DNA of 64,000 bases, taken from NCBI RefSeq assembly GCF_009914755.1, contig NC_060935.1. The stretch is one strand, 5' to 3'. A program made the position numbers and the translations under genes. Within the stretch, counting starts at the first letter, position 1; the number at the start of each line of letters is the position of its first letter. Shown one piece after another: positions 1 through 64,000 of this stretch. The notes below the pieces were generated by a model. That model was not told the DNA's origin and made no database searches. It saw nothing but the letters and a program-made list of their open reading frames with translations. Source of the DNA: the human T2T-CHM13v2.0 reference genome, Homo sapiens.

Positions 1-950
1 TGTTTCTGCTTTTGGCTATCATGAATGATACTGCTATGGACATTCATGTACAAGTTTTTGTGTAGACATACATTTTTATTTTTATTGAATATATATCTAG
101 GAACAGAATTGCTGGGTCATATGGTAATGCTATGTTTAACTTTTTGAGGAACAGCCGAACTGTTTTCCAAAGTGGTTGTACCATTTTGTATTCCCATCAG
201 CGGTGTATGAAAATTCCCATTTTTCTGCACCCTTGCTAACACTTGTTATTTTCTGTTAAAAAATTACTATAGCAATCCTAGTGTGTGTGAAGTATCTCAT
301 TGTAATTTCGATTTGCATTTCCCTAATAGCTAATGATTCCAAGCATCTTTTCATGTGCTTATTGGCTATTTATGCTTTTATGAGAAAAAATCTATTCAAG
401 TTATTTGTCCATTTTTTCTTTAATATTTTTATTCTTTGCAAATACTTTATAGCAATAAACATATAGAAGAAAGTCACCCACTGCCTTACTAACCCAATGC
501 ATAATAAATGTTTTTGTGTTTCCAAGTTTCTCGTCTATACACATATTTAAAATTCTATTTTAAAATCATGATAAAGTATATGTAACACAAAACTTACCAT
601 CTTGACTGTTTTTAAGTGTACAGTTCAGGGGAATTAAGTACATTCACACTGTTGTACAACCATCACCATTATTCATCTCCAGGTTTTTTTTCATCTTCCC
701 AAACTGAAACTCTCTATCCATTAAAAACTGACTCCCCATTTCCCTCTCCCTGTAGCCCTTGACCATCACCATTCTACTTTGTGTCTCTATGAATTTGACT
801 TCTTTAGATACCTCATATAAATGGAATGATACAATATTTGTCCTTTTGTGACTGGCTTATTTCACTTAGCATAATGTCTTCAAGGTTCATCCATGTTGGA
901 TCAGGTGTCAGATATTCCTTCATTTTTAAGGCTATATAGTGTACCACATT
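1..950 (-). mobile_element. Old L1 (L1M-type) 3' fragments
   Basis: Degenerate antisense L1 ORF2-end/3'UTR motifs (gctgggtcatatggtaa, tgtacagttcag...tacattcacactgttg, ggcttatttcacttagcataatg). Boundaries approximate. Confidence 0.75.
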
Positions 951-1524
951 TTATTAGCTAACAATAGTTCTATAATTCTACAAATTTTAGATTCTCTTGG
1001 GATTTTTTGTGTAGACACATGTATCATCTGTGGATACTGACAGCATTGTTTCTTCCTATTTAAATCTCCAAGCCACTCATGGCTCCAGATTTCCTGTTCT
1101 CCTTTTCCCCATATACAGATGGCAAAGCCAAATTCTGCTAACTAACCACAGCTATGTTGTGTCTGGAGCCTTCCCCACAAACCCAACAGCTGCTCTCCTC
1201 AGTGGGAGAATCCTGTTGTAGTTGTGCTGCCATGGACAGGACCCTGCCTGGCCAGGCCCTCCCTAGGGAGAGCTAGCTTTCATCTTTGGCCCCCTCTCTG
1301 CTCTCTGCACCTCAAGTTCATGCCAAACCCTGTGGCTCGCTATTCCAGGGACACTTCCTGATTATTTCTACCTTTGCTCCTATGATCTCCCTGGCTGGAA
1401 TAACCCCCATTCCACCTCCACCAGTTGAAATCCCAATGTTTCCATGGATTATGTTAAATAACATATTCTCTCTAAAGGTTTATTCAAGTTCCCTCTTGCC
1501 TCCTTAAATCTGGATGTGATCTCT

Positions 1525-2070
1525 CAGAAAATGGCATAATGGAAAGGAATAGAATTAGAGAAAGATTAGCTCAAATGCAGTTCTATTATGGTTCTAACCC
1601 ATAATAGCTCTGTGATCTGCCCAAGCTATGTGGCTTAGTTTCCTTATCTGTAGAATCAAACACTGATGCTTCCTGTAGAGGGTTTTCTTGAGGATGACTT
1701 GTATAACACAGTCAAAGGACCTGATACTAAGTAAGTGTGCAGTAAGTATTGGCTCTTCTCCTCCCAGTCTTCACACCAGCATAATCACTTGCACCTTCCT
1801 GAGGCACTTGCCCCACCCAGCTTTGCATCATGGACCCATGTGGGCTGGTGTGATCCTCATTCCAGGTGTGAGTGTTCTCTTTCTTCTGAAGGAAGAGAAA
1901 ATAGGCCTCAGAGCCTGATGAAACTTGTTCTCATTATGGCACACAGTTACCAGCTGTGTGACCTTAGTTTACTCATCTGGCAATGGGAACTTTCATGAGG
2001 TTTAAACTACATAAAATATGTAAGAGATTTGCTCACTGCTTGGTACATAGTGTTTGGACTATACATATTT
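1525..2070 (+). mobile_element. MIR fragments (two)
   Basis: MIR core-like motifs (ttagtttccttatctgtagaat; gctgtgtgaccttag...ctcatctggcaatggg). Confidence 0.55.
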
Positions 2071-2892
2071 GTTTACCTGATTTGAAATAAATAAAATTCA
2101 ATAACCTACTCTTTTCAGAGTCAAATCTGTGCTTTTATAAGCAGTACTGGACAAGGTGTCACATCATGCACCCTCTTATCTGGGCACTGCTGATGACCTC
2201 AGCAATGCAACAACATCTGTGGTGGAACTTGCCACATCTCCTAATTCCTGACTTAACCTCTGGCAACTGTAGAAAGTTAAGCAGTCATTAGAATGGTTGG
2301 CAAATTATCTTCCTTCCAATTAATCCTGCCAATCACCTTCTGAATGTGTATGCTCCACACCGTGTGGAACACACTGCTGAAATTTCCTGGTTGTGGGCCT
2401 CTCCCCACAATCATGCTTCCTACAGACACTGCTAGACGTTTTTAAAAGAAGGGTGATTGGGGCCAGAGGCTGGGCTTACAGAGTGAAATGGGCATTTGCT
2501 GTCAGGACATGGAAATATTTTGTCTTTCCTTGACAGCTATCATTTCCTGAATACCTTCCTCAAATCAAATCAAAGAAAAACACTCTGAAGGCTTGATACT
2601 TGTCTCCTAGAGATTGAGGCCACCAGGACTGAGACCTGGCTGATGTCTTTAAAAATTCCAAATAGAAAAAGTGGCTGGAGGGCAGCAGAGTGGAGAGAGT
2701 GAAGGTCTTGGACATCCAGGACCTTCCTTGGGCCAAAGCATGAACCAAAATTAGTCAGAATTACAAAAAGTGGAGAAATCCACATTTATAGTAGGAGATT
2801 TTTATCATACCAGTATCAGGAACTAATAGAAAACAGATTAAAATTAGTAAAAGCTGAAATTTTGAATCACACAGTTTAAAGCTTTATCTAAT

Positions 2893-3106
2893 ACAGGATG
2901 ACAAATTTTTTTCTGGAAAGGTCCAGATAGTAAATATTTTAGGCTCAGCGGGCTGCATATGGTCTCTGTCACAACCACTCAACTCTGCCATTGTAGCACA
3001 AAAGCAGCCACAGGCAACATGCAAATGAATGGATGAGGCTGTGTTCAAATAAAACTTGACAAAAGCAGGCTGCAGGCTGGTTTTGGCCCCAAGGCCATAA
3101 TTTTCT
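2893..3106. mobile_element. MER58-type hAT DNA transposon, interrupted at its end by the L1
   Basis: Typical aggtccagatagtaaatattttaggct...ctgccattgtagcacaaaagcagcc...gctgtgttcaaataaaactt; the terminal few bases continue after 5756. Confidence 0.75.
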
Positions 3107-5747
<2,641 letters not shown>

Positions 5748-5962
5748 TAATTTTCTAACCCTCTGACCTAATGGGTAGAGAGAAAGTTTTGTACCCAACA
5801 AATAAAAAATATACATTTTAATCAAATACCCATGGACCATTTAAAAAATTGACCATGTAAGAGGAGCAAAGAAAGCTTCATCAAATTTTAGAGTCAATAG
5901 CCTATCACCATTTCTCTAATCTCAGTATAATTAAATTAGAAATAAAAAGTATAAAACTATAC

Positions 5963-6273
5963 TTTGTTTTTTGTTTGTTTTGTTTTGTTTTTGAGACAGG
6001 GTCTGTCTTTGTTGCCCAGGCTGAAGTGCAGTGGCACAATTATAGCTCACTGCAGCCTTGACCTCCTGGGTTTAAGCGATTCTCCCACCTCAGCCTCCTG
6101 ACTAGCTGGTACTACAGGTGTGTGCCACCATGCCCTGCTGTATTTTTGTATTTTTGTAGAGATGGAGTTTTGCCATGTTGCCCACGCTGGTCGCAAACTC
6201 CTGGATTCAAGAGATCTGCCCACCTCAGCCTGCCAAAATGCTGGGATTTCAAGTGTTAGCCACCATGCCCAGC
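5963..6273 (-). mobile_element. Alu (AluJ-like)
   Basis: Full antisense Alu dimer with a (TTTG)n-degenerated tail. Confidence 0.9.
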
Positions 6274-6324
6274 TAAAAATATACTCTGAAACACACCTCT
6301 AAACAGAGCTATCATACTATCTTA

Positions 6325-6562
6325 TTTATTTGTTGTTTTATTTATTTTTAGTTGAGAAATAATAATTGTGCATATCCATGGGGTACACAGTGATGTTTCA
6401 ATACATGTATTGTGATCAGATCAGGGTAATTAGCATATGCATCATCTCAAACATGTATTATTTCTTTGTGCTGGGAATGCTCAGTATCCTCCTTCTAGCT
6501 ATTTGAAAGTGCATGTTATTGTCAACTGTAGTCATCCTACAGTAGTATAGAACACTAGAACT
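6325..6562 (-). mobile_element. L1MA-type 3' end fragment
   Basis: ggggtacacagtgatgtttcaatacatgt...gatcagatcagggtaattagcat motif. Confidence 0.7.
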
Positions 6563-6902
6563 CACACATCAAGTGTAGTAGTAAAAGGTTTATGGAAATT
6601 TAAGTGCCTGTCAACAGAAGAATTGATAAAAAAGGAAAACTATGATATATGTGTCATACAACAGATTATAGCAGATAAAAATAACTGATAGAAATTTAAA
6701 AAATGAGAAAAGCAAGTTACAGAATTTTAAATATTTATATAATTCCTGGATACATGCAGATATGGTTTATGGATATTATGGAAGAGGATAATAATAAAGG
6801 CTTTTCATATTGATCCAATTGTGTGTTTGTGTCCCAAGCTGAAAACACCCATATGTGCTAAAGTGGTATGACAAATCATCCTCTCCAAGTCTGTGGCTTC
6901 TC

Positions 6903-7170
6903 TTTTTTTTTTTTTTTCTTTTTTGAGATGGAGTCTGGCTCTGTTGCTCAGGCTGGAGTACAGAGGTGCAACCTCTACCTCCTGGGTTCAAGCAGTTCTT
7001 CTGCCTCACCTAAGTAGCTGGGGTTACAGGCACATACCAGTACACCTGGCTAGTAGAGATGGGGTTTCACCATATTGGCCAGGCTGGTCTCAAACTCCTG
7101 ACCTCAAGCGATCCACTGGCCTCGGCCTCCCAAAGTGCTGAGATTACAGATGTGAACTGCTGCACCTGGA
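6903..7170 (-). mobile_element. Alu (AluS-like, small internal deletions)
   Basis: Antisense Alu following a poly(T). Confidence 0.9.
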
Positions 7171-8088
7171 CTGTGGTTTATCTTAATGGTTCGTTTTATT
7201 TTAATAGTAACTTTTAGAAATAATAATTTAAAAACGTTATGTTGTTGAATTTATCAATATTTCTTTTTGTATGTGAGTGTCTTGATGAAGAAATCCTTCC
7301 CTGCTCTGAGTTCATGAAAATATTTTCCTGTGTATTCTATAGTATATTCTACATAGGAGAATATATATCCATATGTGTATATATAACAATACAGTATATA
7401 TTTATAGACATGAGAATAGATATAACTTCATATATTAAATACATATAACTATGTAAAAAGGTATATTTAGGTCTTTAATCAAAGTAGAATTGATTTCTAT
7501 TTTGATCATTTTAATGTATCTACAGTGTTTTAGTTTTACAAAATGTGTGTATATGTATATATTTATTTTTCTACAAGATTTCTAATTCCTTTTCATGGCC
7601 ATCTTTAGTCTGTTATGATATCATTTTGTTTTCTTTTTTAATAAATGAAAGTTATTTTATTAGTTTCTTTGAGCATTTTAAATATATTTAAGTTTCTGTA
7701 AAATTTAATCTTTAAAAAAATTTATCTGGAATTTGTGTTTCCATTCCTGACTTTGTTCGCTGTTTTGTCAGTAGGTTTGTTATTTTGATTTACAGGCTAG
7801 TTTTCTTTAAATGAGGGTGTTTTGCCTTGTTTTTTGTTGTTGTTTGCCTCTTTATCCCCTTCTGTGCTTAATCTGACTTCCTTGTCCAGTAATTTTGCAA
7901 TTTCTTCCAATTGGCATCCTGGAAATGCCAGTATAGAATAAGGCTTTGTGATGGAATCTTGATTCTCCTATTCCATAGTGATACGTGGAATAACACAGAT
8001 TTAGTCACTAGTGGTTCAGTTTTTGGATTAGGACTGGTCTATGTCCTCCCTCCTATTTATTAAATAAATTAATATTTTTAATAAATAA

Positions 8089-8371
<283 letters not shown>

Positions 8372-8813
8372 TTTTCTTTTATCTGTCATTGCTATGTGTT
8401 TGGAGGAGAGGGGTGTATCAAAGCATGAATTTTATGAATGTATGTAGCCAGTTTTCTTTGTTCTCTTATTTGACTGTTTCTTCTACCATACAGACATCCT
8501 CTCTCTTCTCTGAGACTCTTGATGATGGATATGAGAAATTTTTATTTTATCATTTTTATTTTTATTTTTCATTTTTCGTATTTTATTTTTATTTTTCATT
8601 TGTTCTTTCAATCTCCTTATCTCTTGTACCATGTCATTTTTTTTTTTACCGTCATGTTCCCAGTGCACCATGATTAGTATATAGTAGGAACACATCTCTG
8701 CATCTTGTTTGATCACATATTTGGTGAACAAATGAATTAATGAATAAACATTTATTGCATATATACTGTAAGCCAGACACTGTGCTAGACTTTGAGAATT
8801 CAGAGATGAGCAA

Positions 8814-9112
8814 GGCCAGGCATGGTGGCTCATGCATATAATCCCAGCACTTTGGGAAGCTGAGGCTGAAGGATCACTTGGGGCCAGGAGTTGGAGACCT
8901 GCCTGGGCAACATGGCAAGACCTTATCTCCACAAAAAAATAAAAAAAAAATTAGCTGGGCATGGTAGTGCATATCTGCAGTCCTAGTTACAGGGGATGCT
9001 GAGGTGGTAGGATTGCTTGAACCCAGGAGGTCAAGACTGCTATGAGCCACGATTGCACCACTGCACTCCAGCCTGAGTGACAGAGGAAGACCCTGTCTCT
9101 AAAAAAAAGAGA
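8814..9112 (+). mobile_element. Alu (AluJ-like)
   Basis: ggccaggcatggtggctca start, A-rich linker and A tail. Confidence 0.9.
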
Positions 9113-9470
9113 AGAGCCGGCCCTGTTTTCACCCTTGTGAAACTGACAGTTCAGTAGGAGAGGTGTCATGCACATAGATAAGTGACTTCAAAAGCTAAGG
9201 GAGTATGGCAGAAGTTGGGACTAAGTAGAGAGGAGGTATAAAGGGGGCTTGCTCAGGTCCACTCTGGAGGGAGTGAGGCTATCAGAAAATGGTAGGAGAT
9301 GATGCTTGGGCTGAGCCTTGACAAGTAAACAGTTACTAATGAGGTAGACAAAGTGGGAAGAGGCTTTCCTGAACCCCCAATTGAATACAGGTCCTATTTT
9401 CTTGTTATATATATATTACTAAGGTAAATATATATAATATATAATAATATAAATTACTTAAATAAGGTAA

Positions 9471-9902
<432 letters not shown>

Positions 9903-10920
9903 TAAATATATATCAGTGATTACTTAAAGTCTGTCTCTCTTACTATATACTCCACAAGGTTAGGATCATCATCTTGTTTCACCATTGCATCTCCAGGGCT
10001 TGGCTTTTAGTAACTATGTAATAATATCTTTGAATGAATGAATGAATAACTTCTAGGCGAAAAAGTAACAGGCAGAAACATAAGTGGTAACAAATCTGGC
10101 AGGTTTGAGGAAGGCAAGCTGGTTACTAAGACTGTAGTGAATATAGGGAAGTAGGGTTGATGTAACTGCAAAAACCTTGTCAGAAACCATGCAATGTGAA
10201 AGATTGTATGGCCCTCTTGTTTAGGATTTGAGGTATACCCAGCTTATGCTGAAATTGGCTTTAAAGCAAATCATGTGACTCATGATTTTGAAAATAAGTA
10301 AGTTTCTGAGGAGGTTTTGTTATGAAATATTATATTTTAAATCTGCTTTTCTCTGTTATGTTGATTATATTCACTTACTAATTCTACAGATATGGATTGA
10401 GCTTCTACTATGTGCCAGTCAGACACTGTGGGTGACCCTCATTCATAGGAACATGATTCAATGTGGGTGATATTCTTAGGAACATGAAACAGGAAGTGAT
10501 CCTGCCCTAAAAGGGCCTACTCTCTAGTAGGTGGCAATATAAGTAAGAAAGCAACTACTTGCCAAAAAATATTGTTCAATATGGCCAAAGCTTCTAGATC
10601 CAAGTACCAGTTTTCAGGAAATGGAGAAGATGGAAGAACATAATACTCCACCATGGGGATTCCATCAGTAAAATGTAGACTGTGGGGAATTTATAGAATG
10701 AACAATTCCATTTCTTCAACAAATAAATTGCAAGGAAAAAAACTGATGGAGATGGAATCTGTAGAGTAAAAGAATCTCAGAGACATAGCAACCAACTGCA
10801 ATGATGGAATTTATTTGGATTCCTGATTCAAACAAACATAGTGCTAAAAAACATGACATTTATGAGATATTTAGGAACGTGAACTTTGACAGAATATTTA
10901 ATGATTAAGAAATTATTCCT

Positions 10921-11207
<287 letters not shown>

Positions 11208-11899
11208 TTATTCCTAATTTTTTAGTTGTGATAATTATGTTAAAGAGTCCTTCTCTTTTTAACATACATAATGATATGTACACATGAAATAATGTGATGA
11301 AATGGTTTGATATTTGGGATTTGCTTTAAAATAATGTAGTGGGGAGGGATATGGATGGGCATCAAAATGAAGCGAGATTAGCCATGAATTCATAATTGTT
11401 GAATCTGAGTGATGGGTACATAGGAATTCATTACATTATTGTGTTTAGATGTTTGAGCTTTTCCATGATAAAAAATTACAAAAAGACAAATTACAAGATA
11501 CTCTTTGAGTTCAGTAAGACTGGAGTAGTTATGGAAATACACAAAATGTTCATGTGACTCAGACCAGAAGGGACAGAAGACTTCCTAGAAGAGAAGTGTC
11601 TGAAGCTCTTCATGCCCAGTTCTTATGGACACCAGGTTTCTTCCTCCAGTGCTGGGAGACAATTACAATCTCATCCTCAGACATAGCTGCAACTTTCTCC
11701 AAAGCCCATGGCCACGTGTAGCCCTAGCATGCTTGGTGCTCTGTCTCTGGCTCACTCTTCTCCTATAGCCTCCCTTTAAACTCAAGATTACAGTATCAGG
11801 CCAAGGTATATTTGCCTCTTTGGCTTTGAGGCAGAGCAGGCACCTAGCAGCAGCCTCTTGGTTGGAAATAGACTGGCTTTGGGTTTTTAAAATTTATTT

Positions 11900-12026
11900 A
11901 TTTAATTTTTTTAGAGATGGCGCCTCATGGTGTTGCCTAGGCTGGATTCAAACTCTTAGGGTCAAAGCATATTCCTGCCTCAGCTCCCCTAGTAGCTGTG
12001 TGTGCATGCATGCATACATGTGTGTG

Positions 12027-12070
<44 letters not shown>
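11900..12070 (-). repeat. Alu monomer fragment followed by a (TG)n microsatellite
   Basis: ttttagagatgg...cctgcctcagc, then a TG run at ~11998-12070. Confidence 0.75.
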
Positions 12071-12073
<3 letters not shown>

Positions 12074-13353
12074 AAACAAGGAGATCCATAAGCCACTACT
12101 GTTAGCTGTACTAAACCTACAGAAACCAGACTCAGAGATGAACCTTAGAGATTATCCAGAACAACTCTCTAATTTTTAAGGGTGGGATAATTGAGACCTG
12201 GAAGCTTGTAACACTTTGCCCAAGTACCCTTACCTTCCTAGCAGTGGGACTTTGACAGAATGCAAGGGATTTGCTTTGTCTTGTTTTTCTCTCTGTTACA
12301 TTTCTCTCTATGCCTCCCTCTCTAAAAAAACAGCTGCCTGATTTCATAATATGCATATTCTCATGTTACAGGCTCTGAGAATAGTTGTAATTCTATTTAA
12401 CAGAACATTTCTTAAATTCGAGTACCCTCCCATGCCCACATTTTTGTTGAATACCTATTGTCCTTGAGAATTTGTGCTCTACAGCGAACACTTTGGGGGC
12501 TCCTAGTCTACACTTTATTAGTTTCTCATTCCTCCATTTATCTATCCCTGATCTCCATTGCTGTGAGAAGCAAAGAAGGAGTTGTAGCGGTTGGCAGTCG
12601 GGCCCCTTCCCCCAACAAGGAGCTCTTCTTTTATCTGCGTTTTTCATCTGCTCTTCCCTGCAGCAGAAGCTTTTCAGTGTGGACGTTTCTCAACTGGAAT
12701 GGGAGCACATGGTTTGGGTAAATGTAATTAGCGTATTCCTAGGGAAATACAATGAGCTATGCAGAATCCAAGTGCTTTGCATGCTTAGAGAAACATCATA
12801 AAATATGTGCCCAGTACTTTTCTCCTTATTGAAGAAAAAAAAGCAGATGGGGATTATGGTAATTAAAATGTAGGATCATTAAAAAAAATAGGGATAATGG
12901 TCACACTTCCTGGTTTTGTGTTCCTTCAGTCCCAAGCATTTGAAATGCCTTTCATAGGTGTGAATAGCTATGAAGAAATCTGCTGATCAGAGGATCCCAA
13001 ATAAGAAAAACTACACAAAAGCCCCATAGTTATAATCCCTATTAAGGACCTCAGGGAGGGAGGCAGCAGGAAGATGGCACTATTTGTACTGTCTGGGAGA
13101 GAGCAGGTACCGACCTGTGCCAGGGTCCTTGTGTGGGCTGCAACTTCTCCCAAAACACCAGCTCTCCAGGTGGAAGACAACCTATAAGGGGCACATCTGA
13201 GAGCTTTGTGACCTTGGCAAGTCATCTTAACTCCTTGGATTTAGATTTCTCCTTATAAACTTGAAATAAAGAATTTTAAAGATACTTTGTGGTTCTAACT
13301 TTTCTTGAATTGAGAAGGACATTGGAGACATAACAACTACATTTTATGTGTTG

Positions 13354-13721
13354 TGTCATATGGTTTTGTTTTGTGTCCCCACGCAGATCTCATCTTGATT
13401 TATAATCCCCAGGTGTTGATGGAGGAATCAAGGGCAAGGCGATTGGATCATGGGGGCAGTTTCCCCCAGGCTGTTCTTGAGATAGTGAGTGAGTTCTCAC
13501 AAGATCTGATGGTTTTATAAGTGGTTGACATTTCCTCCTTCACATGCTGTCTCTCTCCTGCTGCCTTGTGAAGAAGGTGCCTGCTTACCCTTCGCCACGA
13601 TTGTAAGTTTCCTGAGGCCTCCCCAGGCATGTGGAACTTTGTGTCAATTAAACCTCTTTCCTTTATAAATTACCCAATTTCAGGGAAGTTCTTTATAGCA
13701 GTGTGAAAATGGACTAATACA
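13354..13721 (+). mobile_element. MaLR solo LTR (THE1/MST family)
   Basis: atatggttttg...tgtccccac...gatctgatggttttataag...ttgtaagtttcctgaggcctcccc...gtgtgaaaatggactaataca. Confidence 0.88.
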
Positions 13722-14268
13722 GTATGTTATCTCATTGTTTTCTCCCACAGCAACTTGGGATGATAAGGGCCCATCATCCACAATTTCCTGATGAGGACAG
13801 GAAGGTTCAGAGTCCTTAGCTGATTAGGATTAGGCAGCTATTAAGTGATCAAGTCTGAATTTGAACCCAGGTCTGTCTGAGTCACTACATTATACTTTTT
13901 TCACCTCAGGAAATAATGTTTCCCTGGGTCCTAAAGATTAGGAACATGGAAATGCCAGTGAATTTATTAAGCACCTACAGTTGCCGGCCCCTGTGCTATG
14001 AGGTGGAAATATGGTGGGAGCCCTGATGTAGCTAACAGCCCTGAGAGGTTTGAAGGTGCGATTGTTAAGGTTCTTCTTTGTGGCTAAAGAAGAAATACAA
14101 AAATACACTTTGATCTACCTTAAACTTATGCAGCCCTCTACAATTTCCAGGTTCTTCAGGTTCATTTTCTTATTGTGATCTTCACAATAAGTGAGAGAGG
14201 AAATATTATAGACAGTACTAGCCCCATTTCCCAGATAAGAAAACTGAGGCTTAGAAAAGTCGAAGCAT

Positions 14269-14580
14269 GGCCGGGCACGGTGGCTCACGCCTGGCCTGTA
14301 ATCCCAGCACTTTGGGAGGCCTAGGCAGGTGTATCACCTGAGGTCAGGAGTTCGAGACCAGCCTGACCAACATGGTGAAACCCCTTCTCTACTAAAAATA
14401 CAAACATTACTTGGACATGGTGGCACATGCCTGTAATCCCAGCTACTCGGGAGGCTGAGGCAGGAGAATTGCTTGAAACCAGGGGGAGGAGGTTACGGTG
14501 AGCCAAGATCGTGCCATTGCACTCCAGCCTGGGTGACAGAGTGAGACTCCATCTTAAAAAAAAAAAAAAAGAAAAGAAAA
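14269..14580 (+). mobile_element. Alu (AluS-like)
   Basis: Full Alu with A tail. Confidence 0.93.
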
Positions 14581-15447
14581 TTCATAGCAGAACATGAGCC
14601 TTCCTAGGCCATGTCCAGTGCTCTTCTATTACACAAGGCAGCCTTTTGCATTCAGTAGAAAATTGTAATTACTGTTGAATTCAGCCAGTAGTTTTTTTGT
14701 TTTTTTGTTTAGCTGTTTTTTTATGTGGTGCCAAGTAGCTTTGGTGGCAGTTTTCATTTTTCTTTGGCCTTTGTAGGCATAGAAAGATCTGCCTGAAACG
14801 TCCCTGGGCGGAGGCCCACTCTCACTGTTTGCAGACTTCTGGGCTGATGTCTTACAACACAGGCAGTAGTAGTGGCCCCAACTGTCACTGCCTCTTAGCA
14901 AGGCCACATTGTTTTGAATAGACATACCTCTAGCCCAGTTCAGCCTGCATCCACACATGGTGTCCAAAATGGTCCCAGCTAGGGCCATAATTTCTGGACC
15001 CTTCATTCAACCCACCACTCTTTTCCAGGACTGGGCACCATGCTTGAGGAGAGGCACACATAAGTGGAAATGAATTGGGATGCATCCCAGTGTCCATGCT
15101 GGCTGAGATGCAACTGAGGGGACTACAGAGGTTTTGAGAAAGAAACACATAGATGGATGAGGGAGGAGGCAGTGAAAATAAATATTGATTGAGTATTATG
15201 TGTCAGGCATTGTACTAGGGTCTGGAAATAGAGCAACATTCTTGCCCTCGTGGAGCAAATGCCAAATAATAGAAATAATAACTTAGTTTTTCCGAGAGCT
15301 TATCTCAGCCAGACATTGATCTGAGAGCCTCATATAAATAACCACATTTAATCTCCACAAATCCCCTATGAAGTAGCTATTATTATCATACTCATTTTGG
15401 GGGTAACAAACACTGAGGCACAGAGGTAAAGAACTTGATCCAGATCT

Positions 15448-15712
15448 TCTTTTCCAGAGACAGGGTCTCCTCTGTCACCCAGGCTGGAATGCAGGGGCAT
15501 GATCATAGCTCACCACAGCTTCAAACTCCTGGGTGCAAGTGATCCTTCCACCTCAGCCTCCTGAATAGCTAGGACTGCAGGTGTCCATACCACCATCGTC
15601 AGCTAGTTTTTTGTCTTGGCCAGGCTGATCTGAAACCCCCAGCCTCAAACGATCCTCCTGCCTCAGCCTCCCAAAGTGCTGGGATTACAGGCGTGAGTCC
15701 CCACACCTGACC
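15448..15712 (-). mobile_element. Alu (AluJ-like)
   Basis: Antisense Alu sequence. Confidence 0.88.
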
Positions 15713-16183
15713 TTGCTCCAGATACAATCAGCACAAGGCAGCTGGAGGCTGATCCTGTGCTTTCAGGCTGCAACATCTGTGTGCTGAGCCACCACCAAGC
15801 ACACTGCCTTTCTAGAGTCTAAGGAAGCAGCTATAGTGTGTAAAATCTTCACACACGTAGTATGATCCTCACAATAGGTCTACAAGGTAGGTTTTAATGC
15901 CACCATTTTATAAGTTAATGCCACCATTTTATAAGTGAGGAATCTGTGGCCGGGGGAGATGAAGGGATTTGCCCAGCAGGTTAGTGTCCCACAGCTTGAC
16001 CTGCAGCCCACCACAGGACCCAGACAGCAGGATCTCCTTTGTGCTGTAATTTAAACACTCTCTGCAGTGATCACATATTGCTTTAATAACTATAAAACAG
16101 TATTAAGGCAAAGAAAATGGCTTTTCCTTTTGTTTTCTATGGTTACCTTTCAGCAGTGAGGGGTGCCTATATTTCAGAGATAG

Positions 16184-16543
<360 letters not shown>

Positions 16544-19500
16544 TTTCATTTCTTTACTTGCAATTTTATACTTGTGAATTATGTGATGTGGAGAACTCAG
16601 CAGTGAAATTTCTGGAGGCATCAAGAACTATCTCAGCATTTCTGGTCAGGGCCACTCACGGATGTCTTTCCTTCTGTGTGCCCTGTGGGGTGCGTGAATC
16701 TCAGATACAACACATTTTTCTTCTCAGTTATCCACATGTCTTAGGGCAGATTGCCCTACCTTGAAAACAACATTGGCTTGACCAATCATATCCTTTTTTC
16801 TCACTCCACATTTTGGTAATTAGCCCTGAACATTATGGGGTGGTGGCGGCAGGTTATAGATTTTGTAGCTTTTAGAGCTGGAGAAGGTGAGAGGTCATTT
16901 GGACCAACTCCCTTGCTTTACAAGACAAGGAAACTGGGGAAACTGAGGAATTGGAGGGGGCATGACTTGCTTATCCAGCAAGTAGTGGCTTTTTCCGCTA
17001 TCTACACTTCTTAGCTCTCTTAGTCCAACTCCTTCTTTTAAGAGATAACTAAACAGATGTTAAAATGCATGTGACTTGGTCAAGGCCAATAAGTGGATAG
17101 TACAAATGAACTAGAAGCCAGGCCTTCTAGCTCCCACTTTCAGCAGCTGTGAAAGGGAAATGGGGAAGCACAAGTGAGGGAGTGGGGAGAGTGGCGGAGA
17201 AGGGAGAATGCCCCAGAGGTGCTTTAGTGAGGAGGCTTCACAGGGACAACTGGGGCTCAGCCCCAAGGGGACCAAGGAACTGTGTTAAATTGCCTCATCT
17301 GGAGTCACCATCCCACCCAAACTGCATGAACAGATATTTGTCCCAATAATGGGGAAACCATGTCCATAATCAGTGCTTTGGCCAGAAATAGCTCTCTCAT
17401 TTCCTCATCTGGAGTTGGAGAAACTGGAGTATTTTTCCAGACTCTTGTTCCTCATTGGTTGAAGATGATTATTCCTGGCTGGTGCTTCTGGGCTGCCCTG
17501 TATGAGTGGAGCAAGCTTAGTGTCCTGGAGAAAGCCTGCAGGTGGAGAAGTAGAGGTGCAGGTAGAAAGCTGAAGTGTTCTGCAAACTATGTATTGCAGC
17601 TGCTTGTGGACTCAAAAGTGGCCCAAGGGTATGTGGGCTGGAGTCTCGTAGTGTCTGTTATGGAATGTGGTTCAGATTGGACCCAGGAGATAGCAGAAGC
17701 CTTCCCTCTCTGTGATGCACCAAATGCTCTGTTAAGTGCACCAAATGCTTAGTATGAGTCAATTATCTTGGGGAAACAGATGAAGGGACTGAAGTATGCA
17801 TCTGGGGTGATGAGGGGCAAAACAGAGAAAGTTGCACAGACCCAAGAGCTGGATCATGAGAGCAAAAGCCTCAGGAATTGCCCAATCCTGAACAGAGCCT
17901 CATATACTTCCATAGGGTAGGTGACTAGGTCTCTAAGGGGCAACTCAGTACATACACAGCCCTTCTGTTCCCACTCCAGGCATTGGAATGAGATGTGTGG
18001 GAATAGGCGAGGTTTTCTCCCACCAGAATAAGGACTCTAGATGTAGTCTCATGGCCCAGGCCTGGCAGCAACTCCCCTCTCCTCTGCCCAGAGCCCACCT
18101 GCTCTTTGAGGTCTGTGAGCAGTTCCAGGCCTGGGCAAGCTCACTCACCATTTCCAGGTGTCAGCAGGGCACTTGAGGCTGCAGGTAACTTTCCAGCTGA
18201 GATGACCCTTCATGTCAAATGATTTTATGCCACACTGACAAACAGGTATTCATAGTGAAGTGCCTTAGGAAGGAGGCAATGAGAGCTATTTCTGGCTAAA
18301 GCACTGATTATGGACATGGTTTTCCCATTACTGTGACAAATATCTGCTCATGCAGTTTGGGTGTGATGGTGAGAGAATAAACTTGATTCTCTCTCTTTCT
18401 TTCTTTTTTTTTTTTTAAAATTAAAGTCAAGGAAAGGCTGCTAAGAGCCCAGAGGAGGAAGCTGGACAGAGGAACCCAGTCCCTTTGGGTTCGTTGTGTC
18501 CCTCAGCTACCAGGGCCAAAAACAGTGGCTGACACAGCTGGGCTGGTGAATACTTGGCCTCTCTGCTCTTGGCACAGTGGACAGGGACACAGATGCCATG
18601 CTGCCAGCTCTCCTGGTATTTTATCATCATTTCCTTCTCTGTCAGTATCAATATCCAAACAACTGAACTACTATCCAGAGAAGCAGAGAGAGGCTCTGTA
18701 TGCTAAACAAGACGGTGTGTTGGACTGGGAGGCAGGGGATCTGCCACTAACTGGCTCTCTGGGCCTTGGGGTCCTCATCTCCAAAGCCAGGGAGAAAGAC
18801 TAGAGGGTATCTGTCTCCTTTTCCACATCAGGAGGTGATGGTGTCTCATTTTATTTTTATTTTTTCCCTGGGAAGGAAATCTGAGATTGAAGTTCTACTG
18901 TGAGCTAAGGTTTTCTCATTTACTTTAGCAGTTACTTTGGCCTCTCTGAGGTTGTTTTCTCATCTGTAAAGTGAGGATAATAAAGCCTGCTGTTTCTAGC
19001 TCAGGAGGGTTTTGAGGGAAAATCAGGTGAAACGATGATTATAAAAATGCTCTATAAACTATATAATGTTTTATTAATTCATCCATCCATTCATTCATAT
19101 GATTAATGAGCATCTATGCACATGGTGGTTCCTGAGAACCAAACAACACATGTATAGATGCAGTCCCTGGCCTTGACGGGGTCTCAGTTTTATGTAAATG
19201 GAGACAAAAAGCACGTAGATTACTGTGACTCATACTAAAATAGCTATGAGAGCACAGAAGACCTGGCAGCTCTCAGGGGCAAGCTGACCCACACACCTAA
19301 CAGGAGAGTGACACACATATCCAATCCACAGCCATTTACAGAATTTGTGCTCAGTATGTGTGTATCTGTCTCCTGGTTGAGGCCTGCACTTACCTGGCTC
19401 TTAATGTCACTGCCTTTTTTTCCCTCCTGTCTCCTGTTTCTTGATAAGTCTGTTTTTGGCAAGCCCTCCTTCCCAGGCCACAGGGACAGAGCAGGTGTGC

Positions 19501-21510
19501 TGTTCCTTCTTGGGCAAACATCCCACAGAGGGAGTGGGTCCAACTTCCCAGGCAGTACAGGCTGTTCTTAAGTGCACACAGCCTCAGGGACAAGTCAGCC
19601 AAGCTTAACATGCTTCTTTGCATATATATTGTTTATGAAGTCATAGCATGCCATGGAATAAAAGACCAGTGATCCTAACATTCCCTTTCTCCTCATGAAG
19701 TGCAAAACTCCCTTATATCTACTAAGTATATAAGGAGCTGGGCACTGGCCCAGCCTCATGGCCACCAGCACTTTTTTCCAGATGGCAGGAAGCAAGCCTG
19801 CAGGAGATCAGAGGAACTGTCTCTTTAAGAACCTTTGAGCTTGTGGGAAAGGGCATATCAGTAGTGACCAACAGTGAGACTGCCCACTGATGACTAGTCT
19901 GAGGGGTGATCACTGCCCAGAAGAGAGAAGCCTTCTAAGATGCCTTTCTTTCTCATCCTGGTCACTTCTGGAAGTGTTGCTGTATCTCTTCTACTCATCT
20001 TTTTCCCCCAAAGACCCCAGAAGTATTCCTGTGCCTTTTGTTTTTGTAGTAGAAACTCTCCGAACCTTCATGTTACTGCCTAACCAGGTAAACTGGGGCT
20101 CTCTATCTCATCTGCAAATGTTCTGATTGATACCCGTGGGAAGTGAAGTTCTTGCAGCTAAGAGGCTACTCTGTTTGCATGTAGACTTTCACTCCCACTA
20201 ATCGAGTTATTTTTAACGCATTATTAGTTATTGCTTACCAAGAATTAGGTCTATTTGATCCTAAACTGTTTATTCCAATTGTAGTTATTGTTATCATGTA
20301 ATTCAATATAATAGGTAAACTGATGAAATAAAGCTTATTTTCACAAAAACTAAGCAGCATTTTTTAAACCTTCAATAAAAATGAGGAGTTTATAAAAATT
20401 GATATCAAAGGTATAGGTGAAACAACTGGACACGATATAGTAAAAGTTGTACCTGTCACTTTTGTCACATCCCATTGGCCAGAACTTGTTTCCATGGCCA
20501 TGTTTAGTTGCTTGCAGGCTGGAAAATGCCTAGGAGGCCACATGCCCAGCTCAAATCCAGGTTTCCATGACTTCAAGAAAGATTGGGAAAAGAGATACTG
20601 GGGACACGTAGCACTCTATATAAAGGTACTTTTTTCTATGATTCACTGATTTGATCAAAATTTTTTTTGACTAACTAATGGATTATTGGCCCAGATATCC
20701 TCAGATAAGAGGATTCTTACTGTATGGCTACTTTCCCTGAACTCTCATCATACTCTTCACTGGTTTAAGTCCTATTCCGCCATTGTTCATTCATTGGCAT
20801 TTTAATCATTTATTTATTCCACAGATATTTATTGTTGTACGAGGCACTGGACACTGAGGAAACAGGAACAGGCAAGGAAGACAGGTCTAAGGTATTTTGT
20901 TAGAGCAGTACAAGAGGTCTAAGACATCATCTATAAAATAAGAGGGTTAGATTTAATAACTGCAATGCTTGTCACTATACCATAATTCAAAATGCTTACA
21001 CTCCTATTACCAGCTTCCTAGGGCAGAATTTGCTGGGTTTTGAGTCATGGGACGTTGCAGCCATGGTCACTGCTAAAGACTGGAAGTAAGAGAGGCCAGT
21101 GGCTTCAGAGGTGGTCTGGTCTGAGATCTGTGCCTTAGGGGAAGGGAGCCCTGAGTAACTACACCAATCAAATCCTTTCTGTCAAGGAATTTGAAGGCAC
21201 TCAGTGAGACACAGAGGACAGAGAAGCTCAGAGTTAGGCAGAGAAGCCAGTGACAGAGCCATGAGGCTTATACAGGAGTGAGGGAACAAGGAGTTGCTGG
21301 GAGAAATAAAAACTGAGGAATGAGGGGTGCTGTTGGATCATTAGAAGAGTTGTGGTATCCAGAGTGACTACGGCTGGGATGGGTCCCTTTGCTTCCTTAT
21401 TTCCCACATGACAGTTTAGGTAATGTATGAGCTCTTGGCAATTTATTTAATATCTTCATAGTGCTAGGCACTATTCTAGGCATTTTATAATTTGTATATA
21501 GGCACTATCT

Positions 21511-24500
21511 TTTATTTTATTATTTTATACTTTAAGTTCTAGGATACATGTGCAGATGTGCAAGTTTGTTACATAGGTATACATATGCCATGGTGGTTTG
21601 CTGCACCTGTCATCTACATTAGGTATTTCTCCTAATGCTATCCCTCCCTTTCCCCTGCACCCCCCAACAGGCCTGGTGTGTGATGTTCCCCTCCCTGTGT
21701 CCATGCGTCCTCATTGTTCAACTCCCACTTATGAGTGAGAACATGTGGTGTTTGGTTTTCTATTCCTGTGTTAGTTTGCTGAGAATGATGGTTTCCAACT
21801 TCATCCGTGTTCCTGCAAAGGACATGAACTCATTCTTTTTTATGGCTGCATAGTATTCCATGGTGTATATGTGCCACATTTTCTTAATCCAGTCTGTCAT
21901 TGATGGGCATTTGAGTTGGTTCCAAGTCTTTGCTATTGTAAATAGTGCTGCAATAAACATACGTGTGCATGGGTCTTCATAGTAGAATGATTTATAATCC
22001 TTTGGTTATATACCCAGTAATGGGATTGCTGGGTCAAATGGTATTTCTGGTTCTAGATCCTTGAGGAATCACGACACTGTCTTCCACAATGGTTGAACGA
22101 TTTTACACTCCCACCAATGGTGTAAAAGCATTCCTATTTTTCCACATCCTCTCTAGCATCTGTTGTTTCTGACTTTTTAATGATTGCCATTCTAACTGGC
22201 ATGAGATGGTATCTCATTGTGGTTTTGATTTGCATTTCTTTAATGACCCGTGATGATGAGCTTTTTGTCATATGTTTGTTGGCCTCATAAATGGCTTCTT
22301 TTGAGAAGTGTCTGTTCATATCCTTCACCCACTTTTGATGGGGTTGTTTTTTTCTTGTAAATTTGTTTAAGTTCCTTGTAGATTCTGGATATTAGGCCTT
22401 TGTCACATGGACAGATTGCACAAATTTTCTCCCATTCTGTAGGTTGCCTGTTCACTCTGATGATAGTTTCTTTTGCTGTACAGAAGCTCTGTAGTTTTAC
22501 TAGATCCCATTTGTTGATTTTGGCTTTTGTTGCCATTGCTTTTGGTATTTTAGTCATGAAGTCTTTGCCCATCCCTATGTCCTGAATAGTACTGCTTAGG
22601 TTTTCTTCTAGGTTTTTATGGTTTTAGGTCTTACATTTAAGTCTTTAATCCATCTTGAGTTAATTTTTGTAGATGGCATAAGGAAGGGGTCCAGTTTCAG
22701 TTTTCTCCACATGGCCAGCCAGTTTTCCCAACACCATTTATTAAATAGGGAATCCTTTCCCCATTGCTTGTTTTTGTTAGGTTTGTCAAAGATCAGACAG
22801 TTGTAGATGTGTGGTGTTATTTCTGAGGCCTCTGTTCTGTTCCATTGGTCTATATCTCTGTTTTGGTATCAGTACCATGCTGTTTTGGTTACTGTAGCCA
22901 TGCTTATGGTTTGAATTCAGCCTCCAGCTTTGTTCTTTTTCCTTAGGATTGTCTTGGCTATATGAGCTCTTTTTTTGGTTCCATATGAACTTTAAAGTAG
23001 TTTTTCTAATTCTGTGAAGAAAGTCAATGGTAGCTTGATGGGGATAGCATTGAAACTGTAAATTACTTTTGGCGGTATGGCCATTTTCACAATATTGATT
23101 CCTCCTATCCATGAGCATGGAATGTTTTTCCATTTGTGTCCTCTCTTACTTCCTTGAGCAGTGGTTTGTGGTTCTCCTTGAAGAGGTCCTTCACATCCCT
23201 TGTATGTTGGATTCCTAGGTATTTTATTCTCTTTGTAGCAATTGTGAATGGGAGTTCACTCATGATTTGGCTCTCTGTTTGTCTATTATTGGTGTATAGG
23301 AGTGCTTGTGATTTTTGCACATTGATTTTGTATCCTGAGACTTTGCTGAAGTTGCTTATCAGCTTAAGGAGATTTAGAGCTGAGACGATGGGGTTTTCTA
23401 AATATACAATCATGTCATCTGCAAAAAGAGGCAATTTGACTTCCTCTTTTCCTAATTGAGTACGCTTTATTTCTTTCTCTTACCTGATTGCCCTGGCCAG
23501 AACTTCCAATACTATGTTGAATAGGAGTGGTGAGAGGGTATCTTTGTCTTGTGCTGGTTTTTAAAGGGAATGCTTCCAGTTTTTGCCCATTCAGTATGAT
23601 ACTGGCTGTGAGTTTGTCATAAATAGCTCTTATTATTCTGAGATGTGTTCCATCAATAGTTTATTGAGAGTTTTTAGAATGAAGGGGTGTTGAATTTTGT
23701 TGAAGGCCTTTTCTGCATCTGTTGAGATAATCATGTGGTTTTGGTCATTGGTTCTGTTTACGTAATGGATTATGTTTATTGATTTGCATATGTTGAACCA
23801 GCCTTGCATCCTAGGTATGAAGCCAACTTGATCATGGTGGATAAGCTTTTTGCTGTGTTGCTGGATTTGGTTTGCCAGTATTTTATTGAGGATTTTTGCA
23901 TCGATGTTCATCAGGGATATTGGCCTGAAATTTTCTTTTTTTTTGTTATGTCTCTACCAGATTTTGGTATCAGGATGATGCTGACCTCATAAAATGAGTT
24001 AGGGAGTATTCCCTCTTTTTCAATTGTTTGGAATAGTTTCAGAAGGAATAGTACCAGCTCCTCTTTGTACCTCTGGTAGAATTCAGCTGTGAATCCAGCT
24101 GGTCCTGGACTTTGGTTGGTTGGCAGGCTAATAATTACTGCCTCAATTTCAGAACTTGTTATTGGTCTATTCAGGGATTTGACTTCTTCCTTGTTTAGTT
24201 TTGGGAGGGTGTATGTGTCCAGGAATTCATCCATTTCTTCTAGATTTTCTAGTTTATTTGCATAGAGGTGTTTATAGTATTATCTGATGGTAGTTTGTAT
24301 TTCTGTGGGATCAGTGGTGATATCCCCTTTATCAATTTTTATTGTGTCTATTTGATTCTTCTCTCTTTTCTTCTTTATTAGTCTGGCTAGTGGTCTATAT
24401 ATTTTGTTGATCTTTTCAAAAAAACCAGTTCCTGGACTCATTGATTTTTTGAAGGGTTTTTCATGTCTCTATCTCCTTCAGTTCTCCTCTGATCTTAGTT

Positions 24501-25643
24501 ATTTCTTGTCTTCTGCTAGCTTTTGAATTTGTTTGCTGTTGCTTCTCTAGTTGTTTTAATTTTGATGTTAGGGTGTCAATCTTAGATCTTTCCTTTCTCT
24601 TGTGGGCATTTAGTGCTATAGATTTCCCTCTACATACTACTTTAGCTGCGTCCCAGAGATTCTGGTACATTGCGTCTTTGTTCTCATTGGTATCAAAGAA
24701 CATCTTTATTTCTGCCTTAATTTCATTATTTACCCAGTAGTCATTCAGTAGCAGATTGTTCAGTTTCCATGTAGTTGTGTGGTTTTGAGTGAGTTTCTTA
24801 ATCCTGAGTTCTAATTTGATTGCACTGTGGTCTGAGAGACTGTTTGTTATAATTTCCGTTCTTTTGCATTTGCCGAGGAGTGTTTTACTTCCAATTATGT
24901 GGTCAATTTTAGAATAAGTGTGATGAGATGCTGAGAAGAATGCATATTCTGTTGATTTGGGGTGGAGAGTTCTGCAGATATATATGTCCACTTGGTCCAG
25001 AGCTGAGTTCAAGTCGTGAATATCCTTGTTAATTTTCTGTCTCATTGATCTGTCTAATATTGACAGTGTGGTGTTAAAATCTCCCATTATTACTGTGTGG
25101 GAGTCTAAGTCTCCTTGTAGGTCTCTAAGAACTTGCTTTATGAATCTGGGTGATCCTATATTGGATGCATATATATTTAGGATAGTTAGCTCTTCTGGTT
25201 GCATTGATCTCTTTATCATTATGTAATGCCCTTCTCTGTCTTTTTTGATCTTTGTTGGTTTAAAGTCTGTTTTATCAGAGACTAGGATTGCAATCCTTCC
25301 TTTTTTGCTTTTCATTTGCTTGGTAAATATTCCTCCATCCCTTTATTTTGAGCCTATGTGCATCTTTGCATGTGAGATGGGTCTTCTGAATACAGCACAC
25401 CAATGGATCTTGACTCTTTATCCAATTTGCCAGTCTGTGTGTTTTAATTGGGGCATTTAGCCCATTTACATTTAAGGTTAATATTGTTATGTGTGAATTT
25501 GATCCTGTTATTATGATGCTAGCTGGTTATTTTGCCTGTTAGTTGATGCAGTTTCTTCATAGAATTGATGTTCTCTACAATTTGGTATGTTTTTGCAGTG
25601 GCTGGTACCAGTTGTTGCTTCCTTCAGGAGCTCTTGTAAGGCA
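21511..25643 (-). mobile_element. L1PA7/8-like LINE-1, ~4.1 kb, disrupted ORF2 plus the last codons of ORF1
   Basis: Antisense ORF2 peptides ([20 protein letters not shown]-terminal WNQ..CP) with multiple stops and frameshifts; 3'UTR ggtggtttgctgcacc type. Confidence 0.92.
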
Positions 25644-26444
25644 ACAATAAGCATGTAAAAAAATGCTCAACATCAGTGATCATTAGGGAAATGCAACTCA
25701 AAACTACAATGTGATACCGTCTCATGCCAGTCAGAATGGCTATTACCAAAAAGTCAAAAAGTAATAGATGCTGGTGAGGTTGCAGAGAAAAGGGAGCACT
25801 TATACACTGCTAATGGGAATGTAAATTAATTCAGCCACTGTGGAAAGCAGTCTGGAGATTTCTCAAAGAACTTAAAATAGAACTACCATTTGACCCAGGA
25901 ATCCCATTATTGGGCATGTACCAAAAGGAATAGAAAGCACTCTATCATAATGATACATGCGTGTGTATGTTCATTGCTGCACTGTTCACTGTAGTAAAAA
26001 TGTGAAATTAACCTAGATGCCCATCAATAGTAGACAGGATAAAGAAAATATGGTACATATATACCCTGGAATACTACATCATCATAAAAAAGAACAAGAT
26101 TATGTCCTTTGCAGTAACATGGATGGAGCTGGAAGACATTATCCTAAGTCAATTAATGCAGGAACAGAAAACCAAACACTGCATGTTCTCATTTATAGGT
26201 GGGAGCTAAACATTGAATACAGATGGACACAAGGGAACAATAGACACCAGGGCCTAATCGAAGGTGGAGGTTGGGAGGAGACTGAGAATTGAAAAACTAC
26301 CTATCGAGTACTATGCTTATTAACTGAATGACAAAATTATCTGTATACGAAACCCCCACGACATTCAATTTAGCCATGTAACAAACCTACAGATGTACCC
26401 CTTGAACCAAAAATAGAAGTTGGAAAGAAAAAAATAAAATAAAA
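25644..26444 (+). mobile_element. Older L1 3' end (L1PA13-16-like)
   Basis: Sense ORF2 end and 3'UTR (gaaaaactacctatcgagtactatgctt) ending in an A-rich tail. Confidence 0.85.
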
Positions 26445-27621
26445 TTTGTGATCTTAAATAATCTATAGCCAGGCTTTACCGATAAGAATCCTGTACAGCT
26501 TGGGTGAGGGAGTGTTCTTTTGGGATGAGGTCATGGCAAAAGGACTCAGGACCAACTTGAAGAGGCTTCCATCTGACAAAGATATGAGGATTTAATCATC
26601 AAGAAGAATAATGTCTACAATTGGTTAGAATATATCATTTATGTTTAAAGCCATAATTATGATACTTTAGAAACATTTTTAGTTATTTATGAAGGATGCT
26701 CTTTCTTCCACATATTTTACCTAAAGGTAACAGAAAATTGATAGGACATCTGTTTTTATAGAAGTATCCACTTAATAAACGAAGAAATGATACAATCAGA
26801 AATCACCATTTTGCAGCTTCAAATGATATAATAGATCTAGTCAATGATCATCAATGTTACAAAGAGAAAGATAAGCAAGACAAAATGTTCTTTCAAAGGA
26901 CCTACAGAACTTCGCTATAACCAATGTAACCCTTTAACACATAGTACTTAAGTGCCGCCAAGTTTCAAGTCTTGAATGGGAGAATACGGTTTTAAACATT
27001 TAAACACATGGATGGACCATCACCTACTTTGACTGAGTTGTCAATTTTTTGAAAAAGGAGCACTCCTTGAGATGAAATCACTTCCCTGTAACGTGTAACT
27101 GTACAATTCAAATATATCTCCTGTACTCTGAAGGCCCAGTTATTTGGGTGCACAGAAATCTCAATGTGCTTCCTTTATGTGCTTCACAGGTAACAACCCA
27201 TGCCTACCCATTGGGTAACCACCTGGTGTCCAGAGCCATTTGGATGACAATTTCTTGCTCTCATTGACTCTTCCCCTAGGCACATAAACTCAGCCTTAAA
27301 TGATAGAAATAAACGGGTTGAGAAAGATGCTTTAAAATACCCACAAACATCAGCTCTTCCTCCTGCAAGTCTTAGTTGGGGCAGCAGCAGAATTATGGCA
27401 TCTAGACTTTCTGTAAACCCAAGAGTAATGAAACAATAGCAGTTTATTACTTATAGTCATGAGGTATACTCAGAGCCACAGATGGGAAGTAACCAGGCCC
27501 TTGGTGAAAAATAAAATCAGGCTTTTCCAGAGGAAAAAACCCTAGAAAAACACATTGCACATGTCCTCTCTCATTATTGATATAATGAAGTTTATCAGTT
27601 CCCTTCAATTAATGATGTAGG

Positions 27622-28034
27622 TGTCCGGCATCTGAGTCCAAGCTAAGCCATCCTATCCCCTGTGACCTGCACGTACACATCCAGATGGCCAGTTCCTGCT
27701 TTAACTGATGACATTCCACCACAAAAGAAGTGAAAATGGCCTGCTCCTGCCTTAACTGATGTCATTATCTTGTGAAATTCCTTCTCCTGGCTCATCCTGG
27801 CTCAAAAGCTCCCCTACTGAGCACCTTGTGACCCCCACACCTGCCCGCCAGAGAACAACCCCCCTTTGACTGTAATTTTCCTTTACCTACCCAAATCTTA
27901 TAAAATGGCCCCACCCCTGTCTCCCTTCACTGACTCTTTTCAGACTCAGCCCGCCTGCACCCAGGTGAAATAAACAAGCCTTGTTGCTCACACAAAGCCT
28001 GTTTGGTGGTCTCTTCACACAGACACGAGTGAAA
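27622..28034 (+). promoter_or_regulatory. LTR7 promoter/enhancer (5' LTR of provirus 1)
   Basis: Duplicated ttaactgatg enhancer block with ACAAAAGA at 27721-27728, TATAAAA at 27899, GC/CACCC box, AATAAA at 27969; intact downstream splice donor G/GTAAG at 28181. Activity is inferred, not shown. Confidence 0.75.
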
Positions 28035-28505
28035 TTTGGTGCCATGACTCAGATCGGGGGACTTCCCTTGGGAGATCAATCCCCTGTCCTCCTGCTCTTT
28101 GCTGCGTGAGAAAGATCCACCTATGACCTCGGGTCCTCAGACCAACCAACCCAAGGAACATCTCACCAATTTTAAATCGGGTAAGCGGCCTCTTTTTACT
28201 CTCTTCTCCAACATCTCTCACTATCCCTCAACCTCTTTCTCCTTTCAATCTTGGCACCATCTTTCAATCTCTCCCTTCTCTTAATTTAAGTTCCTTTCCT
28301 TTTCTGGTAGAGACAGAGGAGATGTGTTTTATCCGTCAACCCAAAACTCTGGCGCCGGTCACGGACTCGGGAAGACAGTCTTTCCTTGGTGTTTAATCAC
28401 TGTGGGGACACCTGCTTGATTATTCATCCACGTTTCAGAGGTGTCTGATCACCATGGGGATGCCTGCCTTGATCCTTCACCCTTAGTGGCAAGCATGGCT
28501 ATTTT

Positions 28506-28815
28506 GGGGGGCAAGCCCCCCCAACCCTTGTCTCCATGTCTCTGCCCTCTCTTTTCTCTCCACTTTCCTGGGGGGCAAGCACCCCCTACCCCTTCTCTCC
28601 ATATACCTACCCCTTCTCCACTTTCCTGGGGGCAAGCACCCCCCACCCCTTCTCTCCATGTCTCTACCCTCTCTTTTCTCTCCACTTTCCTGCGGGGCAA
28701 GCACCCCCCCCCCACCCCTTCTCTCTGTGTCTCTACCCTCTCTTTTCTCTCCACTTTCCTGGGGGCAAGCATCCCCCACCCCCTTCTCTCCATGTCTCTA
28801 CCCTCTCTTTTCTCT
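28506..28815 (+). repeat. HERV-H leader tandem repeat, 5 units of ~58-68 bp
   Basis: Repeated gggggcaagcaccccc...ttctctccatgtctctaccctctcttttctctccactttcct. Confidence 0.9.
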
Positions 28816-29765
28816 GGGCTTGCTTCCTTCACTATAGGCAACCTTTCACCCTCCACTCCTCCTCCTTCTCCCTTAGCCTGTGTTCTCAAGAACTTAAAAC
28901 TGCTTCTAAATCACAGCTGACCTAAAACCTAAACACCTTATTTTCTTCTGCAATGCCGCTTAACCCCAATACAAACTCGACAATGGTTCCAAATAGCCAG
29001 AAAACGACACTTTCAAATTTTCCATCCTATAAGATCTAGATAATTCTTGCCATAAAATGGGAAAATGGTCTGAGGTGCCTGATGTCCAGGCATTCTTTTA
29101 CACAGCCGTCCCTCTCCAGTCAATGTTCCCAATGCAACTTGTCCCAAATCTTCCTTCTTTCCCTCCTGCCTGTCCCCTCAGGCCCAAACCCAAGTATTGC
29201 TGAGTCTTTCCAATCTTCCTTTTTTACAGACCCATCTGACCTCTCCCCTCCTCCCCAGGCTGCTCCTCCCCAGGCCAAGCCAGGTCCCAATTCTTCCTCA
29301 GCCTCTGCACCCCAACCCTATAATCCTTTTATTACCTCCCCTCCTCACACCTGGTCTGGCTTATAGTTTCATTCCACTACTAGCCCTCCCCTACCTGCCC
29401 AGCAATTTCCTTTTAAAAAGGTGGCTGGAGCTAAAGGCATAGTCAAGGTTAATGCTCCTTTTTCTTTATCTGACCTCTCCCAAATCAGTTAGCATTTAGG
29501 CTCTTTTTCATCAAATATAAAAACCCAGCCCAGTTCATGGCTTATTTGGCAGCAACCCTGAGATGCTTTACAGCCCTAGACCCTGAAAGGTCAGAAGGCC
29601 GTCTTATTCTGAATATGCATTTTATTTTATTACCCAATCCACACCGAATATCAAATAAAGCTCCAAAAATTAAATTCTGGCCCTTAAACTCCACAACAGA
29701 ACTTAATTAACCTCACCTTCAAGGTGTACAATAATAGAGAAAAGTTATAATTACTTGCGTTTACT

Positions 29766-31550
29766 GTGAGACAAAACCCAGCCGCACCTCCAGCACACAA
29801 GAACTTCAAAATGCCTAAGTCGCATGTGCCTAAGCCGCAGCAGTCAAGCATTCCTGCAGGACCTTCTCCATCAGGATCTTGCTTCAAGTGCCAGAAATCT
29901 GGCCACTGGGCCAAGGAATGCCCACAGCCCAGGATTCCTCCTAAGCCATGTCCCATCTGTATAGGACCCCACTGAAAATCAGACTGTCCAACTCACCCGG
30001 CAGCCGCTCCCAGAGCCCCTGGAACTCTGGCCCAAGGCTCTCTGATTCCTTCCCAGATCTTGGCTTAGTGGCTGAAGACTGATGCTCCCCGATCACCTCA
30101 GAAGCTTCCTGGACCATCACAGACACTTTGGGTAACTCTTACAGTGGAGGGTAAGTCCATCCCCTTCTTAATCATTACAGAGGCTACCCACTCCACATTA
30201 CCTTCTTTTCAAGGGCCTGTTTCCCTTGCCTCCATAACTGTTGTGGGTATTGACAACCAGGCTTCTAAGCCTCTTAAAACTCCCCAACTCTGGTGCCAGT
30301 TTGGACAATATTCTTTTATGCACTCCTTTTTAGTTATCCCTGCCTGCCCAGTTCCCTTATTAGGCCGAGACATTTTAACTAAATTATCTGCTTCCTATGC
30401 TACAGCCACACCTCATTGCCACCCTTTTCTCCAGTTCAAAGCCTCCTTCACATCCTGCTCTTGTATCTCCCCATTTTAATCCACAACTATAGGATACCTC
30501 TACTCCCTCCTTGGTGACCGATCATGCACCCCTTACCATCCCATTAAAACCTAATCACCCTTACCCCACTTAAGGCCAATATCCCATCCCACAGCACACT
30601 TTAAAAGGATTAAAGCCTGTTATCACTTGCCTGTTACAACATGGCCTTTTAAAGCCTATAAACTCTCCTTACAATTCCCCCGTTTTACCTGTCCTAAAAC
30701 CAGACAAGCCTTACAGATTAATTCAGGATCTGCACCTTATCAACCAAATTGTGTTGCCTATCCACCCCATGGTGCCAAACCCATATACTCTCCTATTCTC
30801 AATACCTCCCTCCACAACCCGTTCTGTTCTAGATAAACCTAGCTGACCCCATAAATCCTAAATCCTTTCCCCACTCCCCTTTCCATTCCTTAAAAAACAG
30901 CCCTAAAAGCTGCTCCCACACTAGCTCTCCCTAACTCATCCCAACCCTTTTCATTACACACAGCTGAAGTGCAGGGCTGTGCGGTCAGAATGCTTACACA
31001 AGAGCTGGGACTGCACCCTGTAGCCTTTTTATCCAAACAACTTGACCTTACTGTTTTAGTCTAGCCCTCATGTCTGCATGCAGCTGCTGCCACTGCCTTA
31101 ATACTTTTAGAGGCCCTCAAAATCACAAACTATGCTCAACTCACTCTCTACAGTTCTCATAACTTACATAATCTATTTTCTTCCTCACACCTGATACATA
31201 TACTTTCTGCCCCCTTCCACTACCTCTCAGCAAGCCGAACTCATTGCCTTAACTTGAGCCCTCACTCTTCCAAAAGGACTGCACGTCAATATTTATACTG
31301 ACTCTAAATATGCCTTCCATATCCTGCACCACCATGCTGTTATATGGGCAAGAAGAGGTTTCCTCACTATGCAAGGGTCCTCCATTATTAATTCCTCTTT
31401 AATAAAAACTCTTCTCAAGGCCGGTTTACTTCCAAAGGAAGCTGGAGTCATTCACTGCAAGGGCCGTCAAAAGGCATCAGATCCCATTGCTCAGGGCAAC
31501 GCATAGGCTGATAAGGTAGCTAAAAAAGCAGCTAGTGTTCCAACTTCTGT
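29766..31550 (+). pseudogene. HERV-H gag(NC)-pro-pol remnants of provirus 1
   Basis: CFKCQKSGHWAKEC zinc knuckle; protease-like FLIITEATHS...LLGRDILTKL; fragmented RT/RNase H. Confidence 0.9.
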
Positions 31551-32102
31551 CCACCCCCAAAATTTTTGCTGCCCCAACACTTCAATACTATTTTATGTGA
31601 TTTTTCTTATTAATATAAGAAGACAGGAATGTCAGGGCTCTGAGACCAAGCTAAGCCATCATATACCCTGTGACCTGCTTGTATACATCCAGATGGCCCA
31701 AAGTAACTGAAGAATCACAGAAGAAGTGGAAATGGCCTGTTCCTGCCTTAACTGATGACATTACCTTGTGAAATTCCTTCACCTGGGTCATCCTGGCTCA
31801 AAAGCTCCCCCACTGAGCACCTTGTGACCCCCACCCCTGCCAGTCAAAGAACAACCCCCTTTGAGTGTAATTTTCCACTACCTACCTAAATCCTATAAAA
31901 CGGCCCGACCCCTATATCCCTTTGCTGGCTATATCCCTTCACTGGCTCTCTTTTTGGACTCAGCCTGCCTAGACCCAGGTGATTAAAAAGCTTTATTGCT
32001 CACACAAAGCCTGTTTGGTGGTCTCTTCACACGGTCGTGTGTGAAAATCATTTTTTAATTTAATCTACACAATGAATTCTATGACTCAAGTGCTATTATT
32101 AT

Positions 32103-32811
32103 TTAAACTGCCTTTACAAAAATCATAATTGAGGAAATTATGACAGTGGAAATTATGACAACCCCATCTTCCTTCTAACCTCTAAACTGTCTTTGTCCAT
32201 TCCTGGGCATAGGCCTTGGGAAAGAATTTAGTTTATAGTTTAAATTCTGAAACAAAATATTGCTAATAGTCTTTTCCCAAAAAAAACCCCTTCTTGCCTG
32301 AGGACCAGTCTGTCTTTGTCAGACTAACAAATCAGCCACAAAATTAGAGATTGTGGTTCAGGGGCCATGCAGCCTCTGGCTGTAGGAGTCTGAATCTCCC
32401 CAAATTGCTCCTGGGAATAACATCACTGTTGCAAAACTTAAGATAGGTGCTTGAGATATTTTGCAGACCCGGCAATCCCGCAGCAGATAACACCACTCAG
32501 GCCAATAATCTGGCTCAACCAATTTGGCGATCCCACCCAGGAACAGAAGTCATCAAGAATAACTCACTTCGACCCCCCTATGATTTCATCTTTAAACCGA
32601 CCAATCAGCACTCCCACTTTTCTAGGCCTTACCTGCCAACTTATCCTTAAAAACTGATCCCTGAATGCTCTGGGAGGCTGATTTGAGTAATAATAAAACT
32701 GGTTTCCCACACAGACTTCTCTGCATGAATTACTTTTGCCATTGCAATTCCCTTCTTAATAAATAGGCTCTGGGTAGGCAGCAGGAAAGGTGAACCCAAT
32801 GGGCAGTTACA
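32103..32811 (+). mobile_element. ERV1 solo LTR (LTR8/LTR8A-like) inserted in a MIR
   Basis: aaactgcctttacaaaa...gggcagttaca; 4-bp TSD ttat (32099-32102 and 32812-32815); MIR sequence continues on both sides. Confidence 0.8.
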
Positions 32812-33551
32812 TTATATTTTATAAATGAAGAACCTGAGGTTTAGAAAGATTAAGTAATTTAGCATAGGTAGTACATGTAATAAATGCTGGAGTTGAAATA
32901 CAAACACAGAGAAATTCCAAAGCTGATATTCTTTACCATGACACTAATATAAGGCAGAAGTTTTAAGAGTGGTTGAAAAATGCTCACAGTCAACTTGGAA
33001 GAAAGACAGGTAGGAGTGATACATATACATGGAGATTGAGGAGAGGCTGGAAAGAAGACAACTGGCAAAGAATGTCACATTGGCAAAGGCAGGGAGGTAG
33101 GCGTTTACATAGAGATTTAGGCATAATGGGTTGAAACTATTTATAGAGTTTAGGGTGATAATAATGAAAAGCTAAGAACCAAAACTGTGGAGATTATCAG
33201 GTTGTTTCTCATTTAGTTGAAAGTGCAGGGGGAGGGAAAGAATTATCAAGCTTAGTCAGAAAAACATCTCTTAACCACGAAATGCAAAGACTTGAAAAAC
33301 AAACCCTAAACTACAAATGTCAGAGAGTACTTCACTCTGAGATTTGAATCCAAATGCCATTAAAAGTTTATTACTTCCTGAAGAAATGCAGTCATTGAGA
33401 TGTTGATGGGTGAACTTTTACTTAAAAAGGTTATTCTGAAATGCTGTGGTTCTTAATGGAGTTTTTTTTTTAAACCATGCTTTCTGATAGGAAACTTAGC
33501 AACCAGGGACTTTGCTCACCCTATACCCTTGAGACACTACTGTCCTCCAAA

Positions 33552-33858
33552 TGTTGTAGGACTTTCTGCTTTCTCCTTAGTTCAGCTAAAAATGGGGTTC
33601 TTGTCACATGACCAGGAAGGATGAAGCTCATGAATACATAGAAGTGTGCAAAAAATGGAATTTATTGGGTGAAAAGGAAAAAAAACAAAACTAATCTCAC
33701 AGATTGGATTCCCAGGTGACCACCCAAGAACAGAAGAGGCCAGGCTCCTCCCCACTGCAAATGGTGTGAACTTCCTGAGGCTCCACCCCAGTTTGCACTC
33801 CTCCCAGTGCAGGTTGGTCAGAGGTTCTCTGGGGACCTCTTTTTACTTGGCTCTCTCA
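33552..33858 (-). mobile_element. ERV1 solo LTR (MER61/MER50-like)
   Basis: TG...CA ends with 4-bp TSD caaa (33548-33551 and 33859-33862); antisense AATAAA at 33661. Confidence 0.65.
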
Positions 33859-34164
33859 CAAACTTCCTTTACTTGGATTATGCTTAACTATCCTTCAAAG
33901 ATCAACTCTGGTAGAAAGAGCATTGGAGGGATCCAGATGGTAGACAGATCACACACATTTATTCCTGGAAACTGAGCCATAGCCCTGCAGACTGTCTTTC
34001 CATCATTCATATTAGAAGCCATGGCCCTGTTGGCAAGGGATTTACAGAGGAAGGAGAATGTCTGAAAACTGTATTTCAGAACACCAAACTGGAAGGGGTG
34101 TTCTCTGGGTCAATACCTCCCTAGGGGTTGCTGTAAATAATAAGTGATCTCAAGTCCTTTCTAG

Positions 34165-34634
34165 AAAAATGGCTCAGAATAGGCTACTCAAAATATGGTG
34201 CCTTCATGTATTGAATATTTTAAGCTGAAGGAATTTGAGAAACAGCAGGTTTTCTCTCCTGAAGCAGGTCATAAGACTCTCATGTGAGAGGTGCCCTTCC
34301 TATACCTGGAAGAAAGGAGCATCCTTATCTCCGAACATGCCAAGAATAATATGAACAAACAGGCCTTGATCAGTTTTCCCCAATTTACTACCCTTAGCTC
34401 ATACCCTTTTATTTTATCACTTTCTACTCCTCACCAAACTTAGTGTAAAAACACTCAGGCTTAACCATTTCTTCAGATCTTTATTTCCTTGTGAAGACTC
34501 CCATGTTATGTAAAACTTATATTAAATAAATTTGTATGTTTTTCTCAATAATATTTCTTTTGCAAGTCCAGTTTACAGGGCCCCATATGGAGAACCCAGG
34601 AGGGTGTACAAAGAATAATTTTTTCCTCTACTAC
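34165..34634 (+). mobile_element. ERV1 solo LTR (MER34/MER39-like)
   Basis: tattgaatattttaagctgaaggaatttgaga...taaataaatttgtatg...ttcctctactaca. Left boundary approximate. Confidence 0.6.
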
Positions 34635-35183
34635 ACCAGTATCTTCCCAAACCCAGCACACACTAACCATTTACTTACAGAAGTCCACTCAGATGAACCA
34701 AGACATCAATCTTCTTGTCTTTAAGCAATAATTATTTTAGCTCACAGTGGTAACACTGGTTTACCTGTGATCATCGGAAATCTTGATTGACAGTTTGCCT
34801 TTGGTTACCAAAAGATGAAAAGAAAAATTTCTAATGATAAAATAACACAACAAAAGTGAAATACTAATAAATAAATATGGCAGACATTTTTGTGTCTTCA
34901 TTTTGTTGATAAGGAAGTTGAGACTCAGAGAGCTGAATGAACTTGTCTAAGCTAGTAAGTGAAGCTGGGACTTGAACTCAGAGCATTTGATTCCAAAATA
35001 TGAGCTCTTTACTGTTATTTAACTGTTATTATGAGGGGAAGGAGCTTCTACATAAACCACAGGAATAAGGGGAGGATCCTCAATAAGAAGAATTAGAAAA
35101 GTAAGTAAAACTATAATTATGGGAAGAATTAGAAAAGTAAATACAACTACAATTATGAGTCTAGATTGAATTAGATGGCTTCA

Positions 35184-35520
<337 letters not shown>

Positions 35521-35570
<50 letters not shown>

Positions 35571-35621
35571 CTATCTATCTATCTATCTATCGATATAGAT
35601 ATTGATAGATAGATAGATATA
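35521..35621. repeat. (TCTA)n/(GATA)n tetranucleotide STR
   Basis: Directly visible. Confidence 0.97.
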
Positions 35622-35882
35622 TCTGAATATGTTCAGTTAAACCAACTGTCAGATCAGGAACAGTCATTCTAGGAAAGTTCTGTTGATTGACAGTGGCAGC
35701 AAGTGTTGTAGACAGAGCCCTGGACAGGTAATCAGGTGAGCTAGGTTCTTCCTCAACTAACTAGGTGATCTTGGGAAAGTCACTTCCCAACTGGGGCTCC
35801 CTGGACTTCAGTTTTTCTATTCACAGAATAAAGGGATTTTCCAAAAACAATTCTTGGGAACAACATCAGATCTGTGGTATAT

Positions 35883-36391
35883 TGTATTAGTTATCAATGC
35901 CTGTGTAACAACCCACCTCAAAACCTAGTGGCTTAGAGTATCAACTATTTATTATTTTTAAAGATTCTGCAGGTTGCTTGGCTTCAACTATATTGTTTTG
36001 TATTCTGTATGGTCTTGGCTGGATTCTCTTACCTGGTTGTATTCTGCTGGGAAATTGGTTGGGGTTAGAACATCTAAGAAGGCTCCACTTACTCAGCTGA
36101 GGTGGCTGGAGAGGCTGGTGACTAGGTAGATTTCTTTATCCAATAGCATAGTTAAAGTTCTTACATAGCAGCCAGTTGCTAAGAGAGCAAAACAAGAATC
36201 TGGCAGGCCTCCTAAGGGCTAGGTCCAGAACAGACACAGCATCACTCTTGCCACGTTCTACGGAACAAAGTAAATCACAAGGCCAGCTTAGATTTTAGGG
36301 GTGGGGAGATGGACTGTTGATAGGAGGAGCAGCCTGTGCATATAGGGATGAGAGAAATTGGTGGTGGCCAATCCTGGAGACAATCTACACA
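35883..36391 (-). mobile_element. MLT1-type MaLR LTR
   Basis: tgtattagttatc...tgtaacaacccacctcaaaacctagtggctta...gtaaatcacaaggccagc. Confidence 0.75.
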
Positions 36392-37039
36392 CACTATGAA
36401 TAAAGAATTCCATGGTCATATAAGTGTAGGAAATCTGGGTAAAACGCAATTAAGAAGGTTTCTTAGCAGCAAATCTTATTAGAGTTGTTAAAATGCTCAT
36501 CAAAGTGCCAAGAATAATGTAAAGTAAAGGCAGTAAAAGAAGGGTTACAACTTTTAATTTCTAGCCTAACTTCACCCTTCCTGACCTTCCTGCCCAGATC
36601 AATCGATATGAGAGAAGAGGAAAAAAATGTAGCTAGCCAACCAGGAAATATTTATGGTTAAACTGGCTACTATACACAATTGCAGTCTTTGAGAGATGTA
36701 AAATGTCTCCAGGAAGTTGCAAAGGACCTGGACCAATTTCAGTATTTTTTCCATCCTTCATGGAAACAGATACTTTTCTTATTAAAGCCTTCTTCTGCAT
36801 TAATAGGGACTCTGGACTTGTTGCTGAGCAAATGATTTCTTTCTGCCTTCAGAATCAGATTTTTAATGAGTTGCAATTATAATTGTTGTGGGAAGATAAT
36901 GAAATCTGGGATGACTTTTCAATTTATGTCTCATATTAAGCAACTGGCATTTTATTAACTGTCTGGTCAGCTCAAAAGCACAAAGATGACCCAACAGAGT
37001 GGCTGATGCTCTGCAGAGACGGTGTGTGTGTGTGGAAGC

Positions 37040-38410
37040 AGCCTCATGTGGAAGAAATGAACAGGCTCTGCAACCTGCCTGACCTGGCTTTGAAGTCCTT
37101 TTTCTCTGCTTACTTCTTGGGAATCCTTGGGGAAGTTACAGAATTTCTGTGAGCCTCAGTTTTCTTATCTATAAAATGAGGATTAAAAGTACGTAACTTC
37201 TAAAGGTTTTAGATTGATTAAATGTAATATTATATGCTTATCTTTTTATTCCAATCACTCATTTAACAAATATTTAGTTATTGAGTGCCTAGTGAGTTGC
37301 AGGCAAGGTACTATGTGCAGGGTAGCTAGTTATGTGGGGAGCAAAGAGAAACTTCCAGGCAGAGGGAACAGCAAATTCTAAGTTTCTAGCCTAATAAAGA
37401 ACTTAGTGTGTTTCAGGATCTGATACAAGAATGATCAGCATACAGTGAGGGGAAAGCTGATAAAGTAGGCAATGGAAGGAACGTGTAGGATGTAGGTAAG
37501 AAGCTTCAACTTTACTAAGTGCAATAGGAAGGCATCGTGGGATTCTGAGTACAGAAAAACATGGTCCAATTTACAGTACTCAAAAATCACTTCAGCTCCC
37601 TCTGTAGATTGGATTGAAGGTGAGCAAGAGTGGAGAGGAGGGAAACAATTAGGAAGACATGGCATAGTCCAGGAAAGAGTTGATGTTGGCATGTGCTGGG
37701 GTGGTGGTAGTGAGAATAAATATAAATTGACAAAATATTTATAGTTGAACTGGCAGGACTTGATCATGGACTGGATATAGAAAGTGAGAGAGATAAAGGG
37801 GTCAAAATTAATTTTTCTGGGTTTTGGTCTGGAAACTGGGCAGGCAGAGATTCCATTTTCTGAGAGGGGGCAAGGGCAGGTTTGCAGTGGGTGTCAGGGA
37901 GAGCTTCAGTGTGGGCATGCTATGTTTGCAAGAGAACCAGTTTAAGATGCCAAGTAGTTGACTAAATGTCTGAGACTAGGGACAAGATCTGAGGTCTTGG
38001 CTGCAGATATGAGCTTGGGGTTGTTAGCATACAGACACGGTTTAAAGCTGTGGCACTGGGTGAGATCAGAGAGGAGAAGGGCAGGAGTGAGTCTTGACCT
38101 GAATAAGATTGAATAAAGAAGAAGGAGCTAGTGGCAGAATGAGGGATGGCCAGCAGGGTGGGGGAAAAACAAAAGCATGGTGCTGAGGAAGCTAAGAGAG
38201 GAAGGAGAGTGTTTGTTAGAGGAAATATTTGAATGCTACAGAGAAGGTGAGCATGAGGAACAGTGAGTGGTCTGCCCATTGGATTTAGCACCATGGTGTG
38301 GTGTGGGTACTGGAAGAAAGAATGGGAAGTAAGGAAGTAAACGTAGTACAAATTGATACCTCTTTTGAGAAAGTATATTAGGAAGAGAGGAATGGAGGAG
38401 GTGTCTTAGA
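37040..38410. mobile_element. MIR plus long L2 fragments
   Basis: ctgtgagcctcagttttcttatctataaaatg (MIR); cattcaacaaatattt-like motif and ttccaggcagagggaacagc (L2). Confidence 0.65.
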
Positions 38411-39096
38411 AGGAGATGTGAGATCACAGGAAGTGCAGCAGGTATTCTTGGTTGTTTCCAAAATACCCATTCTCCCCTTCTTCCTTATTGCTCTGTTTTG
38501 GGACAGCAGGATGTTTAGTTAGAAAACTGTATTTCCCTGCCTCCCTTGCTATTTGGGGAAACCAGTGAGATGTAAGTAGAATTCATTGGGTGGAGTTTGT
38601 ATCTAATCTCTCTTAAAGGGACAGACTCAGTTATCTTCTTCCCTCCATATTTCCTAGATGGCAGACATGATGCCTATATTGTGTCAGGCCAGGTTTCACT
38701 AACAGCTGAACAGGCAAACCTCTAACAACTGTTTCAGCACTGACTGAGTGGTTAAGTTAAATATTAAAAGCTGAAAGAGTCAGTACCCTTATACAAAGGC
38801 TGGAATGTAACAAAAACCCACCAAGAGTTTTGCCCAGGCCTTTCTTGGGCCTTGAAGTATGATGAGATAATGAAGGAATTCTTAACAAGACCCGTTTAGG
38901 ATTAAACAAGTTTTATTGAGGGTCTGAAGAAACTCCCAAGACCTCTAAAAACAAGTTTTATTGGGGATCTAAAGGAAATCCCCAAACCTCCATGATTTAG
39001 CAGGAGAGAAGATTGCCCCCAGCACCTGGATCCATCCAGATTAAGTAAATTTACAGAGGCTCCAGAGGAAGGTCTTCAAAACTCAGACCTTAGTTA

Positions 39097-42000
39097 TTCA
39101 CTCGTGTCCATATGAAGAGACCACCAAACAGGCTTGGTGTGAGCAACAAGGCTGTTTATTTCATCTGGGTGCAGGCAGGCTGAGTCTGAAAAGAGGGTCA
39201 GTGAAGCGAGATAGGGGTGGGGCTGTTTTATAAGATTTAGGTAGGTAAAGGAAAATTACAGTCAAAGGGGAGTTGTTCTCTGGCGGGCAGGAGTGTGGGT
39301 CACAAGGTGCTCAGTGGGGGAGCTTTTTGAGCCAGGAGAAGGAATTTCAGAAGGTAATGTCATTAGTTAAGGCAAGGACTGGCCATTTTCACTTCTTTTG
39401 TGGTGGAATGTCATCAGTTAAGGCAGGAACAGGCCATTTAAAATTCACTTCTTTTGTGATTCTTCAGTTACTTCAGGCCATCTGGATGTATAGGTGCAGC
39501 TCACAGGGGATAATGATGGCTTAGCTTGGGCTCAGAGGCCTGACATTCCTGTCTTCTTATATTAATAAGAAAAATAAAATAGTGTTAAAGTGTTGGGGTG
39601 GTGAAAATTTTTGGGGGTGGTATGGAGAGATAATGGGCGATGTTTCTCAGGGCTGCTTTGAGCGGGATTAGGGGTGGCATGGAAACTTAGAGTGGGAGAG
39701 ATTAAGCTGAAGGAAGATTTTTTGGTAAGGGGTGATATTGTGGGGTTGTTAGAAGGAGCATTTGTCGTATAGAATTATTGGTGATGGCCTGGATACAGTT
39801 TTATATGAATTGAAAAAAGAACAGAATAAGACAAGGAGAAAAACAGGTATTAAAGGACTAAGAATTGGGAGGACCTAGGACATCCAATTAGAGAGTGCCC
39901 AAGGAGGTTCAGCATAGCCCTGCCAGCAAAGATTTATTTACTTTAAGAGGGTGTTAAGAGTGGCTATTTGGAGATAGCACCAGGAGATATGAGCTGTGAT
40001 GGCTTGGAGAAACAGTGTAAACCGGCAGTGTAAACAAAAGCAGGGCATTTATGAGAAGTTGAGAATGGTGAATAGGAGTATGACTAGACAGAAGATAGTA
40101 GGGATGACAAGTTTTTTGGGGCACAGTCCAAGTTGGTCTGGTGTCTGGAATGAGACTGGGGCCTAATAAAAAGGAGCGTCTATACAGGAGCTCAAATGGG
40201 CTGTACCCTGTAGCATTCTGAGGACAGGCCCGAATTCTGAGAAGGCAAGTGGTAAAGGTATTGTCCAGTCCTTTTTAAGTTGGTGGCTGAGCTTGGTGAG
40301 GTGTGTTTTTAAAAGACCATTAGTCCGTTTTACCTTTCCTGAAGATTGAGGACCATAAGGGGTATGAAGGTTTCACTTAATACCAAGAGCCTGAGAAACT
40401 GCTTGGGTGATTTGACTAATAAAGGCCAGTCTGCTATCGGAGTGTATAGAGGTGGGAAGGCTAAACTGAGGAATTATGTCTGACAAAAGGGAAGAAATGA
40501 CCGCAGTGGCCTTCTTAGACCCTGTGGGAAAGGCCTCTACCCATCCAGTGAAGGTGTCTACCCAGACCAAGAGGTATTTTAGTTTCCTGACTCGAGGCAT
40601 GTGAGTAAAGTCAATTTGCCAGTACCGAGCTTGATGCGTAGGGAGGGGAGGGGGGGCCTGAGAAATCCCTGAGGAGGAGTAGAATAGCAGATGGAACACT
40701 GAGAAGTGATTTCCTTGAGGACAGATTTCCATGATGGAAAGGAAATGAGAGGTTCTAAGAGATGGGCTAGTGGCTTGTAACCTACATGGAAGAGGTTATG
40801 AAATGACGACAGAATAGAATGGGTCGGTAAGACTAGAAAAGCAGCCCAAAGTAGCTGCATGGTCTGCAAAGACTTTTCCGTATTTTATTCAAATAGCACC
40901 TCATCAGCAAACCTTAGCGAATATTCAAACTCGGTTTCGACAGTCTTCTGAATCCCAGTCAAAACATTTCAACGTACATCACTTCATCTGATCCCCCCGC
41001 AATAGGCCTGGCAGTGACTTGGGGCTGGAACCAGTATCCAGTACCTACCACAGTGCTTGGCACATGGTAATAGCTCAGCGAACTGCCATCATTTTATAAA
41101 GGAAGAGACAGGCTGGAAGGAGATATTTTCCTTGGTCTAAGAACCATTTGCCTTGTGTGGGAAGAGATTGATAAGTGGAAGTTTCAATGGGGGAGTGGGA
41201 GGGAGTGACCAAAGTGAAGAAGAAAAACTGACCGTGAGGGACAGAAGTTGGAACGCTAGCTGCTTTTTTAGCTAACTTATCAGCATAAGCATTGTCCTGA
41301 GCGATGGGATCTGATGCCTTTTTGATGGCCCTTGCAGTGAATGACTCCAGCTTCCTTTGGAAGTAAAGTGGCTTTGAGAAGCGTTTTTATTAAAGAGGCA
41401 TTAATGATAGAGGACCCTTGTGTAGTGAGGAAACCTGTTGCATGGTGGTGCAGGATATGGAAGGCATGTTTAGAGTCAGTATAAATATTGATGTGTAGTC
41501 CTTTTGCAAGAGTGAGGGCTTGACTTAAGGCAATGAGAGGTAGTGGAGGGGGGCAGAGCTGTAGCCTCAATGATAGATGTGGAAGATACAATGGCATAGC
41601 CTGCCTTTGCTGGTGAGTGGCGATTAGGCCTGTTGGAACTGCCATCAATAAAGCAAGTGTGTTCACGGTGAGGAACAGGAAAGAAGGAAATATGGGGAAA
41701 TGGGGTGAATGTCAGGTGGATCAGAAAGATACTGTCATGGGGGTCAGGTGTGGTATCTGGAATAATGTGGTAGGCCCAATTGAAGTCTGGGCCAGGAACA
41801 ATGGTAATTGTGGGAGACTCAACAAAGAGTGAGTACAGCTGAAGGAGCCGGGGAGCAGAAAGTGTATGTGTCAGGTGTGAGGAAGAAAATAGATTTTGGA
41901 AGTTATGAGAACGGTAGAGAGTGAGTTGAGCATAGTTTATGATTTTAACGGCCTCTACAAGTATTAGGGCAGCGGCAGCCACTGCACGCAGGCTTGAGGG

Positions 42001-45000
42001 CTAGGCAAAAGAGTCAGGTCAAGTTGGATAAAAAAGCTACAGGGCGTGGTCTTGGTCCTTGTATAAGAATCCTGACTGCACAGCCCTGCACTTCAGCTGT
42101 GGGTAATGAAAAGGGTTGGGATGAGTCAGGGAGAGCTAGGGTGGGGGCAGTCTCTAAAGCTGTCTTCAAGGAACAGAAAGAGGAGTGGGGAAAGGATTTA
42201 GGATCTATGGGGTCAGCTAGGTTTCCTTTTGTGAGTTTATATAATGGTTTTGTTAGGATGGCAAAACCAGGTATCTAAAGTCGAAAGTATCTAACCATGC
42301 CTAAGAAGGAAAGGAGTTGTTTTGTAGAAGGTGTTGGGGTTTGAGAGATCAGTGGGACATGATCAGCAGGGAGAGCATGTGTGTTTTTATGAGAATTATG
42401 CTGAGATAGGTAACAGATGAGGAAGAAATTTGGGCTTGACTGAAGTAATGGGAGCTGTCTGTGAAGCTTTGTGGCAGTACAGCCCCGGTAATTTGCTGAG
42501 CCTGATGGGTGTCAGGGTCAGCCCAAGGGAAAGCGAAGAGAGGCTGGGATGAAGGGTGCAAAGGAATAGTAAAGAAAGCATGTTTGAGATCCAGAACAGA
42601 ATAATGGATTGTGGAGGGAGGTGTTGAGGATAGGAGAGTATATGGATTTGGCACCACGGGGTGGATAGGCAAAACAATTTGGTTGATAAGATGCAGATCC
42701 TGAACTAACCTGTAAGCCTTGTCTGGTTTTACGACAGGTGAAATGGGGGAATTTTAAGGGGAGTTTATAGGCTTTAAAAGGCCATGCTGTAGCAGGTGAG
42801 TGATAACAGACTTTAATCCTTTTAAAGCGTGCTGTGGGATGGCATATTGGCATTGTGCGAGGTAAGGGTGATGAGGTTTTAATGGGATGGTAAGGGGTGC
42901 GTGATCAGTCACTAAGGAGGGAGTAGAGGTATCCTATACTTGTGGGTTAAGGTGGGGAGATTCAAGGGGAGGATGTGAAGAAGGCTTTGAACTGGGGGAA
43001 AAGGCAGCAAGGAGGTGTGGCTGTAGCCCAGGAATAGTCAGGGAAGCAGATAATTTAAAGTGTCTCAGCCTAATGGGGAGGTCGGGATAACTGAAAAGGA
43101 GTGCTTAAAAGCGTATTGTCTAAGTTGACACCAGAGTTGGGGAGTTTTAAGAGGTTTAGAAGCCTGGCCTTCAATGCCCACAACAGTTACGGAGGCAAGG
43201 GAAACAGGCCCTTGAAAAGAAGGTAATGTGGAGTGGGTAGCCTCCGTATTGATTAAGAAGGGGACGGACTTATCCTCCACTGTGAGAGTTACCTGAAGAT
43301 CGGCATCCCTGATGGTCTAGGGGGCTTCTGAGGTGATCGAGCAGCGTCAGTCTTCAGCTGCTAAGCTGAAGGAGTCAGTCAGAGAGCCTTGGGCCAGAGT
43401 TCCAGGGGCTCTGGAAGCGGCTGCCAGGTGAGTTGAACAGCCTGATTTTCAGTGGGGTCCTGCACAGATGGGACATGGCTTAGGAATCCCAGGCTGGGGG
43501 CATTCCTTGGCCCAGTGGCCAGATTTCCGGCACTTGTAGCAAGCTCCTGGGGGAGGTGGGGTTGGTGGAATGCCTGGCAGCTGCGGTTCAGGCGTTTGGA
43601 AGTTCTTGTGTGCTGGAGATGTGGCTGGGGTTTGTCTCACAGTGGAGGCAAGGAATTGCAACTCAGAAATACATTGCTACTTGGCTGCCTCTACTCTATT
43701 ATTGTACACCTTGAAGGCAAGGTTAATTAAGTCCTGTTGTGGGGTTTGAGGGCCGGAATTTAATTTTTGGAGCTTTATTTAATGTCGGGAGCAGATTGGG
43801 TAATAAAATAAAATGCATATTGAGAGTAAGACGGCCTTCTGACCTTTCAGGGTCTAGGGCTGTAAAGTGTCTCAGGGTTGCTGCTAACTGGGCCATGAAC
43901 TGGGCTGGGTTTTTCGTATTTCATGAGAAAGAGCCTAAATGCTAATTTATTTGGGAGAGGTCGGATAAAGAAAAAGGAGCATTAACCTTGACTATGCCTT
44001 TAGCTCCAGCCACCTTTTTAAGAGGAAATTGCTGGGCAGGTGGTGGAACAGAACTGTAAGCCGGACCGAGTGTGAGGAGGGAAGGTGATAAAAGGATTAT
44101 AGGGTGGAGGAGCAGAGGCTGAGGAAGAATTGGGACCTAGCTCGGGCTGGCGAGGAGGGGAGAGGTCAGATGGGTCTGTAGAAAAGGAAGATTAGAAAGA
44201 CTCAGCGACGCTTGGGGTTGGGACTGAGGGGACAGGCAGGAGGGAAAGAAGAAAGATTTGGGACAAGTTGCATTGGGAACAGAAACTAGAGAGGGACCGA
44301 TTTGTGAAAGAACGCCTGGCCATCAGGCACCTCAGATCATTTGCCTATTTTATGACAAGAATTATTTAGATCTTGGAGGATGGAAAAATCAAAAGTGCCA
44401 TTTTCTGGCTATTTGGAACCACTGTCAAGTTTGTATTGGGGTCAAGCAGCATTGCAGAAGAAAATAAGGTGTTTAGGTTTTAGGTCAGGTGACAGTTGAG
44501 GTTTTAAGTTCTTGAGAACACAGGTGGATCTTTCTCACAGAGCAAAGAGCAGGACAGGGGATTGATCTCCCGAGGGAGATTCCCCCCTCCCATCCAAGTC
44601 AGGGCACGAAAATTTCACTCGCGTCCATGTGAAGAGACCACCAAACAGGCTTTGTGTGAGCAACAAGGCTGTTTATTTCACCTGGGTGCAGGCAGGCTGA
44701 GTCTGAAAAGAGATTCAGTGAAGGGAGAATAGGGGTCGGGCCGTTTTATAAGATTTAGGTATGTAAAGGAAAATTACAGTCAAAGGAGGGGGGTTCTCTG
44801 GCGGGCAGGAGTGGGGGTCCAGGGTGCTCAGTGGGGGAGCTTTTTGAGCCAGGATGAGCCAGGAGAAGGAATTTCAGAAGGTAATGTCATTAGTTAAGGC
44901 AAGGACTGGCCATTTTCACTTCTTTTGTGGTGGAATGTCATCAGTTAAGGCAGGAACAGGCCATTTAAAATTCACTCCTTTTGTGATTCTTCAGTTACTT

Positions 45001-45072
45001 CTGGCCATCTGGATGTATAGGTGCAGGTCACAGGGGATATGATGGCTTAGCTTGGGCTTAAGAGGCCTGAGA
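39097..45072 (-). mobile_element. HERV-H provirus 2 (~6.0 kb)
   Basis: 5' LTR 44613-45072, degenerate His PBS 44592-44609, gag CYKCRKSGHWAKEC, protease, RT LDLKHAFF, integrase WQIDFTHMP, 3' LTR 39097-39545; TSD gttat/agtta on both sides. Confidence 0.97.
40824..41109. other. 286-bp non-viral insert in pol of provirus 2
   Basis: Provirus 3 reads gaatggg-cctgtg-aggctggaagg at the homologous site; here cctgtg is replaced by unrelated sequence containing L2/MIR-like motifs. Confidence 0.9.
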
Positions 45073-46132
45073 GTTATAGATTAGAAGTTAATCACTTGCG
45101 TCTTTAGAGGCATACACACTTAAATGTAGACGTATAGCTTAGAAGGTACATAAGCTCTGGAAAACTTTGTAATTTTGAGTTGGTCTGGCAATATTTTCCA
45201 GGCCTTCTTTCTGTACCTGGTTACAGAAAAAAACTCCCCTCTTTTCCCAGTTCATCTGCATCTCATTATTGGGCCATAAGAATAAACAGCCTGACCCTCG
45301 GTTTGGTCCAGGAACAATATGAAGCAACCATGAGAAGACCTCCAGGAGAGAAGCGCCAGTTAAGGAAACAGAATAGAAAGATTGGGAAGTAAACTAGGGC
45401 ATGAAAAATATTTTTAGAGATGAGATACCAGAGTATGTTTGCATGTTGGTGTGAGCCAGGGGCATGATGGCAGGACTGCAGCCCTTGAAAAGGCCAGAGT
45501 AGAGAGATCCTGGGCATATGTTGATGACTTGGCCTTTGACAGGCTGCTGCAGAGGGTGTAGGACACTTCCAGTGCTCCTTTCCTGAGGAAAATACCTGTG
45601 GCAACTCTCACATTCCATTGCCCTTTTCATCCTTTGTCCTTTTCCCCACAGACTGGAAACTTCTGTCTCTTCCTCCTCAAAGTCATTCCTCACACTGCTG
45701 CCACAGTGAGCGTTCTAAAACGCACATATGATTTTTAAAACACTGAGGAGCTCCTCATTGCTTACAGGATGAAGTAACATCCTTGCCTTGTATTTAGACA
45801 TTCTCTCCTTGGTCTTTTCAGCTTCCAGTCTTCAGCATTTCCTAAGCATTCTATGTACCAGGCATACCTGGCTGTTTGCACGTCCCTAAAGGTGCCTGTA
45901 TTTTCCCCACTATATGCATTTCTTCATACTTTCCCCTTGTCCTATACCCTTCTTTCTTTCTCTTTGCACAGATTTACCTTCAAGGAGCATTCTCTGCCTA
46001 CTCCCACTCCAGGTTCCCACTGCAGATTCTCCTTAACTCTGTGAGCTGCCCAGAAGTCTCCCATAAAATATATATTCTTGACTAAATTAGCTGGAGTTTA
46101 TGGATCAGAGATGCCATATAAAATATAATTTT

Positions 46133-46362
46133 GGCCAGGTGTGGTGGCTCACGCCTGTAATCCCAGTACTTTGGGAGGCTGAGGTGGGTGAATCACCTAA
46201 AGTCAGGAGTTCAAGACCAGCCTGGCCAACATGGTGAAACCCTGTCTCTACTAAAAATACAAAAATTACCAGGCATGATGGTGGGTGCCTGTAATTCCAG
46301 CTACTATTGGGGAGCTGAGGCAGGAGAATCACTTGAACCTGGGAGATGGAGGTTGGAGTGAA
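46133..46362 (+). mobile_element. Alu (AluS-like), 3'-truncated
   Basis: Alu sequence stops at gaggttggagtga with no A tail. Confidence 0.9.
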
Positions 46363-47106
46363 AATTATATATATTATTTTATATAATACAGTTAGTCCCT
46401 TGCAATAATTTCAGACATTCCCTTTAAGCAAAGATTATTCTCCTCAGGTGAACATTCTGTCCCTCAGGTTTCTGACTGCAGTTCTGCTCCTTGCTAAGAC
46501 AGCCTCTGGGTGATCGGGGCCAGGTTGTGGCTTACAGTGTCCTCTTGGCAGTGGGAAGGAAAGAGTCCTTTGGATTCACGTGGTGTCCTGAGATCATTCT
46601 GGTTGCTATGACAGTGTCTTTTGTTTCTATGACAACATCCCTTGTTGACTTGAGGGATGCTTGCCCTACTGGCATTTGTATCTGAAATCAAAACTGGTAT
46701 TGCTTGCAGCCCAGTTTCTCTAGGTGTGGCAGAGGCTGCAGTGCTTCCTGGCTACCAATCTCACTCTCCGCAGAGCCTCTCATGTTCCCCATTGGTTTCA
46801 GGTTGGGGGTGGGATGGGGCGTTGGAGTAGGGCTCAGCCTTCTCTGCTAAGTCACCCCTTACCACAGGAGGTCCCATGGTTGGAATGCTGGCTCTCAGAT
46901 TCAGCCACCTTCTGGTTCCCATTTTTAGGGCCCATTGGGGACTCCCAGGTTCCAACATATCTTACAGAAAGAGCAGCTCAGGAGAGCTGAGCTCTGGCTG
47001 TCCCATTCTGACCATGCTGTGCCACTGAGTTTTACTCTGATGTGGCCAATCCCCAAGTTCTTATGGACATGCTAGGGTATCTGGCCCACAAGATGAGACT
47101 TCCTCT

Positions 47107-47177
47107 TTTTTTTTTTTTTGAGACAGTCTTGCTCTGTCGCCCAGTCTGAAGTGCTATGGCACAATCTTGGCTCACTT
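47107..47177 (-). mobile_element. Short 5'-truncated Alu
   Basis: Poly(T) plus ~60 bp of Alu 3' end; TSD acttcctct at 47098-47106 and 47174-47182. Confidence 0.85.
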
Positions 47178-47331
47178 CCTCTCAGGGTTCCAGATAGGTC
47201 AGAGGGCTCCTGACCATGCCCTAATTGTTCTCCTCACTTATAGGGTTTCAGCCCAAGGAGAGAAACTGGAACAGTTTGTCTACCTCCCGACCTTTTTTTC
47301 CTTTCTTCTGTCCACCCTCTGCCTTCTGTAG

Positions 47332-47628
<297 letters not shown>

Positions 47629-48526
47629 TAATCTACATTATAGGGAAAATTCTATATCAAGCTGATATGTTAAATGCACATAAAAATTTTAGACTTTCAG
47701 ACCTATTGTCTTGCTTTCAGCAGCTATTATTTTTCTTTACATTTCTTCTTCAACAATCCAACTTTCCCTTTGCCCATCCCTTTCCCCACCTGCTGCCAGC
47801 AAAGGTAGATAACATGGCTGACTGGAGAAGTACGTGTAATGTACATGTAAGTCTATATTAGTATTTTCAAGTATTTTCTACCTTTCACTAAATAATCCTG
47901 ACACAAGCAGCATGATACACAATTCATAATTTGCCTGCAGATAACTTAATCTTGTCTATTTGCTAAGGCCTTTCCAAGTATTATCCAAAAGGGAGTTGAT
48001 TCAGAGCACAGAGAAAAACAGATGGGACCAGTGCATTGGCAGTGGCAGGAAGGCAGGAGGCTCAGGTCAGGTTTGATGAGCGGAAGCTAACCCCACACCT
48101 CCTGATGCCGTGGAGTGTTGCAAACCACCTGGAACCCAAGTGTCACCTGTGGAGACTGCAGGAAGCAGAGGCAAGGGGGGGTTGACAATCGTAGGTCACT
48201 GGATAAACCACTGCATTTGACTGAGTGGATCTACACACGAGTAGGGTACTTTATGAGGAAAACTGAGGGCTGACTTAATAACAATTCAAAATGATGCTAC
48301 ATAAACAAATTTTTACCTTCGGATTTTTTACTACAAACATTATCTCCCTCTTAAGTTGGCTTTGTTGCCCTTTATATCAGTTATTCACTAGTTATTTTTC
48401 CATGCCTCAGATGTGTGAAACCCTTAAAGAATTACAATGAAGATGTTTACCATCAAGTGTGGAAAAAAGTAGCGTGAGCCTGAGATAATCAAGAGACCAT
48501 TAAATGTCAGAATGTGAGAGACTTGA

Positions 48527-48835
<309 letters not shown>

Positions 48836-48899
48836 CTCTTCAAGATTTTCTTAAGCAGAGGGTCCTGTACTGGATCTGCTGAGTCAGAAAGAAATAAAG

Positions 48900-50580
48900 A
48901 GATGAAAAATGATTGGCCTCAGGTTTCTCATTGTTGGAGTAAGAGTTTACACACAAGTCAGAGGAAGAGGCTTGATTGGTCCATGTGGTGATGAGTTAGA
49001 CTAGAGATATCAGTAGAAACTCATGTTTAGCTTAATATAGATACAGATGGTTGCATATATAAATGTTTCTATATTCACCAGTTACTATACACATATTCAT
49101 TACCTTGCTCTGTCAACTGAGAGGATCTAGAGGAAATAATGTCCCATTAGCAAAGAACACACCTAGTACCCAGATTTTAATTTTTAATAACATTCTCCAA
49201 TAAAAAAGCCTTGGAGAAATGGCTGACTCTAGGATTGGTAGGACTGGGCAAGAAATATACAAAATAAGCCTGAGCCTCTTGTAGTATAGAAAGTAAGAAA
49301 ATGCTCAAAAAATCCACAATAGTGGGAGTATGTCAAAGGAGCATCAGAGTTAACTGAAAAAGCTCTCAATGGACAAAGCTGAAACAATTTGTATAGCAAA
49401 ATAAAGTAGTTCTGGATTATAATACTATCAGATAAACTAAACTGCAAAACTAAACTAAATAAACTATAAAACTATCAGATAAATATCCAAGAATCCCTCT
49501 TGATAGAAACAAATTATTGAATAAATAGAGGCAAATGGACAACTCTTCCATACAGAAAAGTTTCAAATAATTCATGTAGCTACTTTGCACTTGTATTAGT
49601 CCACTTAAATACTGCTGTAAAGAACTGCCCAAGACTGAGTAATTTATAAAAGAAAGAGGTTTAATTGACTCCCAGTTTAGCATGGCTGGGGAGGCCTCAG
49701 GAAATTTACAATCATGGCGGAAGGGGAAGGGGAAGGGGAAGCAAGACACCTTTTTCACAAGGTGGCAGGAAGAAGTGCCAAGTGAAGAGGGAAGACCCCC
49801 CCCTATAAAACCATCAGATATTGTGAGAACTCACTCACTAGCTAGCACAAGAACAGCAGGGGGCAACCACCTCCGTGATTCAGTTACCTCCACCTGGTCC
49901 CTCCCTTGACACGTGCGGATTATTTGCATTACAATTCAAGATGAGATTTAGGTGGGGACACAAAGCCTAAAAATATCAGCAATCAAGGATGAAAAGCATG
50001 ACTCCCTACTCATTAAATGTGGGCTTCACACAGTGACTTCTTTCCAAAGAGTACAGTATGAAATGGAGGAAAAAAGAGTAACTTTACAGTAGAAAAACTT
50101 GAAAAACAGTACCTGGGCCAGGTGATCAAGGTTAGATCCACAGTAATAGTCGTGGACCCTTGATGTGGTAAGAATGGCACTTATCTACCCAAAACCTGTA
50201 ATATCAGTCTAATCATGAGAAGAACATCAGGTAAATTCCAGTTGAGAGGCATTCTGTGAAATACCTGACTGGTATTTCTTAAAACTGTCAAGGTCATCAA
50301 TAACTGAGAAAGTGTCAAAATGAAAAGGAGCCTAAAAAGACATAACAAAATATCACACAGTTCCCTGGTTAGAACCTTGGAAAAGTGTAAATGCCAAAAA
50401 AAATCAGAATAAATCATAGTCTTCAGTGAATAATGATATACCAACATTGGTTTATTAATTGCGACAAGATATTAACAATAGAGGAAACTGAGTTTTGGTG
50501 TGTATGGAAAGTCTCTGTACTACTTTTGCTTTCTTAATGTAAATCTAAAGCTATTCTAAAATAATGAGTTTTTTTAAAAA
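48900..50580 (+). mobile_element. Old L1 (L1MD/ME-type) 3' region
   Basis: Degenerate L1M 3'UTR motifs ending tgtaaatctaaagctattctaaa; interrupted by a MaLR LTR. Confidence 0.65.
49592..49978 (-). mobile_element. MaLR solo LTR (MSTA/THE1 family)
   Basis: tgtattagtcc...aaagaaagaggtttaattgactc...ggctggggaggcctcaggaaa...gatgagattt.ggtggggacaca. Confidence 0.88.
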
Positions 50581-50678
50581 CATGGCATGATGGGGAAAAA
50601 AATCACTGATAAATGGGAATCATTTTTTTGTATCTCTCATGTGATAAATAAGTTTAACTCTCTAAGCCTGTTTATCAT

Positions 50679-53600
50679 TTTCACTTGCATCTGTGTGAAA
50701 AGACCACCAAACAGGCTTTGTGTGAGCAACAAGGCTGTTTATTTCACTGGGTGCAGGCAGGCTGAGTCCGAAAAGAGAGTCAGTGAAGGGAGATAGAGGT
50801 GGGGCCATTTTATAAGATTTGGGTAGGTAAAGTAAAATTACAGTCAAAGGGGGGTTCTCTGATGGGCAGGAGTGGGGGTCACAAGGTACTCAGTGGGGGA
50901 GCTTTTGAGCCAGGATGAGCCAGAAGGAGTTTCACAAGACAATGTCATCAGTTAAGGCAGGAACCAGCCATCTGGATGTGTACGTGCAGGTAACAGGGGA
51001 TATGATGGCTTAGCTTGGGCTCAGAGGCATGACATTCCTGTCTTCTTATATTAATAAGAAAAATAAAATGAAATAGTGGTAAAGTGTTGGGACAGTGAAA
51101 ATTTTGGGGGATGGTATGGAGAGATAATGGGCGATGTTTCTCAGGGCTGCTTCGAGCAGGATTAGGGGCCGCTTGGCAACCTAGAGTGGGAGAGATTAAG
51201 CTGAAGGAAGGTTTTGTGGTAAGGGGTGATATTGCGGGGTTGTTAGAAGAAACATTTGTCATGTAGAATTATTGGTGATAGCCTGGATAAGGTTTTGTAT
51301 GAATTGGAAAACTAAATGGAATAAGAGAAGGAGAAAAACAGGTATTAAAGGTTTAAGAATTGGGAGGACCCAGGACATCTAATTAGAGTGCCTAAGGAGA
51401 TTCAGCATAGTCCTGCCAGCAAAGATTATTTATTTACTTCAAGAGTTAAGAGTGGCAGTTTGGGGATAGCACCAGGAGATATCAGCTGCGATGGCTTGGA
51501 GAAACAGTGTAAACCGGCAGTGTAAACAAGAGCAGGGCATCTATGAGTAGTTGAGAATGGTGAATGGGAGTATGACTAGACAGAAGATAGTAGGGATGAC
51601 AAGTTATTTGGGGCACAGTCCAAGTTGGTCTGGTGTCTGGAATGAGACTGGGGCTTAATAAAAAGGAGTGTCCATACAGGAGCTCAAATGGGCTGTACCT
51701 TGTAGCATTCCAAGGACAGGCCTGAATTCTGAGAAAAGGAAGTGGTAAAAGTATTGTCCAGTCCTTTTTAAGTTGTTGGCTGAGCTTGGTGAGGTGTGTT
51801 CTTAAAAGACCATTAGTCCGTTCTACCTTTCCTGAAGACTGAGGACTGTAAGGGATATAAAGGTTTCACTTAATACCAAGAGCCTGAAAAACTGCTTGGG
51901 TGATTTGACTAATAAAGGCCAGTCCACTGTCAGACTGCGTGGAGGTGGGAAGGCCAAACCGAGTAATTATGTCTGACAGAAGGGAAGAAATGACTGCGGT
52001 GGCCTTCTCAGATCTTGTAGGAAAGGCCTCTACCCATTCAGTGAAAATATCTACCCAGACCAAGAGGTATTTTAGTTTTCTGACTTGGGGCATGTGAGTA
52101 AAGTCAATTTGCCAGTCTTGGGCAGAGACAAATCCCTGAGCTTGATGTGTAGGAAAGGGAGGGGGCCTGAACAATCCCTGAGGGGTAGTAGAATAGCAGA
52201 TGGAACACTGAGAAGTGATCTGCTTGAGGATAGGTTTCTATGATGGAAAGGAAATTAGAGGTTCTAAGAGATGGGCTAGAGGCATGTAACCTACATGGAA
52301 GAGGTTATGAAATGATGACAGAATAGAATGGGCCTGTGAGGCTGGAAGGAGATATTTTCCTTGGTCTAAGAACCATTTGCCTTGTGTGGGAAGAGATTGA
52401 TAGTTGGAAGTTTCAGCGGGGGAGTAGGTGGGAGTGACCGATGTGAAGGAGAAAAACTGGCCGTGAGGGACAGAAGTTGGAGAGCTAGCTGATTGTCTAG
52501 CCACCTTATCAGCATAAGCGTTGCTGTGAGAGACAGAAGTTGGAAGGCTAGCTGCTTGTCTAGCCACCTTATCAGCATAAGCGTTGCCTAGATCAATGGG
52601 ATCTGACACCTTTTGATGCCCCTTGCAGTGAATGACCCCAGCTTCCTTTGGAAGTAAAGCGGCCTTGAGCAGAGTTTTTACTAAAGAGGCATTAATGACA
52701 GAGGACCCTTGTATAGTGAGGAAACCTCTTGCATGGTGGTGCAGGATATGGAAGGCATATTTAGAGTCAGTATAAATATTGACGTTTAGTCCTTTTGCAA
52801 GAGTGAGGGCTTAACTTAAGGCAATGAGTTCAGCTTGCTGAGAGGTAGTGAAGGGGGGCAGAGCAGTAGCCTCAGTGATAGATGTGGAAGATGCTATAGC
52901 ATAGCCTGCCTTTGCTGGTGAGTGGCGATTAGGCCTGGTGGAACTGCCATCAATAAACCAAGTGTGTTCAGGGTGAGGAACAGGAAATAATATGGGGAAA
53001 TGGAGTGAATGTCAGGTGGATCAGAGAGATACAGTCATGGGGTGTGGTATCAGGAATAATGTGGTAGACCCGATTGAAGTCTGGACCAGGAACCATGGTA
53101 ATTGTGGGAGACTCAACAAAGAGTGAATACAGCTGAAGGAGCTGGGAAGCAGAAAGTATATGTGTCAGGTGTGAGGAAGAAAACAGATTTTGGAAGTTAT
53201 GAGAACTGTAGAGAGTAAGTTGAGCATAGCTTGTGATTTTAAGGGCCTCTGAAAGTATTAGGGCAGTGGCAGCCACCACACACAGACTTGAGGGCTAGGC
53301 AAAACAGTAAGGTCAAGTTGTTTGAATAAAAAGGTTACAGGGTGCGGTCCTGGTTCTTGTGTTAGAATTCTGACTGCACAGCCCTGCACTTCAGCTGTGG
53401 GTAATGAAAAGGGTTAGGATGAGTCAGGGAGAGCTAGGGTTGGGGCAGTCTCTAAAGCTGTCTTTAAGAAATGGAAAGAGGAGTGGGGAAAGGATTTAGG
53501 ATCTATGGGGTCAGCTAGGTTTCCTTTTGTGAGTTTATATAATGGTTTTGTTAGGATGGCAAAACCAGATATCTAAAGTTGAAAGTATCTAACCATGCCT

Positions 53601-56600
53601 AGGAAGGAAAGGAGTTGTTTTGTAGAAAGGATTGAGGTTTGGGAGATTAGTCAGACATGATCAGCAGGGAGAGCACGTGTGTTCTTATGAGAATTATGCC
53701 GAGATAGGTAACAGATGAGGAAGAAATTTGGGCTTGACTGAAGTAATGGGGGCTATCTGTAAAGCCTTGTGGCAGTACAGCCCAGGTAATTTGCTGAGCC
53801 TGATGGGTGTCAGGGTCAGTCTAAGTGAAAGCGAAGAGAGGCTGGGATGAAGGGTGCAAAGGAATAGTAAGGAAAGCATGTTTGAGATCCAGAACAGAAT
53901 AATGAGTTGTGGAGGGAGATATTGAGGATAGGAGAGTATATGGATTTGGCACCACGGGGTGGATAGGGAAAACAATTTAGTTGATAAGGCTCAGATCTTG
54001 AACTAACCTGTAAGGCTTGTCTGGTTCTAGGACAGATAAAATGGAATTGTAAGGAGAGTTTATAGGCTTTAAAAGGCCATGCTGTAGCAGGCAAGTGATA
54101 ACAGGCTTTAATCTTTTTAAAGCACACTGCAGGATGGGATATTGGCGTTGAGTGGGGTAAGGGTGATTAGGTTTTAATGAGATGGTAAGGGGCTCATGAT
54201 CGGTTGCCAAGGACGGAGTAGAGGTATCCTATACTTGTTGGTTAAGGTGGGGGGATACAAAAGGAGGATGCAAAGGAGGCTTTGGATTGGGAAGAAGGGT
54301 GGCAATGAGATGTGGCTGTATCCCAGGAATAGTCAGGGAAGCAGATAATTTAGTTAAAGTGTCTCGGCCTAATAAGGGAACTGGGCAGGTGGGTATAACT
54401 AAAAAGGAGTGCTTAAAAAGTATTGTCTAAGTTGGCACCAGAATTGGGGAGTTTTAAGAGGTTTAGAAGCCTGGCCATCAATACCCACAACAGTTATGGA
54501 GGCAAGGGAAACAGGCCCTTGAAAAGAAGGTAATGTGGAATGGGTATCCTCCATATTGATTAAGAAGGGGACGGACTTACCTTCCACTGTGAGAGTTACC
54601 TGAAGCTCGGCATCTGTTATGGTCTAGGGGGCTTCCAAGGCCATCTGGCAGCATTAATCTTCAGCCCCTAAGCTGAGAAGATCTGGGAAGGAGTCGGTCA
54701 GAGAGCCTCAGGCCAGAGTTCCAGGGGCTCTGGGAGTGGCTACTAGGTGAGTTGAACAGTCCAATTTTCAGTGGGGTCCTGCACAGATGGGACATGGCTT
54801 AGGAGGAATCCCGGGCTTAGGAGGAATTCCTTGACCTGGTGGCCAGATTTCTGGCACTTGTAGCAAGCTCCTGGGGGAGGTGGGCCTGGAGGAACATCTG
54901 GCCACTGTGGTTTAGGCATTTGGAAGTTCTTGTGTGCTGGAGATGTGGCTGGGGTTTGTCTCACAGTGGAGGCAAAGAATTGCAACTCAGAAATATGTTG
55001 CTACTTGGCTGCCTCCACTCTATTATTGTACACCTTGAAGGTGAGGTTAATTAAGTCCTGTTGTGGGGTTTGAGGGCCAGAATTTAATTTTTGGAGTTTT
55101 ATTTAATGTTGGGAGGATATTGGGTAATAAAATGTATATTGAGAATAAGACGGCCTTTTGACCTTTTATGGTGTAGGGCTGTAAAGCATCTCAGGGTTGC
55201 TGCCAAATGAGCCATGAACTGGGCTGTGTTTTTATATTTGATGAAAAAGAGCCTAAATGCTCTCCAATTTGGGATAAAGAAAAAGAAGCATTAACCTTGA
55301 CTATGCCTTTAGCTCCAGCCACCTTTTTAAGAGGAAATTGCTGGGCAGGTGGGGGTGGGCTACTCATGGAATGAAAATGTAAGCCTGACAGGGTGTGAGG
55401 TGGGGAGGTGATAAAAGGATTATAGGGTGGAGGAGCGGAGGCTAAGGAAGAATTGGGACCTAGCTCAGTCTGGCAAGGAGGGGAGAGGTCAGATGGGTCT
55501 GTAGAAAAGGAAGATTAGAAAGACTCAGTGACACTTGGGGTTGGGACTGAGGGGACAGGTGGGAGGGAAAGAAGGAAGATTCGGGACAAATTGCATTGGG
55601 AACAGAGACTAGGGAAGGACTGATGTGTAAAAGAAGGCCTGGGTGTCAGGCACCTCAGACCATTTACCCATTTTATGACAAGAATTATCTAGATCTTGTA
55701 GGATGGAAAAATCGAAAGTGCCATTTTCTGGCTATTTGGAACCACTGTCGAGTTTGTATTGGAGTCAAGTGGCATTGCAGAAGAAAATAAGGCATTTAGG
55801 TTTTAGGTCAGGTGTGAGTTGAAGAGGTTTTAGGTTTTTAAGAACACAGGCTAAGGGAGAAGAAGGGGGAATGGAGGGTGGAAGCTTGCCTATAGTGAAG
55901 GGGGCAAGCCCGGACAAAAGAGTAGAGACACGGAGGGAAGGGGTTTGGGGGTTCTTAACCTCCAGAAAATTAGGAAAGGGGTCAGGGCGTGGAAATAAGG
56001 GGTTGGGGTGCAGAGATAAGTGGTCAGGGAGCAGAAATAAGGGATCGGGGTGCAGAGATAGAGGTTGGGGCACAGATATAAGTGATCAGGGCACAGAGAT
56101 AAGGGGTCAGGGCGTGGAAATAAGGCATTGGGGGGTTCTTGCTCCCCCAGAAAAGCAGAGAAGGGGTAGAGACAGGGAGCGAAGGGGTCGGGGGTTCTTT
56201 CCCCTCCCCCAGAAAAGCGGGACTTGCCACTAAGGGTGAAGGACCAAGGCAGGCGTCCCTGCGTGGTCAGACACCTCTGAAACGTGGGTGAATAATCAGA
56301 GAGGCGTCCCTGCAATGATTAAACACCAAGGGAAGGCTGCCTTCCCAAGTCCGTGACTGGCGCCAGAGTTTTGGGTCCGTGGATAAAGTATGTCTCCTTT
56401 GTCTCTACCAGAAAATGAGAGGAATTGGAATTAAGAGAAGGGAGAGATTGAAGGGTGGCACCAAGACGGAAAGGAGAAAGTGGTTGAGGGATAGTGAGAG
56501 AGATTGGAGAAGAGAGTAAGAAGAGGCCGCTTACCTGACCTAAAATTGGTGAGATGTTCCTTGGGCTGGTGGGTCTGAGGACCCGAGGTCATAGGTGGAT

Positions 56601-57042
56601 CTTTTTCACGGAGCAAAGAGCAGGAGGACAAGGGATTGATCTCCCAAGGGAGGTCCCCCGATCTGAGTCATGGCACCAAATTTCACTCGTGTCCGTGTGA
56701 ACAGACCACCAAACAGGCTTTCTGTGAGCAACAAGGCTGTTTATTTCACCTGGGTGTAGGCGGGCTGAGTCTGAAAAGAGAGTCAGTGAAGGGAGATGGG
56801 GTGGGGCCATTTTATAAGGTTTGGGTAGGTAAAGGAAAATTACAGTCAAAGGGGGGTTGTTCTCTGATGGGCAGTAGTGGGGGTCACAAGGTACTCAGTG
56901 GGGGAGCTTTTGAGCCAGGATGAGCCAGGAGAAGGAATTTCACCAGACAGTGTCATCAGTTAAGGCAGGAACTGGCCATCTGGATGTGTACGTGCAGGTA
57001 ACAGGGGATATGATGGCTTAGCTTGGACTCAGAGGCCTGACA
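50679..57042 (-). mobile_element. HERV-H provirus 3 (~6.4 kb, most complete of the three)
   Basis: 5' LTR 56681-57042, His PBS 56661-56678, splice donor (cttac on + strand at 56530-56534), gag/pro/pol/IN remnants, 3' LTR 50679-51034; TSD atcat/attat with one mismatch. Confidence 0.97.
52462..52587 (-). repeat. 63-bp in-frame tandem duplication in the HERV-H RNase H region
   Basis: Two units at 52462-52524 and 52525-52587; ORF shows NAYADKVARQ twice. Confidence 0.95.
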
Positions 57043-57631
57043 ATTATGTGGAGGTGATAATGCCCACATCACAAAGTTGTAATGGTAAAATGAGATAATA
57101 CACCTTAAGTTCTGTGCCCAGCACAGAGAAAGTTCTTGGTAACTTCTTTTCATTCCTTTTTCTTCCGCCTCTCTCCCCCTCCCCCATTGTCACATAAGGC
57201 TGACACAGTGCTTTTGAGTAGCTTCACTTTGAGAATAGTCCATCCACTCTTAAAAGTCTTCTGTTCCTCCTGTCATCTGACAAGCAAATTCCTGCATTCA
57301 TACTTGCTGAGAAGTCCTTCCAGATGCTATCATTGGCTTTTGGCAGAGTAACTCATTCCCAATGTGGAGTGTCAGGGCAGGTGACTCAGGTGGTAGGCAG
57401 GTGGCTGTCTGTTTGCCCATCAGGCCAGCTTTCTGGCCCTTTCCTAGTAATCACTGCTCTCCAGACCAGAGCCTTCGTTCACTTTCACCAAGCCCGTCTG
57501 GCTAGCAGTAAAGGACACTGAACTAGGCAAGCTGAGCCTGAGTGTGAGGCCAGCTCTGCCTCCAGCTGTGCAGTCATAGGGGCATCACTGCTTTCCTGGG
57601 CCCTGATTTATTCACCTTTAAAATGGGAAAG

Positions 57632-57947
57632 TAGCCAGGTGCACTGGCTCAAGCCTGTAATCCCAGCACTTTGGGAGGCTGAGGTGGGTGGATCACCTGA
57701 GGTCAGGAGTTCAAGACCAGCTTGGCCAACATGGTGAAACCCTGTCTCTACTGAAAATACAAAAATTAGCCAGGTATGGTGGTGTGTGCCTGTAATCCCA
57801 ACTACTTGGGAGGCTGAGGCAGAAGAATCACTTGACCCCAGGAGGTGGAGGTTGCCATAAGCTGAGATCCCGCCATTGCAGCCCAGCTTGGGCTACAGAG
57901 GGAGACTCTGTCTCCAAAAACAAAATAAAATAAAAAATAAAATAAAA
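57632..57947 (+). mobile_element. Alu (AluS-like) within a MIR
   Basis: Full Alu with (TAAAA)n tail; flanks aaaatgggaaagt / aaaatggggaagt resemble a TSD. Confidence 0.92.
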
Positions 57948-58574
57948 TGGGGAAGTAAATGGCCTTGTCTCTTTCAAATGGTTGTCATAAAGATCAGTGA
58001 CTAACTATGATTATGACAACTGAGACTAGCTGAGTGCTTCCTGTGTAGCAGGCAATTTTCATGGGTTTCTCACAACAGCTCTCTGAATGTGAGAGAGGCA
58101 GGTGCTGTTGTTAGTGTCACGTTTCAGTGAGAAAATTTGTCCTGGGAGATGTTAAGTCCCTTATACAAGATCACATGACTAGTAAAGAATGGAGTCAGGA
58201 TTTGAACCCAGGTCTGCTCTTAGGTCAGTGCTGTGACTCGTGACATTGTATTGTCGCTTTGTCATCCTTCACATTGCAAGCCAAGGATTGCCTCCTCAGT
58301 CTGTACAGTGGAAATAACCAGTCCCGTGTTTAAGTCTATTGATCAAGTATTTTATAGAATTTTGCAACCCACCTCTCCACCTTGGAGTTGTCAGAGATTG
58401 GCTGGGTTTTTAAGTTTAAAGATGATGCCACCAAGCTATTTGCTTACTATCAGAGATATTCCTTTTCCTCCTTTTCTGCTATTTGCTTTTTTGTTTTGTT
58501 TTGTTTTCATCATTGAAGTTAGTGGCTCTCTTATCAAAAAATATTTCTCTCCAATCTATTTTCTTCATAGTTGA

Positions 58575-58745
58575 TTTAGTTTTGTAAACCATGTGTTGCA
58601 GATTTTAACATGCATGGAATCACTGGGGAATCTTGTGAAAATGCAGAATCTGATTCAGTAGATATGGTTAGGGCCTAAGATTCTGCATTGTAACAAGCTC
58701 CAGGTGATACTCATGCCTCTGGTCCCAGATCACATTTAGAGGTGC
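58575..58745. mobile_element. MER5A-type DNA transposon
   Basis: gaatcactgggga...aaaatgcagaatctgattcagtag...tctgcatt.taacaagctccaggtgat. Confidence 0.75.
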
Positions 58746-60381
58746 CCATTCATGGAGACATAGGACTGGGTGATGTTTCTAGTGTTGCAGAGAGCTCTGT
58801 GAGCAGTTAACAGAGGGGAAGGGGACATAGAATGTGGGTATAAACGTCTGCAGGCTCCCAAGGTAGGCTGGCACCAAGGCCAAACTCTTGCCCCTGCTCT
58901 GTGATGCTCTGTTTCCAATGGAACATAATTACAAAACAGAACTTTCCTGTCCCAGGACACACAGAACATACTTTTGTTGTGCACCACATTATAATGTGAT
59001 AAGGGAGTCAGGCAAACCAGTCATTAGGGACTGCACTAGAAGTCTCTTCTTGTGGACTTGCTTCAGATTATTGGGTGAAATGCACAACTTCAATAATGGT
59101 AGCCCGGGGGTTGTTGCACTATTCAGTCTCATTTCCTTTTACAGTCAGTAACTTATCCCTGTGCATTGATCCCTCACTCCAGGAAAGTGCTGAGCCACAT
59201 TTCTGACAGTGTTGACCTTTGTCTGAAACGCTGGACAAAATTTCAGGGAGTAAGGTGATTAACTAAAAATGGATTTGGAGATTATCTATGGGTTTCAATG
59301 TCAAGATCATCTCTGACACTAAACAACTGAGAAGTTGTTCTGTAAAATACCAAGGCAATTATAGGCTCAATACATCAATTTTTCTCTTTCAACCACCCCT
59401 CTTTCTAAGTCTTGTTAAGATGTTTCCTGGGTTGATAAAATAGGAACATACTTACCTCATAAAGTTGAAAGTTGAGTTTAACCTCCCCTTTAGTTCCTAT
59501 TGCATGTTTTTGATTTAAGCATCCAGGTCAGGAAACTACCCCTTCCAAGGGAATAAAACCCTGCTTATGATTCTAAGTAATGTGTGTAATGCTTGAAATT
59601 ATTTCAGAAAAGAAGGCCTCATTGCACCATTTTGCTTTGAAGCAGATCTTTGATGCATCGAATAGTCTGTGTATTGCAGAGAAAACAGAAACTCTCCATT
59701 GCTCTAGTTTCTCCTGTGAGTACCTGGTTTGTCCTTCATCCTGACCAATTACCCAAGTTGTTTCTTGCTTCCTGATAATTCTTGCCACTTGTTAGGAATG
59801 GTGGTTCTGGATGACTAACCTCCCCATATCTTCTGCCTACCTTGCCTACCACTGTTTGTTCACCTGGCAAGTTAGTCTGTGCTAACCTGTCATCTTCACC
59901 TCTCCCCCAGGGATGGGGTGGGATCCCAACTGTTATTGGTAGACAATTCAAGTGGCCAGTGGGATTGGGTAGGGGTATCAGGAGGCTGACAGATTCAGGA
60001 ACACCACAGAAGAGACTTAGTTTTGCCATACAGGCTCTTCCAAGGGTATGAGCAAATGAGCAGCTGCACATCTGATTTCTGGATGTCAACGTCACTTGTT
60101 TGGAGTGGAGTCTTTATGCACTTACTGGTCTGTTTTAGAGCATCTGTGTTTTAACTATCTTTTTAAAATAGGTTTCTGCTACTAGGTTTACATTCCTTGA
60201 AAAGACAGAGAGTGCTCTGAGCATTTGTTATTTCATTTTCTACTTTACCATCTTAATAGATCCTGGCTCCTAGCAAGTGTTTATTGTTTGCTGACCAAAT
60301 GTGTAAGGAATGATAACTAGATAAATAAATAATTTAAAAAGCCAGCTTTTTGGAAATGTTTTCCTTGTGTGGTAATTTTAA

Positions 60382-61017
<636 letters not shown>

Positions 61018-63639
61018 AGCCTCTATAACTTTTTACTCTGAAGAATTTCAGGTAGTCAAGAGTGTTTATCCAAATGTTGAGGAAAAGGACTGCAGACTAG
61101 AAGCCAGATTTGTTGGCTCAAGTAAATTAGGATGAGTGATGTTATAAGAAACCAGTTGGGAAACCAAGTGGAGAGAGTTCCTCACCACAAGGGTTATTCA
61201 TACCAGAAGGGCCAGATGACGGAGCATGGTGGCATGCACAATTTCTGCTGAAAGGTTACTAATGATATCAAAGACACAGGTGTGGCTTGCAAAAATCCAA
61301 CAATCCAATTAGGATCCAACCTTTTAGCTTGTTGGTTTCATATTTTTGTTAGAGAAATCAACTGTTCTCTCTGAGGGACTAATTCTGTTACTAAGAAACT
61401 GTTCATTGTAATTTGCTATGAAGAGCTATAAGAATTTGAAATTTTTAATGCCTGCTTAAAAGAAAGTATTTTTCTTCCTTTCCTCGTCTTTCAGATTGAA
61501 ATAGAGTCGATTATGTTTTGCTAGAATGAAGCCTGTTCTGTATCTTTGGCTTATGGTATGGATGTTAGTTTTCTGCTGTTCAAAATTCACACAGCTCATC
61601 CTTCTGAAGTCTTGAAGAGGAGTTGTTACCTAATTCAATCGTCTACACAAGACAGGGACCCAGAACTGGAAGGACAGGCCTTAAGCGGGTGGGAGAGAAC
61701 TAGTGTCTCTCATGGGCCTTGCTTTTTGGGCTTTGATCAGTTTAGACCAGTGAGGTTCTACTGATGCCTTATATTGAGATGTGAAGCATGTTGCAAATCA
61801 TTTGTCCTTTGAAGTTTACAATTAAGGAGTAATCAAAGCCACACTGAGTCATTTCCATTTGTATTCTAGCCTGTGATGGAGACAGTAGGCACCTAATGTA
61901 GCAGGTGCTGAGTCAAGCATGGATACAGCGCCTCTCAGGTGTGCTGCAACAGAGGAAAGGGTCTGACGTCTGGTCTAGCTATGCTTGAGGGACTCCTGGG
62001 AGGCTGGGGAAAGATAGCCTGTGTCTTTCATGTCAGCAAGCCAGGGGCTGCGCACTAAGCTCCTACCATAAATCAGAATATCTTTTATTTCCCTTTTGCT
62101 ATCCCCAGGCTTTAGCGAAGTTTACCCACGTTTTCTAGCTTTGTCCTAAGAGTGCTAAGGGGCATTAGGGACAAGGCCTGGACTTGATGCTTTGGCTGTA
62201 ACACTAGAGAGGGAAGGGGATCAGTCTAATGATAGCTATGGTGCCTTCTGAGATGTCCCTAAGGGAAAGGTGACAGAGAACAGAAATTGGGGTTATTATC
62301 TATAGAACACATCCTCCCTTGACAACTTTAAAGATGACAGGTCTCACTGTGGCTGTCTGTACAGATGTTACCTAGCTTTGTGCCTTGGTGAGGCTTTTAA
62401 ATTCTGTCACTGGGTGTATGGCCTCAGAGTATCTACAGAGATCACAGGTTCATAACTAGCCCCTCTTAGGTTCAGAGATGTGTCAGCCACTTCTAGCTTT
62501 TGAGACTTCTAGCATGATCGTGGTTTAAAAACTGTTTTGCAGACATGAAACAGGACACAGAGAAAAGCTGAATGCTCTTCTAGCTTCTTATGAACACATC
62601 CATTATTGAAGTGAATCTGGCTTTGTGTACAGTTGTCACCATTAATATTAAACCAGGTGAGACTGTGCAAATGTTGAAAATTGCATAATTGTCAAAATTT
62701 GAGGTCCACACGTCTTGCAGCCTCAGTCAATGTCTTCTTATACCATGTCTGAGAGTCTTTGTTCACTACCCAGCACCAAGGACAGCTTTAGGACACCTGG
62801 CAGATTCCTGATGGCCAGGATGGTATGAACAACTAGTCTGGCTTCCCAAATGGCTGATTCAGTTATATGGTAGTTTATCATGAAACAAAGCATAATCCAA
62901 AGCAATTGCTTTGATGCAAAATTTCACCTCTTTCATGAGTAGAATTTGTTTTGGTTCTCTAGCTGTGAAACCTGGCTAAATGTCAATATGACAAGGCATG
63001 TATTTAACCTGAAGTGAAAAATTTAGAACATTATCTGGCAGATCCAGATTCCCAAACCCAACATTTTTGATATGGTCAAATCTTTGGAGCTCCAGGGTGT
63101 ATAAGACAATGATACCTCCTCCCCAGTTTATGCCTTTCTTTGCATAATGTTTCAGATAAGAAAAAAATCATTTTTCTGTATCCTTAATATCTTCTGGAAT
63201 CCCACAGTTTGACACTGGGAAATTGATTTTTCCCCTCACATAGCTGTGAGCATCTTTAAAAATCTATCTTTTAATACATTGTTCACTTTTGGAAAAATCC
63301 CGATTGAAAGCAGGCAAGATGGTAACCAAATATTTAAGAATATGCAAAAACAGCACTTTCACTTCCTCTCAGCAGTGCCAATACTTCTCAGGGCATACCC
63401 ACCCTAATTGCATTTTAGCTCTGGAATCAGAGACAAAATTGATAAAAATAGACATGAGTGATTCTATTCCTTATGAAATAAGACAAATTATGCTTTGGGA
63501 GAAAATCATTTGCCATAAAGTATAAAATGTTTTAATATTTATATCTTATAATAAAACCATGACATGTTTATAAACACTCTATCAGGCATTTTTACAATGG
63601 GGCCACCCACCGCTGACAACTAGAAACGCAATAAATATG

Positions 63640-63700
63640 CACAGACACACTGAGTATGAAATATACATCTTGATTTTATAATCGTGTGTGCTTTATTTTT
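63640..63700 (-). terminator. Candidate polyadenylation site of a minus-strand transcript entering from the right
   Basis: AATAAA on the minus strand (tttatt at 63692-63697) followed downstream by GU-rich gtgtgtctgtgc, within a stretch lacking obvious repeats. Confidence 0.35.
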
Positions 63701-64000
63701 TACACAAATGGAATGGAAGTGTTGAATATTTACACTTAACAGGAGTGTAAGCTGTGCAGTGTCTCTGTAAACTCCAGCCTAGGCAAGGAGTATTCCCACC
63801 TCCCTCCCATCCTGTGCTACAGCTCGGTGGAGAAACATCCTGTCAGAGAGAAGCACAAAACTGTCATATTGAAAGGATCTAACGGGTACAGCCTGGTGCA
63901 CTCAGAAGTTAAGAAACACTTAGGAAACACAAACTCAAAAAGGAGAGAAGAAAAGTCTGCCATCCCATTGGGAGTCAACCTTGCCACTTGGTTGTCTGTC

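What the first reader, a model, noticed from the sequence alone, without database searches (positions are those of the whole stretch)
27622..57042. Three independent HERV-H proviruses within 30 kb, in convergent plus tandem arrangement
Seen: three two-LTR proviruses (+, -, -) with different LTR architectures, different deletions and separate integration sites, so they did not arise by segmental duplication. Four other ERV1 solo LTRs lie in the same interval. Established: HERV-H copies number about a thousand genome-wide, so this density is far above average; transcribed HERV-H can act as pluripotency lncRNA promoters and chromatin boundaries, and pairs mediate recurrent NAHR. Inference: this is an integration hotspot or trap. 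Convergent transcription or read-through could make kb-long HERV-H dsRNA or antisense small RNA; provirus 1 with 2 or 3 predisposes to inversion, and 2 with 3 to deletion of about 12 kb.
Basis: partly seen in the sequence, partly recalled or inferred. Interest (0 to 1): 0.7.

Follow-up and report, generated by a model that had tools for sequence, protein, structure and literature searches.

The report
HERV-H provirus cluster with fossil inversion
Three dead HERV-H retrovirus copies really do sit within 30 kb here, a fourth lies 77 kb upstream, and two of the four swapped halves when the 75 kb between them was flipped by recombination.

Summary
Each has a tRNA-His primer site and gag-pro-pol remnants. 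P2 and P3 are separate insertions with their own target-site duplications and own-partner LTRs, not a segmental duplication.

P1 is not one insertion. Its LTRs differ by K2P 0.13 and it has no target-site duplication. Searching the window's own genome found a fourth HERV-H, P0, on the minus strand 77 kb upstream. P0's 3' LTR is 96% identical to P1's 5' LTR. P0's 5' LTR is the best genome-wide match of P1's 3' LTR. The 5-bp duplications are swapped between the two elements, 5/5 and 5/5. So P0 and P1 are reciprocal chimeras left by a ~75-kb inversion between two inverted proviruses.

In a published list of 607 LTR7-HERVH proviruses this is the tightest triple and the only group of four within 500 kb (random-placement P 0.0004-0.005).

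All three window copies are catalogued as silent in H1 embryonic stem cells. The dsRNA, boundary and present-day NAHR ideas get no support. The "four ERV1 solo LTRs" could not be confirmed.

The parts
27622..32046 (+). P1, a chimeric HERV-H. It carries the 5' LTR, PBS and start of the leader of provirus A, joined to the body and 3' LTR of provirus B. It lacks integrase and part of RT.
27622..28034 (+). P1 5' LTR, which is the 5' LTR of provirus A. Its true partner is P0's 3' LTR, outside the window: K2P 0.035, 14 differences in 409 sites, 1 indel event.
27617..27621 (+). GTAGG, the 5' half of provirus A's target-site duplication. Its twin follows P0's 3' LTR.
28037..28054 (+). tRNA-His primer-binding site of P1 (2 mismatches).
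28173..28213 (+). Tentative crossover interval of the inversion. To its left P1 carries the P2/P3-like state at 26 of 34 informative sites; to its right at 81 of 187.
   Evidence: 26 of 2000 permutations reach the observed value
28507..28815 (+). 65-69-bp tandem array (4.8 copies) in the P1 leader/pre-gag region.
31630..32046 (+). P1 3' LTR, which is the 3' LTR of the older provirus B. Its true partner is P0's 5' LTR: K2P 0.075, 28 differences in 394 sites. It has 21 private differences in 322 shared sites, against 5-9 for the other five window LTRs.
32047..32051 (+). ATCAT, the 3' half of provirus B's target-site duplication. Its twin precedes P0's 5' LTR.
1..28190 (.). The part of the ~74.7-kb inverted segment that lies in the window. 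The whole segment runs from about window -46.5 kb to +28.2 kb. Its other end lies in P0, the fourth HERV-H, outside the window at about -49587 to -45992, minus strand (T2T chr11:83278413-83282008; L009:2913-6508). P0 is the reciprocal chimera: 5' LTR and leader of B joined to the body and 3' LTR of A. It has a PBS-His, zf-CCHC and RVP; the RT-to-integrase region is deleted.
39097..45070 (-). P2, an ordinary single-insertion HERV-H. LTRs are at 39097-39543 and 44614-45070 (K2P 0.046-0.051) and the PBS at 44592-44609. It lacks about 760 bp of leader/gag. Flanking AGTTA lies at 39092-39096 and 45072-45076.
50679..57042 (-). P3, an ordinary single-insertion HERV-H. LTRs are at 50679-51034 and 56681-57042 (K2P 0.059) and the PBS at 56661-56678. 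The flanks are ATCAT (50674-50678) and ATTAT (57043-57047), a 4/5 match.
28023..28180 (+). Exon 2 of lncRNA CCDC90B-AS1, made of P1 U5, PBS and leader. The AG acceptor is at 28021-28022 and the GT donor at 28181-28182.
   Evidence: hub annotation
30057..34886 (+). Last exon of CCDC90B-AS1. It starts in the P1 protease region (AG acceptor), reads through the P1 3' LTR and ends after an AATAAA, 4.2 kb short of P2.
   Evidence: hub annotation

Best explanation
The locus records four separate germline insertions of HERV-H within about 107 kb, followed by one ectopic recombination.

An older provirus B inserted on the + strand at the present P1 site, making the duplication ATCAT. Its LTR pair now differs by K2P 0.075. 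Later three proviruses of the 7d wave inserted. P3 (K2P 0.059) and P2 (K2P 0.046-0.051) landed on the - strand, 18.6 and 7 kb downstream of B. Provirus A (K2P 0.035, duplication GTAGG) landed on the - strand about 75 kb upstream.

A and B lay in inverted orientation. Homologous recombination between them, probably in the leader 120-160 bp downstream of the primer-binding site, flipped the ~74.7 kb in between. That left two reciprocal chimeras. P1 is the 5' end of A joined to the body and 3' LTR of B. P0 is the 5' end of B joined to the body and 3' LTR of A.

Today all four copies are dead. Every frame is broken, the longest stop-free stretch in P1-P3 is 166-190 aa, and no env domain is detected in P1-P3. 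P1-P3 are CpG-depleted. The three window copies are transcriptionally silent in H1 embryonic stem cells. P1 supplies splice sites and two exons to a host lncRNA that starts 105 kb upstream.

Shown: the four elements, their independence, the LTR and duplication swap, and the excess density. Inferred: the order of insertions from LTR divergence, the crossover position, and the cause of the clustering.
For: Element identity rests on (PBS-His; domain order; LTR ends).

Independence of P2 and P3: their flanks share only Alu-sized matches. Own-partner LTR clades have support 98/95 and 87/89. Each has its own duplication.

Evidence for the inversion:
- P1's cis LTR pair differs by K2P 0.132-0.134 with 7 indel events, and P1's flanks match at only 1 of 5 positions.
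- P1's 3' LTR finds P0's 5' LTR as the best of 39 scored non-self hits genome-wide (539 bits, next 529).
- P1's 5' LTR finds P0's 3' LTR as the best hit (96%, 664 bits, next 635).
- As a control, P2's 5' LTR finds its own partner only third.
- In the maximum-likelihood tree of the eight LTRs, (P0_5,P1_3) has support 100/99 and (P0_3,P1_5) 93/93.
- The duplications are swapped exactly. P1 has GTAGG...ATCAT and P0 has ATCAT...GTAGG, 5/5 twice.

Independent annotation agrees. Carter et al. 2022 class P0's 5' LTR as 7o and P1's 5' LTR as 7d1. Their remasking calls P1's 3' LTR 7bc, in the older group.

Crossover. Size.

Density. No other HERV-H-like DNA lies in 130 kb upstream or 70 kb downstream.

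Dead and silent.
Against: - The B pair wins the genome-wide ranking by only 10 bits. Alone this would be weak, and the case rests on its agreement with the duplications and the A pair.
- To the right of the inferred crossover the informative sites form a mosaic: P1 carries the P2/P3-like state at 81 of 187, not near 0. So the crossover position is tentative. Later gene conversion, or weak subfamily structure in the internal region, is not excluded.
- No outgroup genome could be examined, so the ancestral orientation is inferred, not seen.
- Ages depend on a substitution rate taken from recall.
- The density test uses a hand-copied list. It holds LTR7 sensu stricto only, omits LTR7B/C/Y proviruses, uses a >1 kb cut and uses chromosome lengths from recall. 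Its nulls ignore fine-scale genome features.
- HERV-H pairs within 30 kb are over-represented about 3.6-fold genome-wide (14 observed, 3.9 expected). Against a null that includes that clustering, this locus is less extreme.
Confidence: 0.85

Rival explanations
1. P1 is one ordinary provirus. Its 3' LTR was overwritten by gene conversion or mutated unusually fast, and its target-site duplication decayed. The likeness to P0 is coincidence.
For: Non-allelic gene conversion among LTRs is documented, with tracts of 14-450 bp, and is favoured between linked copies (PMC4921805 passages). The B pair is only 88% identical and leads the genome-wide ranking by 10 bits.
Against: - Conversion does not move flanking host DNA, yet both 5-bp duplications are exchanged exactly, 5/5 and 5/5.
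- Both whole LTRs, including their indel architecture, pair across the two elements, with 1 and 2 indel events against 7 and 8 in cis.
- The best hits are reciprocal genome-wide.
- The private changes of P1's 3' LTR are a mixed spectrum, 12 of 21 being transversions. That is not G-to-A hypermutation.
Confidence: 0.03
2. The clustering comes from integration targeting. Like gammaretroviruses, which integrate at strong enhancers and promoters, HERV-H repeatedly hit an active regulatory region of the germline or early embryo here, perhaps the older provirus B itself.
For: - Three 7d-wave insertions (A, P2, P3) landed within about 107 kb of an older HERV-H.
- Genome-wide, adjacent proviral pairs are over-represented: 7 within 10 kb against 1.3 expected, and 14 within 30 kb against 3.9.
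- RefSeq lists two enhancers between P2 and P3 (hub annotation).
- MLV targeting of enhancers through BET proteins is established (abstracts seen in the listing).
Against: - HERV-H integration preference is unmeasured. The 10 listed of the 20 papers found do not mention HERV-H.
- Fixed copies are filtered by selection and by solo-LTR formation.
- The enhancer calls come from present-day human cells, not from the hominoid germline.
- The three window copies sit far apart in the tree-ordered table (rows 327, 510, 699), so they are not local copies of one another.
Confidence: 0.3
3. The clustering comes from regional tolerance or from chance. This is a gene-poor stretch between CCDC90B and the 3' end of DLG2, where proviruses are neither selected against nor collapsed to solo LTRs.
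For: - The window holds only lncRNA exons and the end of DLG2 (hub annotation).
- It is also rich in L1 and Alu.
- All four HERV-H kept both LTRs.
- The finer the bins of the null, the weaker the excess: the triple null mean rises from 0.0095 to 0.055.
Against: Even with 2-Mb bins the group of four has P 0.005. No further HERV-H-like DNA lies in the 200 kb of flanks scanned. So the excess is confined to about 107 kb, not to a broad tolerant region.
Confidence: 0.35
4. The cluster is a functional unit. It makes kb-long HERV-H double-stranded RNA or small RNAs by convergent or read-through transcription, or it acts as a chromatin boundary.
For: If one + strand RNA spanned all three elements, P1 would be complementary to P2 and P3. 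Gapless arms of 476 and 432 nt are 89% complementary, with duplex energies of -853 and -710 kcal/mol against about -212 for shuffled partners. A predicted lncRNA, LOC124906965, spans the whole window on the + strand (hub annotation).
Against: - All three loci score 0 for RNA-seq above 2 FPKM, top-septile GRO-seq and chimeric transcripts in H1. P1 and P3 carry KAP1/ZNF534, and P3 carries H3K9me3.
- The LTRs are 7d, not the 7up type that is transcribed in ESCs.
- Own-promoter transcripts of all three are sense, so they are not complementary.
- The curated lncRNA ends at 34886, 4.2 kb before P2.
- The arms lie 11-28 kb apart and the longest perfect helix is 27-41 bp.
- CpG observed/expected of 0.20-0.27 indicates long-term germline methylation.
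Confidence: 0.05
5. P2 and P3 arose by tandem segmental duplication of an ~11.5-kb unit.
For: The start-to-start spacing of homologous parts is a regular 11.3-11.5 kb. An Alu follows each element in the same orientation (46134-46355 and 57634-57854, 88.8% identical).
Against: - Outside the proviruses the two units share only Alu-sized matches.
- The Alus lie at different offsets from the provirus ends, 1064 and 592 bp.
- Each LTR is closer to its own partner (K2P 0.046 and 0.059) than to the matching LTR of the other element (0.099-0.114).
- The LTR architectures differ (95-bp U3 indel) and so do the internal deletions.
- The flanking duplications differ.
Confidence: 0.02

Closest known systems
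Rearrangements between HERV-K proviruses, inferred from mismatched target-site duplications and discordant LTR trees
   Same: The same logic and signature apply. The two LTRs of one element do not group together, the flanking duplications do not match in cis, and both match a second element.
   Different: The family differs: HERV-H (LTR7) rather than HERV-K(HML-2). Here both reciprocal products are present, so a balanced inversion of about 75 kb can be read directly. I found no paper describing this locus.
Recurrent HERV-H-mediated deletions and duplications at 3q13.2-q13.31, 1q41, 2p12 and 11q24.3 (Campbell et al. 2014, PMC4195946; passages read)
   Same: HERV-H copies serve as substrates of ectopic homologous recombination, despite lacking 300-500 bp of uninterrupted identity.
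   Different: Those are directly oriented pairs, at least 94% identical, that give pathogenic copy-number changes in living people. Here the pair was inverted, the event is an old balanced inversion present in both reference assemblies, and the surviving direct pair (P2/P3) is only 90.7% identical.
chr6:131.30-131.34 Mb (hg38), a triple of LTR7up1 HERV-H (Carter et al. 2022, supplementary file 1)
   Same: It is the only other triple of LTR7-HERVH proviruses within 50 kb in the 607-row list (span 43.4 kb).
   Different: All three are on the + strand and of the young, ESC-active 7up1 type. Two of them fall in the top GRO-seq septile. The chr11 copies are 7d or older and silent. I did not examine the chr6 sequences.
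LTR7up-driven, ESC-transcribed HERV-H loci (Carter et al. 2022, PMC8912925)
   Same: Same retroviral family and overall structure.
   Different: The chr11 LTRs are 7d1 and 7d2, or 7o/7bc-like. They show no KLF4, NANOG or SOX2 binding and no RNA in H1.

Membership tests
HERV-H (RTVL-H) provirus | Primer-binding site complementary to the 3' end of tRNA-His, directly after the 5' LTR | tested here: met
   There are 3 matches in the window (2, 3 and 2 mismatches) at the expected places, against 0.01 expected by chance. P0 has 1 match (3 mismatches), against 0.00 expected. The motif itself was typed from recall.
HERV-H (RTVL-H) provirus | Two LTR7-type LTRs of about 350-460 bp flanking gag-pro-pol in gammaretrovirus-like order | tested here: met
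   LTR pairs. The Pfam order is zf-CCHC, RVP, RVT_1, RNase_H, rve on the sense strand. All three window loci and P0 are listed as LTR7-HERVH in PMC8912925 supplementary file 1.
HERV-H (RTVL-H) provirus | The common deleted form of about 5.8 kb, lacking most of env (this feature is recalled) | tested here: met
   The lengths are 4.4, 6.0, 6.4 and 3.6 kb. None of the 58 + 13 sense ORFs scanned hit an env or TM domain.
Single, unrearranged retroviral insertion | Matching 5-bp target-site duplication, and LTRs that are each other's closest relatives | tested here: not met
   This row concerns P1 and P0, which fail. In cis the duplication matches at 1 of 5 positions, cis LTR K2P is 0.134 and 0.098, and the LTRs pair across the two elements. 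P2 and P3 do meet the criterion.
Provirus-provirus recombination inversion | Two inverted elements with reciprocally exchanged duplications and reciprocally paired LTRs | tested here: met
   P1 has GTAGG/ATCAT and P0 has ATCAT/GTAGG. Clade supports are 100/99 and 93/93. The best hits are reciprocal genome-wide.
Provirus-provirus recombination inversion | The ancestral, uninverted arrangement seen in an outgroup | not testable with these tools
   No ape genome is held. The supplement of the macaque Strand-seq paper could not be searched.
NAHR-prone HERV pair (criteria of Campbell et al. 2014) | Same orientation, each at least 4 kb, at least 94% identity over at least 2 kb | tested here: not met
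   P2 and P3 are 90.7% identical over 5449 aligned positions, and their longest exact run is 95 nt. The criteria come from the PMC4195946 methods passages. I did not see that paper's Table S1.
ESC-active HERV-H (LTR7up) | LTR7up subfamily, RNA above 2 FPKM or top-septile GRO-seq, and KLF4/NANOG binding in H1 | tested here: not met
   Supplementary file 1 rows class the loci as 7d1, 7d1 and 7d2, with RNA 0, GRO 0, NANOG 0 and KLF4 0 for all three. The column meanings come from the methods passages.

The most novel reading that the evidence does not exclude
HERV-H 'homes'. New copies integrate preferentially next to existing, germline-active HERV-H or LTR7 regulatory DNA, much as gammaretroviruses target enhancers. 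This would produce a genome-wide excess of close provirus pairs: 7 within 10 kb against 1.3 expected, and 14 within 30 kb against 3.9. The chr11 locus would be the extreme case, with three 7d-wave insertions around one older provirus. The dense, mixed-orientation cluster then set up the ~75-kb inversion. By the divergence of provirus A's LTRs (K2P 0.035) the inversion post-dates roughly 8-16 million years ago, so it could be specific to African apes or to humans.
Probability: 0.2. Interest if true: 0.6.

Novelty: new member of a known kind. Interest (0 to 1): 0.4.

Why it matters
The three proviruses themselves are ordinary and already catalogued. Following up P1's oddities adds two things.

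First, there is a clean, fully readable example of a balanced ~75-kb inversion made by recombination between two HERV-H copies. Both reciprocal products survive with swapped duplications. This shows that this abundant family has reshaped hominid chromosomes by inversion as well as by the deletions and duplications known from patients. It also offers a simple marker to place on the ape tree.

Second, there is a quantitative sign that HERV-H proviruses cluster at short range genome-wide, with this locus as the extreme case. If that reflects integration targeting rather than retention, it says something about how this virus chose its sites.

The result is also a caution against dating proviruses by LTR divergence without checking the duplications. 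P1 would be dated at about 30 million years, yet neither of its two parents has that age.

Tried and rejected
- **Segmental duplication of P2/P3.** Rejected on the flanks, the LTR tree and the duplications.
- **Inversion between P1 and P3.** I considered this first because P1's 5' LTR is close to P3's (K2P 0.058). It is rejected because P1's 3' LTR is 0.13-0.14 from both P3 LTRs and P3 has its own duplication. The closeness reflects a shared 7d-type subfamily.
- **Deletion fusing two tandem proviruses as the origin of P1.** Superseded once P0 was found.
- **APOBEC-type hypermutation of P1's 3' LTR.** Rejected, because only 2 of its 21 private changes are G-to-A.
- **Rfam scan of the whole window.** It gave 0 matches at gathering scores.
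- **Pfam on the gaps between the proviruses.** 0 of 23 ORFs hit a family.
- **Naming the 'four ERV1 solo LTRs'.** Not possible without a repeat library. Only two LTR-sized dispersed repeats were seen.
- **Literature.**
  - 'CCDC90B-AS1': 0 papers.
  - HERVH + CCDC90B: 0 papers.
  - HERV-H + 11q14: 9 papers, 8 listed, none on this locus judged from the listing.
  - Inversion/HERVH/inverted repeats/chr11/great apes: 3 papers, none holding 'HERVH'.
  - Target site duplications + proviruses + inversion + HERV-H + recombination: 0 papers.
  - A 2025 HERVH review has no occurrence of cluster, hotspot, tandem or integration site.
- **Macaque Strand-seq supplement.** Not searchable.

Full report
**Observation.**
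- P1 is 27622-32046 (+), with LTRs at 27622-28034 and 31630-32046.
- P2 is 39097-45070 (-), with LTRs at 39097-39543 and 44614-45070.
- P3 is 50679-57042 (-), with LTRs at 50679-51034 and 56681-57042.

An 18-nt motif complementary to the tRNA-His 3' end (typed from recall) matches three times in 64 kb at up to 3 mismatches. Each match lies 2-4 nt inside a 5' LTR. Chance expectation is 0.01. Of 58 sense-strand ORFs, those with Pfam hits run zf-CCHC, RVP, RVT_1, RNase_H, rve in retroviral order. P1 lacks integrase, and no env domain appears. Every frame is broken: the longest stop-free stretch is 166-190 aa, and CpG observed/expected is 0.20-0.27.

**P2 and P3 are independent.** Outside the proviruses the two ~11.5-kb units share only Alu-sized matches. 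Their LTR architectures differ by a 95-bp U3 indel. P2 lacks about 760 bp of leader/gag and P3 lacks about 280 bp. Each LTR is closest to its own partner, with K2P 0.046-0.051 for P2 and 0.059 for P3, against 0.099-0.114 across the two elements. P3 is flanked by ATCAT/ATTAT on the + strand (4/5), and P2 by a shared AGTTA.

**P1 is anomalous.** Four features set it apart.
- Its LTRs differ by K2P 0.132-0.134 with 7 indel events.
- Its 3' LTR has 21 private differences in 322 shared sites, against 5-9 for the other five LTRs. The spectrum is mixed.
- Its flanks, GTAGG and ATCAT, match at only 1 of 5 positions.
- A deletion joins RNase H directly to the last ~80 bp before the 3' LTR.

**The fourth element and the inversion.** The window's own genome proved searchable. 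It is T2T-CHM13, and the window is chr11:83328001-83392000.
- P1's 3' LTR has its best non-self match genome-wide at chr11:83281615-83282008 (-) (88%, 539 bits, next 529; 39 non-self hits scored of 3072 candidates).
- That match is the 5' LTR of a fourth HERV-H, P0, at chr11:83278413-83282008 (-). This corresponds to window coordinates -49587 to -45992.
- P0 has a PBS-His, gag zinc knuckle and protease. Its RT-to-integrase region is deleted.
- P0's 3' LTR matches P1's 5' LTR at 95.6% over the full 413 bp. It is in turn the best genome-wide hit of P1's 5' LTR (664 bits, next 635).
- As a control, P2's 5' LTR finds its own partner only third among non-self hits.
- A maximum-likelihood tree of the eight LTRs gives (P0_5,P1_3) 100/99, (P0_3,P1_5) 93/93, (P2_5,P2_3) 98/95 and (P3_5,P3_3) 87/89.
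- I predicted before looking that the duplications would be swapped, and they are. In sense orientation P1 reads GTAGG|...|ATCAT and P0 reads ATCAT|...|GTAGG, 5/5 both ways.

This is the signature of homologous recombination between two inverted proviruses. Provirus A has the duplication GTAGG and LTR K2P 0.035 (14 differences in 409 sites). It originally lay on the minus strand at the P0 site. Provirus B has the duplication ATCAT and LTR K2P 0.075 (28 in 394). It originally lay on the plus strand at the P1 site.

Sites where P0 and P1 differ and one of them shares the P2/P3 state place the best single breakpoint between window 28173 and 28213. To the left P1 carries that state at 26 of 34 sites; to the right at 81 of 187. 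Of 2000 permutations, 26 reach the observed value. The pattern on the right is a mosaic, so the position is tentative. The inverted segment is about 74.7 kb, from window -46.5 kb to +28.2 kb.

**Ages.** At a recalled rate of 2.2e-9 per site per year the LTR pairs give about 8 My for A, 10.5 for P2, 13.4 for P3 and 17 for B. At half that rate the ages double. Carter et al. 2022 place 7d1/7d2 amplification at 14-20 Mya and put 7bc/7o in an older group (passages). The inversion is younger than A.

**Published annotation.** Carter et al. 2022 (PMC8912925; supplementary file 1 read in full, all 8 parts; supplementary file 2 searched and part 1 read; main-text passages) list all four elements in hg38.
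- P0 is chr11:83341985-83345578, minus strand, 7o.
- P1 is chr11:83419135-83423556, plus strand, 7d1.
- P2 is chr11:83430603-83436575, minus strand, 7d1.
- P3 is chr11:83442184-83448545, minus strand, 7d2.

Order, strand and lengths agree with CHM13, so both reference assemblies carry the inversion. Their remasking splits P1 into a 7d2-LTR part and a 7bc-LTR part. It also gives P3's 5' LTR a 7bc call, so that label alone is weak evidence.

In H1 cells P1-P3 all score 0 for RNA above 2 FPKM, top-septile GRO-seq, chimeric transcript, NANOG, OCT4, KLF4 and SOX2. P1 carries KAP1, ZNF534 and H3K4me1. P2 carries only H3K27ac. P3 carries KAP1, ZNF534, ZNF90 and H3K9me3. The supplements of other papers that might list this locus were not seen.

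**Is the density more than chance?** I hand-copied the 607 rows of supplementary file 1 longer than 1 kb. The file holds LTR7 sensu stricto only; LTR7B/C/Y proviruses are absent.
- Adjacent pairs (start to start) number 7, 14, 17 and 26 within 10, 30, 50 and 100 kb. Uniform placement within chromosomes gives 1.29, 3.88, 6.44 and 12.79 (2000 simulations; chromosome lengths recalled).
- Triples within 25 kb: 1, this locus, spanning 23,049 bp. The null mean is 0.0095 for uniform placement, 0.0145 for 10-Mb bins, 0.0285 for 2-Mb bins and 0.055 for 500-kb bins.
- Triples within 50 kb: 2. The other is chr6:131.30-131.34 Mb.
- Groups of four within 101 kb: 1. It is also the only one up to 500 kb. The null gives P 0.0004 for uniform placement and 0.005 for 2-Mb bins.
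- BLAST of P2 and P3 against 130 kb upstream and 70 kb downstream finds only P0.
- With all about 1326 full plus truncated HERV-H of the standard library, the analytic uniform expectation for such a triple is 0.06-0.11.

So the locus is a real outlier. It sits on top of a general, roughly 3.6-fold short-range clustering of HERV-H.

- *NAHR today.* P2 and P3 are 90.7% identical and their longest exact run is 95 nt. For P1 against P2 or P3 the longest runs are 58-62 nt. These values are below the >=94% over >=2 kb criterion and the 300-500 bp processing segment quoted in Campbell et al. 2014. That paper also shows HERV-H recombination without such segments, and the A-by-B inversion shows it happened here once.
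- *dsRNA.* Arms of 476 and 432 nt are 89% complementary and would pair strongly. But this needs one + strand RNA that crosses P2 or P3. The curated lncRNA CCDC90B-AS1 splices into P1 (AG at 28021-28022, GT at 28181-28182, AG at 30055-30056). It ends after an AATAAA at 34886.
- *ESC transcription or boundary activity.* I found no evidence for either.

**Other content.** Rfam gave no hit. The gaps between the proviruses hold Alus and two LTR-sized dispersed repeats, at 32105-32811 and 49592-49978.

**Verdict.** The added result is that P1 is half of a reciprocal pair produced by a ~75-kb HERV-H-by-HERV-H inversion, inside the densest LTR7-HERVH cluster of the catalogue. My searches found no paper on this inversion or this cluster.

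Noticed in passing
genome-wide (hg38 coordinates from PMC8912925 supplementary file 1): HERV-H proviruses are often immediate neighbours. Seven adjacent pairs start within 10 kb of each other, against 1.3 expected. Examples are chrX:138258661/138264358 (11-bp gap, same strand), chr12:72703222/72709003 (34-bp gap, opposite strands) and chr14:48255199/48262396. I did not check whether these are tandem or nested insertions, unequal crossovers or annotation splits.
   Followed up: partly
window 3093-5742 (+) and 21439-25570 (-): Two LINE-1 fragments carry endonuclease and reverse-transcriptase domains. They are 86-88% identical to each other. Part of the match is direct and part inverted, so at least one copy is internally rearranged.
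   Followed up: partly
window 49592-49978: A 387-bp dispersed repeat has TG..CA ends and GCACT/GCAAT flanks (4/5). It has at least 40 genomic copies at 82-86% identity and a diverged copy at 13370-13721. It overlaps the RefSeq 'enhancer' 49517-50211. From recall it resembles a MaLR (THE1/MST-type) LTR on the minus strand.
   Followed up: partly
window 32105-32811: A ~707-bp dispersed repeat lies 58 bp after P1's 3' end. At least 40 genomic copies share its ends at 77-82% identity. It has a short terminal inverted match (AACTGCC). The family is not identified.
   Followed up: no
window 28507-28815, 55976-56133, 52463-52587, 31912-31947: The copies differ in internal tandem repeats. P1's leader has a 65-69-bp array of 4.8 copies. 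At the homologous place P3 has a 21/42-bp array of about 7 copies. P3 also has a 63-bp duplication at the RNase H/integrase border, and P1's 3' LTR has a 17-bp duplication.
   Followed up: no
window 28023-28180: Exon 2 of CCDC90B-AS1 lies inside the provirus-A-derived piece, and its donor (28181) falls at the inferred crossover interval (28173-28213). The inversion brought this exon's present sequence into + orientation. Before the inversion the homologous piece of provirus B lay there.
   Followed up: no
window 50674-50678 and 32047-32051: The + strand 5-mer left of P3 (ATCAT) is the same as provirus B's duplication. I take this as coincidence in AT-rich DNA, because the wider flanks are unrelated.
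   Followed up: partly
window 35520-35591: An (ATCT)n microsatellite of 17.8 copies lies next to an Alu.
   Followed up: no

What the first reader, a model, noticed from the sequence alone, without database searches (positions are those of the whole stretch)
27622..32051. HERV-H provirus 1 is probably a chimera of two proviruses (mismatched LTR subtypes, no TSD)
Seen: the 5' LTR has a doubled ttaactgatg block (gatggccagttcctgc...ccaccACAAAAGAagtg), ttttcctttacc and an AATAAA/ccttgttgc signal. The 3' LTR has aagtaactgaagaatcac, a single block, ttttccactacc and ATTAAAaagctttattgc. The flanks are gtagg (27617-27621) and atcat (32047-32051), so there is no 5-bp TSD, whereas proviruses 2 and 3 each have matching LTRs and TSDs. 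The right flank starts mid-MIR and the left flank shows no MIR continuation. Established: the two LTRs of a provirus are identical at integration. Inference: ectopic recombination between two same-orientation HERV-H copies fused them and deleted or rearranged the intervening DNA, putting an ESC-type LTR7 promoter on a different internal region. The cluster may once have held four proviruses.
Basis: partly seen in the sequence, partly recalled or inferred. Interest (0 to 1): 0.8.

Follow-up and report, generated by a model that had tools for sequence, protein, structure and literature searches.

The report
HERV-H pair that inverted 74 kb
This odd retroviral relic is one half of a swapped pair: two oppositely oriented HERV-H copies recombined, flipped about 74 kb of human chromosome 11 between them and exchanged their front ends, a known kind of event that is shown here very cleanly.

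Summary
The core observation holds. The two LTRs of provirus 1 (27622-28034 and 31630-32046) are only 80% alike, and the flanks GTAGG and ATCAT are not a target-site duplication (TSD).

The "same-orientation fusion with deletion" reading is wrong. The partner survives 73.6 kb upstream, outside the window, on the minus strand (G000:C11:83278413-83282008).
- Its 3' LTR is the genome-wide reciprocal best match of our 5' LTR (96%).
- Its 5' LTR is the best match of our 3' LTR (88%).
- Its flanks, CCTAC and ATGAT, are the exact reverse complements of ours.
- In a 63-LTR tree the cross pairs are sisters (99/89 and 88/81). AU tests reject within-provirus pairs (p 0.008 and 0.002).

A younger 7d-type provirus and an older 7o/7bc-like provirus therefore lay in inverted orientation and recombined once. 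The crossover falls in the U5-end/PBS/leader stretch, window about 28029-28259. It inverted about 74.4-74.9 kb and left two reciprocal chimeras. No DNA loss needs to be invoked.

GRCh38 coordinates in Carter et al. 2022 show the same arrangement. That paper classes the 5' LTR as 7d, not ESC-type 7up, with no H1 RNA signal. The "mid-MIR" flank claim is not supported.

The mechanism is known (HERV-K precedents). I found no report of this event. Its age and any polymorphism could not be tested here.

The parts
1..28259 (.). The part of the inverted segment that lies in the window. The whole segment runs from about G000:C11:83281370-83281620 to about 83356029-83356259, a length of about 74.4-74.9 kb. 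Of this, 73,613 bp is non-proviral DNA. Its far end lies inside the partner chimeric HERV-H provirus, which is OUTSIDE the window: G000:C11:83278413-83282008, minus strand, 3596 bp, equivalent to window places -49587 to -45992. The partner's 3' LTR (83278413-83278821) belongs to original provirus 'B' and its 5' LTR (83281615-83282008) to original provirus 'A'. Its flanks are CCTAC on the left and ATGAT on the right.
   Evidence: Derived from the swapped TSDs and the crossover interval. Partner provirus: own-genome searches; sequence and flanks; tree.
27617..27621 (+). GTAGG, the reverse complement of the CCTAC that lies left of the upstream provirus. This is one copy of the TSD of original provirus B.
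27622..28034 (+). 5' LTR ('B5'), the younger 7d-type LTR7. It is the original partner of the upstream provirus's 3' LTR.
   Evidence: Reciprocal best hits genome-wide at 96%. 14 substitutions in 409 sites. Sister pair at 99/89. Both LTRs are named LTR7d2 in Carter 2022 Supp. file 2.
28029..28259 (+). Crossover interval: the last bases of U5, the primer-binding-site region and the leader, including the splice donor at 28180. It is B-type upstream and A-type downstream.
   Evidence: Diagnostic LTR columns reach alignment column 419, LTR position 400. Panel-informative sites are B-like at 349, 407 and (weakly) 485, and A-like from 639/669 on. Sliding windows agree.
28023..28180 (+). Exon 2 of the lncRNA CCDC90B-AS1 (hub annotation). 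Its acceptor AG at 28021-28022 lies in B-type U5. Most of the exon lies in the crossover interval.
   Evidence: Hub gene table; (only the two B-type LTRs have AG at that position).
28260..31629 (+). Internal region derived from the older provirus 'A'. It is heavily deleted and full of stops. Recognisable pieces are a gag zinc knuckle (29751-29975), protease (30069-30479) and RNase H-like fragments (30894-31064, 31258-31506). No Pfam match to reverse transcriptase, integrase or env was found among the 10 ORFs scanned.
   Evidence: A-type affinity; Pfam; deletion map against provirus 3.
28516..28808 (+). Tandem-repeat array in the leader/gag region. It is expanded compared with the partner provirus.
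31630..32046 (+). 3' LTR ('A3'), the older LTR7 type. It is the original partner of the upstream provirus's 5' LTR. It carries a private 17-nt tandem duplication (31913-31929 and 31930-31946).
   Evidence: Its best genome-wide hit is the upstream 5' LTR at 88%. Sister pair at 88/81. 28 substitutions in 394 sites.
32047..32051 (+). ATCAT, the reverse complement of the ATGAT that lies right of the upstream provirus. This is one copy of the TSD of original provirus A.

Best explanation
Two HERV-H proviruses of different age sat about 74 kb apart in opposite orientation.
- Provirus A was the older one (7o/7bc/7d1-like LTRs). It lay on the plus strand at the ATCAT site, which is now the right edge of provirus 1.
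- Provirus B was the younger one (7d-type LTRs). It lay on the minus strand at the CCTAC site, which is now the left edge of the upstream provirus.

A single homologous exchange between them took place in the conserved U5-end/PBS/leader stretch. It inverted everything in between.

Each present provirus is therefore a reciprocal chimera.
- Provirus 1 is B's 5' LTR joined to A's body and A's 3' LTR.
- The upstream provirus is A's 5' LTR joined to B's body and B's 3' LTR.

Shown: the LTR pairings, the swapped reverse-complement TSDs, one switch of type in each provirus, and the same arrangement in GRCh38.

Inferred: that the exchange was non-allelic homologous recombination (NAHR) in the germ line, and its date. 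It happened after B integrated. B's LTR pair differs by K2P 0.035. Carter et al. place the 7d wave at 9-20 Mya.
For: 1. Own-genome searches. Each search scored the best 40 of about 3000 candidates.
- The best non-self hit of our 5' LTR is the upstream 3' LTR (96%, 664 bits, against at most 635 for the rest). This is reciprocal.
- The best non-self hit of our 3' LTR is the upstream 5' LTR (88%, 539 bits against at most 529).

2. Flanks.
- CCTAC lies left of the upstream provirus and GTAGG left of ours.
- ATGAT lies right of the upstream provirus and ATCAT right of ours.
- These are exact reverse complements at the two pre-specified positions. Chance is about 0.25^10, roughly 1e-6.

3. Four-LTR alignment. 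Of 44 columns that split the LTRs two against two, 42 group the cross-provirus pairs, 1 groups by present provirus and 1 groups 5' against 3'. The 42 span columns 55-419 of 432.

4. Substitution differences.
- Cross pairs: 14/409 and 28/394.
- Within the present proviruses: 52/398 and 38/388.

5. ML tree of 63 LTRs.
- The cross pairs are sisters at 99/89 and 88/81.
- Eleven control proviruses, including proviruses 2 and 3, have sister LTRs.

6. AU tests reject within-provirus sisterhood (delta lnL 50.3, p 0.008; delta lnL 61.5, p 0.0016).

7. Sliding 200-nt windows scored against 12 B-type-LTR and 6 A-type-LTR proviruses.
- Ours: 6 of 6 windows are B at starts 1-251. At starts from 601 on, 45 are A, 24 undecided and 4 B, out of 73.
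- Upstream: 5 A and 1 undecided out of 6 at starts 1-251. At starts from 601 on, 47 are B, 9 undecided and 0 A, out of 56.

8. The two bodies have different deletion architectures.

9. Carter 2022 Supp. file 2 (hg38) lists both loci in the same places and orientations. Each is split into two '1ltr_int' calls of different subfamily. LTR7d2 is the name given to both members of the B pair.

10. The RefSeq transcript NR_186344.1 splices exon 2 to exon 3 across the junction (hub table).
Against: The A pair is the weaker one.
- Our 3' LTR is not among the 40 best hits of the upstream 5' LTR.
- Its sister support is only 88/81, and its branch is long (0.081 against 0.026).
- Carter's remasking names the two LTRs differently (7d1 and 7bc).

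The crossover map is imperfect.
- 4 of 73 later windows in ours score B-like.
- Four scattered sites (provirus positions 729, 789, 811 and 859) point the 'wrong' way.
- The interval rests on a panel chosen partly because its members resembled the two proviruses. The members were labelled A or B by their LTRs only.

No outgroup genome could be examined, so the un-inverted state is inferred and not seen.

No old repeat is split by either insertion site. That independent continuity check was therefore not available.
Confidence: 0.93

Rival explanations
1. Two same-orientation HERV-H copies recombined, which fused them into one chimera and deleted the DNA and proviral halves between them.
For: Mismatched LTRs and a missing TSD within provirus 1 are what such an event would also leave.
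Against: - The reciprocal chimera exists, inverted, 73.6 kb upstream. It has the complementary LTR types and reverse-complement TSDs.
- A deletion would have destroyed that product.
- A deletion would leave flanks that match nothing else.
Confidence: 0.01
2. One intact provirus whose LTRs drifted apart. One LTR was overwritten by gene conversion from another HERV-H, and the TSD decayed by point mutation.
For: Gene conversion between HERV LTRs is known (recalled). Provirus 3 in the window shows that a TSD can decay by one base.
Against: - It would need 5 of 5 TSD positions to change.
- It would also need both flanks, by chance, to match the reverse complement of the flanks of the very provirus that carries the two matching LTRs (about 1e-6).
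- The internal region switches type together with the LTR.
Confidence: 0.01
3. The inversion happened as in the best explanation, plus a further event that affected the older pair. Examples are partial gene conversion of the 3' LTR, a second exchange tract near the crossover, or a third element contributing sequence.
For: - Long branch and private 17-nt duplication of the 3' LTR.
- Different subfamily names for the two A LTRs.
- Scattered 'reversed' sites at provirus positions 729-859.
- 4 B-like windows inside the A body.
Against: - The ATCAT/ATGAT match ties the two A LTRs to one integration.
- They are still each other's sisters in the tree.
- The reversed sites are few, and the panel is heterogeneous.
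- The subfamily names are unstable even between the paper's own two tables.
Confidence: 0.04
4. Assembly artefact in T2T-CHM13.
For: None found.
Against: - GRCh38 coordinates and strands in Carter 2022 Supp. files 1 and 2 show the same two chimeras. Their sizes are 3592 and 4421 bp, against 3596 and 4425 bp here.
- A curated transcript splices across the junction (hub table).
Confidence: 0.005

Closest known systems
Recombinant HERV-K(HML-2) proviruses of Hughes & Coffin (Nat Genet 2001; Genetics 2005). Both are recalled. I saw them only as entries in the reference list of PMC3228705. PMC1456821 is not held.
   Same: The diagnostic signature is the same. The LTRs of one provirus fall in different clades, the TSDs do not match within a provirus, and they do match across two proviruses. 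The inferred cause, ectopic homologous recombination between dispersed proviruses, is also the same.
   Different: - The family is different: HERV-H, a gamma-like ERV with 5-bp TSDs.
- The partners belong to different LTR7 subfamilies.
- Both reciprocal products survive 74 kb apart.
- The crossover is mapped to about 230 nt.
HERV-H-mediated NAHR copy-number variants and a translocation. Sources: Campbell et al. 2014, PMC4195946, passages read; Hermetz et al. 2012, PMC3292815, search listing only.
   Same: Full-length HERV-H elements serve as the substrate for homologous exchange, with breakpoints inside the elements.
   Different: - Those events involve directly oriented elements. The passages read speak of predicted 'directly oriented' HERV pairs.
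- They give recurrent pathogenic or benign deletions, duplications or translocations in living people.
- This case involves inverted elements and gives a balanced inversion, seen in both human assemblies examined (T2T-CHM13 and, via Carter's tables, GRCh38) and probably old.
- The present-day identity of the two partners is about 84-85% over the shared 5' part. It is 91-93% in the 100-nt bins that cover positions 401-600 of the crossover interval.
Inversions mediated by inverted L1 or Alu pairs, and transposable-element-mediated rearrangements. Sources: Balachandran et al. 2022, PMC9675761, search listing and abstract start only; Lee et al. 2008, recalled.
   Same: Balanced inversion by exchange between inverted interspersed repeats.
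   Different: Here the repeats are LTR proviruses. Their paired LTRs and TSDs allow the ancestral state to be reconstructed without an outgroup.
Solo-LTR formation by intra-element LTR-LTR recombination
   Same: Homologous recombination involving ERV sequences.
   Different: Solo-LTR formation is intra-element and deletes the body. This event is inter-element and keeps both bodies.

Membership tests
HERV-H (LTR7/HERVH-int) provirus | LTR7-type LTRs at both ends | tested here: met
   Both LTRs match thousands of genomic LTR7-like candidates. Carter 2022 Supp. files 1 and 2 list the locus as HERVH with 7d and 7bc LTRs.
HERV-H (LTR7/HERVH-int) provirus | Internal gag-pro-pol remnants collinear with other HERV-H copies | tested here: met
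   Collinear with proviruses 2 and 3 and with panel copies. Pfam finds a zinc knuckle, retroviral protease and RNase H fragments.
HERV-H (LTR7/HERVH-int) provirus | Matching 5-bp TSD and sister LTRs, as in a single integration | tested here: not met
   The flanks are GTAGG and ATCAT. The LTRs are not sisters (AU test p 0.008). The locus is therefore proviral DNA but not one integration.
Reciprocal chimeric proviruses from an inversion between inverted ERVs | Each LTR's closest relative is an LTR of the other provirus | tested here: met
   Caveat: the pairing is one-directional for the older pair.
Reciprocal chimeric proviruses from an inversion between inverted ERVs | TSD halves are swapped between the two proviruses as reverse complements | tested here: met
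   CCTAC with GTAGG, and ATGAT with ATCAT.
Reciprocal chimeric proviruses from an inversion between inverted ERVs | The partners lie on the same chromosome in opposite orientation | tested here: met
   Plus strand at 83355622-83360046 and minus strand at 83278413-83282008.
Reciprocal chimeric proviruses from an inversion between inverted ERVs | One homologous switch point in each provirus | tested here: met
   Both proviruses switch type between about positions 408 and 638. A few discordant sites and windows remain.
Reciprocal chimeric proviruses from an inversion between inverted ERVs | The un-inverted arrangement is present in an outgroup or in other haplotypes | not testable with these tools
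   No primate genomes or human pangenome are held. The supplement searches that could be read gave nothing.
   The reciprocal product was found upstream.
ESC-active LTR7up HERVH | 5' LTR of subfamily 7up and transcription in H1 ESC | tested here: not met
   Carter 2022 Supp. file 1 gives 7d1 with RNA 0, GRO 0 and chimeric transcript 0. Supp. file 2 gives LTR7d2. This rests on the paper's tables. I did not classify the LTR against consensus sequences.

The most novel reading that the evidence does not exclude
The inversion is recent, either specific to humans or African apes or even still segregating. It also reshaped the lncRNA CCDC90B-AS1. The acceptor AG of the lncRNA's exon 2 (28021-28022) exists only in the 7d-type U5 that the inversion turned onto the plus strand. 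The older LTR that sat there before has no AG at that place.
Probability: 0.15. Interest if true: 0.55.

Novelty: new member of a known kind. Interest (0 to 1): 0.38.

Why it matters
- It is a textbook-clean example of an ERV-mediated balanced inversion. Both reciprocal products, both TSDs and a roughly 230-nt crossover interval can be read from a single genome.
- It extends HERV-H-mediated rearrangement from deletions, duplications and translocations to an inversion.
- It matters for annotation. Dating these two 'proviruses' by LTR divergence (13.1% and 9.8%) would overstate their age. The true pairs differ by 3.4% and 7.1%.
- Pipelines that need matching LTRs call both loci 'truncated'. Classifying a HERVH locus by its 5' LTR assigns the wrong subfamily to its body.
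- The inverted 73.6 kb lies between CCDC90B and DLG2. The hub table lists no protein-coding gene there, so a large phenotypic effect is not expected.

Tried and rejected
- I looked for an old repeat split by either integration site, which would have been independent proof of the un-inverted junctions.
  - A local BLAST of the two reconstructed empty sites against the window plus loci gave no hit at E 1e-3. The script then stopped on the empty list.
  - Own-genome searches of the four flanks followed. The right flank of provirus 1 has a repeat that starts about 55-72 nt away.
  - The flank right of the upstream provirus has an old repeat that ends about 110-120 nt away.
  - Both flanks of site B are single-copy. 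No such test was therefore possible.
- A PRDM9-type 13-mer (recalled motif) has 7 matches in the window against 1.75 expected, but none inside provirus 1. It gives no support for a hotspot.
- I searched the literature for this inversion. One search found 0 papers for 'CCDC90B-AS1'. None of the listed papers links HERVH to an inversion here.
- I searched supplements by coordinate prefix.
  - Gibbon inversion map: no relevant hit in the 3 files searched, with 1 file not searched and 1 cut.
  - Macaque map: nothing readable.
  - Catacchio 2018: 0 hits in 2 files, with 1 file not searched.
  - Ape T2T paper: the supplement was unreadable.
  - These supplements may bear on whether the inversion is already catalogued.
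- I did not place the LTRs against the published subfamily consensus sequences. I took the subfamily names from Carter's tables instead.
Full report
**The observation.** Provirus 1 has its 5' LTR at 27622-28034, its internal region at 28035-31629 and its 3' LTR at 31630-32046.
The 5' LTR has the doubled block, and the two LTRs have different polyadenylation-signal contexts.
- The two LTRs are 80.0% identical over 435 BLAST columns. They differ at 52 of 398 aligned sites.
- The flanking 5-mers are GTAGG and ATCAT.
- The two other proviruses in the window behave as single integrations. Their LTR pairs are sisters at 100/98 and 100/94. Their flanks are AGTTA/AGTTA (with 1 nt of edge slack) and ATCAT/ATTAT.
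- The mismatch in provirus 1 is therefore real and specific to it.

**The 'mid-MIR' remark is not supported.**
- The only repeat in the right flank begins about 55-72 nt beyond the LTR. It is 77-82% identical to other copies.
- The left 300 nt are single-copy.

**Where the partners are.** The window's own genome is held, so I searched it with each LTR.
- The best non-self hit of the 5' LTR is at G000:C11:83278413-83278821 on the minus strand (96%, 664 bits). All other hits score at most 635 bits. The hit is reciprocal.
- The best non-self hit of the 3' LTR is at 83281615-83282008 on the minus strand (88%, 539 bits against at most 529 for the rest).
- These two hits are the 3' LTR and the 5' LTR of one 3596-bp minus-strand HERV-H. 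It lies 73,613 bp upstream of provirus 1, outside the window.
- Its left flank ends in CCTAC and its right flank starts with ATGAT. These are the exact reverse complements of GTAGG and ATCAT.
- Two 5-mers matching at positions fixed in advance has a chance of about 1e-6.

**What this means.** A crossover between two inverted repeats inverts the DNA between them and yields two reciprocal chimeras. The outer flank of each chimera keeps its TSD copy. Its inner flank carries the reverse complement of the other element's TSD copy. That is the pattern seen here.

I call the younger original provirus B. It lay on the minus strand at the upstream site with TSD CCTAC. I call the older one A. It lay on the plus strand at the downstream site with TSD ATCAT.
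- Provirus 1 is B's 5' LTR joined to A's body and A's 3' LTR.
- The upstream provirus is A's 5' LTR joined to B's body and B's 3' LTR.

**Tests of the pairing.**
- In the four-LTR alignment, 44 columns split the LTRs two against two. Of these, 42 group the cross-provirus pairs, 1 groups by present provirus and 1 groups 5' against 3'. The 42 run from column 55 to column 419 of 432.
- Substitution differences are 14/409 for the B pair and 28/394 for the A pair. Within the present proviruses they are 52/398 and 38/388.
- I built an ML tree of 63 LTRs: the four, the four from proviruses 2 and 3, 35 from 19 fetched proviruses, and 20 nearest hits of the A-type LTRs. It makes the B pair sisters at 99/89 and the A pair sisters at 88/81. 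Eleven control proviruses also show sister LTRs.
- AU tests reject trees that hold the two LTRs of provirus 1 together (delta lnL 50.3, p 0.008). They also reject trees that hold the upstream provirus's two LTRs together (delta lnL 61.5, p 0.0016).

**Weak points of the A pair.**
- Our 3' LTR is not among the 40 best hits of the upstream 5' LTR, which reach 93%.
- It sits on a long branch (0.081 against 0.026).
- It carries a private 17-nt tandem duplication.

**The crossover.** I labelled 18 fetched proviruses by their LTRs only: 12 B-type and 6 A-type. Some of them had been picked because they were the best hits to the two bodies. I then scored 200-nt windows of both chimeras against these sets.
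- Provirus 1 is B-like in 6 of 6 windows starting at 1-251 and undecided in 6 of 6 at 301-551. From 601 on, 45 windows are A-like, 24 undecided and 4 B-like, out of 73.
- The upstream provirus is the mirror image. At starts 1-251 it has 5 A-like and 1 undecided window out of 6. From 601 on it has 47 B-like, 9 undecided and 0 A-like, out of 56.
- Site by site, the last B-type states in provirus 1 are at LTR position 400 (from the LTR pairs) and at 407 and weakly 485 (from the panel). The first A-type states are at 639 (weak) and at 669-717. Four discordant sites lie at 729, 789, 811 and 859.
- The exchange therefore lies in about provirus positions 408-638, which is window 28029-28259. This covers the end of U5, the primer-binding region and the leader, including the splice donor at 28180.
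- Positions 401-600, which lie within this interval, are the best-conserved stretch beyond position 200 between the two elements today: 91-93% per 100 nt, against 77-87% in the adjoining bins (the 101-200 bin in U3 is 94%).
- The inverted segment is then 73,613 + 2p bases with p = 408-638, which is about 74.4-74.9 kb.
- The two bodies have different deletion maps, as expected for separate origins.
- A's body retains a gag zinc knuckle, protease and RNase H fragments. No Pfam match to reverse transcriptase, integrase or env was found among the 10 ORFs scanned.

**Names, ages and expression.** These come from Carter et al. 2022 (PMC8912925). I read passages of the main text and searched Supp. 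files 1 and 2.
- Supp. file 2 (hg38) lists chr11:83341986-83345184 as LTR7d2 and 83342392-83345577 as LTR7d1, both on the complement strand. It lists 83419136-83423141 as LTR7d2 and 83419548-83423556 as LTR7bc, both on the plus strand.
- Each locus is thus split into two 'truncated, 1 LTR' calls. GRCh38 has the same arrangement, and the B pair shares one name.
- Supp. file 1 names the loci by their 5' LTR: 7d1 for ours and 7o for the upstream one. The names are therefore unstable between the paper's own tables.
- The paper places 7o/7bc in a 25-40 Mya wave and 7d1/7d2 in a 9-20 Mya wave. This fits the K2P distances of 0.075 for the A pair and 0.035 for the B pair.
- With the often-used rate of about 0.13% per Myr per lineage (recalled), these distances give roughly 29 and 13 Myr.
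- For our locus the paper's H1 table gives RNA 0, GRO 0 and chimeric transcript 0. The paper also states that robust ESC transcription is a property of 7up. The 'ESC-type promoter' inference is therefore not supported.

**Date of the inversion.** It must post-date B's integration. Nothing in the human sequence dates it further, and no primate genome or pangenome is held. I found no paper describing it. The coordinate searches of four inversion papers' supplements were empty or unreadable, so prior cataloguing cannot be excluded.

**Comparison with what is known.**
- The LTR-and-TSD signature of recombinant proviruses was established for HERV-K by Hughes and Coffin. This is recalled. I saw only the reference-list entries, and the Genetics paper is not held.
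- HERV-H elements are known NAHR substrates for deletions, duplications and a translocation (Campbell 2014, passages read; Hermetz 2012, listing).
- This case is a balanced inversion between HERV-H copies of different subfamilies. It is a new member of a known kind. It is not surprising to a specialist, but it is unusually complete.

**A side observation.** Exon 2 of the lncRNA CCDC90B-AS1 (28023-28180, hub table) uses an acceptor AG at 28021-28022. Among the four LTRs, only the two B-type ones have AG at that position. The annotated exon therefore depends on the LTR that the inversion brought in. I found no literature on this lncRNA.

Noticed in passing
window 28021-28180: The acceptor AG of CCDC90B-AS1 exon 2 (28021-28022) is present only in the two 7d-type LTRs of the four compared. 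The older LTR that occupied this place before the inversion has no AG there. The annotated exon therefore depends on the inversion.
   Followed up: partly
window 28516-28808: A tandem array of roughly 60-120-nt units lies in the leader/gag region. Provirus positions 862-1152 have no counterpart in the partner provirus.
   Followed up: no
window 31913-31946: The 3' LTR carries a private 17-nt tandem duplication. Its terminal branch is about three times longer than that of its original partner (0.081 against 0.026).
   Followed up: partly
window 32101-32346: An interspersed repeat starts about 55-72 nt beyond the 3' LTR. It is 77-82% identical to 39 scored genomic copies out of 1656 candidates. 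The family is not named, and this divergence does not look MIR-like.
   Followed up: partly
window 50674-50678: The left flank of provirus 3 is ATCAT, the same 5-mer as the TSD of original provirus A. In proviral orientation the two differ, so this is probably coincidence.
   Followed up: no
Carter 2022 Supp. files 1 and 2 (hg38 chr11:83.34-83.45 Mb): The paper's two tables give the same LTRs different subfamily names. Ours is 7d1 in one and 7d2 in the other. The upstream locus is 7o and 7d1. Provirus 2 is 7d1 and 7up1. Provirus 3 gets three overlapping calls.
   Followed up: no
whole window: The PRDM9-type 13-mer occurs 7 times against 1.75 expected from shuffles. None of the matches lies in provirus 1. 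Proviruses 2 and 3 each hold one (40643 and 55865).
   Followed up: no
L007, L008, L013, L015 (G000:C9:35.02 Mb, C15:90.27 Mb, C7:102.16 Mb, C23:119.64 Mb): Several other fetched HERV-H proviruses have one LTR that matches the query LTRs much less well than the other, for example 94% against 82%. Most of these pairs are still sisters in the tree. They were not checked for TSDs.
   Followed up: no

What the first reader, a model, noticed from the sequence alone, without database searches (positions are those of the whole stretch)
40824..41109. Captured 286-bp cellular sequence inside pol of HERV-H provirus 2
Seen: a clean replacement of 6 viral bases (cctgtg, compare provirus 3 at ~52333) by 286 bp of non-retroviral DNA, with no TSD and no poly(A). 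It contains L2-like (cagtgcttggcacatggtaatagctcag) and MIR-like pieces much older than HERV-H, several retained CpGs, and an AATAAA in proviral sense (tttatt at ~40884-40889). Inference: ancient repeats cannot have transposed into a younger provirus, so this was copied from another genomic locus. It arose either by templated insertion at a double-strand break or by transduction of co-packaged cellular RNA during reverse transcription. The AATAAA could end HERV-H transcripts before integrase.
Basis: partly seen in the sequence, partly recalled or inferred. Interest (0 to 1): 0.75.

Follow-up and report, generated by a model that had tools for sequence, protein, structure and literature searches.

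The report
Chromosome X patch inside HERV-H
A 286-base stretch inside an old, dead endogenous retrovirus on human chromosome 11 is a recent copy of a chromosome X sequence, pasted in when a DNA break was repaired; this kind of repair scar is already known.

Summary
Window 40824-41109 (286 bp) replaces six proviral bases (CCTGTG), which sit at this site in 25 of 30 other HERV-H copies fetched. There is no target-site duplication and no poly(A).

I found the donor. The assembly's own chromosome X (C23:134359444-134359723) matches window 40835-41114 at 100% over 280 bp. It is the only other full copy in the genome and has no retroviral flanks.

- **Right junction:** 5 bp of microhomology (AGGCT).
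- **Left junction:** 11 nt of filler with no traceable source.
- **Age:** the provirus's two LTRs differ at 20 of 445 aligned sites, whereas the patch differs from its donor at 0 of 275. The patch is therefore far younger than the provirus, probably younger than the human-chimpanzee split.

This rules out capture of cellular RNA by the replicating virus. It fits a templated sequence insertion at a double-strand break closed by end joining, the "class 2 TSIP" pattern.

Still open: whether the template was RNA/cDNA or DNA, and whether the insertion is fixed, polymorphic or private to this assembly.

The AATAAA is real, but it joins four other internal AATAAA hexamers on the same strand. The pol gene was already broken.

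Verdict: a clean new example of a known kind, of modest interest.

The parts
40824..41109 (+).
   Evidence: alignment with provirus 3; only two full-length places in the genome.
40824..40834 (+). Left-junction filler TCGGTAAGACT (11 nt). The next two bases, AG (40835-40836), match the donor, so the filler could be read as up to 13 nt. No source was found.
   Evidence: donor identity starts at 40835; no local source in the 64-kb window, 10 kb or 40 kb of chrX; three other exact 13-mers genome-wide, none with extended identity.
40835..41109 (+). Donor-derived patch, 275 bp. It is 100% identical to the minus strand of C23 (chrX) 134359449-134359723.
   Evidence: query 12-286, 100%; donor read in context.
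41110..41114 (+). AGGCT: 5-bp microhomology shared by the HERV-H target and the chrX donor at the right junction.
   Evidence: donor identity runs to window 41114. (three-way junction comparison).
40884..40889 (-). AATAAA hexamer in proviral sense, brought in with the patch. It is on the same strand as the sense strand of the X-linked exchanger gene at the donor.
   Evidence: same hexamer at C23:134359669 on the + strand.
39097..45070 (-). It has two LTRs and a heavily broken interior.
   Evidence: self-comparison; LTR ends, candidate 5-bp ATAAC duplication at the flanks; 16 stops in one 500-codon frame.
39097..39543 (-). 3' LTR of provirus 2.
44614..45070 (-). 5' LTR of provirus 2. Against the 3' LTR it shows 20 mismatches in 445 ungapped columns and 5 gap openings (K2P 0.046).
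41283..41711 (-). pol remnant, RNase H domain, just upstream (in proviral sense) of the insert.
   Evidence: PF00075, E 2.9e-07, 31.2 bits (cut-off 25.8).
40376..40884 (-). pol remnant, integrase, just downstream of the insert: zinc-binding domain at about 40684-40821 and core domain within 40376-40795, in two different frames.
   Evidence: PF17921, E 0.0019, 18.7 bits (below cut-off 25.5); PF00665, E 7.2e-15, 55.5 bits (cut-off 32.6).
52333..52338 (+). Comparator: the six bases CCTGTG at the intact (empty) site in provirus 3.

Best explanation
Long after HERV-H provirus 2 had integrated and decayed, its DNA broke between the RNase H and integrase parts of pol. The break was closed by end joining, with a roughly 280-base 'patch' copied from a single-copy locus on chromosome X. 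That locus lies 6.0 kb downstream of the last coding exon of the Xq Na+/H+ exchanger gene, and the donor itself stayed intact.

One broken end paired with the patch through 5 bases of microhomology (AGGCT). The other end was joined with 11 bases of filler. Six target bases (CCTGTG) were lost. This is a templated sequence insertion of the 'class 2' (break-repair) type.

**Shown:** the donor, the direction of transfer, the anatomy of both junctions, the uniqueness of the insert, and that it is much younger than the provirus.

**Inferred:** that a double-strand break was the trigger and that an end-joining pathway closed it.

**Open:** whether the patch came from RNA/cDNA or from a DNA fragment, and whether the event is fixed in humans, polymorphic, or private to this genome. 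It has no plausible effect on the already dead pol gene.
For: 1. **Donor.** One search found 3 matches of 3 candidates scored: the insert itself, C23:134359449-134359723 (minus strand, 100% over query 12-286), and a 44-bp 89% match on C5. extends the identity to window 41114, giving 280 bp. One search shows the chrX copy lying in continuous non-retroviral sequence.

2. **Direction.** The chr11 site is uninterrupted in 40 of 40 scored HERV-H copies. It holds 6 bases in 28 of 30 fetched loci, and these read CCTGTG in 25. So chr11 is the acceptor.

3. **Junctions.**
- 6-bp target loss, no TSD, no A-tail.
- AGGCT is shared at the right junction. By my own calculation, chance microhomology of 5 or more bases has a probability of about 0.005.
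- The 11-nt filler at the left has no local source. Only chance-like 13-mer matches exist elsewhere.

4. **Age.**
- There are 0 differences in 275 bp, including 7 CpGs.
- The LTRs show 20 of 445 mismatches, K2P 0.046. At that divergence about 12.7 differences would be expected, so P(0) is about 3e-6.
- At the recalled human-chimpanzee divergence of about 1.2%, about 3 differences would be expected for an event as old as that split, so P(0) is about 0.03-0.05.

5. **Fit to the described class.** The TSIP review PMC5110952 (whole main text read) defines class 2 TSIPs by the absence of a TSD, cryptic poly(A) signal and poly(A) tract, plus microdeletion, microhomology and non-templated addition. 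Donors stay intact. Experimental inserts measured 73-414 bp, median 191.
Against: - No reads or other human or ape assemblies could be consulted. An assembly error or an event in the cell line cannot be formally excluded, and population status is unknown.
- The break itself is inferred, not observed.
- A replication-based template switch would give a similar product.
- The filler has no identified origin.
- Nothing here shows that the donor is transcribed. By my recollection of the gene's 3' UTR length (about 2.5 kb; an AATAAA lies at C23:134355950), the donor lies about 3.5 kb beyond the usual transcript end, which gives no positive support to an RNA template.
- The age bounds rest on recalled substitution rates.
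Confidence: 0.8

Rival explanations
1. Replication-based template switching (FoSTeS/MMBIR). A stalled or collapsed fork in the provirus primed on chrX DNA through the AGGCT microhomology, copied about 280 bases, and switched back. The 11-nt filler would be a second very short template switch.
For: 5-bp microhomology at one junction and an intact donor. [quoted passage not shown]
Against: The return junction shows no microhomology, only filler with no findable template nearby. An inter-chromosomal jump for a single short segment is less typical by recall. Sequence alone cannot separate this from the best explanation.
Confidence: 0.13
2. Retroviral transduction. The replicating HERV-H picked up a co-packaged cellular RNA by template switching during reverse transcription, so the insert entered the genome with the provirus.
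For: The insert lies inside pol with clean junctions, and in proviral sense it has the same polarity as the sense strand of the neighbouring X-linked gene.
Against: 0 of 275 differences from the donor, against 20 of 445 between the provirus's LTRs. P is about 3e-6 if the two were the same age. No other HERV-H copy carries it: 2 full places genome-wide and 40 of 40 scored copies empty.
Confidence: 0.01
3. LINE-1-mediated retrotransposition in trans of a cellular transcript (class 1 TSIP or a processed-pseudogene-like event).
For: An AATAAA lies in the patch, 46 nt before its end on that strand.
Against: There is no TSD but a 6-bp deletion, and no A-tail: the end after the AATAAA is followed by filler AGTCTTACCGA in that sense, not by As. 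The target GGG/CCTGTG/AGG is not TTTT/A. An endonuclease-independent L1 reverse-transcription step cannot be excluded as the source of a cDNA patch, but that would fall under the best explanation.
Confidence: 0.02
4. Assembly or consensus artefact, or a somatic event in the cultured cell line, rather than an inherited human variant.
For: Only one assembly could be examined. 100% identity to the donor is what a very recent or artificial event would show.
Against: A return to the same locus with a 6-bp loss, a 5-bp microhomology and an 11-nt filler is the signature of cellular end joining, not of a mis-join of reads. By recall, the assembly is long-read based and polished. A cell-line event would still be the same mechanism.
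Confidence: 0.04

Closest known systems
Class 2 templated sequence insertion (polymorphism), TSI/TSIP (Onozawa and Aplan; review PMC5110952, main text read)
   Same: A short insert (here 275-280 bp; experimental range 73-414 bp) copied from a distant chromosome with the donor left intact. No TSD and no poly(A) tract. Microdeletion, microhomology and extra nucleotides at the junctions.
   Different: Polymorphism in human populations was not tested here. An RNA origin, favoured by those authors, is not shown here: the donor is not in an exon and lies 6 kb past the last coding exon of the nearest gene. An AATAAA is present in the patch, but no tail follows it.
Capture of mitochondrial DNA (NUMTs) or other DNA fragments at double-strand breaks
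   Same: Filler DNA is ligated or copied into a break by end joining, with microhomology and small deletions (described in PMC5110952).
   Different: The donor is nuclear (chromosome X), not mitochondrial.
Endonuclease-independent LINE-1 insertion at breaks (Morrish et al. 2002, as cited in PMC5110952; not read)
   Same: No TSD and no poly(A); it acts as a break patch.
   Different: The inserted sequence is not LINE-1. Involvement of L1 reverse transcriptase is not testable here.
Retroviral transduction of host sequences (oncogene-capture type)
   Same: Host sequence lies inside a provirus, replacing a few viral bases.
   Different: The insert is millions of years younger than the provirus and unique to this copy, so it arose in chromosomal DNA and not in a virion.
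Polymerase-theta-type templated insertions at end-joining junctions (recalled)
   Same: Microhomology use and extra nucleotides at the joint. The 11-nt filler could be of this kind.
   Different: By recall, such insertions are usually short (tens of bases) and copied from sequence near the break. The 275-bp patch comes from another chromosome.

Membership tests
Class 2 templated sequence insertion (TSI/TSIP) | [quoted passage not shown] | tested here: met
   280 bp at 100% identity to C23:134359444-134359723, which is continuous with its own flanks.
Class 2 templated sequence insertion (TSI/TSIP) | No target-site duplication | tested here: met
   six target bases are lost instead.
Class 2 templated sequence insertion (TSI/TSIP) | No poly(A) tract at either end | tested here: met
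   the ends are TCGGTAAGACT... and ...GGAAGAGAC.
Class 2 templated sequence insertion (TSI/TSIP) | End-joining marks: microdeletion, microhomology, non-templated nucleotides | tested here: met
   6-bp deletion, AGGCT microhomology, 11-nt filler. Whether the filler is truly untemplated cannot be proved (searches found no source).
Class 2 templated sequence insertion (TSI/TSIP) | No cryptic polyadenylation signal associated with the insert end | tested here: inconclusive
   An AATAAA lies 46 nt before the patch end on the minus strand. That is farther than the 10-30 nt given for class 1 in PMC5110952, and no tail follows.
Class 2 templated sequence insertion (TSI/TSIP) | Polymorphic among humans (the 'P' in TSIP) | not testable with these tools
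   Only one human assembly is held. Scans of genome contigs and viral contigs for the junction found 0 matches, which says nothing. The primary papers with TSIP lists are not held.
Class 2 templated sequence insertion (TSI/TSIP) | Derived from reverse-transcribed RNA | not testable with these tools
   No expression data. The donor is 6,009 bp past the stop codon of the nearest gene.
Class 1 TSIP / LINE-1-mediated retrocopy | TSD of at least 5 bp | tested here: not met
Class 1 TSIP / LINE-1-mediated retrocopy | Poly(A) tail 10-30 nt after a poly(A) signal | tested here: not met
Class 1 TSIP / LINE-1-mediated retrocopy | Insertion at a TTTT/A-like site | tested here: not met
   The target is GGG/CCTGTG/AGGCT.
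Retrovirally transduced host sequence | Same age as the provirus (divergence from donor similar to LTR-LTR divergence) | tested here: not met
   0 of 275 against 20 of 445.
Retrovirally transduced host sequence | May be shared by sister copies of the same viral lineage | tested here: not met
   no other copy; 40 of 40 scored copies empty (325 of 365 candidates not scored).
HERV-H provirus (the acceptor) | Paired LTRs flanking gag-pol remnants of a gamma-retrovirus-like element present in many copies | tested here: met
(LTR pair). (RVT_1, RNase_H, rve). (365 candidate copies). No repeat library was available.

The most novel reading that the evidence does not exclude
The patch is a human-lineage-specific, possibly still polymorphic, insertion. 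It would have been reverse-transcribed from an unannotated read-through or antisense transcript downstream of the X-linked Na+/H+ exchanger gene, and used to mend a break in a HERV-H locus in the germ line or early embryo, where by recall HERV-H is heavily transcribed. If so, it is a datable natural case of RNA-templated break repair. It also adds a new sense-strand AATAAA to a HERV-H transcription unit.
Probability: 0.2. Interest if true: 0.45.

Novelty: new member of a known kind. Interest (0 to 1): 0.3.

Why it matters
This is a very clean, fully resolved example of a break-repair 'patch' in the human genome. The donor, both junctions, the lost target bases and a relative age are all readable from the sequence. 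The provirus acts as a built-in clock showing that the event came after integration.

It shows that host sequence inside an endogenous retrovirus need not mean viral transduction. It also illustrates a simple test: compare identity to the donor with LTR divergence.

Biologically the consequences are probably nil, since pol was already dead. If the insertion proves polymorphic, it would be one more marker of the TSIP class.

Tried and rejected
- **Source of the 11-13 nt filler.** With up to 2 mismatches there were 2 matches in the 64-kb window: the filler itself and one 2-mismatch site at 11511. The chance expectation is 0.59, and 11 of 100 shuffles gave at least 2. There were 0 matches in 10 kb around the donor. 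One 1-mismatch 11-mer lies in 40 kb of chrX, about 23 kb away, against about 0.65 expected by my estimate. Genome-wide there are 4 exact 13-mers including the filler itself, against 56 and 60 for the reversed control. None of the three others shares any flanking base pattern with the junction. I rejected all of these as sources.
- **Repeat labels and the right junction.** I tried to show that an ancient repeat runs across the right junction at the donor. The whole-genome search gave only the 44-bp C5 match. The MIR/L2 labels remain untested.
- **Independent carriers.** Scans for the left-junction 35-mer in genome contigs and viral contigs found 0 and 0. These are uninformative.
- **Literature.** The primary TSIP papers with site lists (PMC4419790, PMC4040595) are not held, so I could not check whether this site is listed. 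A second search was looked at as a listing only.
I used stop-to-stop pieces instead.
- **Recent duplication of proviruses 2 and 3.** Rejected: they are 88-89% identical and their flanks share only short interspersed repeats.

Full report
**1. The observation**

- In provirus 2, ...CAGAATAGAATGGG is followed by 286 bp (40824-41109) and then AGGCTGGAAGGAGAT....
- In provirus 3 the same flanks enclose only CCTGTG (52333-52338).

A 140-bp query across the intact site of provirus 3 found 365 first-look candidates in the window's own genome. Forty were scored, and all 40 cover the query without interruption at 96-100% identity. The other 325 were not scored. In the 30 loci cut out, my pattern found six bases between the flanks in 28: CCTGTG 25, CCCGTG 1, CCTGTA 1, ACTGTG 1. 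Two loci did not match the pattern and I did not look at them further. So the filled state is the derived one, and six target bases were lost.

**2. The acceptor**

A self-comparison of the window shows three related proviruses:
- provirus 1 at 27627-32046 on the + strand;
- provirus 2 at 39097-45070 on the - strand;
- provirus 3 at 50679-57042 on the - strand.

Provirus 2 has LTRs at 39097-39543 and 44614-45070. They begin and end alike, and the flanks carry a candidate 5-bp duplication, ATAAC.

Stop-to-stop pieces of the minus strand hit these Pfam families (5 of 19 pieces had a hit):
- RVT_1 at 42352-42753 (29.5 bits, cut-off 29.6);
- RT_RNaseH_2 at 42017-42274 (25.3 bits, below cut-off 29.8);
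- RNase_H at 41283-41711 (31.2 bits, above cut-off);
- Integrase_H2C2 at about 40684-40821 (18.7 bits, below cut-off 25.5);
- rve at 40376-40795 (55.5 bits, above cut-off).

The gene is long dead: one 500-codon frame holds 16 stops, and the domains lie in different frames. It agrees with my recall of the LTR start and of the primer-binding-site-like text after the 5' LTR, but no repeat library was available to test it.

**3. The donor**

Searching the whole assembly with the 286 bp gave three matches of three candidates:
- the insert itself;
- C23 (chromosome X) 134359449-134359723 on the minus strand, 100% identical over query bases 12-286;
- a 44-bp, 89% match on C5.

Read in context, the chrX copy is embedded in ordinary non-retroviral sequence, with an Alu-like element upstream and unique sequence on both sides. 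A query reaching past the right end of the donor shows that identity with chr11 runs to window 41114. That makes 280 bp in total, and the last five (AGGCT) are also the first five proviral bases after the insert.

With the empty sites of section 1, this fixes the direction: chrX is the donor and chr11 the acceptor, and the donor was copied rather than moved.

**4. The junctions**

- **Right junction.** The provirus reads ...CCTGTG-AGGCT-GGAAGG and the donor reads ...GAAGAGAC-AGGCT-CAGGCAGG. The filled site goes from donor to provirus through the shared AGGCT. By my own calculation, under a random-junction model, microhomology of five or more bases has a probability of about 0.005.
- **Left junction.** Provirus ...AATGGG is followed by TCGGTAAGACT (11 nt), then the donor from AG-AAAAGCAGCC.

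I searched for a source of the filler:
- In the window with up to 2 mismatches there was only the filler itself plus one 2-mismatch site. The expectation is 0.59, and 11 of 100 shuffles gave at least 2.
- In 10 kb around the donor there were 0 matches.
- In 40 kb of chrX there was one 1-mismatch 11-mer, at chance level.
- Genome-wide there are 4 exact 13-mers including the filler itself, against 56 and 60 for the reversed control. The other three show no extended identity.

The filler's origin is unexplained. It may be untemplated addition, or a template switch too short to trace. There is no TSD, no A-run, and no TTTT/A-like target.

**5. Age**

The two LTRs of provirus 2 differ at 20 of 445 ungapped columns (10 transitions and 10 transversions, K2P 0.046), with 5 gap openings. 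The patch differs from its donor at 0 of 275 positions, although it holds 7 CpGs.
- If the patch were as old as the provirus, about 12.7 differences would be expected, so P(0) is about 3e-6.
- With the recalled human-chimpanzee divergence of about 1.2%, an event as old as that split would give about 3 differences, so P(0) is about 0.03-0.05.

The event is therefore most likely specific to the human lineage, and could be very recent. These absolute bounds rest on recalled rates. The relative statement, that the patch is much younger than the provirus, rests on the calls.

**6. Donor context**

A search with Pfam PF00999 (Na_H_Exchanger) finds exon-like matches on the + strand of C23 between 134306800 and 134333180.

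A translated comparison with the paralogous X-linked gene region, after masking shared repeats, picks out three further conserved coding pieces. The last runs into a stop codon ending at 134353435. By position this should be SLC9A6, but that name is recalled and no call gave it.

The donor begins 6,009 bp after that stop. AATAAA hexamers on the gene's strand lie at 134355950, 134356616, 134357892 and 134359669, and the last of these is the one inside the patch. By my recollection the usual 3' UTR is about 2.5 kb, so the donor probably lies beyond the annotated transcript. The gene's sense strand corresponds to the proviral sense strand in the window.

None of this decides between an RNA/cDNA patch and a DNA patch. 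Either polarity can be reconciled with annealing at AGGCT.

**7. Mechanism**

The anatomy matches point for point what the TSIP review calls class 2 templated sequence insertions (PMC5110952, main text read):
- a distant, intact donor;
- no TSD, no poly(A) tract;
- microdeletion, microhomology and extra nucleotides;
- a size within the experimental range of 73-414 bp.

The review attributes these to repair of a double-strand break with a patch. It favours reverse-transcribed RNA but concedes that template switching or break-induced repair remains possible.

I adopt break repair by end joining with a copied patch as the best explanation (0.8). Replication-based template switching is the main rival (0.13), and sequence alone cannot separate them.

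Three other readings fail or are unlikely:
- **L1-mediated retrocopying** fails all three defining features tested.
- **Retroviral transduction** fails on age and on uniqueness.
- **An artefact** is unlikely given the junction anatomy, but it could not be tested without reads.

**8. The AATAAA**

The hexamer is there (minus strand, 40889-40884). However, the same strand of provirus 2 already has seven AATAAA in all: one in each LTR, four other internal ones at 43951, 43779, 41391 and 39938, and this one. It also has four ATTAAA. Nothing singles this one out, and I had no 3'-end data.

**9. Verdict**

The thing is a new, unusually clean member of a known class of human insertion, and a functional effect is unlikely.

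Three questions stay open:
- population status (fixed, polymorphic or private);
- the nature of the template (RNA or DNA);
- the source of the 11-nt filler.

The supplementary TSIP lists of the primary papers could bear on the first question, but those papers are not held.

Noticed in passing
window 27627-32046 (+), 39097-45070 (-), 50679-57042 (-): Three related proviruses lie within 30 kb. They are 84-89% identical to each other and their flanks share only short interspersed repeats. They look like separate old integrations rather than a recent local duplication.
   Followed up: partly
window 28023-28180 and 30057-34886: According to the hub's gene table, the two exons of the lncRNA CCDC90B-AS1 in the window overlap provirus 1. 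The first straddles the end of its 5' LTR (LTR similarity runs to about 28033-28125). The last runs through the 3' half of the provirus and its 3' LTR (31636-32046) and beyond. So this lncRNA's 3' part is largely provirus-derived.
   Followed up: no
window 52463-52587: Provirus 3 carries a 63-bp tandem duplication (2.0 copies, 93% matches) in the RNase H-proximal part of pol. Provirus 2 lacks it.
   Followed up: partly
window 40624 (alignment columns 25-42): Provirus 2 lacks 18 bases (CTTGGGCAGAGACAAATC) that provirus 3 has at about 52117-52134, inside the integrase region. This is another private indel of provirus 2, unrelated to the patch.
   Followed up: no
window 39092-39096 and 45071-45075: A candidate 5-bp target-site duplication, ATAAC, flanks provirus 2. 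The exact LTR ends were judged by eye. The 5' LTR starts TCTCAGG where the 3' LTR has TGTCAGG.
   Followed up: partly
window 3120-5742 versus 21508-25109: Two 1.1-1.5-kb stretches recur at 87-88% identity, one direct and one inverted. They are probably fragments of one interspersed repeat family. I did not examine them.
   Followed up: no
L001 (C23:134354500-134364499) and L035-L038: The chrX donor lies 6.0 kb past the stop codon of an Na+/H+ exchanger gene. The C-terminal coding exons of that gene were located by comparison with its X-linked paralogue.
   Followed up: yes
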